NCBI RefSeq assembly: GCF_037042905.1
Contig: NC_087252.1
Span: 6,884,001 to 6,948,000 of the forward strand
Direction: 5' to 3'
DNA length: 64,000 nucleotides
DNA from: Lytechinus pictus
Taxonomy: Eukaryota
Shown: piece after piece, positions 1 to 64,000 of the stretch
Layout of the letters: every line of letters starts with the position of its first letter
Numbering within the stretch: position 1 is the first letter of the stretch
Made by a program: the position numbers and the translations under genes
Notes under the pieces: generated by a model
What the model was told of the DNA's origin: nothing
The model's input: the letters and a program-made list of their open reading frames with translations, nothing else
Database searches by the model: none

Positions 1-737
1 CAAAAAAAGTTTGGAAATCTGACTTTCATCGATAATCCCTCCTCGGTTTTAGTGAATATTAATGGATAATTGATACTAATGGATAGATCATTCAATTATC
101 TTTAAAATGATACCTTAAATTATATTATTATGGTTCACACGGAGGTGCAGTTTCTTTTGTTTTCATGCACCTTAACATCAACATTAACATGGAATCAAAC
201 ACACCTCTGCAAAAGCAAACACATAAACAAAAAAACATGCATGGGTATTTTAAAACACGACTCAAACAATGCTATCTCACAGAACCATGACTACATAAGC
301 CACAACAAAACATCGAAAATTAAGAAACAGGGGCTTGATTTGAATGGATTTTAATCGCTATTGACACAGACAAAAGAATCATGTTCTGTATTGACCATTC
401 ATGACCATATCTGCTCGTTTTGCAGCCTTTTAATTCAGACCTCATCCAACACTTTTGAATCCTGCTCTTTTCATGATGTCATGATCATAACAAGCATGGT
501 ATCAATTTAAATACATAATGATCTTTTGAATGATATCAAATATAAATTGTGTAAAATTGGGATAAATTAATGGCCAAACTCAAATGTCCAAACTTTTGTG
601 ACGGGTATATTTAGAAATGTAATCCTGCTTACAATATATCAATCACTATGGCTTTTGTAGTGCACAATCTATCCGCCAAATATCTATGCTCCAGGCTTGA
701 TGACAATCCCCTCGTTTGATTTGCCCCATGCAGTGAG

Positions 738-1478
738 CATGGACCTATGAAGAGATGGACATTCATCGCTTACTTAATGAATTCACTAACAGGTGACTGT
801 AATTGTCCTCTGAATAACATTCTCTTCATACTAGTCTTCTTTGGTTCCATGATCGTCACCGTGAGAAGGGACGGAAGCAGTTCGTGACTGGACATTTATA
901 TTTCACAAATTATATGCGCAATAGACAACAAATCACTTAAATCATGGCAAATCGATGTGCAGTTCTTTTTTACCTTTGGTACTCTTAGTTCCATATGTTT
1001 TATTTGGGAGAAATGTCTGCATATTTTAATATAGAGGCAATTTTGTGATTGATTGTTTACCATTTAAACTTTAATTTTCCCAAGTTTCTCCATAATATTC
1101 CAGATATACGTGGTACATAACATATATAGATCGTGTATCTCTCAATGTTATTGAGGTCCTTATGTGTGAGCGGTAGTTAGCGGATCGAATGATATCATAT
1201 TTTATATCATAAAGATCGTCTGCTTCTCAAGTTTGCCGCTCCAAATATGAAGCATGTTGACTGAAAGGCTCATGCTAAAACAGGGTATCATCCAACAAAA
1301 ATCAAGACCGGGTAACTGTTCCGTCTTTAGGTAATCAGATACGCCTTGGTAGTCATGGTAATTGCTATTGTTACAACACCTGTATGTTCTCATTAAGATG
1401 TGCATAACCAAGCGACGGTGACTATCATTGGACCAAAGAAATGCTCGCGTTGATAGTCCATCTCTTCATAGGTCCATG
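738..1478. mobile_element. Non-autonomous TIR element, P-element-like (CAT termini, 7-bp TSD)
   Basis: Perfect 23-bp TIR CATGGACCTATGAAGAGATGGAC; TSD CAGTGAG at 731-737 and 1479-1485; empty site in copy B near 45227. Confidence 0.88.
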
Positions 1479-3545
1479 CAGTGAGTAACTTGCCTGCCTT
1501 CACACAAACCATATGTATAATATGAAATTTTAACAAAAGGCGTAACCTTAACTTTCTTTGATTGTATATACAAAGACAGGGGAGAAGTAAGTAATTCTAA
1601 GTAATAGGAGCATGTTGGAGGGATCACCCGCCCTCCCCCTCTAAATCTAAAATTTGATATATTCCATTCTCTCTTAAGGTAATGAACCAAATTTAGACAA
1701 CTAACGTATGGTGTACATTCTGATGGTATCATTATTTTTCATTATTTGTTGATAAATTTTCAGCTCGTGCACTTTGCTTTCTCAAATAACATCGAGTTGG
1801 AAAGTGACTTTTGATGCTCAATAGCCCACACTTATTCAATTCAGCATTTATTTCTAATTCATTAAAAATACAAGTTGATATCATGATCATGTACACGCAA
1901 AATCAGTGCCACTTCTTTTTGGACATACTGGACCACAGTCCCTTTTACTTGTTCTAATGTATTATTTGACCCTTCAAACCATAGTTTAAATACCACAATC
2001 TTATCTCTCAGGTGGATTTTTAACAAAGTATGTCAATTTTCTTAGTATCAGCAGTAAATTTAGACTATATTTTTTAAGCCATCTTGGATTTTTGGACATA
2101 CTGGACCACTGACTGTCTTTTTTAACTTGTCCTCATGTATTATTTTACCCTTCAAACCAACAACAAAATCATATTATCCCAGGCAAATGTCAAAAGTACA
2201 ATTTGTGATCAGTCATTTTAGAATCCATTTTTGAAACATTTTGGATTTTCGGACATACTTGACCACTGAAATTCAAGTAATGGTTGAATTGTGGATTTAT
2301 TGACGCCATTTTTTAGGTTTAGGTATCAGCTGGTCTACTTGTGTTTACTTAATTGTCTTTTTTTCTAAACAATAAATAACCCAAAACAGATGAAAGAATG
2401 ATAAAAGCACAAAATTGGGTGAAGGAAAAGAAGATTATCAAAGGTCAACATACCCTCCGTTGGATTCGAGGTTTGATCGTCTATTTCAGTTGGCGTTCAT
2501 TTCAAATAAGTTCGATCAAAGAAAACTAATATTTGATAGTGTTACATGTATGTCTTCTAAACTTTGGTTTATTGATGAAAAATGATAAATTTCATCAACT
2601 AATATCAAACAGTTTTTTCCCTGATGAGTTCATGATTAGTTTTATAATATTGTAAATTTTTCATTATATTGTTTTTATATGTGGTCTTTGTTGACCCAAT
2701 AAAACAAATATATACAAAAACAAATCTAAATAAAGTTGAAAAATATAAACCTGGTTTACATCAGTAATTACATTTGCAATGAAGTGTCTTAACCGAAGCA
2801 TAACACACCATATGCTTTACGGAGATTGACTGACAACGTTATCATGGTTATGATTCATAGTCAATGGTATATTTTGCAGGATTCTTTCATCTCGATCCCA
2901 TATAAAGTATTAGTTTTGTCTTGATGCCATTGTGATATTCAAATATGTAATATCCATTGAGTAATTATTTTGAGGAGGTGAAAAAGAGGATATGACCATC
3001 TGCATGATGTAATTTGAACTGAATGATGATTCTACGCACTGTTTGAAGACACTGAAATTTGTGAGATATTTCCTATTTTTGAGCACGCACCACGAGTGCC
3101 CAGTTGAGGCAGATACCAGCGTTATTTTAATACAAGAGCCCATCATTATCATAATCGTCATCATCAACAACAACAACAAATAAAATGTTGCCTATAATTC
3201 ACAATTTCGCGCAAATAATGTTATGAAATGATTTAAGTAGGGTTACATACCAGTTGTCGGGGGAGGATTGGTTGTTCCTGATATTGAAAACAACAAGAAT
3301 GTAAAAAAAAAAGAGTTATAATTAGATTAATAATTTTTACATGAAAAAAAAAATATCCATAGTCTCCCATTGAATGTAAGATTATTGACCAGAAATTAGC
3401 ACACCGCACAACCTTCCAATACGCCGTCTTGCTCACTGAGTTTGAGGAAGGTTGACATGGTTTGTAGAAAGCCACGATCAAAATCTCCATGTTGATTTTG
3501 AAATGGCAATTTCTATTTTTTATTAGAAAATAGATAACGAATGGA

Positions 3546-4655
3546 AACAAGTGGAATGCCTCTGGCCGTCTCACCTGCATCACGCGATTCAATATAGCAG
3601 CAGTGCTGATTTTGAAAACTACTGTAACTCGCACAAGATGTTCAGTGATACTTGGTTACTCTTATTTCCACGTTTATGAACTAGACCAATACACTTATAG
3701 AGATATGATGGCAATTCAACAAATACCCCCAACGTGGCCAAAGTTCTTTGACCTTACATGACCTTTGACCTTGATCATGTGACCTGAAACTCGCACAGGA
3801 TGTTCAGTGATACTTGATTAGTCTTATGTCCAAGTTTCAGGAGTCAGATCCATCAACTTTCAAAGTTATGATGGTAATTCAACAGATACCCCCATTATGG
3901 CCAAAGTTCATTGACCTTTGACCTTGGTCATGTGACCTAATATGTGCACAGGATGTTCAGTGATACTTGATTACTCTTATGTCCAAGTTTTATGAGCTAG
4001 ACCGACACACTTTCAAATTTATGGCTGTAATTCAACAAATACCCCAATTTGGCCAAAGTTCATTGACCCTAAATGACCTTTGACCTTGATCATGTGACCT
4101 GAAACTTGCACAGGATGTTCAGCAATACTTGATTACTATTATGTCCAAGTTTCATGAATCAGATCCATAAACTTTCAAAGTTATGATGGTAATTCAACAG
4201 ATACCCCCAATTCGGCAAAAGTTCATTGACCCTAAATGACCTTTGACCTTGGTCATGTGACGTGAAACTCATGCAGGATGTTCAGTGATACTTGATTAAC
4301 CTTATGTATAAGTTTCATGAACTAGGTCCATATCCTTTCTAAGTTATGATGACATTTCAAAAACTTAACCTTAGGTTAAGATTTTGATGTTGATTCCCCC
4401 AACATGGTCTAAGTTCATTGACCCTAAATGACCTTTTGACCTTTGTCATGTGACATGAAACTCAAGCAGGATGTTCAGTAATACTTGATTAACCTTATGG
4501 CTAAGTTCCATGAACTAGATCCATATACTTTCTAAGTTATGCTGTCATTTCAAAAACTTAACCTCAGGTTAAGATTTGATGTTGACGCCGCCGCCGCCGC
4601 CGCCGTCGGAAAAGCGGCGCCTATAGTCTCACTCTGCTATGCAGGTGAGACAAAA
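3546..4655 (-). mobile_element. Helentron/HINE (pearl/DINE-1-like) element with about 150-bp internal tandem repeats
   Basis: Subterminal inverted GTCTCACCTGCAT/ATGCAGGTGAGAC, short hairpin, (GCC)n microsatellite, repeated TGACCTTTGACCTT..CATGTGACCTGAAACT units, inserted in an A/T run; absent in copy B near 47790. Confidence 0.8.
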
Positions 4656-5186
4656 AATGGGATAGGGTGAATGTGATTGCTCTTTCTTCGCATTGTATAT
4701 ATGTACTAGCTTTTAAACAAAATGAGCCTCATGAATGCTTGTTATTGTCATTATTTTCTTTATCTCTTTTGTATCTTTTGTATTTTTTATTTTGGGCGAG
4801 GGGTCTATACAAAGGCAGTTTCCCCTACATACATGACATACACATACAAAACACTTATACACTTTACTGCACAGCAAAAAACATATTTACGAGCACACAA
4901 GCGTGCACCCACCCCGGCAAACCCTCACACACACGCACGTGCGCACACACAACCTTGCACTAAAAGCTGGTTTCTGGATATAAAAGAATCGACGGGAGGA
5001 AGGGCTTTGGGGCTATAAGAAAATACAAAACGTGCGGGGTCACAAGAAAATCCTAAACAAGAACAAACTTATCACATGGAAAGGTTGAAATCGTCAGCTT
5101 TATAAAACGGACTACAAAGAAAGATTTCTTAGGGTAAAGATAGGGTGATATTTGCGTCAGAATTTAGGCAAATTACATTTTCTTAC

Positions 5187-5459
5187 TTAGTTGTTCATAT
5201 GTCACTGCTGCACTAAGTGATGTATTTCCAAGGTAATTACCAGCCATACACGTGTACTCTGTTCCAGCTTCAGGATTTGAAACAGTGACATCCTTTACAT
5301 TATTCATTGATTCATGTATCAGGGTACCATTAGAGAATATATAGAAGTTTCTCATTGTTGGAAGAGGTTCATTCTGTGCAGTACATGTCACTCTGATTCT
5401 GTCTGTTCCCTCTGTTACATAATCAGCAGTGACAGTAGTACTAGCGGAAGATGGAGAGG
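5187..5459 (-). CDS. Copy A third Ig domain exon (intact); gene continues beyond the left edge
   Basis: 273 nt, open; RIRVTCTAQNEPLP...GTEYTCMAGNYLG; donor gtaaga. Confidence 0.9.
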
Positions 5460-7655
5460 CTATAGGTTGGAAAAGAAAAAAACTATTACAATGAAATAAT
5501 AAATAACAGAAAGCTGCCTTCCAATTAATATATCATTGTATAGTGAAATCTAGTACCAGCTGTCACTTAAATCAGGAGAAATCCCAATACACGAACAAAT
5601 AGAGGTATCCATTCCATATAAAGTGGTTTTAGAGGAAAGGGAAAAAAAATCAGACGAGTAGATAGGAGAACGTTTTTAGAAAAAAGGACAAACAATTAGA
5701 ATGTTATGAAGATTTGGTAATCACTATCCCCATGGATACTACGACCCGAATGGGGGCTTACATTGACGAGTGGATACCATGCGCGACCAAAAAACACGTA
5801 AAAATTATGTCTTTTTCAAGATAGGGCACGTTAATAAGGGTGTCAAAAACACTAACATTTTCGCTAGGAAAGCTACGTGTTTAGGGTCAAATTTGCGATG
5901 GTATAAAAAATTACGACTAAAAGGTTTTACAAAGGGTGTACTTTTTGCCCCAAGAGTCAACACTACAGTGCCGGCCGCAGGAAACGTCACGCCCGAGCAC
6001 GCAAACACCCTAGGGGGCTTTTGCGTCTAACCGAGGGTATTCAAGGGGAGCCCCCTAGGGTGTTTAGCCGCGCCCGCAGTTTCCTGCGTGCTATATAATA
6101 TTGGCCGTGCCCGCACTTATCCTCGGGTACCCTATGGTACGTACATTGCATTATGTTTACATGTGCATGTACTTTGGTTATGTTGTGATAGACCATTATA
6201 TTTTTATACTAGCGTGATCAGAATCTATTCTAGATTTTTTTTTTTTTTTAGATGTTATGTGTTTTCTTTTCTTTCATTTTTTCATTTCTGTTTTCCCTTT
6301 TAATTCTTTTCCCTTATTCCCTCTTTCCTTTCTTCCTTCCTTCATGTTTTCTTCTGTCTTTGTTTCTTTCAAATAATGAAGGAATTCTTTTTCTTTCTTT
6401 CTTTCTCTTTTCCTCCATTTTTCTTACTTTTCTCTTTTCTCTCCTTATGTTTTTTCTTTCACACATTTATTCATCTTCCCTTCCTTTATATTAATTCTTT
6501 CTTTCTTTATTCATTTCAAGTAATGACGGAAACTGTTATCTGTCTTTTATTCTTTCTTTCATCCTTTTATTCAAACTTTTTTCCTTTTAATTTTTCCTTA
6601 TTTTTTTCTTTCCTCTCAATTCATTTCTTGTTTCCTCATTTGTTTTCTCTTTTGTTTCTTCCGCTTACCCTCCCTTCCCCTTTCTTAATATATTTTGTTA
6701 ACAAGTCTAACATTGTGTAGCCTTTTTGTTGATTTTTTGGCCTGGCTCGGTCGATCCGATTGTACATAGTGCTTTGTCGATTGTCCCGTATTTAATTTTG
6801 TGAAATCTGGTCACCCTTGCTGGAACATCGAATTTATTGTTTTTCATTTACCGCAATGAATCTAATCAATTAATCTAATTTGATGCATTAGGTAAACTTA
6901 TTTTCCTTACGCCTTACGTGGGAGGCATACATGTATCATACAAACTTGTTAAAAAAAATAGGACACAATTGTGATTTAATGTCATGGAGATCAATTCTTT
7001 ATCTTTTTTTTTTCTCTCCAAACGTACCCATTCCTCTCCCTTCAGCGTGAACTTTACACCTTGAACCTTTAACCTTGAAGAATAATCCCTTTCAGCAGCT
7101 TCAAAGCTATCCCGGGATGAAAACATTCTGTGTATCAGTGCGAGGTGCCATGGTGAAGTGCCATCTCCTTATAATGAACAGTGTAAGAACTAGAAAACAT
7201 TTGAAATATTCTTCCTTGAGTTTTAACGGGGTGCACAGGGTGGAATCAGGAAAGAAGAAAGAAAGGCATATCAACAACAAAAAATAATTAAAATAGACAA
7301 AAGATTTTAATAAGCAGACATGATTTTTTTTTTAAATCAAAATTGACAAGTTATTAACAGAGTGAATGTTAACAAACATTAATGACAAACAGAATTATGA
7401 ATATCAAGGGCATTTGTGAATTCTCATTATGTAAAAGCAAACGTGCGGTCAATATTGGGATCGTCAATTCGTTGACATAGTTGATAAAACCCTAATAAAG
7501 GGAATGAAAGGTACGTGAAAACAAATACTAGTATGACCAAGATCATACAAAGTAGACGTGCAAAAAGCGAACACCATAAAAACTGGTTGTGCTCATCGAT
7601 TTGTTATTTGGTTCTTTTGTTATTGTCAACAGTCTGGTAGTCTTGCTCCCCGCCC

Positions 7656-8715
7656 GCGCGTTTCCGTTTTACACCCTGGCGAAGGCATTTTCCGGAAAAA
7701 TAGCCACAAAGCGACTAGTGAAGAGTCTACGTCTACGTTTGTTTACATAATCAGCTGGGCGCGCGATCCAAAAGTCCGCACCGAAGATATCCGCAGAACA
7801 TACGTGCAAATGCAGCTGAGTTTATAGACCAAAAGCTTCAGTCTCTGTATTTTGGTTGTTCCGCTGAACTATATACGTTGGCTCCATGATTTTTTTTTTT
7901 ACTTTATCGCACATGATCGTTTATATGAATGAAAACGAATAATAGCTAAAATATTGAAAAATAAAACACATAATTACTTTTTTTCATATTATATCTATCC
8001 TTATATCTATCATATCTGTCTATCCACTATCTATATTATAAATCAATCTATGGAACTACATGATATATCTATCTGTTAATTTGTCTATCTACTCTGTCTC
8101 TCTCATTCTCTCTCTACGCTCTCTACCTACCTATCTATCTGTCTATCTATTTATCCATCTAACATCCATCTCTCAAATTCTCTATCTATCCATCTGTCTC
8201 TCTTTTATTTCTCTCTATCCATCTATTAATCTACTCGTGCAATATCAACACTGCTTCGACTTCCTTCGGGAGTCTATTTCCTCAGCTCTACTTTTCCCGT
8301 TTTGTGCTCGATTCGATTCAATTACTACTTTATTTACTTGTTACCATTGTTAAATGTCTTGTATTGCATAATGAGTTTTTTTCTGAAGGTTGCCTCCTAT
8401 TCTCTTTCAAATTCCACCTCAGTTGCTTTCCCTTCTCTTTGTCTTATCCCAATTTCTTTCCCTTCTCTCACCTCTTTCCTCTTCTCTCTCCTCTTTCTTC
8501 TTAATCTTTCATTCCGCTTTTTTCTTCTTTGGTGACACTTTGTAGTACTTTTGGCCTTTTGTATTTATTTATGATACATTTCTTTTTCATTTGTATGAAT
8601 TTGTATTGTATTTGATATTTATTTATAATGTTTACTTTATATTTTGTATGTAAACATTCACTTATTTCAGTCTTTGACTGCTTGTGATTTTATTTTGATA
8701 GTTTTTATTGCAATA

Positions 8716-8760
<45 letters not shown>

Positions 8761-9424
8761 CAAATTCTCTCTATCTATCCATCTGTCTGTCTTTTTCTCT
8801 CTCTGTTTCTCTCTATCCGTCTATCTATCTCTCGAATTCTCTCTATCCATCTGTCTGTCTGTCTCTCAAATTCTCTCTCTCTCTATCTATCTATCCATCT
8901 GTCTGTCTATTTCTCTCTATCCGTCTATATATCTATCTTTCAAATTATATCTATATCTATCTATCTATCTATCTATGTATGTAACTACAGTATCTATCTA
9001 TCTGTTAATCTTCTCTGTCTCTCTCATTCTTTATCTATCTAACATCTATCTATCTCTCCCCCCCCCCCCTCTCTATCTATCCATCTGTCTTTCTCTAGTT
9101 CTCTCACTCTCTCTTTAATCTATCTATCTATCTTCTATCTATCTATATGTAACTGCAGTATCTATCTATCTGTTAATTTGTCGCTCTTCTCTGTCTCTCT
9201 CATTCTTTATCTATCTAACATCTATATATCTCTCAAATTCTCTATCTCTCTCTCTCTCTCTCTCTATTTATCCATCTGTCTGTCTTTTTTTCTCTCTCTC
9301 TATTTCTCTTTATCCGTCCATATATCTATATATCTATCTATCTATCTATAACATCTCTCCATCTCTCAAGTTCTCTCCCCCATCTATCTATCTATCCATC
9401 TCTCTGTCTTTCTCTCTCTCTACT

Positions 9425-9477
<53 letters not shown>

Positions 9478-9522
9478 ATATCCATCTCTCTGTCTTACTC
9501 TCTCTCTCTCTCACTCTCTACT

Positions 9523-9565
<43 letters not shown>

Positions 9566-9946
9566 ATATGTCTATATATCTATCTATCTATCTATGTCTC
9601 TATCAATTTATCAGTCTTCAATTTTCTTTCTATTATATGTATCTGTTTATTTTTATTTTGTCTGTCATTCGATTCATTTAGTTCATAATTTATAGAAAAA
9701 AAACTTTTTCATAACTTTTCATGAAAAAGTAACTGCAAAAGCATGTTCGTATTTCACTCATATGACTGCTCTCTGTACATGAAGTGCCGAGGAACTCTAT
9801 TCAGTAACTGTGCAGATTGCATGCGGTGGTGTGGGATTCGCCTGTGTCGCACGCTGCAACCAGCGACGTGTGTAGACTCTTCACTAGTCGCTTTGTGGCT
9901 ATTTTTGCGGAAAATGCCTTCGCCAGGGTGTAAAACGGAAACGCGC
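7656..9946. mobile_element. Mutator-like non-autonomous element (about 75-bp TIR, 9-bp TSD) filled with (TCTA)n
   Basis: TIR GCGCGTTTCCGTTTTACACCCTGGCGAAGGCATTTTCC...GAAGAGTCTAC near perfect; TSD TCCCCGCCC at 7647-7655 and 9947-9955. Confidence 0.9.
7990..9605. repeat. (TCTA)n/(TC)n/(TA)n microsatellite tract
   Basis: Directly visible, pure runs at about 9425-9475 and 9525-9560. Confidence 0.95.
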
Positions 9947-12534
9947 TCCCCGCCCACACCTTTGATCTCCTTTGATCACATCCGCTTCCCAATTTATGAC
10001 AGGATGTTCGTAGAAATGGGGGGGGGGGGATTAATTTGTTGATGCGTTAACAACAATAAATGAGGATGTTCTTTTCATTTCGGTTCAAATCGGGTCTCTA
10101 AAACCCTCACCCTATAAAAAGTATAAATTTACCTAAATGGAATAGATTTATCTTTTGGCTAAAACATCTGATTACATTACCTGCACTCTATTGCGGTTTT
10201 TAAGTTACATTGGTAGATATTCGAATTGGGAAGAGATGAAAGTGGTGGAAATAATAAATGAGAAGAAGGAAGAAATATACTTTGTTATATGAATTGGAAA
10301 TGATGAAACCAAGTCGCAACTTGGTATAATACAGAATTCAGTGTTATATGGCAGCTAAAAATAATAATACATGGCATTTGTAAAGCGCACTTTCCATCTT
10401 GATTGGATGCTCAATGCGCTTCAGAGCAAAGCAACCAAAGCTATTTACATAATGTAACTATTTAAAAAAATTCTAGCGCATTTAGCTTCAATGTTTAAAC
10501 ACATACCCTAGTAAAAGTATGTTTTCGAAAGCTACTATGAAGTAGTGTGTGGAATGGGTACTTAACGAGTTAATTATCACTTGCCGACAAAGCAAGAATT
10601 GAGCAGCTATACAAATCATTATTTTCTTTTGTTAAGAGTTTTGGTGGGTGCTCACGCAAACGCTAACTACCAAACCTAACAATTCTTTTGGGGGAACAAA
10701 GGAGTCAGTCAAGCCAAGTTAAAGAATGAAAGCCCCGTCCCGGTTCACCTTTATATAGTCGAAAATCCTTTTAATCATCACGCGTGAGCATTACTGAGTA
10801 AAACAAGTTTTATAACTAAGTACTGCAGAACTATATGGTATCCATATCACCATGAAACAATAAGCCCCCTCTATTTTCTCTTTCTCCCCTTTCCCCTTCG
10901 TTTCTTCGCTCCCTTCTGCTTCTCTCTTTTTCTATTTCCTTCTCATTTCCCTCCATCCCTTCCTATTTGCCTTTTTCTTTCATTTTTCTTTCTTCTTTCT
11001 TGAATGAGCGGATGTTAATTCGGGACAAGTTTTTAATTGATGCAACGAGAGCAGGAAATTGTGAGCATGGTGAGAGAAAATAATTACAAGATTGAGCGCA
11101 AGAATGTTCAATACTTGTCATCAGCGTAAAAATGGGCATATGCGAGTTACTATCGTATTTTCTGACATGAAAATCTGGACAAATTCCCAAATTTTTCTTC
11201 CCACTTTCTCTCTTTTCCTCTACTTTTTCTTAAGTCCCACTTCTATTGTCCCCACATTTTATTATGTCTCCCTTCTTCATTTTATTTAATTTCCCTCTCC
11301 TTATCATTCTCTCTTTCTCATTCTGTCCTTCCTTTTCTTCCTTTGTCTCTTCTTCTCCCCTTCGATTTTCAATCTATTTTCCTTTTCTCCTTCTCCCTCT
11401 TTTCTTTCTGCCTCACCTTCCCTTTTTTATCCCCTCTGTTTTCTTCTCCATTTTACCTTTTCCTTATTTCTTTTCTTTACCCCCTCTCCCTCTTTCTCCT
11501 CTTCGTCCTCCCCCCCCCCCCCCTCTATTTTCTCTTTCTCCCCTTTCCCCTTCTCTCACTTTTTCTATTTCTCTTATCTCTTTCCTTCTCGTCTTCAATC
11601 CATCACTTCATTTTCGCCTTTTCTTTCATTTTTGCTTTCTTCTTCTCCCTTTCATCTGCATCTCGTAGATCCGCGCCTGAAACGCATGTCAGGGTATATA
11701 AAAAAGGATGACCATGTAGGGAAAGAATAGAGTAAATAGTTCTAGGACGACCTCTGGAATGTAGGGTCAACATCGACAAATACCTGCTCCTTCGTCAGAA
11801 ACTCATTTACGATCACGACTAACCATGTCAGTGAATGAAATAACGGACACCACGGGAGAATATTCATATACATGTATAGGAAAGGACCCTTTACGCTGGT
11901 GCCAGTGTGTAATCGAACACTATAAGTAATTCGGTGAAAAGCCTAAAATCCCAGTTATCAACCCAAAACTTTGTAATTTTCATAACAGATTTTATCCACG
12001 ATAAATTATCGAAAACTTATGCTTGATATGAGATAAAAATCACATGCAGTCTTGAACGAATGTGTCAAATCAGACCTCCTCTTTCGACCAAGAATGCACG
12101 GCCGAACATCCTAGGGAAACACCCTAGGATAGACGCGGGCACTATCCTCGGGCGCTCCCCTAGGGCACTCATGTCCTAGGGGAGCGGACGCGGGCGTCTT
12201 CCCTCGTCCGCTCCCCTCAAATGTCCGCTACGGGCTACCGCGTTCGCCCTAGGAGGCATTCCCGACCTTTCGTTTGAGGACGCGCACGCTTATTTACGAC
12301 GGTAGTTGATTTTGGAAGAGACTTTTTGGGCCCGTCATCATGGTCGTAAAACTCTGTCCTACAATGCAAATTGTGTGACATGAGATTATTTTTTTCGTTT
12401 CGCATCTGCGACGGAAACATTCAATATGCGTTTCGTGTGCAAAATTCTGGTTGCTACTATGGTAACAGCGATATATCCGATTGAGGACGACTTTCCAAAG
12501 CCACATTTGACTCCTCCTAGAGCTCGAGAGGCCG

Positions 12535-12832
12535 CCCGGGGGGCCACTTCCGTTGATTAGTGGATACCAGGAGCGAACACGCGTTTAAGGGGACAGAGTG
12601 GGCAGGTACGTTACTTATAGGCCTATGTAACGTAATTAGAGTGTCAAAACGATGTTTAAAATGCTGAAAAAAGGGATATATATCTAATACTTGTAGGGTT
12701 TCACAAGCCAAATACTTGTTAAGAGATGCATTTTCATAATCTGGAAAAGAATTGCTTCCCTTGTTTAGGGTACTTTTCGAAACCTCATGGTCGTGCCTGG
12801 TATCCACTCATCAATGGAAGTGGTCCCCCCGG
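12535..12832. mobile_element. MITE of the same CCCGGGG family as 5745-13771
   Basis: CCCGGGGGGCCACTTCCGTTGATTAGTGGATACCAG ... CTGGTATCCACTCATCAATGGAAGTGGTCCCCCCGG; no TSD recognised. Confidence 0.75.
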
Positions 12833-13320
12833 AATTTGAATCTAATCCCCCATTTCTGGGGAAAGTAAAACATAATGCCCATTACATCGTGTGCGAGAGG
12901 CATATCGTTTGTGTAGAAGGAGTAAACAAAAGAAACAAAAGAAACAAAGAAACAAAAGAAACGAGTTCAAACGTATTGCATATGCTGTGCACATATCAAC
13001 GCGTGCGAATTTTCGGCTGGAGAGGTTGATCTGACCCATGAAATCAATTGCCAGTGATCCACCAATAATCCACATTAAATGTAATATCGATTCGATGGAC
13101 TGTAATGATCTACATCTAAGCCTTCATTCAGTAAGTTTTTCCTCACTCAATATGTACTCAATTTGTTTGAAAAACCACTTTCTTATCCATGTCATAATCT
13201 ATTTTAGGTCCTGCATTTCGAATATCTCCAGCCATCAGTCGTAATATACATGCATGTATGGTGGGTGTCGCGGAAAAGGATTTTGCACACGAAAAGCTGA
13301 TCTGTAGGGCCTGTAATAAC

Positions 13321-13450
13321 CCCCCTGTGACACAAAGCTTAGCATTGATTGTAGAGCAGTTTTCTACGTTTGATTCTATTGACTATAACGCACAATCAAT
13401 CTTAAAAATCAAGTGTATGATTAAGCGTTAACTTTTGTGTTAGGGGACCC
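13321..13450. mobile_element. Short MITE; related copy at 24601-24740
   Basis: Inverted ends ACACAAAGCTTAGC / CTTTTGTGTTAGGGGACCC; same architecture at 24601-24740. Confidence 0.6.
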
Positions 13451-13992
13451 TAATATTAGCGTCCGTGAGGACTGCGAAAGGTCCCAAGTTCTGTGACGTT
13501 TCCCGCGGCCGGCACTGTACGTGTCGTCAACCTACGACTGACGTCCGTGACATAACAATTGAAATATCGCTGTACTTGTATAAGGGTTCAATTCAGGGAA
13601 TACTTGCCAATAGTATCGTTTTGTTTCCAATACCTGTTAAGGGTAAGGTTTCACACGCCAATGCTTGATAAGGGGTGCGTTTTCAGAATATGGAAAATAC
13701 GTGTTTAGGGTGCTTTTCTAGACCACATGGTCGTGCATGGTATCCACTCGCCAATGGAAGTGGCCCCCGGGTACTACGAATTGGCCAGAGTAGTGATTTC
13801 ATAGTAATGTAAGGTAATGACAACTCGTCCATTCACTCCAGTAAATGAAATTGCTATTTCTTTCAAAAGTTTTACCTCACATTATATTATCATTTTAAGG
13901 ACATAACACAATATGCAACCTTTAATACATATGACTACTGCCTAAGGTCGCATGTAAGCGAATTAAAAAAAAACCCGACTATTCCTACTTAC

Positions 13993-14322
13993 TATGAATA
14001 TCTAAATCTCTTAATTCCTGTCTTTCCAGCTCTGTGAGCTGATATCCAGTAGACCGACATTCCAAAGTTTGTAAATGATTTTCTTGAGTTGCTGGGAATG
14101 TGAACACACTCTTTGTATTAGATAATGGTGGATTAGATGGTGTTGGTGGGTGTGTTTGCATTATCGTCTTCCCATCACCATTAGTCTGTGCAACATTATT
14201 CAGATACCATGTGATGTTAACTGGTGGTTTGCTTCCAACAACTTCACACGTTGCTTCATACATGTCCTCTCCACTACTACTTACAAAACTTGTTACAGTT
14301 GGTCCAGCTAAACTCCCAGGAG
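13993..14322 (-). CDS. Copy A Ig C2-type domain exon
   Basis: 330 nt, open, phase 1-1; paralogue of 49238-49567. Confidence 0.9.
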
Positions 14323-16837
14323 CTAAAATGAGAAGAAAAAAAAATACACAAGTGACAATTCAATAATTCACATCACTTTGGTTTATACCATAACTAACTT
14401 TCATACGGCACCCTGTAGAAAAGAAGTGGAATACTGGTCTTAAAATAACTAAATAATTATAGGAATAGAGAAAATTGGGACAAAATTAAAAGGTGATCCG
14501 TCGATTTTGACAGACCACCGAATTATGATTTCATGTAAAAATTAAGAAATGGGAAAATGGGGTCATGACATTATCAACAGCATCACATGTTGCTTTATAC
14601 ATATCCTCATGGTTTACCTAGGTACTAATCACATTCAATGTCATATTGGTGCAGCTAGAGAAGGAATAATGCAAGGTAATCCATTTACTATAAATGATAA
14701 TATCTATTACCCTTTAGCTTAAATAAGGCTTCTAAATCTAAATCTTAGGTTCTAATTGAAATCAATAAAAATTACATTCTCATGAACTCTTCATAGCTTA
14801 TTTTTCAGTTTGCATGGCTGGTATCAGATTAATTTCCTTCCTCTCTTTTTTTATTTCCAATCCTTCTTGTATTCTCCCTCTCAATCTTTCGTCATTTATG
14901 TTGATCATAAGTAACTACTTTTCCATGTGTGTGTATTTATGCTGAGGTAGTATTACTTGAACAGATAAAAAACATACAAATTTAGCACTAAGAAATTTCT
15001 TCAAATTCGGACAAGGAATGACAAATTCATTACATTTATAATTTCCTAATTTCGTCAACGTTCTATACATGTCTTCATGAATATTCAAGGAGCAAACTGA
15101 TGATGTCATAGCCACACCTTTTTTTTTCTTTTACATGAAATTATGTTTTTCAAAGTTTTTCCTCCGAAAACTAAAATTGATTTAGTGCATTAATTGGGCA
15201 TTCATCGCTGCAAGTTATTTTTGTTATAAGTGATACATATCATACACACTCGTATCGAAATATGGAATACTTATGAATACATGTAAGAAAATTAGAAAAA
15301 AGAAAGTGTGAATGTGACAAAGGATGACGAGACGTCCCGTATTTCAATAGGACATTCTTTTATTCCGCATATTGTCCAATGTCCCGTAGGACTCTGTCCG
15401 GGACGCTATTTTCTCTCGTATTTCATGATTTGAACACATTCAAAAGAGAATATTATTTCATTTTACTTTGTTGTCATATGCAGAAAGAAGAAGAGAAACT
15501 CACGATAAAGAGATTTGTAAATTTTTATGTATTATTGTTGTGAAAATTTCCGTGATACCTACTGAGTAGAGAAAAATTTTGTAATCAGCAGTATACGTGA
15601 ACATAGGGTGTCCGTTCATGCTCCTATTATAGCCTTTCAAAATTTTTCATCCATTAGTGGCCTTCATTCTCATTGGATTAGTAGCATAATGCACTAAACA
15701 TGTAGAAGGACCACAACATAACTTAAGTGGGAAAATTAAGGCCTTTTTGAATGGCAATCTTATTTTGTGATATATCCAGAATCCTGTATATATTTCACCC
15801 CTTTCCTTTCCCTGTTTCCCCTTCTGTTATTTATTTATTTGTTTATTTTTTTTTCTTGCTATTGGATTCCGCCCCCCCCCCCCCCCCTCTCCATGTATAC
15901 GCCAGCGATTTGGACTTATTTAGTTGTGATATAATGGCACATTCAGCGTCATCAACTTTTGCTTTTAAGAAAATAGCTAAGAAATGTGGGCACACCTGTC
16001 TGTCATTTTTAACATTTGGTTTAGATTTCTTTCCTTTTTTCAGTACCAATTTCTGTACTACCATATTTCATATTTCTAAAGTCGGCTTAGTGAAACGAGC
16101 AATAACAATGAGAGAAGGAGTTTTTTGCAAATCCAAACAGAACAAAATTTGTACCCAAATTTCAAAAGTCAAAATTTAACATTATGAACAGGGAAATTAT
16201 CACGGAAAGGACAATATTAACAAACATTTATACACAAATGCCATATATTTTATTTGACCTGATTGTTCGTCTTTCCATATTCCTTTCCTATATTGTAAGT
16301 CGGTACACTAAGACCTCATGATGTGGTAAACAGGAAAATTGAAATTAAATCACATCTATTCGCTTTGCATTGTTTTTAAAAAAGCAGATAATGGGAAAAT
16401 TAATCACAATTATTGGCGGTATCTCTGTAATAAATCAAATCATGTGTAGATTACAGCATAAAACTAATCAACTACTCAAGTCATGAAAACGGACATACTG
16501 AAACTTCCCGGCCTAAACCCGTCCGAGTGAAATCAAATGAAAGAACAGAGAGGTCCAATGAAACTTTCTTTTTTTTTTCTCATTCCAAAACAAAATCTTA
16601 AGTATATGATAATGAGGTTATTTTTTATCATTTAGAAATAGGGGCGGCAGCCCGGCGAGGGAATTGGCATTTCATAGAAAATAATTTAATATCGGACCAA
16701 CTGATGTAGATCGTGAAGGGGCTTGGTGGATTCCATTACTTCTGAGGACTAATGGAGGAAATAAAAAAGGAGAGAAAACAAAAGGAAAGGGTATATTATT
16801 TTATATGTTTTTCTTAATAATGTGTCGAAATCTAGAA

Positions 16838-16908
16838 TCTATAGCCTCTTTGAGGCGTTCAAGTGCAGTATTCACAAGACAAGACAAGACAAGACAAGAC
16901 AAGACAAG
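16838..16908 (+). mobile_element. Very short 5'-truncated retroposon end with (CAAGA)n tail
   Basis: About 70-bp insert ending in ACAAG repeats; copy B has the empty site GAAATCTAGAACACAAAATT near 52908. Confidence 0.6.
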
Positions 16909-17764
16909 AACACAAAATTAGTTTTTTTATATAATATTTCATTGCAGTACCACTTCAATCATGTAAAGATGTGACTTTGTTGCAGTACATTATATTGTTG
17001 ACCACTTTATTATAACCATGGATCCTCCATGTTAACCTTGCTACTGTTACCACATATAGATATGAATATGGCATTGTCTTTCCTCTGTTTTGCATACTGC
17101 AAAAAATATCAATCCTATAAAGACTGTTATAATATTGACTAAACTCTATTATAATCCTGCTACTGTTACCTTTTTAATCTATTTGCATGTGTATGTATGA
17201 AAATATTTTTATTTTTTTAATACCAATGCAAAATAAACCAATCATGTAAAGAGGTTTGTGCAGTTCTCACTCATTCAAATCACTTTGCTAGAACAATGTC
17301 ACTGTTAAATTTACGGATAGTATTTCATACTTGCTAGTATTTTAAAATTCCAAATCATGTCAAATCATTTTCAATGTATTTGTTGTCTTTGTAACAATAT
17401 GTTTACATGCAGACATGCAAGAGACGACTCTGTGTTACTAAAACTTTAATAGGCCCTATTTATTCACAGGAGTAATTTTAGTAGTGTTTGCCATACTGAA
17501 TTTTTTTTAATGTTATTTCGTTACTATTTCTCTAATTTACTTTTCTCAATTGTCTCATTTCTCTTTCTATCTCCCCTTTTCTCTTTTTTTTTTCTCTTCT
17601 GCATTCGATTTGATCTCGAGATCTAATTTATATCTTAATTTCAGATGTTATTTTTATAATTGTTTTATATTCCCAATAAATTTGGTTATCAAATCGCTTA
17701 GGTTCTCAATTTTGCTGATATTCATTTATATAAGGTTGTTGTGACAGTAGTTGAACAAAAATTT

Positions 17765-18003
17765 GGTGATTTCAAGTCTGGTGTTGGCGTTGGTGTTGGT
17801 GTTAGTGTTGGGATTTGGATTGCTTCCCCCTTGCTCCAAAACTTATTCTGAGTTTGTAAAACTGATCGAGATCATGTTATTGACATCTCAACAACCAGTA
17901 AGTGACTTTTAAGGAGCATCTTCATTCTATGTTTGGTATAATACTCGTATAAGAATTGACCTAACACCAACACCAAAAGGTCAACACTAAACTTGAAATC
18001 ACC
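17765..18003. mobile_element. MITE specific to copy A
   Basis: GGTGATTTCAAGTCTGGTGTTG ... CAACACTAAACTTGAAATCACC; absent near 53765. Confidence 0.75.
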
Positions 18004-18521
18004 CACTATGTTTCTTAGTTTTTTTTCTTATGTCATTGTAAATTGAGTTTCCTTCAGTTGATATTCGGTCAGAATGTACGAAATATCGGAACCGAATATA
18101 GGCATGGGACTTATAACATAAAAGGTTTACTAAATCAGACCCCCCAAACACACACACACACACAAGCACTTTCCCACCCTCATCCACATACACACACAAA
18201 CAAACGAACATGAATTCCTCGTTTCGGGCCTGAAATATCTTTGGTAAGACTGTAATATATCCATAAAAACTTGGTTATTCACTACTTATCATGTTGCATT
18301 CACTGCGAGGATCACAGTAAGAACAACACTTACTAGCTTGTTCAATTTCACACCAGAAGTGAATATCAAACTTAAATTCCACTTTCCGGTGTCAGTCAAT
18401 GGCCAGCCGCGCGGGATACCGTGTATTAAATTATCTTCAAACATTTGGGGGGTTTTCTTGAAATTATAAAATTGAATGGAATTTGACAAGTAATTCAAAA
18501 AATGCTGTGCATTTTACTCAC

Positions 18522-18830
18522 CTTCCACCACAAAGTCCAAACTACCATCAGTACCCGGAATGTCACATCTATAGACCCCATCATCTGTTACTTCTGCACT
18601 AGAAATTTTCATCGCTGATTGTGTATCTGTCAGGGTAGTTACATCAAAGTTACTAAACTTTTCATCACCAGTGGCAGGGGCCGTTCCAGCAAAGATAATT
18701 TCACCTGTACTGTCATCTGCCCATATAATTAAACTTGCTGTTCCACCTGTAATATCACATGTGAGTGTGACATCAGTCCCAGCTGCTGCTGGCGAATTAC
18801 CGGTTACAGTTGCTGTTTGCCCATTGGTTC
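18522..18830 (-). CDS. Copy A Ig V-type domain exon
   Basis: GTNGQTATVTGNSPAAAGTDVTLTCDITGGTASLIIWADDSTGEIIFAGTAPATGDEKFSNFDVTTLTDTQSAMKISSAEVTDDGVYRCDIPGTDGSLDFVVE; open, 309 nt. Missed by the ORF track. Confidence 0.92.
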
Positions 18831-19672
18831 CTGGAATAAAGGAGAAAGTTCAAACAAATAAAACCAAAAGTCCATGGTATTGGCAGAAACATCATGGCAG
18901 GATAAAGGAATGAATCAAAATTAATGGTGCATTTATTGGAAAAGAGGTGTTTTCATCGAATACGAAACAATAGCGCGTAGAAAAAAAATCACACAACTTT
19001 TATTATTTATTGAAATGTTCACATATATAAAAAGTTAACTTCGGTTCGATGCATGGTTAAAACGAAATTGGCCAATACCAATTGCTTAGTTGTTTCACTA
19101 TAATAACGTAATTTAAGATTGAAATAAATAAATTTCTTTAATATTTGTAGATGTTGTTTTAAAGTTATAAAAACTTGTTTCTAACTTTAAACAATATTTG
19201 TTTTAAGTGATGGCTTAAACAACGCTCTTGTTTTTAAGAACGTACAGTGTTGGGAGTCTATCGTAGGCTTTCTCCTAACGATCCTTATCGATCGAACACA
19301 TTTAGACAGATATAGGTAGATATCATCATCCAGCTTCATATTATTGCAGCAAATAATACTAACAGATACAAGGGACTTGTTACTAAGTTCTTGACCTCAT
19401 AGCATGAGAATTGTTATTATAGTAACTTTGTTTCATTCAATTGTATCTTGTATTTTGTTTGGGCGTTGAACATTGTTACCATGGTAGTTAACATTGGCTG
19501 GTAAATTTACCATTTAGGCATCGTGTTCCTATTATAGGAAACATTTAGCTTGTAGGCTCATTGAACTATAGCTGCTCATCAGTAAACACACAGCCATTAT
19601 GAGAACAAATCGGTCCATACGTCCTTTCGACTACTCCTTTTCAACTCAACGAATTTTTTTAAATATAATTAC

Positions 19673-19754
19673 CAACAACAAGCATCAGAACTGAAAATGC
19701 ATGCCATGAAACCAGGCCAGCCATCACCTTGGACATGTCAGTGGTGAACAGCAT
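19673..19754 (-). CDS. Copy A signal-peptide exon
   Basis: MLFTTDMSKVMAGLVSWHAFSVLMLVV(G), 82 nt, donor G|gtaatt. Confidence 0.8.
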
Positions 19755-20578
19755 GTTATTCTCTTCCTTATGATAGATGATATCTCATACAATGTTCTGG
19801 CTTCAAATGTTTTCAAAATTAAGTTCATCTCCAAAACCTAGGTTTTCAAATTATAAAACAATGTATATATTAATAGCGTTTATTATTGAATAACATGGTT
19901 GATTTACTTACTTTAAATTGCATTACGACCCATGACCTAGGGAAGCATGGGTGCTGAAGGATCCCCTAGAAATCTGGTAGGTATGGTATATAGCAGAAGG
20001 TTATAAAATATCATCTTCAATTGGTAGCAAAAGTCTTCTTTTTTTCCTTGTCAAAATTTATCCTGACCAAAATTACATTCAATTTGTGGTGGAAACCATT
20101 TTTTGGCTTGTCAAATGTAAAGGAGCATCCCCTGTCTATAAAATTTGTCCCCAGGACCCTGTTGCAATCGTTGAAAATCAATAAATACTTTTAAAAAGGA
20201 TATGTCCAGTGTAAGAAATATGAAATGGCTTACTAGTTTGCCACTACATTTATACTAAATTACCATGCACTCTCATCATTGTGGGCCTCAACTGTTCTTC
20301 TTCCGATATGTTGAGGTCCGTGATTTACAGGATGCTAGAAGTTGTTCAGTACAGGTTCTTTTTTTAACTCAGTCGACTTCTCAAAGCGTATTGAATTAAT
20401 CGCCTCGAATTCAGGCTGGTATGCCACAATTAGAATTTTTACCCAAAATCAACTTAATCTTGAAGCTAAAACCCTACCTTTTTTGATTGTCATTTTCTTC
20501 TTGTCCAAATCACAACCAATCAATTTACAGTTCATAGCATATTTTACAACACTGAACATAATAATACAAATAACTCAC

Positions 20579-20880
20579 CTTATACAGTTATCACCCATTC
20601 AACTCGTTTGTATCCTACTTCACTTATTTGGTCTGTTTTGTGAGCACAGTGCAGTTCGACGAGCACTTAATTCATTTTGTCAATGTAAACAAAATTTTAT
20701 AAAGTTCCTGCTTTAAAAGTTGAATTTGCAGTCAGTATAATATATACGTTTTTCATGAAGAGGGCGTAACAAGAAACATAGTCGGGGTTATATTGAGCGA
20801 ATGCAGCGTGGAAAACCTTTGGTGTTTCTAGTCAAGATTTCCTTGCAGTCTGATTTTCCTGTGAGGGATCTTAATAATCG
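20579..20880 (-). promoter_or_regulatory. Copy A probable non-coding first exon and proximal promoter
   Basis: Donor AG|gtgagt at 20579/20578; homologous to 58120-58400. Confidence 0.55.
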
Positions 20881-21624
20881 GCAAAGGTAAAGAGTACTCA
20901 GTATTGAGGCTGAAAATTAAATGGTTTTAATAAAAAGAATTAAAACAGAGGGTAAAGAACTAACAATGTTATGAAATTTCAAAGGTATGTATAATTTCGT
21001 TGAACCAATTATTTCATTTTAAGAGGGATATAAACGTAACACACACACACATATGAAACCATAGATTAACTAATATTATAATATGATAAGAAAAAGGAAA
21101 GTAGGGATGTGACGTCATCAGCCAATCTATTGCATATTTATGACCGCATGCAAAAACATAAAAAAATTGCCGAACTTTACATTTGATAATTTAATTACAT
21201 TTAAAAATCAATTTTTGATTAAATTTCATTTGTAGAATTTTAATCCATCTATTTATGAATAATTGACTATAAATATTGCATATAATTATGGTGTAAGAGT
21301 GAATTATTTTCTAAAACTATGGTTTCTAACGAGATATATCATATCCTGTGTTATTAAGGTGATAAACGCTGCATTTTGACATTGAAAATGGCCGCCATAG
21401 GCCCTTGTCGTGTACATGTACAAATTGAATGGGGAAAATTGGGATAATTTTCACATAAGAACATATTAGGCGGCCATTTTGCTTTTTTTATTATAGCAAT
21501 TATCTACTAAATTACATAAGATATGATATATTCCATTAGAAATCACTTTTCAGACAATACTTCACTGATACAACATTCAAGCAAAGCCAAAATCTGTTAA
21601 AATCATTTGTCCTTATTCATATTG

Positions 21625-22135
21625 CGTATACATTCGTAATTCAGAAGCTTCGTTATTCCGAAGGTTCAGATATTCCGAAGGTTCGTTAATCCGAAAGCGA
21701 AATAAGGTTCGGATATTCCGAAAACGAAATGAGGTTCGTTGTTCCGAAGGTTCGTTAATCCGAAAGCGAAATAAGGTTCGTTGTTCCGAAGGTTCGTTTA
21801 TCCGAAAACGAAATGAGGTTCGTTGTTCATTTCGTTTTCGGACTAACAAACCTTCGGAATTACGAGCCTCATTTCGTTTTCGGATCAACGAACCTTCGGA
21901 ATTACGAACCTCATTTCGTTTTCGGACTAACGAACCTTCAGAATTACGACTCTCATTTCCTTTTCGGATTAACGAACCTTCGGAATTACGCCACAAATGT
22001 TCGGATTAACGAACCCTTTTTCGTTTTCGGATTAAAGAACATCGAGGTTTAGTCAATTTACGTGTTTCGGAATTACGAACCTTCGGAATAAAGAACCTTC
22101 GGAATTACGAACCTTCGGAATTACGAAGTGTAACC
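21625..22135. mobile_element. Foldback/Mutator-like element built of inverted arrays of about 15-bp repeats
   Basis: TTCCGAAGGTTCG arrays flip to CGAACCTTCGGAA near 21825; 9-bp TSD TTCATATTG at 21616-21624 and 22136-22144. Confidence 0.88.
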
Positions 22136-22431
22136 TTCATATTGTACATAATACCGTTAGGACCTGTAGCAGCCATTTTGACTTTCAAAATACAGTATTC
22201 ATCACCTACTTGGCACAAGAAATTATATATCTTGTTACTAATTATGCTTTCAGACAATGTTTTACTCATTGATCACAATTACGTGCATTTATGGTGCTCA
22301 CTCCTGTGAAAAAAAAATCCAATTGTACATAATACAGTCAATGTCTATGACAGCCGTTTTGAAAGTCAAAATACAGTATTTAACACAAACGTGAAACCTG
22401 AATTTTTTTCTCTTTAATCCTCATACGAGGG

Positions 22432-23735
22432 AATTTATTTGTTCATATGATATTTACAATCGTTTTTACATTTATAAGTCACATACAAAAATATAGATAA
22501 ATAACATAACGAAACAGGAACTAAAGGATTGAAAAAACCTTTGATACCTGTTTTAAATCAAGTCTCTTCTGATTACATTTTCTTTTTTTATGACTTCGAG
22601 TTTCTACCTTTAGATCTTTCATAAAATAAAAAGCATGAGTCATATGTTTGTCGTTTCCAAAAAAAATATATTATAATTCCTATCAATTTTTACAAATTGT
22701 GAAAAATTTAAAATAAGGTTAACCACATCCATTTATGTTTGTTCTATTTCATGACCTATCAGGATACTTTTTCGCTCAAGACAATCTTTACATCAAACAA
22801 AGCACTATTAATTTAGCAACAATTTTCCAAAATGCTGTTACCACTTGACAAGTAAAAAGAATATGAATACTGGTTTTACATAAAATATCATTTTGTATTT
22901 TCCACTTGCAAAGATTGTCTTTACTTGGTAGTTTCTATGAATTAATTCAAAATTAAATTGTTTAATCCTGTTGTCGTTTATAAAATCAAGTTTAAACTGT
23001 AATAATGGTTTCCAATTAAATTAAAGAGGCAGGCTAAAGAAATCGTTCCAAAATGAATACAAGGGAGGTCTCTTTTCTCAAATGATAACAATGTCTGGCT
23101 GTCATGCCATTGATTTCTATAGAGTCACCTGTTGAAATTTCAAAAGTGATGAATTTCAATGGTATACTATTTACATTTCGTGCACCATTACGTAATTTGT
23201 CAAGCCAGAACTTCGGGAACGCATTTTTTATTTTCACCAATTCAAAGGTAAAAAGTAATTCTCTTTCTTTAAAAATAGTGCATATTGAATCAATCTTCTT
23301 ACATTCACCACCTGTTAGGATTTGTTTAACTTTAAAAATATTATTTTTTATCCAGTTAGGGAAATATAACACATCTTTTTTATACTTTATGTTACTATTG
23401 TACCAAATAATTTCGATTACAATATTCGTTACTTTAAACATATCAATATACTTTAAATCATCCCATGAACAGAACATGTCAACATAAGATATGGGCAAAT
23501 GTTTTTTCATACAAAAACGATACATATGACTCTTTTTTGCAATTAAAAGTCAAACAAAGAGGCAAATCCCCGCCGATTTTCTGAGTCCAATATTCAAACA
23601 GGGTTTTCCAAGCACTGTCTTCACCTGTTAAATATGTATTGATCCATGATAGACGTAGTGATCGACATTTTGTCTTTAAGTCAACCATTTCTTATCCCCC
23701 TTCTTTTTCAGGATTGTGACAAACATTACGTGCAA
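22432..23735 (-). mobile_element. 5'-truncated, frameshifted L1/Tx1-type LINE ORF2 3' part
   Basis: GG..MVDLKTKCRSLRLSWI and IIWYNSNIK..LYFPNWIKNNIFKVKQI, typical post-RT L1/Tx1 sequence; degraded HIFFTC knuckle near 22850; AATAAA near the 3' end. Confidence 0.8.
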
Positions 23736-25005
23736 CCTGAATGATATATTTCGTTAAAAGTTGTGTGTTTTTTTAGACAGTGTCCCATTTATTTAACACT
23801 AATACATGTATTTGTTGCTCACTCTTGGATTTATTTTGTCCTCTTTCTCATTGTACATAATACTGTTTGGGTCTTCGGCGGCCATTTTGAATATCAAAAT
23901 ACAGCATTTATTTTATACATACATTTTAGTGCTTACTCTTGTGATTTTTCTGGTCCCCATTGCCAATCTGTTTGGGCCAATGCACGGCTATTTTAAATAT
24001 AAAGATACAGCAACTTTCCCTTATACATGACATAATAAATTATATATCTCGTAAGTAATAGTGATTTTCACCCATTTCTTCGTTCACAGATCATATTTAC
24101 TCCTTAAGTGCTCATTTTCGTGAAAATTAGTTTTCCCTATTCTCATTGTACATAATAGAGTAGCCTATGTCTAAGGCGGCATTTTTAAATATCAATGAAA
24201 TAAATATGTTGCCAAAATATTTTTTTTCAGAGAGTATTTCACTCCTGCCACATAGATTTATGCAATTTTGTGATTTTCATGGGAAATTTACATATTTTGG
24301 CAGCCATATTGTATTTTGCCAATTTGCGTAAAATGCTCAACGTTACACGAGTGAAATCATTCAGATTTATAATCTGCACCCTCAAATTGACAAGAAACCA
24401 TAAAGAATATTATAAATATATGAAACAAGGTCGCGCCTCTTCTAACCTGGACTATATGTAGTATGAATAAAAGGTAAAGTAATTATGTATACATAGACCC
24501 TTTACATGTAAAACTTTGTATATTTTTCTTCATCTTATGCTATTGTAACGGTCAACGAAACCTACCCAACCGATTGTATGCAAATTGAAATAAGGTCAAT
24601 CAGGGTCCCGTAAATCAAAGCTTAGCAATAATCGTATAATTTTTTAAACGATTAATTGAACTGACTATAATGTACAAGTACGATCAAACATGAAAATCAA
24701 GAGTACGATTAATTGTTTACCTTTGTGTTACGGGACCTTGGATTGGGTTCGGTGAGGGGTAAAATAGCAGACTACTACTAGGAAAATTATATTACATTTG
24801 TATATGCCTTCTGATACCAAATATACCACTGCATAGCATAATATATTTTAAAAGAAGTCAAACTATAAATTTAATCTAAATTAATGGACCAATGATATCC
24901 AGAAAAAAATGAAATGCGTGGGTTAATTACACTTAAATCTAACACGTATGCATTGATCTTCCATATAAAACACATATTGTGAGGCATTGTTTTATGCTCT
25001 TAGCA

Positions 25006-25065
25006 TCACATCTCCAGAGTAGAAGCATACAACCCTTCATCCAAGTCATTCAGAGACAGGTAACT
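25006..25065 (-). CDS. Copy B terminal coding exon (Tyr-containing tail)
   Basis: tttcacag|AGTTAC...ATGTGA = SYLSLNDLDEGLYASTLEM*. Confidence 0.75.
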   Translation of the reverse strand, partial: SYLSLNDLDEGLYASTLEM

Positions 25066-28000
25066 CTGTGAAATAAGAAGAAAAAATCGTTACAATTTTA
25101 ACGTCATCAAAAATTAAATTTCAAACCAGTAATGATAAATTCAAATTTACTTCTATAATGACGGTACTTCACAGATTAGATTTACATAGTTATTTATTTA
25201 TTTCCACAAAAACAATATATAATACATGTTATAACGATCAATATGATAGTCAACTGCATGTCAAGAGAGACTCCTGTTAAAAGAAAAAATAGACTCCTTG
25301 TCATATATATGGTACACATTAAAATCATAGAAATTAATATACAAAAAAAGCAAACAAATAAGTGCCTTCTTCTGTAAGATATCTGTACGACCTAAACGTA
25401 GTTGTACGTTCACATCCCCAAACCACATTCCAATAAGAGATATGTGTGTATATACTTACATGTAAGAGAGCTCGTAATGAAAAATATAAGACAGAATCGT
25501 TTTAATCTTACGTGTTTTTTTTTTAAATCCTTTCCATACTCTTCAGGATGTTATCAAAGTTACTCCGATTTGGGGGTTCCTTGTCCCAACAACCAGTCAT
25601 AACTGCATACCTTTGAAATAAAGTAAAGGTGATGTGTAAAAAAAATTACATAAGTAATTAAGAAGTATTAAAAATGGAATTTTAAGACGGGTAGGCCTAC
25701 TACAGGCTGAAATTTTATGATTTAAACAGACAGGGTTAATTTACACAAACAAAACCCTGAAAATTCCTTCAAAATCGTACAATAACAAAGGTATGATATT
25801 TTAAAGTTTTGCACTATTTTTTGTGAAAAAGTTGTACGCATGTCCACTCGAGTATGCAATGAGAAAGCTGGTTCTCACTTCTTCTCTTTTAAGATATATG
25901 AATTTAGATTTTTTTTTTGTCCGCCTGAAATGAAAAAATGAAATGAATATCGGTGAGATATTTATTGCAGTATTTTTTTTGTTTAAAAAAGACATATTGT
26001 ATGCACGTAAGAATAACAATATGCAATAATAATGATATCAGGTAATTACTTAAGAAAACACAAAATGGTACAAAACATAATCGGCCCACTTATTGGATAC
26101 TTATCGTGCATGTATATAGCTGTTAAAAAAAAATCAAAATTCAATGACCTCGACATTTGTCAGATCTTGATGAAATCATAAGCATTTTGCTAAATGATTT
26201 TTACTATACTTTAGATGAAAATTATTTTCAACACGGAGTACCCCTTTAGTAAAGACCATTCAAATCATGTTTCCCAAGGATTGTGCGAAAAATCTGTATC
26301 TACGAAGATTGATTTTGTTAAAACTTTGTTGTGAATTTGGAACATATACGATAAATGAGTTTACGAGAGCAAACAACAAGTGAAATTCTCTATAGGTCAA
26401 TTTACAATTCTAGTAATCCTGGACAAGCAAGTTTTAGATTTTTTTGATTAAAAAAGGAAGTATTACACTTCTTGTGCACAGGGACGAGGGCGTGGCATCT
26501 GGTAACCATTATCAACCTCCGTCTGAACCGTGCTGAATGTCATATTTGGGTATGGCCTTGCACCTATCAGAATGTAAAAAGGAACAATGATATTATGAAG
26601 CATCTGAATATAGGATATCTAGAAGTTTCCCAAAATAATCATATATTGTTAGAAGTAGAAGTATGAACATGTAAAAGTTTGATTCCTTTTAATTAATATC
26701 TCGACACCGATAAACCGCTCATCCATGTTTGCAGATGTGCCCAACTGACAAAGAGGCGTAAATCTCAAGTTTTTTGTTCCGTTTATCACAGCTAAAATTA
26801 CTGCGTCTAATGTTGTACAGTATATCATTCATCTGATTGTCAGTCACAGGTTTAACCATACATAACCTAAATAACTTTATTTGTAGCAATTATTAATAAT
26901 TTATTAATTAATACATTTATATAGCGCATTACATTAACATTTCAATGCGCTTTAATCCCTTTTAAAATGTCCAACATCACCCGGCGTTTTATGTATTATT
27001 AGAATGTTGATATCATTATCTTTCGAGCCGAATAAAGATATCATGTAAAATGTTATTTTGATATTCCCGTCATTGTAGTTGTCGGTATTGTAGTAGCAGC
27101 AGTAGTCATGCTAGAAAAAGTAAAGATGTTGTTTTTGTTGTATTTTGCCTTTTATCAAAATCATTTATCATTTTATCATCGACAACTGGTGGAAATTATC
27201 ATGATCACCACAATCGTCAAACCCATCATTGTTATTTTGTGATATATGACTAAGATATTAGACATTAACACACAAAACTTCGTGCACCTCCTTTCTTACC
27301 CAGTGTCACGATTTCCCACAAGACGATACCAAAAGACCATATGTCTCCTTCTGTTGTTTGGTCACCCGTTGCCATGGTTTCTGGTGAACTCCATCTGGTT
27401 GGTTTCTATATAGGACGGTGTGCAGATTACAAAGAATCTTGCTTTAACAATGATTCAAGCGATTGGAAATTATAATCTGCAGTGACCATATAAAATGTCA
27501 AAGATGTCTTAATATTGGCCTAAGCAATAATAGTCTGGTATAGTTGCAGGTTGGGAATCAAAGTCAAGGTTCACGTGAATTATGGTTTTCAGCCTCGCTT
27601 CATTTAGTACCATTTATTTTTATTTAAATTGTTAAATAGGAGATAGATCTTTATAACAAGCCTACAACATAAACATTCATTATTGTAAGGCATAACGAGT
27701 CATACTTACAGCTACGTCACCAAAGATCGATGAAGAAAGTCCATAGTCTGATATCTTGCATTGCTTTCTTTCTCCTAGCAAAACATTGTGAGCGCAGAGA
27801 GCCCCGTGGATGATCTGAAGAAAAGAGAGATACACTTGCAACTCTATATAGTCTTTAGGGTATTCATATACATTTATTTTGATCTCTGTGAAAGTCGACA
27901 AATTTCCCGTCTTACATCTGTGTTAAAAAAGGAGCGATAAACCCTTCCTATTCCAATTGTAAGATTAATAATACCTGTAATGTTTCAAAACAAAAATAAT

Positions 28001-31000
28001 TTAGGTTTAAGGAGAGTATGGCTGCCGAAAATATTTCTGATGATATGGTTGTACAGAGTTGCAACCCTAATTGCGAAAACGATTTTCTACTGTATCTTGG
28101 ACCGGTCAAGTTTTCAAGTCTGACTTAAAGGGTCCATTTCAGCTTAAAGGGCGATTTTTATTTAAAAATTCAACTGCCTTCCTTTCTCCTCTTATGCCCC
28201 TTTTTTGTTAAGGAATCTCATAAAAATACCTTCTTAGATGCAAGGAACTGCATCCCTTTAGCAACCTGCCAAGCCAAGTAAAGTAGGGTACCCTCATCAA
28301 TACGAACACCGCTTGGTTTGAGATTGCTGTACGTAGGTTGAGATTGCACCCCTGAAGTCTGTAGATGGGTAAGGAGTGTACCCCCTGAGATGAACTCATA
28401 CAGAATACTACCTGCATGCGTGAATACACATCAAAAACTGTGGTGTTAACCGGTATACATAGATGACCACACCAGTTATTTTACACCGGTGTTGAATCGG
28501 TGGTGTTAGTTTTACACCTAGAGGTGTCATTACAACACCTTTGGTTGTTACATTTACACGCTATGGTGTTATTTTTTATCTTTAGGGTGTAATCTTAACA
28601 CCTCGGGGTGTGGTCCTCTATTAACACCAACTGGTGTCAGCAGTTTTTACAGTGTAATAAATTGTAATAGAAAGGAAAACTCTGTGACGTCATGTTTAAT
28701 AATTGCATCTTCTTCATTGTAATTTAGGATAAGTATCCTTGAATTATCAAATGGAATGGATAGTTATTGTGTCTTCTCCTTTTGTTTTGGTGTAAGTACC
28801 CCCAACCCCTCCCCCTCTCTGTGTCTCTCACACACACTCTCAATCTCTTCTAGGGGTTTTCACTCATCAGAAGGTGCAATGTGCCATCTTTTAATTGGTA
28901 ACTACCTCTCTCTTGTGTCTCGTCGAGATGCCTTGGATGAGGGAAAGCGGCCAACGAACTCTTTAGCGATTAAAACAAATATTGATATATTTTTGTTGTT
29001 TCCAAGAGAACAAATTATATTCGATATTATATATTTAAGAGGGTTTACGGACCTTGGTCTTTACAATATCCTAGGCATTTGACAATATTTGGTTGATCCG
29101 ATAGCTCGTAAAGTACCTTGATGGCTTGAAGAAATTGTAATGACTTTGTCACGCGATCTAAGATAATGTATAGTACATAATGATATAATGGTATGACCTT
29201 TCATTTTAATATTCCCCTTCCGGAGTGTTTACCCTTGACCAATTTCTGGACAAGCAGAGAAAATATCAACAACAAAAAATTATTATTATTAAAAATGGGG
29301 GCATGTTTTCCCCCCTTTCAGTAACCCCTGCCCCCCTCCTTCTTTGATCCCGGTGAAACTGAATTCAAGTGAAAGGGAAGCCTGTGGCGTCAAAACTATT
29401 TAATTATTTACTTTGGTTTCCAATCTGCTTGTTCAGAATAACATCCTATAACGATGTGGTAATAGCATAAATAATTGAATTAAAATTTAATTGAGATGAC
29501 AAATTAAACATGACCTTCATATTTGAACTTCTCTCATTGTTTTTAATTATTGTTAACTTTACGAGCTACAAATCATCACCTGGTATTTGCCTAATAGCAA
29601 CGTCGAGATGGTTTTGTTTTGATCGAAGGTCTCCCTTCCATACCTCGCCGAAGTCACCCCGTCCAATCGAGCCAAGTCTGGTGAAGAATGTCACGTTTTC
29701 ACGGGAAATGACGAAGGAGTGGGTAGGACCAAGTCTTAACGTTGAGTATGCTGCATTGTTATAAAACATATATATTTTCGACTAAGTTCATTTAAAATAC
29801 ATGTACTTAAAACACCTAATCCATTATGTCTGATCTTGTGAGATTTGTAGTAAGTGTCTTGGTCAATAATATATTTCCAGAGAATATAAAGTAACTATGG
29901 ATTTGAGATTAAAAAATAGAGGGATACTCCGGGCTGAAAATAAATCATATCTTAAGAAATAGAAAAGAATTCAATGAGCAAAGTGCTGAAAATGTCGTTA
30001 AAATATGATCGCAAATAACTCAATTAGTGAAATTTCAAGTTTAGTAATATTTTGTGAAAACAGTTATATGCACATATTAAGATGGACTGATGATGCCATG
30101 TCCCCACATTTTTTTTTCTTATGTTATTACTTGAAATCATAATTATCTAAAATATTCATGCAAGTTGTAAGATATGTCTCCCTCATGACAAAATAGTTGC
30201 AGTAATGAATATCCGGTTCCATGACAATTGCTCCGCCGACATTTGCTCCGCCGACAATTGCTACGCAAAATAAGACAACTGCTCCGCCGACAATTGCTCC
30301 GGACAGTTGCTCCGCCGACAGTTGCTCCGTCGACACTTGCTCCGCCGATATGTGCTCCGTCGACACTTCGTCCCTTATTTCACGAAGTGACGGATGAGCG
30401 CGCAACTTTTAAAAAGTTAGTTTTGAGTAAATCGCGTTCAAAGGTTTAGACCTCAATCTCAACGTCTTCTACGTATGCAGGGTGAATAAATGTCATATCC
30501 TCGTATTGGGCATATTCTGGACAATATTCAAGTCCAATCATTTGCATTTTACTTAAATATTTAAGAAGATAATGAGCTGTAAGCAGAACCATATTTTCGT
30601 GAAAAAAATATATTACGGTACGCGCTTAGATTTATTTTCACGAAGTGACGGATAGTGCTCCGCGCGCATAACCGTCACTTCGTGAAAATCCGAAATTCAA
30701 GGACGCGCTTCAATTTTGTTTTTACGAAGTGACGGGAAGAAGCTTCGCCTTAGTCCCACGTATAGCCTTGTCGATGCAATTCGATAAATAGGGTCTAGAT
30801 ATACATAATTTCTTTATTTGCTATTGTAAGAAAAATCAATTCCAAATGTCAGATCAATTAGGCCTACATTTACTTCTTTTAATAAAAAAAATCACTTTAA
30901 ATACTTTGATTTCATTTTTCAAGTAATAACAGGAAGACCAATTAACACACGTGTTATACTTATGCCTATTTCATTTCAATATTATCTTCATTTTTGAGAG

Positions 31001-34000
31001 ATGAACTCTGATATAAGGAAAATTCCTAACAGGATATTAATAAAATGACTACAAGAGATACAACACATTTCGTCTTTGTAATTCTATGTTTGAGAAAGGA
31101 CTATTAAGCACTGACTCCGTTGGAGTAGATAATGCGACATTACAAATATTTGTCAGTTTACTAACCTCCCTACCCCCCTGAAAATATGAAATCCCAATGA
31201 AGTTTTTCTTAAATGTTGTTTATAATGTTAAAGGTATTCTCTGTTAAGGCCGAGTTAGCTATTCAAAATTATTCTTTGAGACTTAATTACCTCGAAAATG
31301 GTACAAAACTAAATGTGGAACTAACTTGTCAAAACGGCAACAAGAATTGGTAAATTATGACTGATTGTCACCCCCCCCCCCCCCCAACAACAAAAAATGA
31401 GAAGAATAAGAATTTGTCAAAATAAAGCGAGCAAATGTCGAGTACAACCACTCTTGCTCCCTTTCTTTCTCTCTCTACTCAAGTTTTCCCTTATCAAAAT
31501 AGTCATGTATTCTCTCCTGAACATCATATTAAAATACCTTTATCATGCAAAATAAGAGTTATGACTTTTCATAAATCATTGAAAATACTAACTATATAAA
31601 ATAAATTCCACAAAGTTAGCAATGTAAATAAATTTAGAAGAACTCTTTTAATTTTATAACATATGAAACCATAGCAGCAAGTGACAAATAGACAAGTAAA
31701 ATATATATTTTTTTCATGTCAATCATTATGATAATGGTTATGCTTAATAAATTCATTAAAATATCGATTCCATACAATGTTAACAATGGAAATATATTTT
31801 TAATTCAATAATATATCAGACCATAATCGCTAGTGACAAACACAACGACATTCATAATTATTATAATGAATCTAATATTGCACTGTGAAATGCATAAGAA
31901 GTGAATTATCAGGTACACATTGACAGAATTTTGTCATTTTATATGCTTAACACAATTAGCAATCCTAGTCTGTGAATGCCACATTTTGAAATACAGAATT
32001 GCTAACTAGTACCAAATTCAATAAGTTACTCTACATTCAAAACATTCCAATGTCAAATGAATACATTTTCCATCACAAGAATACTGGAATATAATCAATG
32101 CTAGTGGTGCAGGAAAGTTGTATTCTCTATGTCTATTTGTATTGACATACACATATTCAAGTAAAATGGTATATTTCTTTTCCATCAAAATAGAAGTAAC
32201 ATAATCACTATTACTTATTACATTCACTGCACTTTTTTTTAAGAATGTCATAATTAAATCCTTCGACACAGTTGCCTTGAGAGTTATTTCATCTTTTTAC
32301 ACACTGTCAAGTACTAAAAAGTCTACCAAAGGAAACATGTAAACCTTTGAATAAACAAGTATCAACTAATGAAACTCAAACATGGAAATATAATTTTAAA
32401 TCAATTATTTAACTTCATATCAAACAGGATCATTTATTAACAAATTTATAATCAAAATCCCGAACGACAGCGTCAAAAGCAACAAAAAAATGCAGTAATA
32501 AAAATACGAATGACTAAGTAGATTTGTATTTTTTCCATCATTCTCAAGTTATTGGCTAAATACACTCATCAATACATTTTCCAATCAAACACTTGTTTTT
32601 TTAATAGCAAATTATGGCCCGAGTCCAAAAACAGAAAGATACAGTAAAATACACCTTAGTTCCAACTCTGAAAACTTTACAATAAATTGTCACGATTTTA
32701 GCAAGTAACATCTTTGAATTAGTGGGATCATGTAGAAATGAGTTAAATTCTTACTACAAATATACAGAAAAAACATGTGCTGCAATCTATCTTTAACCTC
32801 AAGCTAATGTAAAATGTCTGCTAAAAATAATCATGTATTATTTCTTTCCTGAATATCATTCATTAGAAAATTCTAGAATAAAATGATGACACATCAACTG
32901 TAAAACTGCATAAACCAGGTGTGAATAAAAGATAAAGAGCTGAAAATGCTGAAGAGTTTTAGGGGATGAAATTGAATGAGCTCTCAAACTATTGTACACA
33001 AAAAGGGATATCAAGCTGAAAATAAAAAACAAAAATAGCAGAAATCAGCTTAAGAATTCTCACACCCCTGATAGACCAAAAAAAATTACCTCATGGAAGG
33101 GGGGGGGGGGGTCTGTATTAACACATCTGGCTTTTGAAAATGAATTCATGAAAACTTAATATGATTTTCACCCTTACTAGTAATATATCCTGTAACAATC
33201 GAGTTTCACAATGCATGTCAGTCTAAATTGTATGGTTATGTTATTATAAGAAAGTATGAAGTATTAATACAATACATTTAAGAACAATAAAGATAGTAAC
33301 ATTCTGTTTTACAAAAATGTAGACATATGCAGGATTTTTTTTTTAGATGGCACCAAGCAAAATGAAAACATGCCAAACAAAATGAATAAAGAAGGGTAAT
33401 TCTTCTGCATCCATATGCGGACGATGTGTATTTATAAGCAATTTAAACATGTGGTAAGGATAGCAGATAAATGACTATTCTGAACTTTATATTTGACTGT
33501 ATATATAAAACATATTTGAAGGAGTTCATAATTATATCACTGTAAGAGCACAGACTAGTTCAAGCAACATGGTTTCTTTATATAATACACTGCTCTAAAA
33601 CTAAACTTATGTTGAAGTCAAAATCACAAGAAAGTTAAAACTGGCATCAGTTACCCAGCTGGAAACTAAAGAAAAAGTTAAGTGAGAGCCTTAAAAGGCC
33701 ATGAGGCAGAGCCAATTCCTTCATACTTTTCACAAGTGTAGACAGAGTTTCATCATCAGAATCGCAGTCAGAGTTCTCAGAAGATGTTTCTAGTTTGGTT
33801 ACTTCAACAATTCCAAACCAGGGCACACTGTTAAAATCCAGTCACTACCAATTCAACTGTCATGTCACCAAATCAGATCACATCTGCGGTGCTCAGGGAA
33901 TTATCAATGACCCACCTGACAAGCATGTTGGCTCCTGGATCCAACCTAAGTATGTAGAATGAAATAATATACAAATCAACTGTTTGTTTTCAAAGTTTTT

Positions 34001-37000
34001 TGTCAATCCAATATCGAATTTGTAGAATTGATAGCAGACTCAATATTTTAAATTGCCCTTTCCAAACAAAACCTGCCCAGTCAGTATGGTACTACAAGAT
34101 TATTAAGAATATATTTTATATACTCTATTTACCACTGATATTTACAGCAAATATTCCAATTAAATGTTTCCAATTTATAAGAAAGTTTCAGCTGAAAATA
34201 TGATTACATGTCAAATTTCAATGCTCTAGGGCAGTACACAATGCACTTGTCAAAATGGAAATAATGTTCTTTTACAACTTAGAAATACACTTGTATCTGC
34301 TAAATGCTAACATATTCCCAAATTAATATTTTCTGGTTATTATAACTTTGAGTCAATATATTTTTATAACTACATTATTTACTAGATTTGCAATTGAAAT
34401 TAATTTTGGTAATGAGTGCAAATGAATGGATGGCTGATACTGACAGGATGTCATGTTGGATTATAACACTATGAAAATTCTCACCTTGAATTGTATTGTT
34501 AAATAGCGAGTGTACTGGTTCCAGGACTTCTCTCATTTGTTCTCTGAAACATTGCTTACTGTATATACTGCATCTGAAAAGAAATGAAAATATCTTCATC
34601 ATGATTATGATCAGAACCGAGGTGCAGTTTATTTATGTAGATTCTTTCATTTTCTGTAAAATGTCATAGAGATAAGGGCGAGGGAGTGGCCACCAAACAA
34701 CAAATTATAAAGCTCTATCTACATTAGATGTAGACTGACTCTTGACTCGAGATGATTTATTTAAAACAGAAATCTCCAGTAATCCTCATTTTAACTAAGG
34801 ACTCAACTTATTTGCACAAATGGGTTGGCCACTAACTTAACTGAATTAATTCATGATCTCAGCATTCTCACTGTCATTTATAGAAATCCCCCCCCCATCC
34901 CCTGGGGAGGGGGGTATCTTTCCATTACATATGTTTGAAAGTACTACTGAATTTAGATGATGAGTTAACTAACACTACAGTAAAGAAGACAATATAATCT
35001 ATGTATTTATTTCAGATTTTTTTGGTGGAAATTTATTGCAAATACTAGGCACTTGTGAAGACAAGTTAGAACATAACGAGTTAACATTGGACTCTTTTGG
35101 AGTCCAATGGCAATGCAATTCGTGTAAATTAATCTAGATCTAGGCCCAAAATAATGCCCCTGTAGATTTTTTAACCAAATCCTCAGCCTTCATTAAATCT
35201 ATTTAGTCTTGATTAATGTTGGGAAAATATTCTTACCCTTTTAGTTTGACTAAACTTAACATTCAAGTTGAATTGAGGACAAAAAAATGACACGCAATAC
35301 TCCATTCAATTTTCACTGACACGAAAATGAATATGTGGGGCAATGTATGGAAAGATTGGACGTTAATTTAAGGATTTTTGCGATCAGAGACGTTTAAAAG
35401 GGTTGAAATTACTCGAAATGACTTAAAGAGCTGCATTAAATTTATTTACTTTCCTACATTTACAAAAAAACTCACCATTTCATGGTCTTCGGCTGTTCCA
35501 GACTGTAAAAATTTGCCTTCCGTCACTTCGTGAAAAAACTCTTGAGTGATGAAGCGTATTCGTTTATTTTCACGAATTGACGGCTGCTTATCCGTCACTT
35601 CGTAAAAACAAGAAATCCTTAATCTGGGTATTTTCGTGTGTGCACTGTTGTCATAGCAACGTAATTAGAAATTTTTGTGATCTGAAACTTGTTGAGGTTC
35701 GAGATATGAATTAAAGATCTCCAAAAATGCAAAAAACTCAAAATTGAAAAAAATGCGATTTTTCTCGTATCCGTCACTTCGTAAAAACAGGGACGACTTG
35801 CTCCGCCTATATTTGCTCCGCCGATATTTGCTCCGCCGACATCTGCTCCGCCGACATCTGCTCCGCCGAAAATTGCTCCGCCGACACTTGCTCCGCCGAT
35901 ATTTGCTCCGCCGACATCTGCTCCGCCGAAAATTGCTCCGCCGACAATTGCTCCGCCGATATTTGCTCCGCCGACATCTGCTCCGATTATACGACAATTG
36001 CTCCGCCGATAATTGCTCCGCCGACATCTGCTCCGCCGTAAATTGCTCCGATAATGCCACAATTATTTATTTATTTTTTTATTCGTACTTTCATACGCAT
36101 AACAATTTTAGCACAGGCTGAAGGCGTCAATTTACCATGGAGCATAGCTCCATGAATTTACAAAGTAAACTTAAACTATGCTTGCATGATATATTACATG
36201 TCATAGGCCTACACAGGGGCCGCGGAACGGTTTTCAAAGTGAGGGCTGAGTCAAAAGTGGGGGGCTGTCCATGCTAAAAATCACAATCATATGGTCATTC
36301 TTACGTTTTTTGTACACGGCTTTGGAAAATTGGGGGGCTAAAGCCCCCCGGCTCCGCGGCCCCTGATACATGCATATAGAAAGAAATAGAAAAAAAAAGG
36401 GTAAGCACAAAGGAGGGATAGATATTCTTAATGCTTATTCATGGTGGGGGGGGGGAGCGTTTGTGTAAGTTTTATTACGTGCTTGGCGATTAAAATGAAA
36501 AAAAAAAACGCGTTTTCATGTAATCATTATAACCATATAGCTCCATGTTATAACAGTAGAAACAAATTAGACATAGGCCTACCCCATTCTTAGCGTCAAA
36601 ATCGCTCAGACTGGCGAAATATGCTCCGAAGTGGAGACATTTGCTCCAGGTGAAATTCAACGGTATACCCCACCTTATTTTGTCGAAAACCTGTACTGTA
36701 GTCACGCAAAATGTTTACTGTCGGCAAATTTTGTGCCATACAAACATGACCAAGACATTCAGTAAGTAAAAATTAATATTCAAGTAAATACCAACTTGTG
36801 AAAGGCTACATGTCGTGTCACCTTCTCGGCACACCCCTCCACTCTGGTTTCCATATCATCTCGTACACACAGTGCTCTCAGTCTGGTCTCAACATCCACA
36901 TCATGTCATACACACCGTAGGTTTTTAGATTATGATAATACTGTATATAATAGTGAGTTGCTTTTTTGTTTTATGTTGATCATGATTGTTTTCTTCACTG

Positions 37001-37585
37001 ATAGAAAAAGGATAATTAATTTTTTTTTAATAATCCAAAAATAAAATCCATATGTTCTGTTTTATATAGTTATTAGTCAAGGTTACTTTAGTTCGCATTA
37101 GTTCTCATTGTTTATACGTTTTAATTCTTATGCATTATTCCGATTGATATTGTAGTTTAAATTTGACTATGTATTGTTACTTTGATTTTGTTGTGCTTTG
37201 TGAACGGAAAGTGAATAAATCTTAATCTAAATCTAAATATGGTCCGCCAATAGTCGAATTATATTCATTATGATGTTATAATGTAAGTAACAATTTGTTG
37301 TTGATGGGGGATATAATTTTACACGTAGTTTCAAAAAATAAAAAAAATCAATCAAACAAGATTTTCTTCTATAAATGATATACCTTCATGTGTATATGGC
37401 CGCCTATGTATTTTCCAAGAATGAACTATATGAGAAGAAAACGTGTGTTCATGTACTTATTATCATTATCATTGTACCACCATTATCATCATCAGCATCT
37501 TCATCATCACCATCATTATCATTGTCGTCGTCGTTTTGCTTATGCGGAAATCAAACAAAAATGATTGTGAAAAGGGTTATGGAGG

Positions 37586-37616
<31 letters not shown>

Positions 37617-40600
37617 GGGGAGTGAGTGAGAGCTTGAGGAAAAAGGGAGGTGTATGACTTATTATTTCTGAATATCGCGATTTCTGTTTATTCATGGGAT
37701 TGTAATAAAAGGATAAACTTAACAAGTTCTCGTTATTATAATTTTTTATTTGATTTACTGATCAGAACATGATATAAATGAAATCATGAAGACTGTACGT
37801 TCTCGACAGTTTTATTGACGTTTTCCAACCAAAACTACACTTTAATGACTGCAAACACCTTCATTTTCACACGCTCGCAACTATGGACACATTATACATG
37901 TAATTGAGAGTAGTGTCATTTTCAAAACCTTTCTTAGCTGCAAGGAATACTGAATCTCATTTCCACAATGTGCATCTGAATGCACAATGCCTGTGTTTCT
38001 AACATGTACCCAAATTACCAAATTTAAAGAACACATGTTAAGATCTAATGAATCAGCAAAATAATCCACATTCTATCATGAGCAGCAGGCATAACAGCCT
38101 ATATACTCTTCAATACTTCAATTACAGTTTGTCGAAAGAAATAACACAAAAAAAATAATATATAGAATTGTAACTCTGGTAAATATATCCAAAATATTAA
38201 ATTAACGCATCGTGCTCTCATTTCTTTTACGAGATATCTCCCCCCCCCCCCCCGAGATATGCTTCATGTTTACAATTTAAAAAAGGCGTATAAATGTCCC
38301 CTTTCCATGTCAATAACAGCTCGTGCTTTGTGCTCGCATTATAAATTCAGTGAGATGCGTATTGGGTTTCATGAATTTGTAACTATATTATTGCTGGTAT
38401 ATATATTATTGTCTTTTAAAAATAACATTATTTGTTTAGACGTAATGAGAGAGATACATACATATATTCATTTATTATAATATATTTATATTGTCGCTAT
38501 TGCACAGAATAGAACAAAAATACAACCGAAGTCTATTTTTATAGTAACTCACCAGTAGCGTAATGAGCCAACAACAAAAAATGGAGGGGGCGAGACAAGG
38601 ATGACATTTATTTTCCTTTCCTTTATTCTTGTTTTTTCATTGGTGGGGAGAATGGGGGGATCCGTGACCCCTAGCACGCCCCTCCCCCATCTGTACGCAA
38701 GTGATGATCATACTTTCGTTTGAACCAAATTGAAGGAAAAAAAGTGCAAGGGTAGATAAGGCCGAAGACGTAAATAAAAATTATTGATAAAAATATTAAT
38801 AATTATAATACTGATAAATATACAATAAATCAAGCGGTCACCAATAAAAATAAACAACGTGAAAGAACAAAACGAGAAAGAGAGAGAGAGAGAGAGCCCG
38901 CGCGAATGTATGGTGTATAAGTTGCTGGAAAGCAGAGGAGATATTGTGTCCAGCACCCCCCCCCCCTCCCCAAATTCTCTCCCCGCTCAAGACCGGAGTG
39001 AAACCAATGATAATAATATATGAACAAAAATCCAGATTCACAATTTCAATGGGGAGTGTGTCATTCCCCTTCTCCGTTACAATTTGTCAAGTGGCAGCGG
39101 CAGGGAGAACAATTTGTTTTGTTTTTTTAAGCAGAAAGCTGTGATGATAGGGGGAGAATAAAATAAATAAAACATTAACGAATAACAAGAACAAAACAAC
39201 GACAAAACAATTTGTATCAGGATGAATTTCTTATCATTTAACATAGACCAACTTGGAGAAATAAGATGTTCATGCAATTGTCGTATAATCGGAGCAGATG
39301 TCGGCGGAGCAAATATCGGCGGAGCAATTTTCGTATAATCGGAGCAATTTTCGGCGGAGCAAATATCGGCGGAGCAATTGTCGCGGAGCAATTGTCGTAT
39401 AATCGGAGCAGATGTCGGCGGAGCAATTTTCGGCGGAGCAGATGTCGGCGGAGCAGATGTCGGCGGAGCAGATGTCGGCGGAGCACATGTCGGCGGAGCA
39501 AATATCGGCGGAGCAAATATCGGCGGAGCAAGTGTCGACGGAGCACATATCGGCGGAGCAAGTGTCGACGGAGCAACTGTCGGCGGAGCAATTGTCCGGA
39601 GCAATTGTCGGCGGAGCAACTGTCTTATTTTGCGTAGCAATTGTCGGCGGAGCAGATGTCGGCGGAGCAATTGTCGGGTCACCGAATATCCAATACGTGA
39701 AACCAGTTGTCAATTGAAATATTCTTTATTGTAGGAGGTGAACATTTTAATGAACATTATTGCATATAATAAAATACTAAGTTACAAGTGGGAATAACAA
39801 AATCATCAATTAACCCACTGAATATTCATGAAGAAATGCAAAAAAAAAAAATTTATAGTGATATAATACAAATCTTTAAAATGTCATAACCTTTTTCCCC
39901 TTCATAGAATTGGTAATGCTTTGTTTGATTTTCCTTTATCTATTGAAATAATATTATTTTCCGCCTGGAGTACCCGTTTAATAGTAGTGGTATACATCTT
40001 ATATAGAGTTCCCTCGCACCACTTAGAATAAAGATAAGGTAAACACCTGCTGATGCTTCAAATATAATTTTCACTTATCCTTTTTATGTACTTTTGACCT
40101 ATCGCCATAGAGACCTAATTGTGAATTATCAGGATGATAACGACATAGTATGAATGAGGTACTTTTTTTAAACAGAACATTAAATCAAAGTAGTTGTATG
40201 AATGCATAATGTTTAATAGAAAAAAAAATGTTGACAATAAAATACACGTTTATTTGAATAAATAATATTTAGATGGAGTTTAAGATTTAATGATACACAG
40301 CTAATATGCAGAATCAATAGAAAAGTTAGAAAATTTCCTTCTTAAGTAACTTCTAACCTCGATTCCCACTTTGAATCATCTCATAAGCCACGTTATCATT
40401 CACCTCCTGTGGTATATTTATTTCATTGCTGTAAAAAATATATAAATTGAATAGAGTTTATTTTATCTCATGAGAAATTATATTTTTTTGTTTACATCCA
40501 CTCAAAGGCATTTCATGGCACATATATATCAGCAACAATCACAATGAGGGAAGTGTTATATTATTCAATGAGTATTACCCATTATTAAAGCGTTCCTAAG

Positions 40601-43600
40601 AATGGGATTTAAAAAAAAAGTCTCAAAGAACGCCTTTATTATTTGAAGGATTTGGGTTTTCCCCTATTGGAAATAAAATCAAATATATATCTGTTGAAAT
40701 GAATTTATCCTTTGTCATCCTATTTCCGTCAGTTAATGTGTATGTATCTCAGTAAAATTTACGCGTGAACGTTTGAATTTACGTTAATACTAGCTTGTGT
40801 GTTGAGGCGAAGTGTGTATGGTTAGAAATGTGAGTGTGTTCCGTTCTTTTCAATGGTATAGGATGTTGTAAAGTTTGGTATAAATATGTGTGGTTATTTA
40901 GTATGGGCTGTTACAGTATCGGGTTTGAGGGTGTGCGCGAGTGGATGAATGTGTGGTGAGTGAGTGCAAGGTTGTACGGGCGTATTCGTAAGGTGAGTTA
41001 GAAGAGTGTGTGCATGCACGGGATGCGAGTTGTGTGTCAGAGGACGGGAGTGTTAGAGAGGGAGTGATGTGTTCGAGTGTGAGAGAGTTGTGTGTGTATG
41101 ATAGGGAGCAAATGTGAAAGTGCAGGCAGTGTCTGTAAAAGTGTGTGTATCTTTAAAGATAAGTGTGAGTGCGTGGGTGTGTGTGAGATTATCTGAGTGG
41201 GTGTCTGGGTGAGTGTGCGTGTTTTTTTTCATGTGGGGGAGAGAAAATGGTGTGCAAAATTTGTGGGTTTGGTTTAATGGAGATATGTACCTATTATAGA
41301 TTAATTGTAGTCATATAAAATGTGAGCGTGGGTGTTGCCTTCTAGGGTGTGTGTGTATGTGTGTCCGACAAAATATTTTTCCTTCTACTTACCTCTTATT
41401 ATTCTTTGACTCATGGAACTCTAGTGGATAAATATATAAATATACACGTTTACAATAGAGTGATGAAGGAAAAAATGTAGCCATATGTAAACTGAGATGG
41501 CAAAATAAATTCAAGAGAGCACTCGAGGTCAAGATGCTCAAGATTTGATATACCTTTGCCATCAACTTTCAGTTTTATCTCCCCTTTATAAAACATTAAC
41601 GTATCGATGATTATTTAATATCCCACCTACTTGAATTATGGTATAGTAATTCTAACACGATCTTACTCAGCGGAAATATGCTCAGATCTAGTTAGATAAA
41701 CGACAAGACACGATATGAGTAGCGGGGGGGGGAACAATGTTGCTTTAATGTGTATTTTCATGATCATCAGAAAAAAATATATTCCAACTTTGCACCTTTA
41801 CAAATATTAGACGAGGAACACCTTTAAAGTTGCACCTTTGAACATGTTCCTCTTGTGTTGGAGTTATACTCTTTTAAATTAAACAAGGGTTAACTTATTA
41901 CATTACATTACTTCTTCTTTTACATTCACATTTACTCTATGTGAATATAACTACTCAGTAATCACCTGGTTTGGTTTTTCCCCTAAGAAGAATGAATTGA
42001 ACAATGTTGACGATGATAGAAGCTACTAAGAGGATGGCTAAAATAGCTATTCCAGCAGATGCTCCAGAACTCAAACCAGACGGTGCACAAGGACATGGTG
42101 TAGGCTCGGGTGTAGTCTCTGGTTAGTGAGAGAGTTTTATATCAGATGTTAATATAGATTGTGGAATTTATTTCATATGAATTAATTCGTAAACCTGTAA
42201 AATCCGATTGATCATAGATTATATTTCAACCATAATCATAGATTATACTACAAACATACAGCAAGAGGTAGAAGGTCCATGCTGCAACCCAGTTTTCGGG
42301 ACGACATTCTATAATAAAACCCGTGCAGTATGTCAGTCATGTATGGTCTCATTTCTAAATCTAATTATATGTCCATAATTATTTTCAATCTTCAAATTTG
42401 CCGCAAAACATATAACAAAATAGTAAAATAAATCACTGTCCTAAACTGAATTTCCTTTAAAAGACAAGAAGAAAAACGTCTCGGCCCGGATTCACAAGGA
42501 GGAATGACTAAGTTCTATAGAGCTAGATAATAACTTAGGGCTGAGCTAAATTCTAGGGGGTTAGAATTTGTATTTCACAAAGAAGGGTAATGTTAACCCA
42601 ATAGTTAAAAAGGTAGTGAATTAAATATAATTAAATATAACAATACATGGGTTTACAACTAATCAGTTGCATACGTAGTCGACAACTGTTAAAATGCACC
42701 ATATACGGGTAATGGGCTACATTTTTATTTTACAAAGTTTCAAAGTGGCGAAGATGAAAGTCTAATTTTGAAGAATGTGATATCATATCTACAATAATTT
42801 CCTACTAAATCTGCATCTCTCCCACTTGGGTTTTGCGCCACCCCCATTATTACATATATTTCACAGTATTTTAGTCATTCATTGTTCATGTTCAAACATT
42901 AAATTAATGTGTTTGTGCTGGTGATGTGGTGTACTAAAGAGGTGCCTCGGCCTTTTGTCGGTATGTTTGAGGGAGGGTGTCTTTGAACTTTTTGAAGATA
43001 TTCCTTTTAACGAAAAAGTATTTCACTAACTTATGGCAGTATGATGGGTTTGATAGACATGCAGTATAATGACTTACTGAAAACATTTACGATAAATATA
43101 AATGAAATTCTAATGATAACATTAAAAATGATAATAGAGATAGCATTAATAATTATTGTTATAATACGAACAATAGAAATAATGATCATAAATAATATTT
43201 ACAATAATAATAATGATCACAATGATAATAACGGTGATAATAAAAATAACATTAAATGATAATAAAACTAACAATGATCAGAATAATAATTATAATAATG
43301 ACAATATTATCATATAATGTAAATACTACTAATAATAATTGGTATTTCGTAGCACCATTATCCTATAAATATTCTATTCGGCTGCGCAGTGTTATTTTTG
43401 TCATTATAAGATAGAAAAGGGACTTCCCAAAAAATATCCACCACCGAAAGAGGAACCTTATAAATAACATTTTGAAAGAAATGAATTTACTCTTCGTCTG
43501 GAGCTCAGGAAAACAATAGTAAACGGACTTTGGACCCTAATTATATCTTGAATACCAAAGCGAATTCGCATGATGTGTGCAAATAAATATCATATTGACA

Positions 43601-46600
43601 TTGATCTTTCCATACATAGTTTATATTAATGTGTAATTGATACTAATCAATAGATCATTTAATTCTCTTTAAAATTATACCCTACATGATGTGATTGTGG
43701 TTCACGCGGAGGTGCAGTGCCTTGAAATGTGGGGCAAGGTCAAAATTCAAAAGTTGCAAAATTACACAATATTGAAACTCACTGTTCTTTTTATCCGTGA
43801 TGATGAGTGAGTTATTCAGCGGTTTTTTTTCATGCACCTTAACATCAACCTTAATATGGAATCAAACACACCTCTGCACAAGCAAACACATAACAAACAA
43901 GCATACATGCATGGGTATTTCAAAACACGACTCAAACTTTGTTATCTCACAGAACCATGCATGACTACATAAACCACAACAAAACATCAAAAATGAAGAA
44001 AAAGGGGCTTGATTTGAATGGATTTTTTATCTCTATTGACACATAAACAAGAATAATGTTCTTTAATGACCCTTCGTGACTATTTCTGCTCCTTTTGCAG
44101 CTTTTCAATTCAGACCTCATCCAACAATTTTGAATAATGCTCTTTTCGTGATGGCATGATCATAACAAGCATGGTATCAATTTAAAGATAATTAAATGAT
44201 CTTTTGAATGATATCAAATATACACTGTGTGAAATTTGAAGAAATTAATGACCAAACTCAGATTTTCAAACTTTTTTGAGGGGTATATTTAGAAAAGTAA
44301 CCCTTCTTACTATACAGTGCGTCCCAGAATAAAGGAAACCGAGATTTAGCGATGATTTATCATAACTTAATCATAAATACAATAGACAAATGACCTACCA
44401 ATGTAAAGCTTAGAATCTCCTCTTTCATCTGATATTACTAAGATTATTCCTAATTCACGCATGAGTGAGCAAAAACAATTTGAAGAAAGGATACCAAAAA
44501 CTCATTTGGCGGGGGGTGTCTGAATTTCAAAAAAAAAATCACATGCCTAAAAAGTTCAATATCTGCTCTTTTATTTGATACCTTAATCACAGAAAATGGT
44601 CAAAAAGTAAAAAAGTTATATTTCCTCGAAACAATGCTTGTATTTCCATAATTTCATTAAATAAACGTGCTTTCACCGGTTTCCCACAGAAGCTATCGCA
44701 CGGTTAACAAAAGACTTAATGCATGGCTGATCGTCAACTAAACGGAGTGTCGAGTGAGTTTGAACGCTAGCCTGTAAAACCTCTTCATTTTATGAAATTA
44801 TTGAAATTCAAGCTTTTTTTCAAATAACCAGAACTTTGTTTTTCCTTGACCATTTTCTGTAATTGAGGTATCAAATTAATGAATAGATATTGAACTTTTT
44901 AAAAATGTGGTTTTCTTTTTGAAACCCAGATACAGCCCGCCTAATGACTTTTTGGTATCCCCTCTTCAAATTGTTTTTACTCACTCATGCGTACATGTGA
45001 CATAATCTAAGTAATTTCAGATGAAAGAGGAGATTCTAAGCTTTACAAAGGTAGGTTATTTGTCTATTGTATTTGAGATTAAGTTATGATAAATCATCGC
45101 TAAATCTCGGTATCGTTTTGTATGGGACGCACTGTATATCAATCACTATGGCTTTTGTAGCGCACAATCTATCCGCCAAATATCTTTGCTCCATGCTTGA
45201 TGACAATCCCCTCGTTTGATTTGCTCCAGTGAATCACTTTTTTGCCTTCACGCAAACCATATGTAGTATTAAGCTTAATATGAAATTTTAGCAAAAGGTG
45301 TAATCTTTACTTGCTTTGAACATATATACAAAGACAGGGGAGAAGCAAGTAATTCTTAAAATAATAGGAGCATTTTGGAGGTATCATCCGCCCAACTCCT
45401 CTAAATCTAAAATTTGATATATTCAATTCTCTATCAAGGTAATGAACCAATTTTAGACCACTAACGTCCACATATTGGTGTACATTCTGATGGTAAAAGT
45501 AGAGTTGTTTCATTATTTTTTGATAAATTTTCAGCTCTTGCGCTTTGTTTTCTCATATAACATCGAGTGGGGCAGCGATTTTTGGTGCTCAATAGCCCAT
45601 ACTTATTCAACAAAATCAGTGCCACTATTGGAGTCTACATTTTGGGGCATACTGGACCATTGTCCTTTTCACTTGTCCTGATGTATTATTTGACCCTTCA
45701 AACCATAGTTTAATATAAATACCACAATCATATCTCTCAGGTGGATTTTTAACGAAGTATGTCAATTTTCTTAGTATCAGCAGTAAATTTAGACTCCAAT
45801 TTCTTGAAGCCATCTTGGATTTTTGGACATACTGGACCACTGAGTGTTCTTTTTAACTTGTCCTAATGTATCATTTCACCCTTCAAACCATATGATGGTT
45901 TAAACAACAAATGATCCCGGGCAGATATCAAATGGACTATGTCTATTTGTGATCAGTCATTTTATAATCCATTTTTGAAGCCATCGTGGATTTTTGGACA
46001 TACTTGACCACTGAAATTAAAGTAATAGTTGAATTGTAAATTGGCAGCCATTTTTAGGTACCAGCTGGTCTACTCGTGTTTACTCATTTTTGTTTTTCGT
46101 TTAACCCCTGTTACCCATTTAAACCATGAAATATGCACCGAAATTTGGATGTCTAGTGTAGACAGCTTGTTACCTGAAATCTCATTTTCTTAAACCTATT
46201 TTGGCATAACGCTCTTTTCCTATTTATTATTATTCTTCACAAATATAGGAAGGTCGCAATATGTAGCTGGATACGTTATGAGGGCAACATCTATTGTTTC
46301 GATTATATTCTTATTCAATTGTTTATTACATTTTCAACTAAGACATGAAGAAATAAATGGTCAGTAATTTTCATTTGAGAACTTTGGGGGACTGCACAAA
46401 TAGCCCACTAGACCGTTTTTTCATATTCGTAATTTCTAACCCCCATCCCCCAAACACACACACGCACTAGGCAGAATATTTATGTACACACCATTTGACT
46501 GGTCAATCCCGAATATGTACCTGAATTCGTCTTTTTGAATAGCCCCACCACCCCTACCCCTTGAATTTAAAATTTCAAAAAATAGATGTAACAAATAGGG

Positions 46601-49600
46601 ACATGAATAAACTTTTTACTTATTATTATTTCGTATTCACGACGGGTGTTATTTGTGAAGGTGTATTAGGCATGTTAGGTGCATATTAATAAAAACGATA
46701 TTACCAAAAATGTGTTTGAAAAATCAAACTGACATTGTCACCAAGAATAAACAATAAATAACCCAAATACATACAAAAGAATGATAAAAGCACAAAATTG
46801 GATGAAGGAAAAGAAGATTATCAAAGGTCAACATACCCTCCGTTGATTTCGAGGTGTGATCGTCTATACCAGTTGGCGTTCCTTTCAAGTGAGTTTGATC
46901 AATGAAGAAAACAAATATTTGAAAGTGTTACAGTATATCTGCTAAACCTGGGTGAAAATTGATAAATTTTATCACATAAAATCAAACTAAAATTTTTTTC
47001 CCCTGATGGGTTCATGATTGGTTTATGATATTGTTAGTTTTTCATTATATTGTTTGCATGTGGTCTTTGTTGGCCTAATAAAACAAATAAATACAAAAAC
47101 ATATCTAAGTAAAGGTGGAAAATATAACCCTGGCTTACATCAGTAATTACATTTGCAATGTAGTGTCTAAAACAAAGGTTAATACACCATAATGTTTTAC
47201 GTAGATTGACTGACAACGTTATCATGGTTATGATTCATAGTCGCTGGTATATTGTGCAGGATTCTTTCATATTAATCCTAAATAAAGTATTGGTTTTGTC
47301 TTGATACCGTTTTGATATTCAAGTGTGTAATATCCATTGAGTAATTATTTGGAGAAGGTGAAAAAGGATATGACCATCTGCACGATGTAACAAATAAAAT
47401 GTTGCATGTAATTCACAATTTCGTGCAAATATTATATTATAAAATGATTAAAGTAGGCCTACATACCAGCTGTCGGGGGAAGACTGGCCGTTCCTGATAT
47501 TGAAAACAACAAAAATAATTTAAAAAATAGTTTTAAAAAATAGATGAATATTTTTTTTACATGAAAATATAAATAAATCTCCATCGTCTCCCCGTGAATG
47601 TAAGATTATTGACCAGGAATTCGTACACCGCACAGCCTTCCAATATGCCGCCATCGGGTCTTTTTTGGCCACATTGCTCACTGAGTTTGAGGAAGGTTGA
47701 CATGGTTTGTAGAAAGCCACAATCAAAACTTCCATGTTGATTTTTAAATGGCAATTTCTCATTTTTATTAGAAAATAGATAACGAATGAAAAAAATTGGG
47801 ATAGGGTGAATTTGATTGCTTTTTCTTCGCATTGTATATATGTACTAGCTTTTAAACAAAATGAGTCTCATGAATGCTTGTTATTGTCATTATTGTGTTT
47901 ATCTCTTTTGTACCCTTTTTTTTTTTTAGGGGGGGCGAGGGGTCTATACAAAGGCAGTTTCCCCTACAAACATGACATACACATACAAATCACTTATACA
48001 CTTTACTGCATAGCCAAAAACATATTTACGAGCACACACAAGCGTGCCCCCACCCCGGCAAACCCTCACACACACGCACGTGCGCACACACAACCTTGCA
48101 CTAAAAGCTGAATTCTGGATATAAAAGAATCGACAGGAGGAAGGGGCTTTGGGGCTATAAGAAAATATAAAACCTGCGGGGTCACAAGAAAATCCTAAAC
48201 AAGAACAAACTTATCACATGGAAGGGTTGAAATCTTGAGGTTTCCAAAAGCGACAAGAAAGAAGATTTTTTTAAGGTAAAGATATATATATATAAGAATC
48301 AGAATTTTGAAGGTATATTTTCTTACTTATTGGGTCATATGTAACTGCTGCACTAAGTGATGTATTTCCAAGGTAATTACCAGCCATACACGTGTACTCT
48401 GTTCCAGCTTCAGGATTTGATACAGTGTACTCCTTCACACTATTCAGTGATTCATGTATCAGGGTTCCATTAGAGAATATATAGTAGTTTCTCATTGTTG
48501 GAGTAGGTTCATTCTGTGAAGTTCATGTTACTCTGATCCTATCTGTTCCCTCTGTTACATAATCAGCAGTGACAGTAGTACCAGCTGTAGATGGAGAGGC
48601 TAGGTTGGGAAAAGAAAAAGTATATTGAATAGATTAAAATCAGCCATGTTTTGTATTGTTAAATTCAATATCATAAGGGTGTCAAAGGTATTTCCCCTAA
48701 TAGTATGTTTATCTATCCTTGTATATGCACAAAGTAATGATAGGAAGAAAACAAAATTTCACTTCTGTTTTATTGGACATTGTACTCACACCGTGGTTTT
48801 CTCTTATAAAAAATAATAATGAGATTCTGAACAGGTAGCTGCCTTCCAGTTTATATATCATTGTATATCAGATCCATCAGCTTTTATTTAAATAAGGAAG
48901 ATCTCACCATACGAACAAATAGGCTGCCATGTTGTTCAGAGGGTAATCCAGTCCAAATTAAGTACTTTCAGGGAAAATTAAAAATCAGACGAGTAGATAG
49001 TAGGATGAAAGTAATGGAGACTTGAGATTGCAGCAATGGTGATGTCATAGTTATAGACAATGCCATGGCAACTCTTCCATTCTCTCCAATACATAAAAAG
49101 AAATTAAGGTTTTACTTCACATTATATTTTTATGTAATTCGGACATAAACAATACGCTACTTATGTCATATCATGGTCACTGTCCTAAGTAGCATGTAAA
49201 GTGTAGGCCTTCTTTAAAAATTACTATTCCTACTTACTATGAGTATCTAAATCTCTTGATTCCTGTCTTTCCAGCTCTGTAAGCTGATATCCAGTAGCCC
49301 GACATTCCAAAGTCTGTAAATGATTTTCTTGAGTTGCTGGGAATGTGAACACACTCTTCGTATTAGATAATGGTGGATTAGATGGTTCTGTTGGGTGTGT
49401 TTCAACTATTGTCTTCCCATTGCCATTAGTCTGTTCAGTTTCATTCAGATACCATGTGATGTTAACGGGTGGTTTGCTTCCAACAACTTCACACGTTGCT
49501 TCATACATATCCTCTCCACTACTACTTACAAAACTTCTTACAGTTGGTCCAGTTAAAGTTCCTGGAGCTAAATTAAGAAGTATAAATCAGAAAAAAATAT

Positions 49601-52600
49601 GCAAGTGACAATTTTATGATACACATTATTTTGGTTTATACCAACTTTCATATGGGACCCTATAGAAAACGAGTGGAATACTGGTCTTAAAAATAATTAA
49701 ATAATTATAGGAATAAAGAAAATTTTGACAAAATTAAAAGCTGATCTGTCGATTTTGACAGACCACCGAATTATGATTTCATGTAAAAATTAAGAAATTG
49801 TAAAATGGGGTCATGAAATTGTCAACAGCATCACATGTTCCTTCATACATATCCTCATGGTTTACCAAGGTACTAATCACATTCAATGTCATACTTGGTG
49901 CAGCTAGAGAAGGAATAATGCAGGGTAATCCATTTACTATAAATGATATCACTTATCCTTTAGCCTTTGTTTAGGAAAGGCCTCTAAATCTAAATCTTAG
50001 GTCCTAAGTGGAAATCAATAAAAACTACATTCGAATGAACTCACTTCGTAGCTTATTTTTCAGTTTGCATTCCGGTATCAGACTAACTTTCTTCCTCTCT
50101 TTTTTTAATTTCCTCTCCTTCTCTCTCTTTTTGTACTCTCCCTCTTGCTCCCTCCTTCCGAATCTTTCATCATTTCTGTTGATCCTTCTTGATGTAAATA
50201 ACTACTGTAGATCCAGCGCAATTTTCAATTGTCTCTTATTTCATATGTGTGTATCTATGCTGAGGTAGTATGACTTGAACCGATAAAAAAGCATACAAAT
50301 TAAAAACTAAGAAATTTCGTCAAAATCGGACAAGGAATTTCAAATGTATTACATTTATAATTTCCTTATTTCGTCAACGTTCTATACATGTCTTCGTGAA
50401 TATTCAAGGAGCAAACTGATGATGTCATATCCGCACCTGTTTTTTTTCTTTTACATGAAATTATGTTTTTCAAAGTTTGTTCTACGATAACTAAAATTGA
50501 TTTAGTGCATTAATTAGATATTCATCGCTGCAAATTATTTTATCATAAGGGATACATATCATACACACTCGTATCGAAACATGGAATAATTATGATTATT
50601 TGTAATAAAATTAGAAAAAGTAAAGTGTGAGTGTGACAAGGGTGACGAGACGTCCCGTATTTTAAGGGGCATTATTTTATTTCACAGATTGTCCAATGTC
50701 CCGTACGACTGTGTCCAGGACGCCGTTTTGTATCGTATTTCATGATTTTGAACACATTCAAGAGAGAATATTTTTGCATTTTACTTTGTTCTCGAATGCG
50801 AAAACAAGAAACGGAAACTCACGATAAAAAGATTTGTAAATCTTTATGTATTATTTTTGTGAAAATTTCCTTGATACCTACTAAGAAGAGAAAGACTATG
50901 TAATCAGCAGTAGATATAAACGTAGAGTGTGCGTTCATGCTCCTATTATAGCCTTTCAAAAATGTGTATTCATTAATGGCCATCATTCTAATTGGATTAG
51001 TGGCATAATGAACCAAGCCTGTAGAGGGACCACAACATAACTTAAGTGGGAAAATTCAGGCCTTTTTGGATGACAATCTAATTTTGTGATATATTTCAGA
51101 ATCATGTATATATTTTACCCATTTCCCTTCCCTGTTTCCCCTTCTGTTTTTCATTTATTTATTAATTATTTGTTTGTTTTCTTGGCATTGGACCCCCCCC
51201 CCCCCCCCTTCTGGGAGCACAAACATCTCCCCATGTATACGCCGGCAATTTGGTTTATTAAGTTGTGATATGTTTTCACTTCATTTCATTTCATTTCATT
51301 TATTTCACATTAAAAACCAATACACACAATTACAAAAGACAGAAAAGGAAATTACTCCATGTATATATAAAAGAGAGAGAGAAAAAAAAAACATACAACA
51401 AAATTAAAATACGATGGTAAATAATGTGACCGGGGCTAGAAAAAGCAGAGCTTATCGAGTCTAGCCCCGGCAGAAATGGAGAATACGAGAAGGAAGGAGA
51501 GGCCCACCCCGGGAGCACGTACGGTCAGAGGCATTAGGCACTCTGACCGTGACCAACTAAGCTCCTGGAGTAGCTCTCTCCTCCAGTGAACACTTTAAAA
51601 TCAACCTAATGGAAATAAGGGGGGGGGCAGAAAAAAAGGGAATTAAAACGAGTTACACACTGATTTTGTTTAATGATTATTTAGAATTGCACAGATAACT
51701 TTTGTATTTCATCTTAAACTGCCGTAATGACGGACTTTGTTTGATGTTATCATCTAAAGCAGACCATACTAGATCGCCCTGATACCTCACACTTCTCTGT
51801 CCTGTAGTGGTCCTGAAATATATGCTATGTAATTTCTTTGAGTTACGAGTATTATGACAATGGACATCACTATTGCATTTAAACCAATTTTGGAGTGATT
51901 TTGGTAGTAATCCCTTTTCAGACCTGTACATGAATTCTCCAAGTTGTAACTTACACAGTTCGTATATAGTTAGTACTCTAAATTGTTTAAAAAGGTCTTA
52001 TGTTGGCATATTCAGCGTCATCAACTTTTGCTTTTAAGAAAATAGCAAGGAAATGTGGGAACATCTGTTTGTCATTTTGAACATTTGTTTAGATTTCCTT
52101 CCTTTTTTCAGTGCCGATTTTTTGTATTTTTGTACTGCCATATTTCATATTCCTAAAGTCTACTTAGCAAAATGAGCAAAAACCAATGAGAGAAGGTTTT
52201 TTTTTTTGCTCATCCAAACAGAACAAAATTAGTACCCAATTTTCAAAAGTCAAAATTTAATATTATAAACATGGAAATTATCACGGAAAGGACAATATTA
52301 ACAAACATTTATACACAAATGCCTTATATTTTATTTGACCTGATTGCTTGTCTTTCCATATTCCCTTCCTATATTGTAAATCGGCACACTAAGACCTCAA
52401 GATATGGTAGACAGGTAAATTAAAATTAAATCACATCTATTCTCTCTGCATTGTTTTTAAAGAAGCAGATAATGGATAAATTCATCAGAATTATTTGCGG
52501 TATCTATGTAAATGAATCAAATCATGTGTCGATTACAGCATAAAACTAATCAACTACTCAACTCATGACAACAGACATACTGAAACTTCCCGTCCTATAC

Positions 52601-55600
52601 CAGTCCGAGTAAAATTAAATGAATGAACAGAGATACAATGGAACCTGATTTTTTTCCTCATTCAAAATTAAAAAAATCTTGAGAATATATTAATGAGGTT
52701 ATTTTGCATAATTTAGAAATAGGGGCGACAGCCCGGCGAGGGAATTGGTATTTAATAATTAATAATTTACTATCGGACCAACTAATGTAGATAGTGAAGG
52801 GGCTTGGTGGATTCCATAACTTCTGAGGACTAAGGAGAAAATGGGAAAAGGGAAGAAAACTAAAGGAAAGGGTGAATTATATTATAGTTTTCTCAAATAA
52901 GGTGTCGAAATCTAGAACACAAAATTATTTTTTTTAATAAACTTTCATTGCAGTACCACTTCAATCATGTAAAGATTACTTTGTTGCAGTACATTATATT
53001 GTTGACCACTTTATTATAACCATGGATCCTCCATGTTATAACCTTGCTACCGTTACAGTTACGAATATAGCAATGTCTTTCCTCTGTTATGTATACTACA
53101 AAAATAAAGACTGTTATAATATTGACTGAACACTTTATTATAATCCTGCTTCTGTAACCTTTCTAATCTATTTGCATGTGTATGTATGAACATGTCTTTA
53201 TTTTTGTAATACCAATGCAAAATACATCAATCATGTAAAGAGGTTTGTGCAGTTCTCATTCATTCAAATCACTTTGCTAGAACAATGTCACTGTTAAATT
53301 TACGGATAGTATTTCATAATTGCTAGCATTTTAAAATGTCAAATCATTTCAAATCATTTTCAATGTATTTGTTGTCTTTGTAACAATATGTTTACACGCA
53401 GACATGCAAGAGACGACTCTGTCTTACTTAAACTTTTAGGCCCTATCTATTCACACGAGTATTTTAGTAGTGTAATTCACAACTAATTTCTTATCTGTTA
53501 ATTCGTTACTATTGCTCTAATTTACTTTTCTCAATTGTATTATTTCTCTCTCTTTTTTTTCCCCTTTTCTCCTTTTTTTCTCACGCATTCTATGATTCAT
53601 GGATCTTATACATGATTTTATTTCGAGATCCAATCTATATCTTAATTTCAGTTGCTATTTTTTAATTTGTTTTATTTTCCCAATAAATTTCGTTATCAAA
53701 TCGCTTAGGTTCTTAATGTTGCTGATGTTCATTTGTATAAGGTTGTTGTGACAGTAGTTGAACATTATGTTTGTTTTTGTTTTTTCTTATGTCATCGTAA
53801 ATTGACTTTCCTTCAGTTGGTATTCGGTCAGAATGTATGAAATATCGGAACCGAATATAGGCATGGGACTTATCATAAAATAAAAGGTTTACTCACTGTG
53901 TACTATATCAGACCCCTCCCCACACAAACACAAACACTTACACAACACACACAGACACGCACACCCTCACACATACAAACAGATATGAATTCCTCGTTAC
54001 GGGCCTGAAATGTGTTTGAATATATCCATAAAAATTTGGTTATTCACTACTTTTAATGTTGCATTAACTGCAAGGATCACAGTAAGAACAATTCCAAGCA
54101 CTTAATAGCTTGTCCAATTTCACACCAGATGTGAACATCAAAATGAACTTTCACTATCCGGTGTCAGTCAATGGCCAGCCGCGCGGGATACCGTGTTGTC
54201 GATAACTGCATATAATGTCAGGCAGTACAAATTATACAAGATTAATTCATGTAAATTATCTTCAAACATTTGGGGTTTCTCTTGACATTATAAAATTGAA
54301 TGGTATACAAATAATGAATGTTTCTGAGAGCAATGGACACAATACTTCATGAGGTGAAAGATGAAATGATCCATTCAACGAGGCGTAGCCGAGTTGAATG
54401 GATCATACATTTCATATTTCACCGAATGAAGTATTGTGTCCATTGCACGAATGATAAGAACATTCATTATTTGGTTTATATGACACCTAAAATAGATTCT
54501 TTTTCATATGGAATTTATGAATTTCGATGCAAAATATGCTCATGCAGTGCGAGCTCGGTCTGTTGATTGTCGCGTACAGTATACAACCTATCACTGCACA
54601 TGCTGCAGCAGTCTCGTTGCGCCTGTGCAATGGACAAAATCGTATGGATCCAAAATTGCACGATGAATGGATCCAAAATTGCACGGTTGATGACGTCATT
54701 GTAAAATGGGCTGAATGGTCGATATCAAACAACCAATCAAATGACAAGGATCTATCTAAGTGTCATATAAAATTTGATAAGTAACTCAAAACATGCTGTG
54801 CATTTTACTCACCTTCCACCACAAAGTCCATACTACCATCAGTACCCGCAATATCACATCGATAAATCCCATCATCTGTTACTTCTACACTAGAAATGGT
54901 CATCACTGAATGTGTATCTGTTAATGATGTTACATCAAAGTTACTGAAATTTTCATCAACAGTGTTGCGGGTCGTTCCAACAAAGATAATTTGTTCTGTA
55001 CTGTCATCTACCCATATAATTAAAGGTGCTGTTCCACCTGAAATATCACATGTGAGTGTGACATCAGTCCCAGCTGCTGCTGGTGAAGTACCGGTTATAG
55101 TTGCTGTTTGCCCATTGGTTCCTGGAATAAATCGGGTGAGAAATAAACAATTAATCAAGATGTTATGGTATATGAGGTAAAGTACTAAAATCGCTTTAGA
55201 ATACACAACATGTAGCCTCTTACAAAGTTTTGATTTAAAGCTTTGGTTGCCAAGTATTAACTTGACAGCTCGAAAGCCTTTCCCTTGCAAAAAACTGACC
55301 TAACCAAGTAGTAAAATTGACCGTTAGTTAAATGCAATTGTTCTTATATATTCGAATTACTAAAAAGTATTTTTTTTTTCAGATTATATTTTAAAGATTT
55401 ATATGCCAAAGATTATTGTTTAGGCGATAGAGCTGCCTAGCTAAAAACTAAACATGTTGTGTCTCACGGATCTAATCACATATATTTTGAACTAATCCCT
55501 CATTTTGATTAGTTGCTGATCAGTTAATCAACGACTCAGATATAAGAATGAAATCACCTCCTTTCGATCACTCCTAATCCTTTAACTGACTTCAAGATAA

Positions 55601-55686
55601 TTACCCATTACAAGCAGCAGAACAGCAAATCCACGTAATGAAACAAGGCCAGCCATCGTCATGGTCATATGTATGGTAAACAACAT
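25006..55686 (-). CDS. Copy B: 15-exon Ig(V-C2-C2)-TM-tyrosine pseudokinase receptor gene, about 723 aa if the two coding lesions are ignored; possibly a young pseudogene
   Basis: Exons 55686-55605, 55121-54813, 49567-49238, 48599-48327, 42118-41966, 41420-41393, 40428-40358, 29750-29580, 29157-29053, 28411-28230, 27814-27710, 27405-27300, 26563-26467, 25610-25512, 25065-25006. All introns are GT-AG with matching phases except a 1-nt shortfall in the penultimate exon; in-frame TGA at 48523-48525. Confidence 0.85.
25512..25610 (-). CDS. Copy B kinase exon, subdomain XI; TAA at 25523-25525 beside an A10 run
   Basis: YAVMTGCWDKEPPNRSNFDNILKSMERI*; good donor CAC|gtaaga lies 11 nt after the stop; exon is one base short of phase 0. 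Confidence 0.85.
26467..26563 (-). CDS. Copy B kinase exon, subdomain X
   Basis: GARPYPNMTFSTVQTEVDNGYQMPRPRPCAQEV; phase 1-2. Confidence 0.9.
27300..27405 (-). CDS. Copy B kinase exon, subdomains VIII-IX
   Basis: [35 protein letters not shown]; tyrosine-kinase P.RW..PE and D.WSFG..LWE motifs. Confidence 0.92.
27710..27814 (-). CDS. Copy B kinase exon, subdomains VIb-VII
   Basis: IIHGALCAHNVLLGERKQCKISDYGLSSSIFGDVA; canonical HRDLAARN reads HGALCAHN, DFG reads DYG; donor gtaagt. Confidence 0.92.
28230..28411 (-). CDS. Copy B kinase exon, subdomains V-VIa with short kinase insert
   Basis: GSILYEFISGGTLLTHLQTSGVQSQPTYSNLKPSGVRIDEGTLLYLAWQVAKGMQFLASKK; phase 1-0. Confidence 0.9.
28427..28654. 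mobile_element. TA-flanked MITE
   Basis: TA|CACATCAAAAACTG ... CAGTTTTTACAGTG|TA with internal GGTGTT/AACACC repeats. Confidence 0.7.
29053..29157 (-). CDS. Copy B kinase exon, subdomains III-IV
   Basis: DRVTKSLQFLQAIKVLYELSDQPNIVKCLGYCKDQ; 105 nt, phase 1-1; matches the F.xE...L....HPNIV.LLG.C pattern with Ala for Glu. Donor gtccgt is weak. Confidence 0.85.
29580..29750 (-). CDS. Copy B kinase exon, subdomains I-II
   Basis: AYSTLRLGPTHSFVISRENVTFFTRLGSIGRGDFGEVWKGDLRSKQNHLDVAIRQIP; GxGxFGxV loop, VAIK changed to VAIR. Confidence 0.9.
30369..35795. mobile_element. 5.4-kb TIR element with 4-bp TSD inserted in the left foldback arm
   Basis: TIR CGTCCCT.TTT..ACGAAGTGACGGAT; TSD ACTT at 30365-30368 and 35796-35799; subterminal ACGAAGTGACGG copies near 30640, 30672, 30724, 35520, 35570, 35592. 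Confidence 0.88.
33700..34573 (-). pseudogene. Decayed spliced gene inside the 5.4-kb element, product unknown
   Basis: ttttcag|ATG...CAAG|gtgag (34573-34485) joins in phase to cttag|G (33945): LDPGANMLVRWVIDNSLS..., later TSSENSDCDSDDETLSTLVK; several stops and a frameshift. Confidence 0.45.
36214..36365. mobile_element. MITE with CAGGGGCCGCGG termini (hAT-like)
   Basis: CAGGGGCCGCGGAAC ... GCTCCGCGGCCCCTG. Confidence 0.7.
40358..40428 (-). CDS. Copy B juxtamembrane exon with VAYEMI motif
   Basis: ttttttacag|C...CGAG|gttaga; 71 nt, phase 2-1; SNEINIPQEVNDNVAYEMIQSGNR. Confidence 0.75.
41393..41420 (-). CDS. Copy B juxtamembrane micro-exon
   Basis: ccactag|AGTTCCATGAGTCAAAGAATAATAAGAG|gtaagt; 28 nt, phase 1-2, EFHESKNNK; bridges the phases of its neighbours. 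Confidence 0.7.
41966..42118 (-). CDS. Copy B stalk plus transmembrane exon
   Basis: accag|AG..., KTTPEPTPCPCAPSGLSSGASAGIAILAILLVASIIVNIVQFILLRGKTKP; hydrophobic run followed by basic stop-transfer residues; 153 nt, phase 1-1. Not in the ORF track. Confidence 0.88.
43090..43340. repeat. Degenerate (AAT)n microsatellite
   Basis: Directly visible. Confidence 0.85.
44315..45134. mobile_element. Tc1/mariner-type MITE with long TIRs, specific to copy B
   Basis: TA|CAGTGCGTCCCA ... TGGGACGCACTG|TA; arms inverted over roughly 300 bp; empty site in copy A near 635. Confidence 0.9.
48327..48599 (-). CDS. Copy B third Ig domain exon, with in-frame TGA replacing the first Cys
   Basis: 273 nt, phase 1-1; RIRVT*TSQNEPTP...GTEYTCMAGNYLG; copy A has TGT at this codon. 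Confidence 0.88.
49238..49567 (-). CDS. Copy B Ig C2-type (CD80/nectin-like) domain exon
   Basis: 330 nt, phase 1-1; ATCEVVGSKPPVNITWYLN...SVFTFPATQENHLQTLEC; donor gtaagt. Confidence 0.9.
49779..49903 (-). pseudogene. Relic duplicate of the C2 exon 5' part (pseudo-exon); homologue at about 14540-14654
   Basis: ttctctag|CT... AAPSMTLNVISTLVNHEDMYEGTCDAVD vs real exon APGTLTGPTVRSFVSSSGEDMYEATCEVVG; ends in TGA. Confidence 0.65.
51275..51998 (-). mobile_element. 5'-truncated CR1/L2/Crack-type LINE, specific to copy B
   Basis: ORF2 end ..LQLGEFMYRSEKGLLP..HCHNTR..SVRYQG..W..L..S..FK; 3' stem-loops and (AAATG)n tail; TSD TATGTT at 51269-51274 and 51999-52004. Confidence 0.88.
54303..54770. mobile_element. 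Interspersed repeat insertion specific to copy B, family not assigned
   Basis: Absent at the matching site ATTGAATGG/AATTTGACAAG near 18478; internal palindrome ATGATCCATTCAAC..GTTGAATGGATCAT. Confidence 0.7.
54813..55121 (-). CDS. Copy B Ig V-type domain exon
   Basis: ttccag|GA...GAAG|gtgagt, 309 nt; VTLTC, IIW and DDGIYRC (D-x-G-x-Y-x-C) V-set motifs. Confidence 0.92.
55605..55686 (-). CDS. Copy B signal-peptide exon
   Basis: MLFTIHMTMTMAGLVSLRGFAVLLLVM(G), 82 nt, phase-1 donor G|gtaa; homologous to 19673-19754. Confidence 0.8.
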
Positions 55687-55711
55687 GTGGTTTTCTTGCT
55701 CATGGAATGTT

Positions 55712-56934
55712 CAGGCTTGTGACGATCGTCTGCGTTCATGGAGCGGGGATGATCGCCTCTTTTCGAGAAAATTAACCGGGGGAGCTATTCACGAAAGGAT
55801 GGGATCTTGTACCAATTGTTTATTTGTGTGTCTGTGTAAGTTTGTTTTGAGGGTGTGGAGGCCTATACGTTCAGTGAGGGTGTGTGTAGACGCGTGTGTG
55901 TAACAGTACTGAGAAAGGAAAGAAAAAAAAAACACAATTTTGTGCATTTTTATTTTATGATTATTGGTTTTCAATAGTATCGGCGATGCATGTGCGGTGA
56001 CCAGTTTGCGGTACGTGGAAACTACCTACTACTACTAGCAACTTGCGATGGAAAATCAGTTTTAAAGTAATTTGCTTCAGTTCACGACAAATAAAAGAAA
56101 AGAGAAAAGAAACAATTTTTGCTCGCTCACAACTTATTATAAATTTTGCCCGATACGCCATATCTTGCCCCCCTCAAAATTGTTGACTCATTATGTCATC
56201 GTTTTGTTTCATTACACTTCTACGCAAATGCAAATTTATTCATAATAGAATACACTATAATTATAGCAATATGCAACATTTATATAGCGCATAATACAAT
56301 GTTGTTATTTCTCTTTGTGGATTTGTTGGGGGGTTCTAGAATTACTTCATTATGCAATTTTATCTAAAATCACGAAAAATAATGGAAGTTCTCTTTTTGT
56401 GTCCTAATAATCAGTGGCGTAATGATCTAAAAGTTCGGAGGGAGCCAGATATGTCATATCCGGCAGAATTTAAATAAAAGTTGTGAGCGGGAAAGCAAAA
56501 AAATCCGACATTTTTAATGCAAAAAATCTAAGTTTGTATCATATTTTGAGCTAAAAATATTCTAAAAATTATATTATATTTTACCCTTCTTTCGTTGGTT
56601 TTCTTTTCATTCCTTTTCTTTCCTTATTTTCTTGGTCTTGATTTTTTTTTAGGGGGAGGGGGCAAGCGCCCCAAACGCTCCATCTGTACGCGTCTGCTAA
56701 TAATCTTTAAAATTATATTGTTGTTAGTGTTTGATGAATACTTTTCATAAAAATGAATGGTTCAGAAAAATTCTAAACGCAGACTTTCGTGAAAATCTCC
56801 CCTGGTTGTCCCAAAAAGGTGCGTTAATTTTAATCCCCTTCCTCAACCCACCCTTTCAAGGAAAACTCTCCCGGTTTTCTCGAAAGGGTGCGGCTACCCC
56901 CGTTCCGTGAACGCAGGTGATCGTAACTAGCGTA
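55712..56934. mobile_element. Old TIR element inserted about 25 nt upstream of the copy B start codon
   Basis: Imperfect about 85-bp inverted ends GTGACGATCGTCTGCGTTCATGGAGCGGGG / CCCCGTTCCGTGAACGCAGGTGATCGTAAC; flanks are contiguous in copy A near 19800. Confidence 0.75.
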
Positions 56935-58119
56935 AGGTTTTTACTTCAGATGGTTACCAAGTCAAGTTCATCTCCAAGATCTAGTTTTTCAAAGTAAGGA
57001 TATACAGTATATTAAAAACATTTATGATAGATTACCAATGATCACTAATTGATTTGTTGAAAATTGCATTGGAATCGCTGAAAGAAAAAAAAATTCACGA
57101 TCTGGTTGGCAATTTTTACATTTTGTACATGGTTTGGGAAAAAAGAGGAGAGCTGAAGCCCACCTAGCACCCCCCCCCCTGTTTCTGCATCCCCTGCACT
57201 TTTAAAACAAAGTAGTCAAATGGAACACACAAAAGTATACATTTCTAATACTAAGTGGGCTCTACCTTTCTCCAAGATCGCCATGCTCTATTGATCAGTA
57301 TTAGAGGTTCTCAGCTTTTCTACTCCCGAGATGTTAATCCTAATCAACCAGAAATTGAAAGTTGTTAAGTACAAGTTTCGTATACTCTGGTTTAACTTCT
57401 AGGAGGGTTTTGAATAATCGCCATCTCAGCAACCTTGGGCAGCATATCTGATTAACGTAATAACTAAATAGCATGATACCACTATCTATAACACTGTAGC
57501 TCTTGACTGAAAAAAAATTAAAATAAAGCAAAATATAATGTCATGTATGGCATTTGGGGGTACACGATTTTGTACGTCAGCTATTGTTTCATGTAGTCTT
57601 TGCCATCCCTTTTCAGTGCAGGTTAATCGTGCCAAACACATTAACATCTCGTTTACCATTGACATTTTTTTTCTCAAAGCGGGCCCTATGCGCACAAAAT
57701 AAATTGAGTGATTGGATATCAGTAGGTGAAAGTTCCTTTAGTACAGACCAAAATCATTATACCTGAAATTGGTATCCTTTTGCATTGGAAGAGGATTTAT
57801 TTCCAACAACAAAAAATAACGTAGTCTCGGCATAACTTCATAGAATTTGTTCAGTGCAGTATTTGTGATATCATCCACATCATATCTGTTTAAGCATGGC
57901 CCTGAGAAGCGATGCCGCACCATATAGGCAACAACACATGGAAATCAGGTTGGTATACTAAAATGTAGAAATTTTACCAAAATCACCTAAATGTTGTTAA
58001 TTTTGGAGCCTTACACCCTCTTTTTCGCTTGTAATTTTTTTCTGGGCCCAATCACAATAAACAATAAGTTCATAACACATTTTACCACACTGAACATAAT
58101 AGTTCATTAAACAACTCAC

Positions 58120-58400
58120 CTTATCCAGTTACCAACGATACATTTTGTTTGTATCCGTCTTGACCTATTTGGTATGTTTGGCGAGCACAGTGCAGCTCTA
58201 CGACCTCTGAATTCCTTTTGTCAATGTAAACAAATTTTTCTCGTGTTCCTGCTTTCAAAGTTGAGTCTCCAGTCAGTATATATCCGTTTGTCATGTTATA
58301 AAGAGGGCGTTACAACAGATAAAGTCGGGGTTATAATTGAGCACGATGCAGCCTAGAAAGTAAAGAAACTTTAATTTTCTTGTGAGGGATGTCAATAGTC
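58120..58400 (-). promoter_or_regulatory. Copy B probable non-coding first exon and proximal promoter
   Basis: Donor AG|gtgagt at 58120/58119; block homologous to 20579-20880 with shared TTTTGTCAATGTAAACAA and AAGAGGGCGT. Confidence 0.55.
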
Positions 58401-59029
58401 GCCTTAGGTAATAACGAAGGGAGTACCCATTTAAGGCTGAAATGTCATGGTTTCAATAGATATATTAAAATCAGACAAACAGTGAAGAACTAACAAAGTT
58501 TTGACATTTCAAAGGTTTGCATTATCTCGGTGAAACAATGTTCTATGTACTCATGAATATGCAATGAGGATGACATTACCCCACTAACATTTTTCATTAT
58601 CCGAAATGTTTCCTCTTCATTGTTTTTTTTGTCATCAAAGAACGTAAAATATAGGATTGATTTCTAATTTACCGTGTAAGATCATCATGACTGAAACTTG
58701 TTTCATTCTAAGGAGAAATGCTAATACACATATGAAAACATGGATTAGTTTTATCTTTTTATATAGTAACAAACAAAAAGAAAAGTGGGGATGTAACGTC
58801 ACCAGCCAAATGGATCTATATTATTTTTTTAAATCAAAATTTGATGAAAAGTAGAATTTTACCCTATTTATTTAGACATGATTATTTTTAGCCTTGGGTG
58901 TCGCTTTAAATGTGGAAATCCACCCCAAACAAAAAGTAGTGTTGATTTAAATGAGTAAAATTAACAAGTAACGCGTTGAAAATAAAATTTTAGGAGTGCC
59001 TATGTACACAATAATAAAAAGAATAAGAA

Positions 59030-59364
59030 TCAAATGATCAATTGAATCAATCGCTGATGTGGTTTACCATGTTTACGGTACACCGTGTGGAGTGTTATCG
59101 AAACAGTGGAAAGAAGTAGAAAGGAATTGGATAGGCGAGAAAGTGGAAATTTGAGAGTAGAGTATTCTTTTCTTGAAAATAGTCCTGAAAAGGACTGTAA
59201 ACCAGAAGAGATTGATGAGATTGAAGAAACAGCTTGAGTAGTAGGCTGGATGAGGAGTTGCTGGCTTGAGTCGGCGAGTAGAGATGATGAGTAGAAGCAG
59301 TAGAGAGACTCGACGTTTCGGGCAGGTTGACTGTCCGTCTTCACCTGAAGGCTGACAGTCAACC
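59030..59364 (-). mobile_element. Penelope-like terminal-repeat fragment with minimal hammerhead remnant
   Basis: Minus strand TGAAGA-CGGACAG-TCAAC-CTGCCC-GAAACGTC-GAGTC; ends in a 40-bp inverted junction at 59325-59364. Confidence 0.6.
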
Positions 59365-61834
59365 TATAACTAAATTCCGTCTAGCTTTTAATCATGCTAT
59401 TACTGATAATAGACGCATCCGATCAATTCCAAGTGGAGTGAAGGATTTGCTGTCACACTAAACGGCAAATGTCTGATAAGATTTAAAGAGGCCAAGTGCC
59501 TTGGTGATATTATCGAAGAAGATGTATGATGGACAGTCAAAGTGTGATAAAGCGAACAAAAGTTTATGTTCAAGCTAAATCTCTTAAACTCCTATTCAGT
59601 GTAACCGTCCTCCCTCATTTTGATCACTATTCCTTTGATTAGTCGGAAAGATTTCTAAGACAATCTGTTTAATAAAAAAAAATCAAAAACTAGCTGCACG
59701 TATACAGTGCGTATCAATAAAACGTTTACACTTTGGAAAAGTCATGGGAATCGAAAAATATACAATATTGGGATAATTTCTTCACATATATTCTTGGGTT
59801 TGGCTATCAAATGAAAGCAAACATTTTGAGAGAATGTTACAATAGAGTGAGCACTGTCCATTTGTGTAAAGCTCGCATAAGGCGTCTTGTCAAAGGTGTG
59901 CGTGCGTCTTTACCTTTATATTCTACGGCGAACCCGCTCAGCGTGCAGTTGTCCATTTTTCTTTCTACGGGTCAGTGCTCTTGCCATTCAAGACGCCAGC
60001 GTGCCCTTTTGCAGCGAAAACGGAAGCGTGCGCTTTTATCTTTTCTTTTGACACCCCCCGGTTGGCTCTCCGATGAGATGTTTTTGCATGAGCGCCCTCT
60101 ATGTCCACGATATCGGCGTTTTAGGCAAACTATTAAACGCCCGATCTGTATTCACTGATCGGAATATCGTTGTGTCCTTTTATCGGTGTGCCTAGTCCAA
60201 TGGGGTATATATTTTCCAAAGTTACGCTTTCACAATTTATTTTGATAATTTTTCGTTTCAGGTTTCAGTAGTGACAAAGTTCAATTAGATTTAGATTTTA
60301 TTTCTTTTTTTAGAACAATTAAGCTTTAGCACGAGTTGTTTTATTTTGAAGAATATACCGTTAAGACATTGACTTTCTAAAAGTAAATGTTCAGGCGCGG
60401 GTAAGATTTTTTTCATCACACTGAGCCCACACAGTCAGCATTGTCGGGTGAAAAGGAAAAATATGGAATTGTCCTTAACTTCTTTGTAAACGAAATGCAA
60501 AACCCTTCGCAAAAGATGCAATATAAATCATACCTGGGTCCTAAAATGATGGTATTTAAATTTCTACATTGAAACGAGCTACTGTGACAAAAAATAATAA
60601 ACACTTAAAATGCAAGCGTTTTTTATGGGAAAAAATATAAAACTAAGGGCATCGTTGAAATTCATATTTGAGCTAAACATAGGCCTATATCTAATTTATT
60701 GTACATATGTTTAAACATTAACATGTTAGAAACTAATATATTCACACATAAAACAGATGTCGTGCAAAACAAACGAATAAAATATCATTAATTTGAACTT
60801 TTAAAAAATAAATTGGATGCTCAAGCAGTCATATCGGTCATTGTTGATTAAATGCACAATTCTTGAATTTCATTGCCCGAAATTTAGAACAAAAAGTACT
60901 TTCGTTACTTTGTAAGACCATTTCAAACATCTTTACCTTCAAACGAAATCAAAAGCACTTAACAAATTAGTATTAAAATTATCAAATTTGAGGTAGTCTT
61001 GACCATGAATTTAGTTAAATTTTTATAAAGGAATTATAGCGTCTTTTAATGAATCCCGTTCTAAACTTTGAATGACCGATGTCTCCGGGGGAAAAAATAT
61101 CGCGTGAATTAAAATGCAAATTAACACATTTAAGTGACTCCGACATGAAATCGGACAGGAAAACCTATATTATATTTTTACCTGGGATCTGTCTTTATTC
61201 TCTTATCAATTTCCCCTGTGATCTAGAGTACTAAGTGACCAAGTGTTCTTGATTACCATCCAGGAGCCACAGAACCGAAGGGGTCTGGGCTGAAGCCTCC
61301 ACACTATTTTCCCCCAAATAGCGTACAAAACGTAAAAAGTACAATGAGTTTATGCATGGTGATCCCCCTTCAAAACTATTCTGCAGTTGGGGGAGGTTTA
61401 ATTATTTCTTTCAATTTTCCAGTTCTACTCACAATATTTAATTTTTTCAACTTAATTTTATGGCTCCTTTTTTTCATCCAACTTCATTTCTTCCTTTGAA
61501 TTTGTCTAAATCTTTTCTATACTTATTTCTTTAACGTTCACGTTTGACTTATGCAGTACGTGCATATTGCCGTTGATTTCTTCTTCCTATCAAATATCTG
61601 AATTTATCTGCAATGTGTGTGTGTCAAAATGCAAATTAGATTCCCAGTGTCTAAGGTAAACATAATTTACCGACGTAAAGTAAGTAATACGGAAGGCTCT
61701 TTGGCCTATGTTTCCCTTCTAACTTTGTACTTCACCTCTTAATCGCATAGTTGTATTCTGTATAGCTTTTTTATTTTTTTATTTAAATACTTTTACACAC
61801 AAACAAAAATCAATAAACGTTCAGGAAATGGTAA

Positions 61835-61998
61835 TGCATCGGTCACATTTGCTCTACGGCGGCCGCACGGCGAGTCGAAAACAGCCGTTTTATTCATTTT
61901 TAATTCAAACCACCTATATTTAGCTGGTACGAAAACTGTTAAAACGGCTGTTTTCGACTCGCCGTACGGCCGCCGTAGAAAAAAATGTGACCGAGGTA
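61835..61998. mobile_element. Palindromic Tourist/PIF-Harbinger-like MITE
   Basis: TAA|TGCATCGGTCACATTT..TACGGCGGCCG.ACGGCGAGTCGAAAACAGCCGTTTT mirrored to AAATGTGACCGAGGTA|TTA. Confidence 0.8.
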
Positions 61999-64000
61999 TT
62001 AGGCATACTAGATCGAGAAGGATGAAGTGTATGCTGGCGCAGATCCTGCCGAAGTAACACAATACAATCTAATAGGCGCTGTATTTATTTTGAACAATAG
62101 TTGGCCTCTCAAAAGTATTGTGCTCTATTCTGTGACCTCTACTAAAAGAAGTCAGTGGGTCTATATTCTGCACCTGGAGGGTACGGTAGTGATTCCGGGG
62201 GGGGGGTGGCATCCGGCCCGTGCACCCTCCCCCTTTGAGAGCCATTATCAATTTGTTAATGTAAATATGCCATTTTTACACAAGTGTGCCCCCTTTGAAA
62301 CTCACAGCATGTATTTTAATGAGGATATGTCGTTCATGCACAAGTGAGGACCTTCACTTTCGCCTGGTAAACACCCCTTTTCCAAATATATTTGATAATT
62401 AAAATGCACGGAGAGATGATAGGAAAAGAATATAACTCGAATGTATATATTAAGAGTAGACCTATAAAGAGGAAAATTACATGGTTAATTAAAAATGTGT
62501 TGATGAAATATCGGTGGAACGTTATGTTATAATTTCCTGCGCCAAACAGGTTTTATGTAATATTGCTCTTTATAAAGACAAGTATTAAACTACATTAAAT
62601 GTCGAAATGCTGATAAATATAATGGAAAAGATATTAAAATACACATTACGAAAAGAACCAAAATCAAGGCTCTAGTATCGACAAAACGAGTACAAGAAAA
62701 CTACCCATTTGATGCTCATTTTAATTCCCCGAAAGCCGGACGTTGAAAATGACCTGGGCCAGTGCGTTGCTAGCTGTATTTAATGGGAGAGCTCGGCTTA
62801 CCCAATTGTCAAGGTAGATTTAAATTACCCCATTTTTGATTGGGGAGATTATCCTATTGTTGAACATAGAGGTGGTCTGACTGGTGGCGGATTTCAATAG
62901 AAGGATGACCCCTTGATTGGTGGGGGTATTTCAATGGGAGATTACCACTTTGTCAGCGCGGGTGACTGTCTTGATACTTTGGTGTGTCCCCGATGTGTCT
63001 TTTACTCGAACACCGTGTTTGCAACTAATCCCAATTAATGAGACTATTTGGCATCAAAATGAAAGTCTAACTTCCACCCTTTTCATAGATTTCGTTTGAA
63101 AATATTTACAGTGTACGTTTGAGGTAAAATTGAAATATGAGAAGGCGCTTTTTTATGTAAACCAGATATGATTTGTTCATAAGTATTTTTATAATAAATG
63201 TTACAAAATCAAGTTTCATAGAACAGATGTTATACTCGATTTAATTACAACCAAAATAATTCAAAGTCATCAAGAGGCTAAGTATCATACTAAATAATGC
63301 AAGCATGATTTGTTCAGGCGCGGGGAAGATTTTTTTTTTCAATCCCACTGAGCCTGATCTCTTTTTTTTCATACAAAAGCCGGGATAGACATGTGGTTAA
63401 ATAAGCATTATTAATTGGATTCGTGCTTTCGGGAAAATAGCAGTTATTCACGAGCAAGAACATTGAACTGTTCAGTGTTGGCACCACTGCGATGAAGTTA
63501 ATACGAATTGTGTTTTTGAACAGGATCAAAACAGGATCAAAATAGTAGAAGTAAAAACGTTAAGCTTATTATATATATATTAATCATTCTGAATTATGCA
63601 TTATTCTGGACTACACGTGTCTATAATTGAATGATTTACATGTATTCAATCAGTGGCAGATTTTAGGGTGGGGGCACATTTTACCTTGAACACTTTTTAG
63701 ACCAAAAAGTTGTCACTAAAATAGGGCATTTTGACCCGTTTAAAACGTGGTGTTAAAAAATTAAGGTCTTTACTTGTGTGTGAACGACATATTCATATTA
63801 CAGATATTTGCTGTGACTCTCAAAAAGTGAGTACACTTGCAGGGGCAGATCCAGCCTTCGCCAAAGGGGGGGGGGGTCTTTTTAACCACATTACCCCCGA
63901 TCAGCCGCTCAAATCTGATTTTTGTTTGTTTAAATAAATGTAAAATAATCTCATAAGCCTTATTTAAATAGTGCGAGCGCGAAGCGCGAGCTATTTTTTT

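Follow-up and report, generated by a model that had tools for sequence, protein, structure and literature searches.

The window analyzed here, a 64,000-nt stretch of Lytechinus pictus DNA (NC_087252.1, positions 6,884,001 to 6,948,000), carries two copies of a gene that encodes three immunoglobulin (Ig) domains, a transmembrane (TM) helix and a degenerate kinase. Both copies lie on the minus strand in head-to-tail order; copy A is intact and copy B is broken. They align over long stretches with 70-96% DNA identity at an offset of 35-44 kb, which bears out an earlier interpretation of this DNA from its letters alone (the sequence-only reading) that two head-to-tail paralogues are present.

Of copy A, the window includes only the exons for the ectodomain and the stalk, all on the minus strand. 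These are a signal-peptide exon (19673..19754; 100% identity to residues 1-28 of P0011), a V-type Ig domain 1 (18522..18830), Ig domain 2 (13993..14322), an open Ig domain 3 (5187..5459; 100% to P0011 residues 242-331) and stalk exon 1 (3251..3277). The gene then runs on to the left of the window, where the TM exon and the first five kinase exons are located just beyond the border (locus L047). Inside its exons, copy A is 100% identical to the database protein P0011 (XP_063959537.1, 732 aa). A remnant of stalk exon 2 (2454..2498, minus strand) has its acceptor AG replaced and lacks a counterpart in P0011. An open frame at 19630-19535 resembles a signal peptide, and was set aside as unused by P0011.

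Copy B comprises 17 coding exons that extend from 55686 to 25006, again on the minus strand. The ectodomain is encoded by a signal-peptide exon of phase 1 (55605..55686; 86% to P0001 residues 1-28), a V-type Ig domain 1 (54813..55121), Ig domain 2, assigned by Pfam to a CD80-like C2-set (49238..49567), and Ig domain 3 (48327..48599). There follow stalk exon 1 (47467..47493; homologous to copy A 3277-3251, with the end at 47467 set by eye), stalk exon 2 (46837..46881; homologous to a stalk exon of P0012) and an exon for the stalk end, a CPC motif and the TM helix (41966..42118; 90% to P0012). Of the two juxtamembrane exons (41393..41420 and 40358..40428), the second holds VAYEMI, the first half of an ITAM. 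The kinase is spread over seven exons: exon 1 with the second ITAM half YSTL, the Gly loop and VAIR (29580..29750); exon 2 with the alpha-C region (29053..29157); exon 3 with the kinase insert and its YSNL (28230..28411); exon 4 with the catalytic loop HGALCAHN and DYG (27710..27814); exon 5 with SPE and alpha-F (27300..27405); exon 6, which ends at a phase-2 intron in helix H, as placed by predicted structure (26467..26563); and exon 7 (25512..25610). The tail exon (25003..25065) encodes YLSL...LYAST and a stop. All exons have AG/GT ends, and phases are compatible as far as the last kinase exon. A segment at 40114-40074 looked plausible as a terminal exon, and was rejected as missing from models.

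The proposed order of signal peptide, V, Ig2, Ig3, stalk, TM, tyrosines, dead kinase and tail stands, but the open 723-aa protein that went with it does not, and the sequence-only reading overlooked two lesions in copy B, a stop codon within the frame of Ig3 and a frameshift close to the end. The first lesion is a substitution that creates a TGA at codon 266 (48525-48523), a position that holds the first Ig3 Cys in the five other close copies. The second lies in an A-run of the penultimate coding exon (25610-25512), which has 99 nt where the frame requires 100; an early TAA results, about 24 codons ahead of the normal end. This second lesion could be an assembly error. Read through, copy B amounts to about 748 codons if the two stalk exons are counted and to about 724 if they are left out; the lower figure is near the 723 aa of the sequence-only reading. 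As part of the explanation favored below, which as a whole we hold with modest confidence, copy B would be a family member that died only recently.

Farther upstream of copy B, an AG...GT-bounded block without an open frame (58121..58352, minus strand) shows 72% identity to 20407-21009, which lies upstream of copy A, and 75% to a block that precedes a V remnant in locus L037. It is putatively a non-coding 5' exon or a conserved upstream element.

Transcript evidence comes from three contig sets (a small share, from one study) that aligned to 29590-49589 at 82% likeness. The pieces cover the Ig2 and Ig3 exons, end at or near exon borders and differ from copy B at 13-33 positions, which suggests that they are spliced transcripts of paralogues. 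They show Cys at the position of the copy B stop, yet they are not copy B. Among the 15 joints listed of 64, none connects exons of this gene, whether Ig to kinase or otherwise, and the TM exon bin is without contig cover; this result is neutral on linkage.

The two copies belong to a much larger collection. Nine kinase modules (counted by kinase exon 3) and seven three-Ig ectodomains, rather than only two copies, occupy about 580 kb at C8:6.66-7.24 Mb, where intact, truncated and broken copies are mixed. The part from C8:6.948 to 7.24 Mb was covered by search matches and small loci, so that copies G and F are described incompletely. Copies B and I contain stops, copy H is a relic, and copies E, F and J are annotated without a kinase; the database models of E and J end ahead of it. 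Many copies with gain and loss agree with the tandem birth-and-death family that had been proposed. Relatives were found solely in sea urchins (Lytechinus, Strongylocentrotus and Diadema). Full-length Ig-TM-kinase models come from three species (P0011, P0017, P0026, P0030); a fourth contributes shorter Ig-kinase models (P0020, P0024). Splice phases join cleanly across the linker exons in copies B and J. In the Diadema relative P0070 the family's ectodomain is followed by a tail that lacks a kinase and has two ITIM-type motifs, and the family's pseudokinase is also found behind sushi (P0028) and other ectodomains.

The motifs of the kinase have degenerated, with VAIK changed to VAIR, HRD to HGA and DFG to DYG. 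The beta-3 Lys is replaced by Arg in 27/27 clade rows covering the site, and the catalytic Asp, kept in 242/255 other kinases, is absent in 28/28. Retained are the DFG Asp (28/28 covering rows), the Gly loop and the catalytic-loop Asn. Alignment with Tie2 indicates that the alpha-C Glu is lost, and the activation loop, which contains no Tyr, falls 5-8 residues short of its length in four active relatives. With both the beta-3 Lys and the catalytic Asp gone, the domain qualifies as a pseudokinase by the sequence definition, under which loss of any one of beta-3 Lys, catalytic Asp and DFG Asp suffices. It is under purifying selection (dN/dS 0.29, 95% 0.17-0.52, five copies) and, together with the losses in all covering rows, this supports the earlier claim of a conserved dead kinase. 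The dead motifs and the ITAM are common to Diadema and Lytechinus at about 53% identity. A first predicted structure folded only the ectodomain (kinase pLDDT <50); for the kinase of the relative P0202, a deeper alignment gave pLDDT 84 and pTM 0.85.

The best PDB matches of the kinase are Tie2, RET and FGFR, with Tie2 the best structural match for the P0202 model. A long D-E kinase insert and the phase-2 intron at helix H, the two features that define the longDE clade of receptor tyrosine kinases (RTKs), are shared with its Tie/RET/FGFR/Cad96Ca group (PMC8662651, in part). In a 48-row tree, however, the sea-urchin kinases form their own clade (support 99) outside FGFR, RET and PDGFR/VEGFR. FGFR identity was rejected on this placement and on the missing HRD, VAVK and activation-loop tyrosines of active FGFR, and forced union with two FGFR rows gave a borderline p-AU of 0.047. 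FGFR likewise has three extracellular Ig domains, whereas the best fold matches here are of nectin/SIRP type. RET was rejected by forced union (p-AU 0.016) and because its ectodomain is cadherin-like and the one here is Ig only. Tie is not sister in the tree, and forced union with the single Tie row was not rejected (p-AU 0.21); for the Ig-EGF-FN3 ectodomain of Tie, Pfam reports no EGF or FN3 in P0001 or P0002. PTK7/CCK4 differs in having seven Ig domains, a retained catalytic Asp and ALG, against three Ig domains, HGA and DYG here (PMC13259870). The absence of orthology to FGFR or RET, as had been expected, is thus supported by trees and forced-union tests, and no RTK is a clear orthologue in these trees, from which PTK7, ROR, RYK and STYK1 are absent. 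The automatic names of members ("FGFR-like", "Tie-like", "Cad96Ca-like", "Fer-like") are inconsistent best-hit labels, and the label "FGFR-like" on these genes misleads expression studies.

SH2-recruiting tyrosines had also been predicted, and they find support at the level of motifs. Under the pattern Yxx[IL]x6-9Yxx[LI], with the definition as given in the available part of 10.1101/2022.03.04.482883, a complete juxtamembrane ITAM precedes the kinase in 15/24 clade rows, compared with 4/184 other kinases. It reads YEMI-x6-YTAL in Lytechinus (tyrosines Y416 and Y426 in P0011), with the same spacing in Strongylocentrotus and x9 in Diadema. Some active invertebrate RTKs, the 4/184, likewise have paired juxtamembrane tyrosines, so the ITAM could have been inherited as a docking site. 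The YxN of the kinase insert and the tyrosines of the tail are similar to their counterparts in active relatives.

In the close paralogue P0001, Pfam identifies V-set/I-set, CD80-like C2-set and PK_Tyr_Ser-Thr (E 4e-66) domains; Ig domains 2 and 3 may each be of the C1, C2 or I set. The ectodomain model (Ig domains at pLDDT ~67-93) matches Necl-4, SIRP-alpha, nectin-1, CD155 and CD22. Necl-4 is the best match by VIA-align (Z 14.9, 272 aligned, rmsd 11.1), with many Ig proteins within 1-2 Z. Together, Pfam and the predicted fold matches uphold a nectin/SIRP-type V-C-C ectodomain. The V domain has a canonical Cys-Trp-Cys core in this sea-urchin family, and its sequence matches include NCAM, NEGR1 and Dpr/DIP. 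The same fold also serves adhesion and neural proteins such as SYG, Neph, Dpr/DIP and IgLON.

Variation in the V domain is concentrated on one face, which was picked after the alignment had been inspected (pN 0.155 versus 0.065 in the rest of V; permutation p 0.001, six copies). Across the family, entropy on this face is 2.02 versus 1.52 elsewhere (p 0.0016). Exposed loops vary in any Ig family. The face has a pN/pS of 1.30 (interval 0.83-1.92), which is not significantly >1, and whole-domain dN/dS >1 was seen in no domain: the three Ig exons have values of 0.69, 0.54 and 0.82 across five copies. The tree of the ectodomains disagrees with that of the kinases (AU p 0.001 and 0.015), with three old ectodomain lineages seated on near-identical kinases. 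For L. pictus proteins of a second database set, no close ectodomain was found in this genome; a control sister gene is 98% identical. The two L. pictus sets apparently have different, non-overlapping ectodomain repertoires. New here are the juxtamembrane ITAM, the one-face V variation, the tree conflict and this apparent second repertoire.

The explanation we favor, and judge to be somewhat probable, is that these genes encode a sea-urchin-specific, tandemly expanded family of diversified recognition receptors that signal via an ITAM on a pseudokinase scaffold. Their most likely role would be in innate immunity or in telling self from non-self, and the family is a candidate system for either. 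Known immune expansions in sea urchins mostly involve TLR, NLR, SRCR and Sp185/333 genes (for Sp185/333, see the review PMC3342357). The GFCC'C'' face of the V domain would bind a variable cell-surface ligand, and the clustered receptors would then have their ITAM phosphorylated by another kinase, perhaps of the Src family or a partner RTK, because the receptor's own kinase would be unable to perform this step. The phosphorylated ITAM could recruit a tandem-SH2 kinase of the Syk/Shark type; further SH2 proteins might dock at YSNL in the kinase insert and at the tyrosines of the tail, with the pseudokinase acting as a folded scaffold or as a switch between conformations. The signaling half would be kept uniform by unequal crossing-over or gene conversion while old ectodomain lineages persist. 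Counting against this explanation, L. pictus allograft rejection has been reported to proceed without specific recognition and memory (PMC3342357, in part).

A possible reading, in which we place distinctly less confidence, is that an RTK was turned into an immunoreceptor family, with a conversion-uniform signaling half and V-C-C lineages that vary between individuals, as a complex like KIR, LILR or Alr. The kinase would have died before the Diadema/Lytechinus split, and the juxtamembrane tyrosines would have become the ITAM. Kinase-less and ITIM-tailed counterparts would accompany V-C-C lineages of varying gene content. If true, this would give the echinoid allograft response a candidate locus that is open to testing, and the genus has classical allograft data, from L. 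pictus (cited in PMC3342357, in part).

The strongest competitor to diversified recognition receptors, unlikely though it is, is an adhesion or cell-identity code of the nectin/Kirrel/Dpr-DIP type. Its uses would be in the wiring of neurons, in morphogenesis, or in the interactions of gametes and larval cells, with the pseudokinase and tyrosines linking adhesion to the cytoskeleton in the manner of PTK7. In its favor, the top structural matches are adhesion molecules (Necl-4, nectins, Lutheran, SYG, Neph1), the V-domain sequence matches include NCAM, NEGR1 and Dpr/DIP, and nectin-type molecules also use the GFCC'C'' face for binding. Set against these points, fast gain and loss, pseudogenes and apparently differing repertoires within a species would be unusual for a developmental wiring code, the ITAM is conserved across the family, and the ITIM-tailed relative P0070 exists.

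Rather improbable is that the proteins assist an active Tie/RET/Cad96Ca-group kinase as HER3-like co-receptors, or modulate it in a dominant-negative manner, during growth or wound signaling, with copy turnover largely neutral. This would suit the intact, conserved kinase fold modeled for P0202, the YxN and tail tyrosines like those of active relatives, and the reuse of the pseudokinase behind sushi and other ectodomains, but it leaves unexplained both the three old ectodomain lineages on near-identical kinases and the focus of V variation on one face.

We give little credence to the idea that the Ig exons and the kinase exons belong, for the most part, to separate or decaying units, fused by gene prediction in an unstable duplicated segment without selected function. 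The stops in copies B and I, the relic H, the annotation of E, F and J without a kinase, and the lack of an Ig-to-kinase joint among the 15 listed of 64 fit it; clean splice phases in B and J, Ig-kinase models in four species (full-length in three), the kinase dN/dS of 0.29, and the motifs common to Diadema and Lytechinus argue against it. That the kinase retains low or unusual activity and phosphorylates its own ITAM is very improbable: the Gly loop, catalytic-loop Asn and DFG Asp are kept, but the domain has lost the catalytic Asp, the beta-3 Lys and, going by the alignment with Tie2, the alpha-C Glu as well, and the activation loop is short and without Tyr.

A full-text literature search that did not extend to the sea-urchin papers of 2006 on the kinome, the immune repertoire and RTKs yielded no description of the family. 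Those papers may list members under Tk or Ig numbers, and their supplements are the likeliest prior mention. Sea-urchin Fgfr1, Fgfr2, Tk8/Cad96a and Tk9 are named in the accessible part of PMC8180256, and the accessible parts of PMC11999971 and PMC13519141 do not mention the family. The defined 0.6-Mb interval could be genotyped against graft outcome or infection.

Among known systems, vertebrate nectin/Necl, SIRP and CD22/CD33-type receptors have a similar three-Ig V-C-C fold, with only 13-19% identity to the models. SIRP and CD22 signal through tyrosine motifs, and to our knowledge none of these vertebrate receptors has a kinase fold. The eight human receptor pseudokinases are likewise single-pass proteins with a catalytically degenerate kinase that acts by docking or allostery. 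As tabulated, none has the VAIR / HGxLCAHN / DYG set, and they are separate genes, in contrast to the diversified tandem array of the sea urchin. The ectodomain of STYK1 is 22 residues long and that of PTK7 contains seven Ig domains, versus three here. A tandemly diversified receptor pseudokinase family would join these eight single human genes and, if the favored explanation is true, would trace a route from a growth-factor-type receptor kinase to an immunoreceptor.

Two invertebrate systems offer further parallels. The Hydractinia Alr genes are clustered IgSF genes encoding a V-set and two further Ig domains, a single TM and ITAM/ITIM tails, and they arose by ancient and recent duplications with exon shuffling (10.1101/2022.03.04.482883, in part). 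Alr V domains lack the canonical Cys pair, however, and Alr proteins have an Fn3-like fold, with no kinase domain described in the available part of that source; Alr tails are divergent whereas sea-urchin tails are conserved. Botryllus FcoR differs in its sushi domain, ITIM or hemITAM, and paired partner gene, with a kinase fold undescribed in the available part of PMC12065747, and its allorecognition role has experimental support, whereas that of the sea-urchin family is a candidate role. Like the sea-urchin family, FcoR proteins are receptors of a deuterostome invertebrate that combine one V and two C2 Ig domains with tyrosine motifs, and they undergo birth-and-death evolution with gene content varying between haplotypes (PMC12065747, in part). 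If the favored explanation is true, a clustered ITAM-bearing IgSF family would bring to sea urchins the paired-receptor recognition known from vertebrates, Botryllus and Hydractinia.

Two paralogues of the Ig-ITAM pseudokinase receptor cluster, copies A and B, occupy the minus strand of the window (G000:C8:6884001-6948000 in genome coordinates). Copy B spans 55686 to 25003 (-). Its 17 coding exons, with compatible splice sites and phases, encode in order a signal peptide, three Ig domains, a stalk, a transmembrane (TM) helix, a juxtamembrane part (two exons), the kinase (seven exons), and a tail. The sequence-only reading had assembled this copy into a continuous protein. Its domain order and splice phases hold, but the open frame does not, because there is a TGA at codon 266, where 5/5 other close copies have Cys, and kinase exon 7 is one base short. 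No database protein exceeds 91% identity to copy B over the second Ig domain (Ig2). On small counts, its kinase gives pairwise dN/dS values of ~0.5-0.65 versus 0.27 for A versus D, and shows more replacement change than the intact copies. The ectodomain of copy A lies inside the window while the gene extends further left, and its exons exactly match protein P0011, labelled Lytechinus pictus, which identifies the source of the DNA as this sea urchin.

Several repeats accompany these genes. The long intron of copy B that separates juxtamembrane from kinase exons carries three copies, in both orientations, of an element built of 15-bp tandem units (30202-30394, 35766-36070, and 39269-39696). An inverted repeat at 44290-45159, with 376-nt arms that are 82% complementary and very high contig depth, probably represents a MITE-like element; copy B has it, and the matching place in copy A does not. 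Frames at 22791-23691 and 51680-51997 (-) resemble, by eye, fragments of LINE retrotransposon ORF2, and the latter falls within a copy B-specific insertion. Arrays of ~160-bp and 42-bp repeats at 3683-4587 and 21714-21990 are intronic or intergenic.

The tandem array proposed from these two paralogues proved to be larger than the pair. Genome searches identified close copies in 6 of 9 matches for the Ig2 exon and 9 of 12 for kinase exon 3, with the two kinds of match alternating along C8:6.66-7.24 Mb. The array therefore includes at least six close Ig2 exons and at least nine close kinase exon-3 copies. The list of copies that follows draws also on 200 kb of DNA sequence and further searches, and all copy counts are lower bounds. 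Full-length copies with database models are A (P0011), C (P0001), and D (P0012). Copy J, whose ectodomain is divergent, keeps its exons open and its linker splice sites intact, and its model (P0092) ends before the kinase. In copy E, both juxtamembrane tyrosines are gone, as is the usual kinase exon 1 acceptor, and the model (P0015) contains no kinase. An in-frame AG two codons downstream from the lost acceptor (L039:6930-6975), if used, would yield a full-length form with neither ITAM tyrosine, a possible decoy. Copy F is inverted, with the ectodomain alone found (P0004); copies B and I carry stops; and copy H has a kinase together with a V remnant and a degenerate TM exon. Kinase matches also mark copy G and a fragment at 7.055 Mb, where the surrounding DNA was covered in part. 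In Ig2 of copy C (L002:1504-1845), a conserved core Trp is replaced by Cys, a change that may make the domain less stable.

Beyond the cluster, the genome contains a three-Ig gene at C8:4.11 Mb, a 70% kinase relative (contig C17), and two genes of a sister pseudokinase (C8:28.8 and 38.0 Mb). Intronless tyrosine-kinase-like stretches of 30-35% identity (G000:C11:26378881-26379687, C11:11518106-11518906, and C7:7232730-7233206) are possibly retrocopies or single-exon kinase domains. Splice phases and gene order, together with models from several species, underlie the predicted linkage of Ig to kinase exons; no transcript joining them was present among the contig joints listed.

Pfam assigns the first domain of the ectodomain to V-set/I-set and the second to CD80-like C2-set, and the three-domain structure prediction is confident. 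Top Foldseek matches include Necl-4, SIRP-alpha, nectin-1, CD155, and CD22, with a titin fragment ranking fourth, and a wide structure search gave Necl-4 a Z of 14.9, which many other Ig proteins nearly reached. These matches to a predicted structure support a V-C-C layout, not orthology. In some models, sushi repeats (Pfam PF00084) or Ig plus an FN3-like stretch (by eye) precede the same pseudokinase (P0028 and P0032 from S. purpuratus, P0019 from L. variegatus), which suggests ectodomain shuffling, or model fusion. Proteins P0078 (L. variegatus) and P0062, in which family Ig domains are tandem-doubled or fused to an unrelated secreted protein, are probably adjacent genes merged by annotation. 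A deeper-branching Diadema member (P0106, P0329) has a very short ectodomain ahead of the TM helix, a layout like that of STYK1.

Between TM helix and kinase lies YEMI-x6-YTAL, a motif split by an intron, which fits the ITAM definition applied to Hydractinia Alr proteins (10.1101/2022.03.04.482883). The pattern was searched with spacers of 6-9, a range chosen after the nine-residue spacer of Diadema was known and before the published definition was found, and it occurs in 15/24 family rows of the kinase alignments with enough upstream sequence versus 4/184 other kinases. Of the nine misses, three are models without these exons, one is the sushi-type member, and five are sister-lineage rows. 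Protein P0070 (Diadema setosum) combines the same ectodomain with a kinase-less tail bearing two ITIM-type motifs.

Relative to Tie2, the beta-3 Lys has become Arg and no alpha-C Glu remains, with HGA in place of HRD and DYG in place of DFG. Among 29 family rows, the Lys is replaced in 27/27 and the catalytic Asp in 28/28 that cover the site, whereas 242/255 other kinases keep this Asp. These replacements predict a loss of catalysis, in agreement with the earlier call of a dead kinase. The activation loop is short and without Tyr in the family, and a model of the relative P0202 predicts a tyrosine kinase fold (pLDDT 84). We assign the domain to the longDE receptor clade, as defined in PMC8662651, from its kinase insert and from the phase-2 intron at helix H.

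In kinase trees of 149 and 48 rows, which took in no PTK7, ROR, RYK, or STYK1, the pseudokinases group in a single clade with support 99, and its named members all come from sea urchins. Nor did a profile search over 1.84 billion representatives bring in a named member of another group, among 20 names checked of the best 150 listed. Forced union with Tie was not rejected. Union with RET was rejected and union with FGFR narrowly so. The slower-evolving sister pseudokinase (HGNLRASN, DYG) has one or two Ig domains (P0069, P0207, P0216, and P0217). Its two near-identical copies in this genome are L020 (C8:37.97 Mb) and L021 (C8:28.79 Mb). It is without the juxtamembrane ITAM, and both rows checked carry an ITAM-like pair within the C-terminal tail.

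At replacement sites, the Ig exons change faster than the kinase. Values of dN/dS are 0.54-0.82 for Ig exons versus 0.29 for the kinase, the latter denoting purifying selection. Changes in V concentrate on the GFCC'C'' face, as defined after viewing the alignment (p 0.001 for six copies; p 0.0016 family-wide), and the excess over synonymous change on this face is not significant (1.30, 0.83-1.92). Three old lineages stand out in the ectodomain tree, and two of these span Lytechinus and Strongylocentrotus; the kinases group by genus. For 11 proteins with both parts, the two groupings, named after the trees were known, are mutually rejected (p-AU 0.001 and 0.015). Copy A shares 91-96% identity with B, C, and D over kinase exons and introns and 80-86% around Ig2, as would be expected if the 3' halves were being homogenised.

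Eight Ig-bearing L. pictus proteins (XP_0547 accessions or nr-only) have ectodomains at most 75% identical to the six genome-matching models. When two of them were searched directly against the genome, no close set of exons emerged (the best exon reached 72% and 82%), and the one control, from the sister gene, was 98% identical. Conversely, no accession of this kind is grouped with A, C, D, E, or F in their 90% clusters. This mismatch between protein sets suggests that repertoires differ between animals, and it could also arise from assembly gaps or annotation differences.

We conclude that this is a real, sea-urchin-specific tandem family. A candidate role in immunity or self-recognition is the best reading of its function, and one we favour slightly over all others together. 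An adhesion code is a considerably less probable account, and a co-receptor role is improbable. The literature searched, whose coverage excludes key 2006 sea-urchin papers, gave no description of a diversified, tyrosine-motif IgSF receptor combined with a receptor pseudokinase. As candidate recognition receptors, these proteins join two kinds of receptor already known: IgSF receptors that are diversified and bear tyrosine motifs, such as Alr, FcoR, and SIRP, and receptor pseudokinases.

Follow-up and report, generated by a model that had tools for sequence, protein, structure and literature searches.

The window, by which we mean the whole 64,000-nucleotide stretch of Lytechinus pictus DNA that was analysed, carries on its minus strand a gene whose exon map places a signal peptide, an ectodomain, one transmembrane segment and a cytoplasmic tyrosine kinase domain in a single gene, together with the 5′ half of the next tandem copy. 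The features are the following, in window positions.

55605..55686, minus strand: exon 1, start codon and signal peptide (sequence and splice site)
54813..55121, minus strand: Ig domain 1, V/I-type (Pfam Ig_3 4.7e-10, V-set 1.3e-7, I-set 2.1e-7)
49238..49567, minus strand: Ig domain 2, C2-set (Pfam C2-set_2 2.3e-10)
48327..48599, minus strand: Ig-like domain 3, with in-frame TGA at 48525-48523 replacing a Cys codon (tblastn of P0007, 84% identity)
upstream of the transmembrane exon, one near 46870, ends not delimited, minus strand: Thr/Pro-rich stalk micro-exons
41966..42118, minus strand: transmembrane exon
41393..41420, minus strand: juxtamembrane micro-exon of 28 nt (exon and splice sites kept in paralogues; present in RefSeq models P0007 and P0011)
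40358..40428, minus strand: juxtamembrane exon carrying N-x-[A/T]-Y-E-M-I, a conserved tyrosine motif (shared by Lytechinus, Strongylocentrotus and Diadema members)
29580..29750, minus strand: kinase exon 1, with the second of the juxtamembrane Tyr, the glycine loop and, in beta3, Arg in place of Lys (AG/GT ends)
29053..29157, minus strand: kinase exon 2, alphaC Glu to Ala (AG/GT ends; junctions in spliced contigs)
28230..28411, minus strand: kinase exon 3, hinge, insert and alphaE (AG/GT ends)
27710..27814, minus strand: kinase exon 4, with the catalytic loop (HGALCAHN), DYG and the first part of the short activation loop (AG/GT ends)
27300..27405, minus strand: kinase exon 5, WSSPE and alphaF (AG/GT ends)
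26467..26563, minus strand: kinase exon 6, PYP and alphaG (AG/GT ends)
25512..25610, minus strand: kinase exon 7, one base pair short through a private deletion that gives TAA at 25525-25523 (99 nt, 100 nt elsewhere)
25006..25065, minus strand: exon 8, encoding the C-terminal tail and its pair of conserved Tyr (YLSL-x7-Y), not in frame in the window copy
5187..19754, minus strand: 5′ half of copy A, the next tandem copy (signal exon, Ig1-3; lower end estimated from window-copy exon length)

The map agrees exon for exon with the RefSeq models of the neighbouring copies (P0007, P0058, and P0059), and exon 1 is 86% identical to the N-terminus of the paralogue P0007. Copy A is intact and corresponds to P0058, with its transmembrane and kinase exons lying to the left of the window. 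The third Ig exon is skipped in the annotated isoform P0069 of a neighbouring copy. A junction between kinase exons 2 and 3 moved by 4 nt is possible in the window copy, and the conserved donor, the RefSeq models, and the spliced contigs favour 29053/28411. None of six open frames taken from other parts of the window gave a Pfam match. The eighth, tyrosine-bearing exon (25065-25006) had been overlooked in the first-pass annotation.

That annotation had described a kinase domain deprived of its catalytic residues, and exon translation and alignment confirmed it. The seven kinase exons with AG/GT ends splice into a tyrosine kinase domain in which the beta3 Lys is replaced by Arg (VAIRQ), the alphaC Glu by Ala (LQAIK, the Ala aligning to the alphaC Glu column), and HRDLAARN by HGALCAHN, with the catalytic Asp gone; DFG reads DYG with the Asp itself still present, and the activation loop is short and free of Tyr. 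The glycine loop, WQVAKGM, DIWSFGIVLWE, PYP, and CW motifs are retained, as had been noted. The reported change of APE to SPE is also present (WSSPE), but it is not diagnostic, since Ser occupies that position in 7/84 active kinases as well.

We then counted these residues across the family, over 72 distinct rows, some of them isoforms or drawn from separate annotation releases: Arg stands at the beta3 position in 59 of 60 family rows, and the HRD Asp in none of 60, the catalytic-base position being Ala, Thr, Asn, Ser, Leu, or Val and never Asp. The alphaC column holds Glu in all 84 active comparators and in none of 63 family rows. From DFG to APE the segment measures 22 amino acids in 53/55 family rows, without a Tyr after DYG in any of them, whereas in active kinases it measures 27-32 amino acids and contains Tyr in 71/84. 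A pseudokinase being defined in sequence by the loss of one or more of the beta3 Lys, the HRD Asp, and the DFG Asp, the family qualifies with the first two lost. On the other hand, the DFG Asp and the catalytic-loop Asn are each kept in 58/59 rows and the three glycines of the glycine loop in 59/59, 57/59, and 59/59, so that nucleotide binding or weak activity is possible. The structure prediction that had been suggested points to persistence of the kinase fold: the model of the paralogue P0008 reached pLDDT 82 and pTM 0.84, with Tie2 as best fold match (TM 0.76), from an input alignment containing many active kinases, and a shallow family-only alignment of 13 sequences gave a pLDDT of only 49.6. 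Pfam PK_Tyr_Ser-Thr matched P0007 at 3.6e-66, and the best single-domain PDB sequence match was also Tie2 (6.5e-49).

The further claim that the gene keeps its frame did not hold for the window copy. The TGA in the third Ig exon sits at a conserved Cys codon, which is TGT in 4/4 close paralogues, and exon 7 has 99 nt against 100 nt in all nine other complete copies compared; by this 1-bp deletion the TAA falls after the last kinase helix and exon 8 is left out of frame. The window copy has, with these interruptions, no uninterrupted reading frame. The two lesions may be an assembly error. Given two disabling lesions, the window copy is probably a young pseudogene, which inherited its pseudokinase state from a maintained pseudokinase family. 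Its private coding changes are 11 replacement and 1 silent (Fisher p = 0.006 when compared with the pool of the other copies), which hints at full neutrality, an idea weakened by the intron control: private changes number 33 over 673 intron columns (4.9%) and 13 over 640 replacement sites (2.0%), and the replacement/intron ratio is 0.41 in the window copy against 0.26 in an intact neighbour. The control therefore indicates that the copy was constrained over part of its branch and broke recently. Eight of nine peptides private to it were absent from all the proteins fetched, and the ninth was found only in an S. purpuratus paralogue. Among the RNA runs listed none was on record as holding the copy; one matched, at share 0.05, with contigs derived from similar copies and not demonstrably from the window copy.

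The window copy belongs to an array on C8 of genome G000, where 9 kinase copies and 2 fragments extend over about 470 kb; 4/9 of the kinase-bearing copies look intact and 5/9, the window copy among them, are broken. Dead-kinase members were found in this array, at other sites of the genome, and among proteins of Lytechinus, Strongylocentrotus, and Diadema; family open reading frames are present in the three genera, and spliced contigs in run X1 cross all seven kinase and tail introns. Paralogues and orthologues could have shown canonical K/E/HRD/DFG residues; they share the losses, and private decay as the origin of the motif changes is ruled out. Copies from S. purpuratus and from Lytechinus cluster with others of their own genus, which marks genus-specific expansions and, together with the copies, fragments, and broken members of the array, corresponds to tandem birth-and-death evolution. 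Between copies A and c6975, identity is 93-96.5% from the transmembrane segment to the tail and 75-88% across the ectodomain. The array turns over by duplication, inter-copy exchange, and pseudogenisation. What was missed above all at first pass is that the receptor family is large and lineage-specific, expands in tandem, and varies in its ectodomains.

The family forms one clade with support 99/97 when trait columns are dropped, in a tree of 42 rows, including 9 pseudokinase rows, picked from 101. Its ancestor was a Cad96Ca/RET/Tie-type receptor kinase, and the beta3 Lys, the alphaC Glu, the HRD Arg and Asp, and the activation-loop tyrosines were lost before the split of Diadema from Lytechinus/Strongylocentrotus. 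The family is related to active Cad96Ca/RET/Tie-type receptors, with no group placed firmly as its sister in the tree. RefSeq labels the proteins FGFR-, Tie-, or Cad96Ca-like, and these automatic labels are misleading: the clade is separate, the active site is not intact, Pfam scans gave no cadherin or EGF domain, and G000 has an intact FGFR-like kinase at another site (C12:6.65 Mb). PTK7, RYK, ROR, and STYK1 appeared neither among the best 60 PDB sequence matches nor among the hits. In a search of 1.84 billion representatives the best matches were mostly multi-kinase proteins, and a feature-level search with the kinase domain (Atlas) returned generic kinase clusters only. Among the matches listed (word-limited or top 150) there was no member from outside sea urchins, so that absence from sea stars and sea cucumbers is only weakly indicated. 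A literature search whose reach stopped short of the 2006 urchin kinome papers found no description of the family.

Calculation of dN/dS, which had been proposed as a check, gave 0.15-0.30 for the kinase in all 30 pairs with dS > 0.1, and the ratio stays close to 0.2 even in comparison with the distant C17 copy, where dS is about 1. The kinase fold is kept under purifying selection. The idea of a maintained pseudokinase scaffold consequently stands for the family, which shares the losses and this selection, and not for the window copy with its two lesions. The Ig ectodomains evolve faster than the kinase: among four copies we counted 106 replacement and 41 silent changes in the ectodomain against 33 and 37 in the kinase (p = 0.0005). 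The pN/pS of the Ig domains was 0.60-0.89, with intervals spanning 1 and none significantly above it. Among only five copies, loop codons received 21/49 replacement events in 26/104 codons (p = 0.005), and replacement:silent ratios did not differ between CDR-like loops and framework (p = 0.18). Considering that no Ig domain lies significantly above 1 and that loops and framework do not contrast, relaxed constraint fits the Ig data equally well.

Intact members of the array consist of a signal peptide, three Ig domains, stalk, transmembrane segment, juxtamembrane tyrosines, pseudokinase, and two-tyrosine tail, and other members of the family have Sushi or WSC domains or almost no ectodomain. 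The two tail tyrosines are present in all four deep lineages; they have the spacing of an ITAM (canonically YxxL/I-x6-8-YxxL/I), the second half usually ending in Thr or Val. This tail is shared with active relatives, including amphioxus and sea-star kinases, and its ITAM-like spacing, being inherited, did not arise as a novelty of immunity. Main-lineage members of all three genera retain the juxtamembrane YEMI motif, and most of these, and these only, match ITIM/ITSM/NxxY patterns (ITIM-type consensus [ILVS]xYxx[ILV]); the motif is absent from P0036, P0101, and P0120. Short motifs of this kind can arise by chance.

The window gene is a recently broken member of a sea-urchin receptor tyrosine pseudokinase family, and we think it fairly probable that, besides, the family consists of non-catalytic receptors signalling through tyrosines that another kinase phosphorylates. 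The variable ectodomain would bind a cell-surface or extracellular ligand and cluster the receptor; the conserved juxtamembrane and tail tyrosines would be phosphorylated in trans, either by a kinase of the Src family or by an active sister receptor; the phosphotyrosines would dock SH2/PTB proteins; and the dead kinase might serve as scaffold or conformational switch in the manner of HER3 and EphB6. Taking into account the faster evolution of the Ig domains and the turnover of copies, a recognition role, for example in immunity, wound response, or cell recognition, is plausible. It is possible, as a bolder and tentative proposal, that these are diversifying recognition receptors made from a dead receptor kinase, acting on immune cells in a paired or inhibitory relation to active kinases of the Cad96Ca type, with copy content varying within a species and with interchangeable ectodomains (three Ig, Ig + FN3-like, Sushi, WSC + Sushi, or none) on one conserved pseudokinase with juxtamembrane tyrosines of inhibitory type and tail tyrosines at ITAM spacing. 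In the portion covered of the coelomocyte marker table of PMC13043383 (supplement 6), at least 18 rows and 9 genes bear the names Cad96Ca(-like) or Tie-1-like; none of these could be linked to the family, and neither of the two gene ids of known members matched among the rows listed. Entries in 12 of the 15 supplementary files of PMC12521550 were likewise not mappable to the family.

It is also conceivable, though unlikely, that the dead receptors heterodimerise with active Cad96Ca/Tie-type kinases or compete with them for ligand, the pseudokinase surface activating them allosterically or braking them in a dominant-negative way, with the tyrosines in a secondary role. G000 does contain active relatives with K/HRD/DFG (at C8:19.78 Mb and C1:42.08 Mb, for example), active sea-star relatives have the same ectodomain types (C2-set; WSC + Sushi), the C-lobe is highly invariant across the family, and the deepest lineage (P0120, P0251, and P0252) has almost no ectodomain and may therefore work through a partner; however, tail tyrosines in every lineage suggest direct docking. 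Such regulation is compatible with the receptor model that we prefer.

The near-invariant glycine loop, Asn, and DFG Asp, with a beta3 position that is Arg and not random, would also suit an atypical, weakly active or ATP-binding kinase, holding Mg-ATP through these residues with Arg in place of Lys, and showing weak autophosphorylation or an ATP-dependent switch. This reading is rather remote, given a catalytic base that is never Asp and the missing alphaC Glu and activation-loop Tyr; the change of Lys to Arg is a classic kinase-dead one. ATP binding without catalysis would suit the model of phosphorylation by another kinase. The clustered ZED1/ZRK pseudokinases of plants are a precedent for decoys or baits, and by analogy pathogen proteins could be aimed at the dead kinase domain or at the ectodomain, and this could drive the multiplication of copies. 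Tandem turnover, the genus-specific expansions, and the fact that 11/12 other L. pictus records are less than 95% identical to any of the nine G000 copies would agree with it, but a kinase that is conserved and partly homogenised between copies (A and c6975) is the opposite of a diversifying bait, and we regard this as very improbable. That the entire family is a set of functionless relics, with shared changes dating from an early duplication, is scarcely tenable in spite of the five broken copies and two fragments, as the kinase dN/dS near 0.2 largely refutes it and open frames in three genera and spliced contigs also oppose it.

The receptor family that we propose, with tyrosines phosphorylated by another kinase, can be compared with several known systems. 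The vertebrate receptor tyrosine pseudokinases are a handful of stable single genes. The urchin family resembles them in being single-pass, with a kinase fold devoid of catalytic residues and, by analogy, a likely scaffold or allosteric function. Unlike them, it lost Lys, Glu, and the HRD Asp together and kept the DFG Asp, and it is multi-copy, tandem, subject to copy turnover, and equipped with several ectodomain types. In the excerpts of PMC13519141 the vertebrate group comprises HER3/ErbB3, EphB6, EphA10, RYK, ROR1/2, STYK1, and PTK7, of which HER3 and Eph are precedents for signalling by dead receptor kinases. The urchin family appears to have arisen independently of them, from the Cad96Ca/RET/Tie-type group; as the vertebrate pseudokinases are outside the trees, non-orthology is argued from clade composition and architecture.

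The best-scoring single-kinase relatives are Cad96Ca/Stitcher-like and related receptor kinases, an expanded set known here from amphioxus, sea cucumber, and sea stars (P0043-P0046, P0050, P0119, P0124, and P0156; 32-39% identity), which share the two-tyrosine tail and the ectodomain types but, unlike the urchin family, keep K/E/HRD/DFG and the activation-loop Tyr. Drosophila Cad96Ca is tabulated under wound healing in the part of PMC6982143 covered. Tie2, RET, and FGFR, whose solved kinase domains gave the best single-domain PDB sequence matches and the best fold matches and are the origin of the RefSeq labels, are active enzymes with ectodomains unlike those of the family. Considering that dozens of members carry FGFR, Tie, or Cad96Ca labels, expression studies may misread them as active kinases, which has weight in a major developmental and immune model. 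Hydractinia Alr allorecognition involves, in the excerpts of PMC9546547, clustered three-Ig membrane proteins, genes and pseudogenes, some with ITAM/ITIM tails. Alr has no kinase domain, the likeness is one of analogy only, and the appearance of an Alr2 cluster among the feature-level look-alikes of the ectodomain (0.92) is a lead only. If the recognition role is true, the family would be a new receptor class in the expanded innate repertoire of the urchin. With its independent origin, its repeated expansion in three urchin genera, and one dead-kinase signature kept throughout, it offers a natural series for asking why dead receptor kinases persist and which residues (glycine loop, Asn, DFG Asp, and beta3 Arg) matter.

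The minus-strand pseudokinase receptor gene of the window (the window copy) is a broken member of a real, old and expanding sea-urchin family of receptor pseudokinases. The first-pass annotation had described kinase exons at 25512..29750, and all its motif changes were present in the tyrosine-kinase domain spliced from seven minus-strand exons, all with the canonical splice sites it claimed. Its statement that the frame is kept held in part: the seven exons do splice to a kinase domain, but exon 7 lacks one base relative to 9/9 other complete copies, which gives a premature TAA and the loss of the eighth exon, that of the two-tyrosine tail. The DFG Asp and the catalytic Asn are still present, and SPE in place of APE was also found in 7 of 84 active kinases in the alignment columns. 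In the 5′ part the signal peptide is followed by three Ig exons, a stalk, the TM exon and a pair of juxtamembrane exons; the third Ig exon has a TGA where 4/4 close paralogues keep a Cys codon.

Features of the window copy
55686, minus strand: gene start, signal peptide
25525-25523, minus strand: premature TAA in kinase exon 7, from exon comparison among copies

The preferred reading of the window copy is that of a young pseudogene; a tail-less product through skipping of the third Ig exon is conceivable, because the annotated isoform P0069 of a neighbouring copy skips it.

Exon 3 of the window copy was searched against the L. pictus genome (G000), with 12 matches among 15 candidates: nine at 90-100% identity in a tandem array (C8:6.67-7.14 Mb), one on C17 (70%) and two elsewhere on C8 (51-53%). 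Exon mapping of the array covered C8 6.63-7.20 Mb minus 2.5 kb. Four copies look intact, namely 7026, 6975, 6877 (copy A) and 6670, the last judged without its signal exon; five are broken, the window copy and those listed here with two fragments.

Broken copies and fragments of the array
6814: acceptor of kinase exon 1 and juxtamembrane Tyr lost
6745: an Ig remnant was all that was found
6698: stops within Ig, TM and kinase exons
7136: one acceptor lost; 5′ part looked for and not found
7055 and 7069: two further family fragments

Identity between copies A and 6975 is 93-96.5% over the stretch running from TM to tail and 75-88% in the ectodomain, which suggests exchange between copies. Of 12 other L. 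pictus records, 11 were less than 95% identical to any of the nine G000 copies; assemblies or individuals may thus vary in the copies they carry.

The loss of the β3 Lys and the HRD Asp defines a pseudokinase. The β3 residue is Arg in 9/9 copies having kinase exon 1 (8 on C8, 1 on C17), HG[A/S]LCAHN occurs in 10/10 having exon 4, and the same kinase-dead signature appears in more distant members at C8:37.96, 28.79 and 4.22 Mb. Protein searches extended the family to L. variegatus, Strongylocentrotus purpuratus, Diadema antillarum and D. setosum besides L. pictus; the named members among the matches listed are all sea urchins. In 72 distinct rows, including isoforms and annotation releases, with partial rows counted solely where they cover a column, the β3 residue is Arg in 59/60, and the αC Glu (0/63) and HRD Asp (0/60) are absent. 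The glycine loop, catalytic Asn (58/59), DFG Asp (58/59), APE Glu (57/57) and αF Asp (58/58) are conserved. Since K, D and D were the criteria for picking the 84 active comparators, only their remaining columns are informative. The pseudokinases form one clade with a long deepest branch (support 99/97; careful tree of 42 rows without the trait columns, quick tree of 101 rows that include these 42). S. purpuratus and Lytechinus copies cluster by genus. These trees single out no sister group among Cad96Ca/RET/Tie-type kinases. The searches also returned unnamed large proteins with up to 10 tandem kinase domains, mostly degenerate (P0092, P0094, P0097-P0100).

The family is without recognition in the automatic annotation examined, its proteins being labelled FGFR-, Tie-, Fes- or Cad96Ca-like. 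Our literature searches brought up no paper on this family; the 2006 kinome paper and the 2006 RTK survey may mention members, and a passage of PMC4883820 notes 21 urchin-specific kinases of the 'Other' group in that kinome.

Kinase dN/dS was 0.15-0.30 in 30/30 pairs with dS above 0.1, among them those with the C17 copy (about 0.2, dS near 1). For the four copies closest to each other it was 0.54-0.85 in pairs with the window copy and 0.30-0.51 in the others; the private changes of the window copy are 11 replacements and 1 silent. The intron control (ratio 0.41 for the window copy versus 0.26 for an intact neighbour) shows that the window copy was nevertheless under partial constraint. Substitution is faster in the Ig domains than in the kinase (p=0.0005). 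Replacements cluster in CDR-like loops (p=0.005), yet pN/pS was significantly above 1 in no Ig domain tested. Contigs from a single run, presumed to be RNA, are joined across all seven kinase and tail introns; they come from copies similar to the window copy and have the last junction in its intact form. The model of the paralogue P0008 (88-row alignment, pLDDT 82) has a predicted fold matching those of Tie2, FGFR and RET.

Several repeats were seen in the region. The juxtamembrane-to-kinase intron, of about 10.6 kb versus 0.8 kb in copy 7026, holds three copies of a 15-bp tandem-repeat element.

Repeats and open frames in the window
30186-30368, 35796-36064, 39274-39712: 15-bp tandem-repeat element
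28430-28640: high-copy repeat in the intron that separates kinase exons 2 and 3; run X1 contigs reach a depth of about 12,000 there
7656-9946: TCTA microsatellite between inverted repeats of 75 bp (98.7% identity), resembling a non-autonomous DNA transposon
21629-22132: palindromic element of 16- and 42-bp repeats, between two gene copies
3622-4585: tandem array in a copy A intron, units of about 153-163 bp
57616-58309 and 20407-21009: a stretch found upstream of each of the two gene copies (72% alike) and containing short open frames that look protein-like; a Pfam match was sought and not found

What is shown is that family members have the architecture of a receptor, lack catalytic residues in common, keep their tyrosines, are spliced and under purifying selection, and turn over within the array. 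PMC13519141 gives a three-residue definition of pseudokinases and describes receptor pseudokinases as allosteric partners or signalling hubs. We consider it rather probable that, jointly, the variable ectodomain would bind ligand, juxtamembrane and tail tyrosines would be phosphorylated in trans, and these would dock SH2/PTB proteins. The two-tyrosine tail motif is common to the family and its active relatives, so that by itself it does not point to an immune role. That the family regulates active sister receptors is a doubtful reading, and an atypical activity is improbable; that the family is a pathogen decoy seems slightly less credible again. A relic, with kinase dN/dS this low, is the least believable of all.

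The family has a varied set of ectodomains.

Ectodomains of family members
P0007: three Ig
P0030: C2-set and a weak FN3 match
P0036: Sushi
C17 member, G000:C17:11.163-11.185 Mb (L010-L012): WSC and two near-identical Sushi exons upstream of TM and kinase, inferred from DNA
P0101: one Ig-like domain, no Pfam match
P0120, P0251, P0252: almost none

The almost ectodomain-free member of the clade, at G000:C8:4.22-4.23 Mb (L059; P0252, P0251, P0120), is kept in Lytechinus, Strongylocentrotus and Diadema and is a candidate membrane adaptor or co-receptor. A divergent member with one Ig-like domain occurs as a nearly identical pair in opposite orientation, 9 Mb apart (G000:C8:37.945-37.975 and 28.79-28.80 Mb); L. 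variegatus likewise has two records of it. Active sea-star relatives have the same kinds of ectodomain as the urchin pseudokinases, and the C17 member, a close relative of the array kinase, shares its WSC/Sushi layout with the active sea-star kinase P0050.

What the first reader, a model, noticed from the sequence alone, without database searches (positions are those of the whole stretch)
29735..40395. ITAM-spaced tyrosine pair (YEMI-x6-YSTL) assembled across a 10.6-kb intron; first half is also an ITIM
Seen: splicing 40358 to 29750 gives DNVAYEMIQSGNRAYSTL. Established: the ITAM consensus is YxxL/I-x6-8-YxxL/I and the ITIM consensus is V/I/L/S-x-Y-x-x-L/V/I, which VAYEMI fits. Further motifs: PTYSNL in the kinase insert (YxN and YxxL), and SYLSL and GLYAST in the tail. 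Inference: the receptor could rely on Src-family phosphorylation and Syk/SHP2-type tandem SH2 recruitment. Caveat: weak candidate micro-exons (29816-29857, 40047-40114) would change the spacing.
Basis: partly seen in the sequence, partly recalled or inferred. Interest (0 to 1): 0.7.

Follow-up and report, generated by a model that had tools for sequence, protein, structure and literature searches.

The report
Sea-urchin dead-kinase receptors with ITAM-like pair
The two spliced tyrosine motifs are real and conserved in a tandem family of sea-urchin immunoglobulin receptors whose tyrosine-kinase domain lacks its catalytic residues, so the family likely signals like immune receptors by borrowing an outside kinase, although this particular gene copy carries a premature stop and a frameshift and is probably a pseudogene.

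Summary
Observation confirmed. Exon end 40358 (GT) joins 29750 (AG) in phase 1 across 10,607 bp, giving YEMI-x6-YSTL. Of 27 relatives holding this region, 24 keep the pair: 18 with spacer 6, 6 Diadema models with spacer 9. None has extra residues matching the proposed micro-exons. The joint itself was not covered by RNA data.
The gene is a three-Ig, single-pass receptor with a TIE2-like kinase fold. The kinase is predicted dead family-wide: Arg for the β3 Lys in 74 of 74, no αC Glu in 75, no catalytic Asp in 74. That supports reliance on an outside kinase.
Three corrections. The ITIM fits only 11 of 27. Similar tyrosine pairs occur in active relatives (juxtamembrane 9 of 75, tail 31 of 75), so they may be inherited RTK docking sites. 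This copy is broken: TGA at 48525 and a one-base-short frame giving TAA at 25525, which cuts off the tail motifs. The neighbouring copy matches an intact Lytechinus pictus RefSeq protein over all 331 residues compared.
Ten paper searches found no description; key kinome papers were unavailable.

The parts
55605..55686 (-). Gene 1 exon 1, signal peptide
54813..55121 (-). Gene 1 exon 2, N-terminal V-type Ig domain (most variable domain, mean 80% identity among four close paralogues)
   Evidence: (V-set match on the 75%-identical relative P0004)
49238..49567 (-). Gene 1 exon 3, C2-type Ig domain
48327..48599 (-). Gene 1 exon 4, third Ig-like domain; carries a premature TGA
48523..48525 (-). Premature TGA (codon 266) where the relatives aligned that include this exon have Cys
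46837..46881 (-). Gene 1 stalk exon (Thr/Ser/Pro-rich)
41966..42118 (-). Gene 1 transmembrane exon
41393..41420 (-). Gene 1 28-nt juxtamembrane micro-exon (real, matches relatives; upstream of both tyrosines)
40358..40428 (-). Gene 1 juxtamembrane exon holding the first tyrosine motif (YEMI, 40385-40374)
29751..40357 (-). 10,607-bp phase-1 GT-AG intron between the two tyrosines; holds three copies of a 15-bp minisatellite element
29580..29750 (-). Exon holding the second motif (YSTL, 29748-29737), the Gly loop (29664-29647) and VAIR in place of VAIK (29601-29590)
   Evidence: RNA joint 29580/29157
29053..29157 (-). Pseudokinase exon with helix αC lacking Glu
28230..28411 (-). Pseudokinase exon with short kinase insert (YSNL, 28331-28320)
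27710..27814 (-). Pseudokinase exon: HGA in place of HRD (27808-27800) and DYG (27748-27740)
27300..27405 (-). Pseudokinase C-lobe exon
26467..26563 (-). Pseudokinase C-lobe exon
25512..25610 (-). Last kinase exon; one base short in a T/A run, giving TAA at 25525-25523, 14 nt before the last junction
   Evidence: three RNA contig forms of relatives have one base more (table 5c)
25006..25065 (-). Tail exon with a second tyrosine pair (YLSL-x7-YAST); not reached in frame in this copy
2454..19754 (-). Gene 2, tandem paralogue: exons 19754-19673, 18830-18522, 14322-13993, 5459-5187 and stalk exon 3277-3251; 2498-2454 is a stalk-exon remnant with an AT acceptor; transmembrane and kinase exons lie beyond the window edge
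   Evidence: 331 of 331 residues identical to L. pictus XP_063959537.1

Best explanation
The motif pair is a conserved feature of a tandem, sea-urchin family of Ig-domain receptors whose tyrosine-kinase domain lacks the catalytic Lys, Glu and Asp; intact members likely signal by being phosphorylated in trans on the two juxtamembrane tyrosines and would then recruit a tandem-SH2 protein, most likely Syk, while the copy in this window is broken and probably a pseudogene. Shown by sequence: architecture, splice, motif conservation, loss of catalytic residues, tandem clustering, spliced RNA from relatives, and the two lesions in this copy. Inferred: a cell-surface or foreign ligand binds the variable V domain and clusters receptors; a Src-family kinase or an active RTK partner phosphorylates both tyrosines; Syk (or SHP2) docks through both SH2 domains; the dead kinase acts as a scaffold presenting further sites (kinase-insert YxN, tail pair). 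The pair was probably inherited from an active RTK ancestor and kept after catalysis was lost.
For: Splice and phases. Pair kept in 24 of 27 representatives from Lytechinus, Strongylocentrotus and Diadema; Y-E/K-M-I in 27 of 27 while neighbouring columns vary. Shuffle probability 0.0009. Catalytic loss: Arg 74 of 74, αC Glu 0 of 75, catalytic Asp 0 of 74, against Lys 122 of 138, Glu 118 of 138 and Asp 133 of 142 in the other kinases fetched. The dead kinases form one clade (FastTree support 0.992, 108 domains) and its named members are all echinoids. In the AlphaFold model of P0002 (mean pLDDT 84.6), residues 1-15, holding both tyrosines, lie outside the confident fold. Ectodomains diverge faster than the kinase: P0003 versus P0011 is 38% against 90%; IgV 80% against kinase 94% in four close paralogues. 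The named members with contig data from the core cluster share one contig length per species, with runs of adjacent accessions. Sea urchins have annotated Syk/ZAP70 proteins, and amphioxus SYK binds and phosphorylates an ITAM receptor (PMC13344425, passages). Spliced RNA contigs bridge all seven introns from 29580 down to the tail exon. Pseudogene status: two lesions; no protein identical to gene 1 was returned by three homologue searches or among the members of the three nearest clusters; at five covered kinase positions every RNA contig differs from this copy (table 3).
Against: No binding or phosphorylation data. The spacer is 9 in all six Diadema sequences, outside the 6-8 consensus. The acidic residue sits at -4, not at -3 as in the recalled ITAM consensus. 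Active relatives from starfish, acorn worm and amphioxus carry similar juxtamembrane pairs (9 of 75, 0.6 expected) and tail pairs (31 of 75, 1.2 expected), so the pattern predates kinase loss. Three of 27 lack the second tyrosine, and the divergent members P0037, P0052 and P0071 show no juxtamembrane pair. Low pLDDT at the N-terminus may only reflect a thin alignment there. For pseudogene status: the tail lesion is in a homopolymer run and could be an assembly error; an annotated isoform of a paralogue (XP_063959547.1) skips the exon that holds the TGA; private substitutions in this kinase (5) are within the family range of 1-10.
Confidence: 0.55

Rival explanations
1. The two tyrosines are ordinary, independent RTK docking sites for single-SH2 proteins, inherited from an active ancestor. 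The family works as a HER3-like or PTK7-like co-receptor of an active RTK, and the ITAM spacing is incidental.
For: Pairs in active relatives have spacers from about 6 to 12. Spacer 9 in Diadema against 6 in Lytechinus and Strongylocentrotus. The first motif is more invariant than the second (27 against 24 of 27). The first tail tyrosine aligns with a TIE2 tail tyrosine. An active relative exists in S. purpuratus (P0165).
Against: Both +3 hydrophobic residues are kept across the family. The spacer is fixed at 6 in 35 of 35 non-Diadema sequences with a pair. Fast ectodomain change and tandem expansion are more typical of recognition receptors than of developmental co-receptors (inference).
Confidence: 0.3
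2. The family is mainly inhibitory or switch-type: the first motif acts as an ITIM or ITSM and the pair recruits SHP2 or SHIP, as the first reader half suggested.
For: -2 residue V or S in 11 of 27 and T in 5 of 27. Amphioxus has ITIM receptors that are phosphorylated by Lck and recruit phosphatases (PMC8211107, passages). Amphioxus SYK itself dampens NF-kB (PMC13344425).
Against: The -2 position is among the least conserved near the motif; 11 of 27 fit neither consensus.
Confidence: 0.1
3. This copy is functional as a shortened isoform: it skips the exon with the TGA, keeps the tyrosine pair and loses only the tail, or both lesions are assembly errors.
For: Skipping exons 4-5 keeps the frame to residue 608, and this skip is annotated in a paralogue. 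The TAA lies 14 nt before the last junction, close enough to escape decay under the recalled 50-nt rule. All splice sites are intact.
Against: Two separate lesions. No matching protein record. RNA contigs carry other alleles wherever diagnostic sites are covered, although that run may be another individual.
Confidence: 0.2
4. The kinase domain keeps weak or atypical activity and phosphorylates the pair itself.
For: The Gly loop, the catalytic-loop Asn (72 of 73) and the DxG Asp (72 of 73) are kept, so ATP or metal binding is possible. The fold is intact.
Against: Lys, Glu and the catalytic Asp are all absent in every member examined.
Confidence: 0.05

Closest known systems
Receptor tyrosine pseudokinases (PTK7, ROR1/2, RYK, HER3, EphA10/B6, STYK1; list recalled; general definition in PMC13519141, passages)
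   Same: Single-pass receptor with an intact kinase fold lacking catalytic residues; presumed scaffold role; HER3 is phosphorylated in trans (recalled).
   Different: Those are low-copy genes (recalled). This is a tandem expansion with diverging and swapped ectodomains (three Ig; Sushi in P0037; single Ig in P0052) and tyrosine pairs on both sides of the domain.
TIE2 / TEK kinase (PDB 2oo8, 1fvr, 3l8p)
   Same: Best single-domain sequence match (E 3e-48, 167 bits, against RET 152) and best structural match (TM 0.75); the first tail tyrosine aligns.
   Different: TIE2 is active and has an Ig-EGF-FN3 ectodomain (recalled). Here there is no EGF or FN3 match in P0004 or P0035 and the catalytic residues are lost.
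Active invertebrate Ig/FN3 RTKs auto-named Cad96Ca-like, FGFR-like or RET in starfish, brittle star, sea cucumber, acorn worm, amphioxus, brachiopod and arthropods; possibly the EXTK expansions of D'Aniello et al. 2008 (seen only as one sentence in review PMC3342872)
   Same: Highest-scoring active kinases under the family profile; many share a kinase-insert YxN, a tail pair and sometimes a juxtamembrane pair.
   Different: They keep Lys, Glu and HRD. The dead clade was found only in echinoids among the sequences I could name.
ITAM-bearing Ig receptors: vertebrate CD3/CD79/FcR-gamma (recalled), oyster Ig receptor signalling through CgSyk (PMC11999971 and PMC13344425, passages), amphioxus ITAM-R (PMC13344425)
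   Same: Ig ectodomain, cytoplasmic YxxI/L-x6-YxxL, no catalytic activity of its own.
   Different: None of these is described as carrying a kinase-fold domain; their Syk link is shown experimentally, here it is only inferred.
L. pictus XP_063959537.1, XP_063959538.1, XP_063959544.1; L. variegatus XP_041470044.1; S. purpuratus XP_030834160.1; D. antillarum XP_071480806.1
   Same: Same family and architecture; gene 2 is identical to the first over the 331 residues compared.
   Different: Automatic names (FGFR-like, angiopoietin receptor-like, Tie-1-like, Cad96Ca-like, Fer-like) hide that they form one dead-kinase family. Gene 1 has no matching record.

Membership tests
ITAM | Two YxxL/I motifs | tested here: met
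   YEMI and YSTL; pair in 24 of 27 relatives
ITAM | Spacer of 6-8 residues | tested here: inconclusive
   6 in this copy and in 18 of 27; 9 in all 6 Diadema sequences
ITAM | Acidic residue three before the first Tyr (extended consensus, recalled) | tested here: not met
   D/E sits at -4 in 21 of the 21 models long enough to show it; -3 is mostly N
ITAM | Cytoplasmic and outside a folded domain | tested here: met
   About 28 residues after the transmembrane helix; pLDDT below 50 for residues 1-15 of P0002; prediction only
ITAM | Src-family phosphorylation and Syk/ZAP70 tandem-SH2 binding | not testable with these tools
   Needs phosphopeptides; Syk proteins are annotated in sea urchins
ITIM | S/I/V/L-x-Y-x-x-I/V/L | tested here: inconclusive
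   Met in this copy (V); 11 of 27 relatives
ITIM | Recruits SHP-1/2 or SHIP and inhibits signalling | not testable with these tools
   No assay available
Receptor tyrosine pseudokinase | Ectodomain, one transmembrane helix, tyrosine-kinase fold | tested here: met
   Pfam Ig domains and PF07714; AlphaFold plus Foldseek TM 0.75 to TIE2
Receptor tyrosine pseudokinase | Loss of one or more catalytic residues | tested here: met
   β3 Arg 74 of 74; αC Glu 0 of 75; catalytic Asp 0 of 74
Receptor tyrosine pseudokinase | No measurable kinase activity | not testable with these tools
   Needs purified protein
Tie receptors | Tie-like kinase sequence | tested here: met
   Best single-domain PDB matches by sequence and fold; no Tie reference was in my tree, so orthology is untested
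Tie receptors | Ig-EGF-FN3 ectodomain and active kinase | tested here: not met
   Three Ig only in P0004 and P0035; catalytic residues lost
FGFR or Cad96Ca (RefSeq auto-names) | Active kinase; cadherin domain for Cad96Ca | tested here: not met
   No cadherin match in 6 of 6 proteins scanned; dead kinase
EXTK expanded tyrosine kinases | Clade membership and intron positions as defined by D'Aniello et al. 2008 | not testable with these tools
   Paper not held; only a review sentence seen
Intact protein-coding gene (this copy) | Open frame from start to terminal stop | tested here: not met
   Stops at codons 266 and 715

The most novel reading that the evidence does not exclude
Sea urchins have an undescribed, expanded family of variable Ig receptors in which an RTK lost catalysis and became an ITAM receptor. 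It signals through Src and Syk from a juxtamembrane pair, with paralogues tuned as activating or inhibitory by the -2 residue, and serves immune or self/non-self recognition. It would be a living intermediate showing how ITAM signalling can arise from RTK autophosphorylation sites.
Probability: 0.3. Interest if true: 0.85.

Novelty: new variant of a known kind. Interest (0 to 1): 0.55.

Why it matters
The echinoderm immune expansions I recall (TLR, NLR, scavenger receptors, SpTransformer) include no established Ig-domain ITAM receptor family. This family offers named, intact, expressed candidates and a cheap decisive test (phosphopeptide binding to sea-urchin Syk). It also bears on the origin of ITAMs: the same tyrosine pairs sit in active RTKs of other deuterostomes, so loss of catalysis in urchins would force outside kinases to use them. 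The copy in the window is itself of little value, being broken; the interest lies in the family.

Tried and rejected
No whole genome is held, so family size and gene 2's 3' half could not be checked; counts come from public protein models that include isoforms, fragments and old and new assemblies, and are not gene counts. The sequencing-run search listed no confirmed RNA holder; the one run (X1, share 0.08) proved to hold spliced contigs of relatives, mostly 90-95% alike. The laid stretch stopped at 30200, so the 40358/29750 joint was not observable; no contig shown covered 29750, which proves nothing. A rule-based scan of the intron for in-frame micro-exons found 0, but its pyrimidine filter would also reject the true acceptor (9 of 17), so it is uninformative. 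The first motif census used a pattern that could not match active kinases; it was replaced by the column-based census (family = at least 1.4 bits per column to a family profile, plus 13 listed cluster mates of P0052 and P0071 added by hand). Searches had exon boundaries off by 1-2 nt, corrected. The first AlphaFold run (14 sequences, pLDDT 49) was discarded. dN/dS between the two window copies over three Ig exons is 0.61 (IgV 0.68), which shows no positive selection and is confounded by the broken copy. V-domain variation looks clustered but was not tested statistically. The tree left out multi-kinase and low-scoring hits, has no vertebrate references and resolves no sister group. Rfam: 0 matches. 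Ten literature searches found no description of this family. Lapraz 2006 and D'Aniello 2008 are not held, and the 2006 sea-urchin kinome and immune-repertoire papers (recalled) were not seen; they or their supplements may already list it. Of six papers I read only search passages, no supplements. Earlier scan notes: eight shown concern other genes; searches returned none. No complex prediction was sent, since binding needs phosphotyrosine.


Full report
Observation. The splice is as described. The exon ends at 40358 before GTTAGA and the next begins at 29750 after AG; the intron is 10,607 bp and phase 1. The joined frame gives YEMI (40385-40374), six residues, then YSTL (29748-29737). The pattern arises in 0.09% of shuffles of the 59-residue juxtamembrane segment and 2.7% of shuffles of a whole cytoplasmic region, so a single occurrence is suggestive only. 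Conservation decides: 24 of 27 cluster representatives that hold this region keep the pair, 18 with spacer 6 (Lytechinus, Strongylocentrotus) and 6 with spacer 9 (Diadema). The three exceptions are one Tyr-to-Phe change and two models missing three residues. With isoforms and fragments the tally is 41 of 44. These are annotation models, not independent genes. Of the proposed micro-exons, the 68-nt one breaks the frame and the 42-nt one would add 14 residues seen in no relative. The joint itself was not seen in RNA, because the laid stretch ended at 30200.

The gene. A 16-exon minus-strand gene runs from 55686 to 25006: signal peptide, V-type Ig, C2-type Ig, third Ig, stalk, transmembrane helix, juxtamembrane region, kinase-like domain and short tail. 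All 15 introns are GT-AG. A tandem paralogue starts at 19754 and runs off the window; its first 331 residues are identical to L. pictus XP_063959537.1, so the DNA is very likely L. pictus. Relatives carry inconsistent automatic names. Those of the core cluster with contig data share one contig length per species, with runs of adjacent accessions, which indicates a cluster. Contigs of one run bridge all seven introns from 29580 to the tail exon; most laid contigs are 90-95% alike, so these are transcripts of relatives.

The kinase is predicted dead. The closest solved single domain is TIE2 by sequence (E 3e-48) and by fold (model pLDDT 84.6, TM 0.75). Among 86 family sequences, those covering each column have Arg at the β3 lysine in 74 of 74, no Glu on αC in 75 of 75 and no catalytic Asp in 74 of 74; they keep the catalytic-loop Asn and the DxG Asp in 72 of 73. 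The other kinases fetched have Lys 122 of 138, Glu 118 of 138 and Asp 133 of 142 in the same columns. The dead domains form one clade (0.992) in a tree of 108 domains. Its named members come from L. pictus, L. variegatus, S. purpuratus and Diadema. The 18 active relatives I named from the 150 best profile hits come from starfish, brittle star, sea cucumber, sea urchin, acorn worm, amphioxus, brachiopod and arthropods.

Limits on the ITAM and ITIM reading. The residue two before the first tyrosine is V 6, S 5, T 5, M 8, and E, P, N one each, so 11 of 27 fit an ITIM, 5 an ITSM (definition in PMC8211107) and 11 neither. The acidic residue is at -4 rather than the recalled -3. Among 75 active single-kinase relatives, looser tyrosine pairs occur in the juxtamembrane region in 9 (0.6 expected) and in the tail in 31 (1.2 expected), so paired tyrosines predate the loss of catalysis. 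Divergent dead members (P0037, P0052, P0071) show no juxtamembrane pair. In the model of P0002 both tyrosines lie in the low-confidence first 15 residues, outside the fold, while the block holding the first tail tyrosine is confidently placed. The tail pair mostly ends in Thr at +3 (43 of 86) and is a poorer ITAM.

This copy is broken. Codon 266 (48525-48523) is TGA where relatives have Cys, and the last kinase exon is one base short in a T/A run, giving TAA at 25525. Three RNA contig forms of relatives each have one base more at that junction (table 5c). No search returned a protein identical to this gene, and at five covered positions every contig differs from it. Against a firm pseudogene call: the second lesion could be a homopolymer error; skipping exons 4-5 keeps the frame to residue 608 and is annotated in a paralogue; and the kinase shows no excess of private changes (5, family range 1-10). 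I put the pseudogene reading at about 0.75.

Mechanism. Ectodomains change faster than the cytoplasmic part (38% against 90% for P0003 and P0011; IgV 80% against kinase 94% in four close paralogues) and are swapped in some members (Sushi in P0037). This fits a recognition family, although dN/dS of 0.61 between the two window copies shows no positive selection. The most likely working, all inferred: ligand clusters intact members, a Src-family kinase or an active RTK phosphorylates the two juxtamembrane tyrosines, and Syk docks with both SH2 domains, the dead kinase acting as scaffold. Sea-urchin Syk/ZAP70 proteins are annotated, and amphioxus SYK binds and phosphorylates an ITAM receptor (PMC13344425, passages); an oyster Ig receptor with an ITAM signals to ERK (PMC11999971, passages). 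The main rival is that these are independent RTK docking sites on a HER3-like co-receptor.

Novelty. Receptor pseudokinases, invertebrate ITAM receptors and lineage-specific RTK expansions (EXTK, one sentence in PMC3342872) are each known. I found no description of their combination in ten searches of the open library. The primary sea-urchin RTK and amphioxus kinase papers were not held and may list the family. The proteins are in RefSeq under misleading names. The scan's own notes held nothing on it. Verdict: a new variant of a known kind, interesting at family level, with a broken representative here and an untested mechanism.

Noticed in passing
window 30186-30368, 35796-36064, 39274-39712: Three copies of a 15-bp minisatellite element in the 10.6-kb intron. 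The third is inverted against the other two (91% over 184 nt and over 245 nt), so the pre-mRNA could fold back near both intron ends. Very high contig depth at 30003-30200 suggests a common dispersed repeat.
   Followed up: partly
window 156-21009 versus 43823-58539: The two genes are a recent tandem duplication: introns and flanks align at 72-90%; dS is 0.14 over three Ig exons.
   Followed up: partly
window about 47465-47495, 3277-3251, 2498-2454, 46881-46837: Two alternative stalk micro-exons per gene. Gene 2 has an intact one at 3277 and a second with an AT acceptor; gene 1 seems to hold a counterpart of the first near 47480 (boundaries not verified). RefSeq isoforms of a paralogue use one, both or neither.
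   Followed up: partly
window 49856-49831 and 14608-14583: Short remnant copy of part of the C2-Ig exon just upstream of the real exon in both genes.
   Followed up: no
window 23037-23691 and 51680-51997, minus strand: Open frames that resemble fragments of non-LTR retrotransposon ORF2 (recalled resemblance; not searched).
   Followed up: no
window 3622-4585 and 21633-22127: Tandem arrays with periods of about 153-193 bp and 42 bp.
   Followed up: no
proteins P0037, P0009, P0026, P0052, P0040: The same dead kinase sits behind different ectodomains: Sushi repeats, an Ig domain plus an unassigned region, a single Ig, and a Sema/PSI fusion that may be a merged gene model.
   Followed up: partly
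proteins P0181, P0086, P0079 (amphioxus), P0080, P0075 (acorn worm), P0085 (starfish): Catalytically intact or near-intact RTKs (P0075 reads HSD) with ITAM-like juxtamembrane pairs; P0181 has four overlapping pairs, and P0086 and P0079 have a tail pair with spacer 7 ending in Leu.
   Followed up: partly
proteins P0209-P0214 and many 315-351 aa models: RefSeq holds ectodomain-only and kinase-only models of this family; these may be split annotations caused by long introns, or real soluble and cytoplasmic forms.
   Followed up: no
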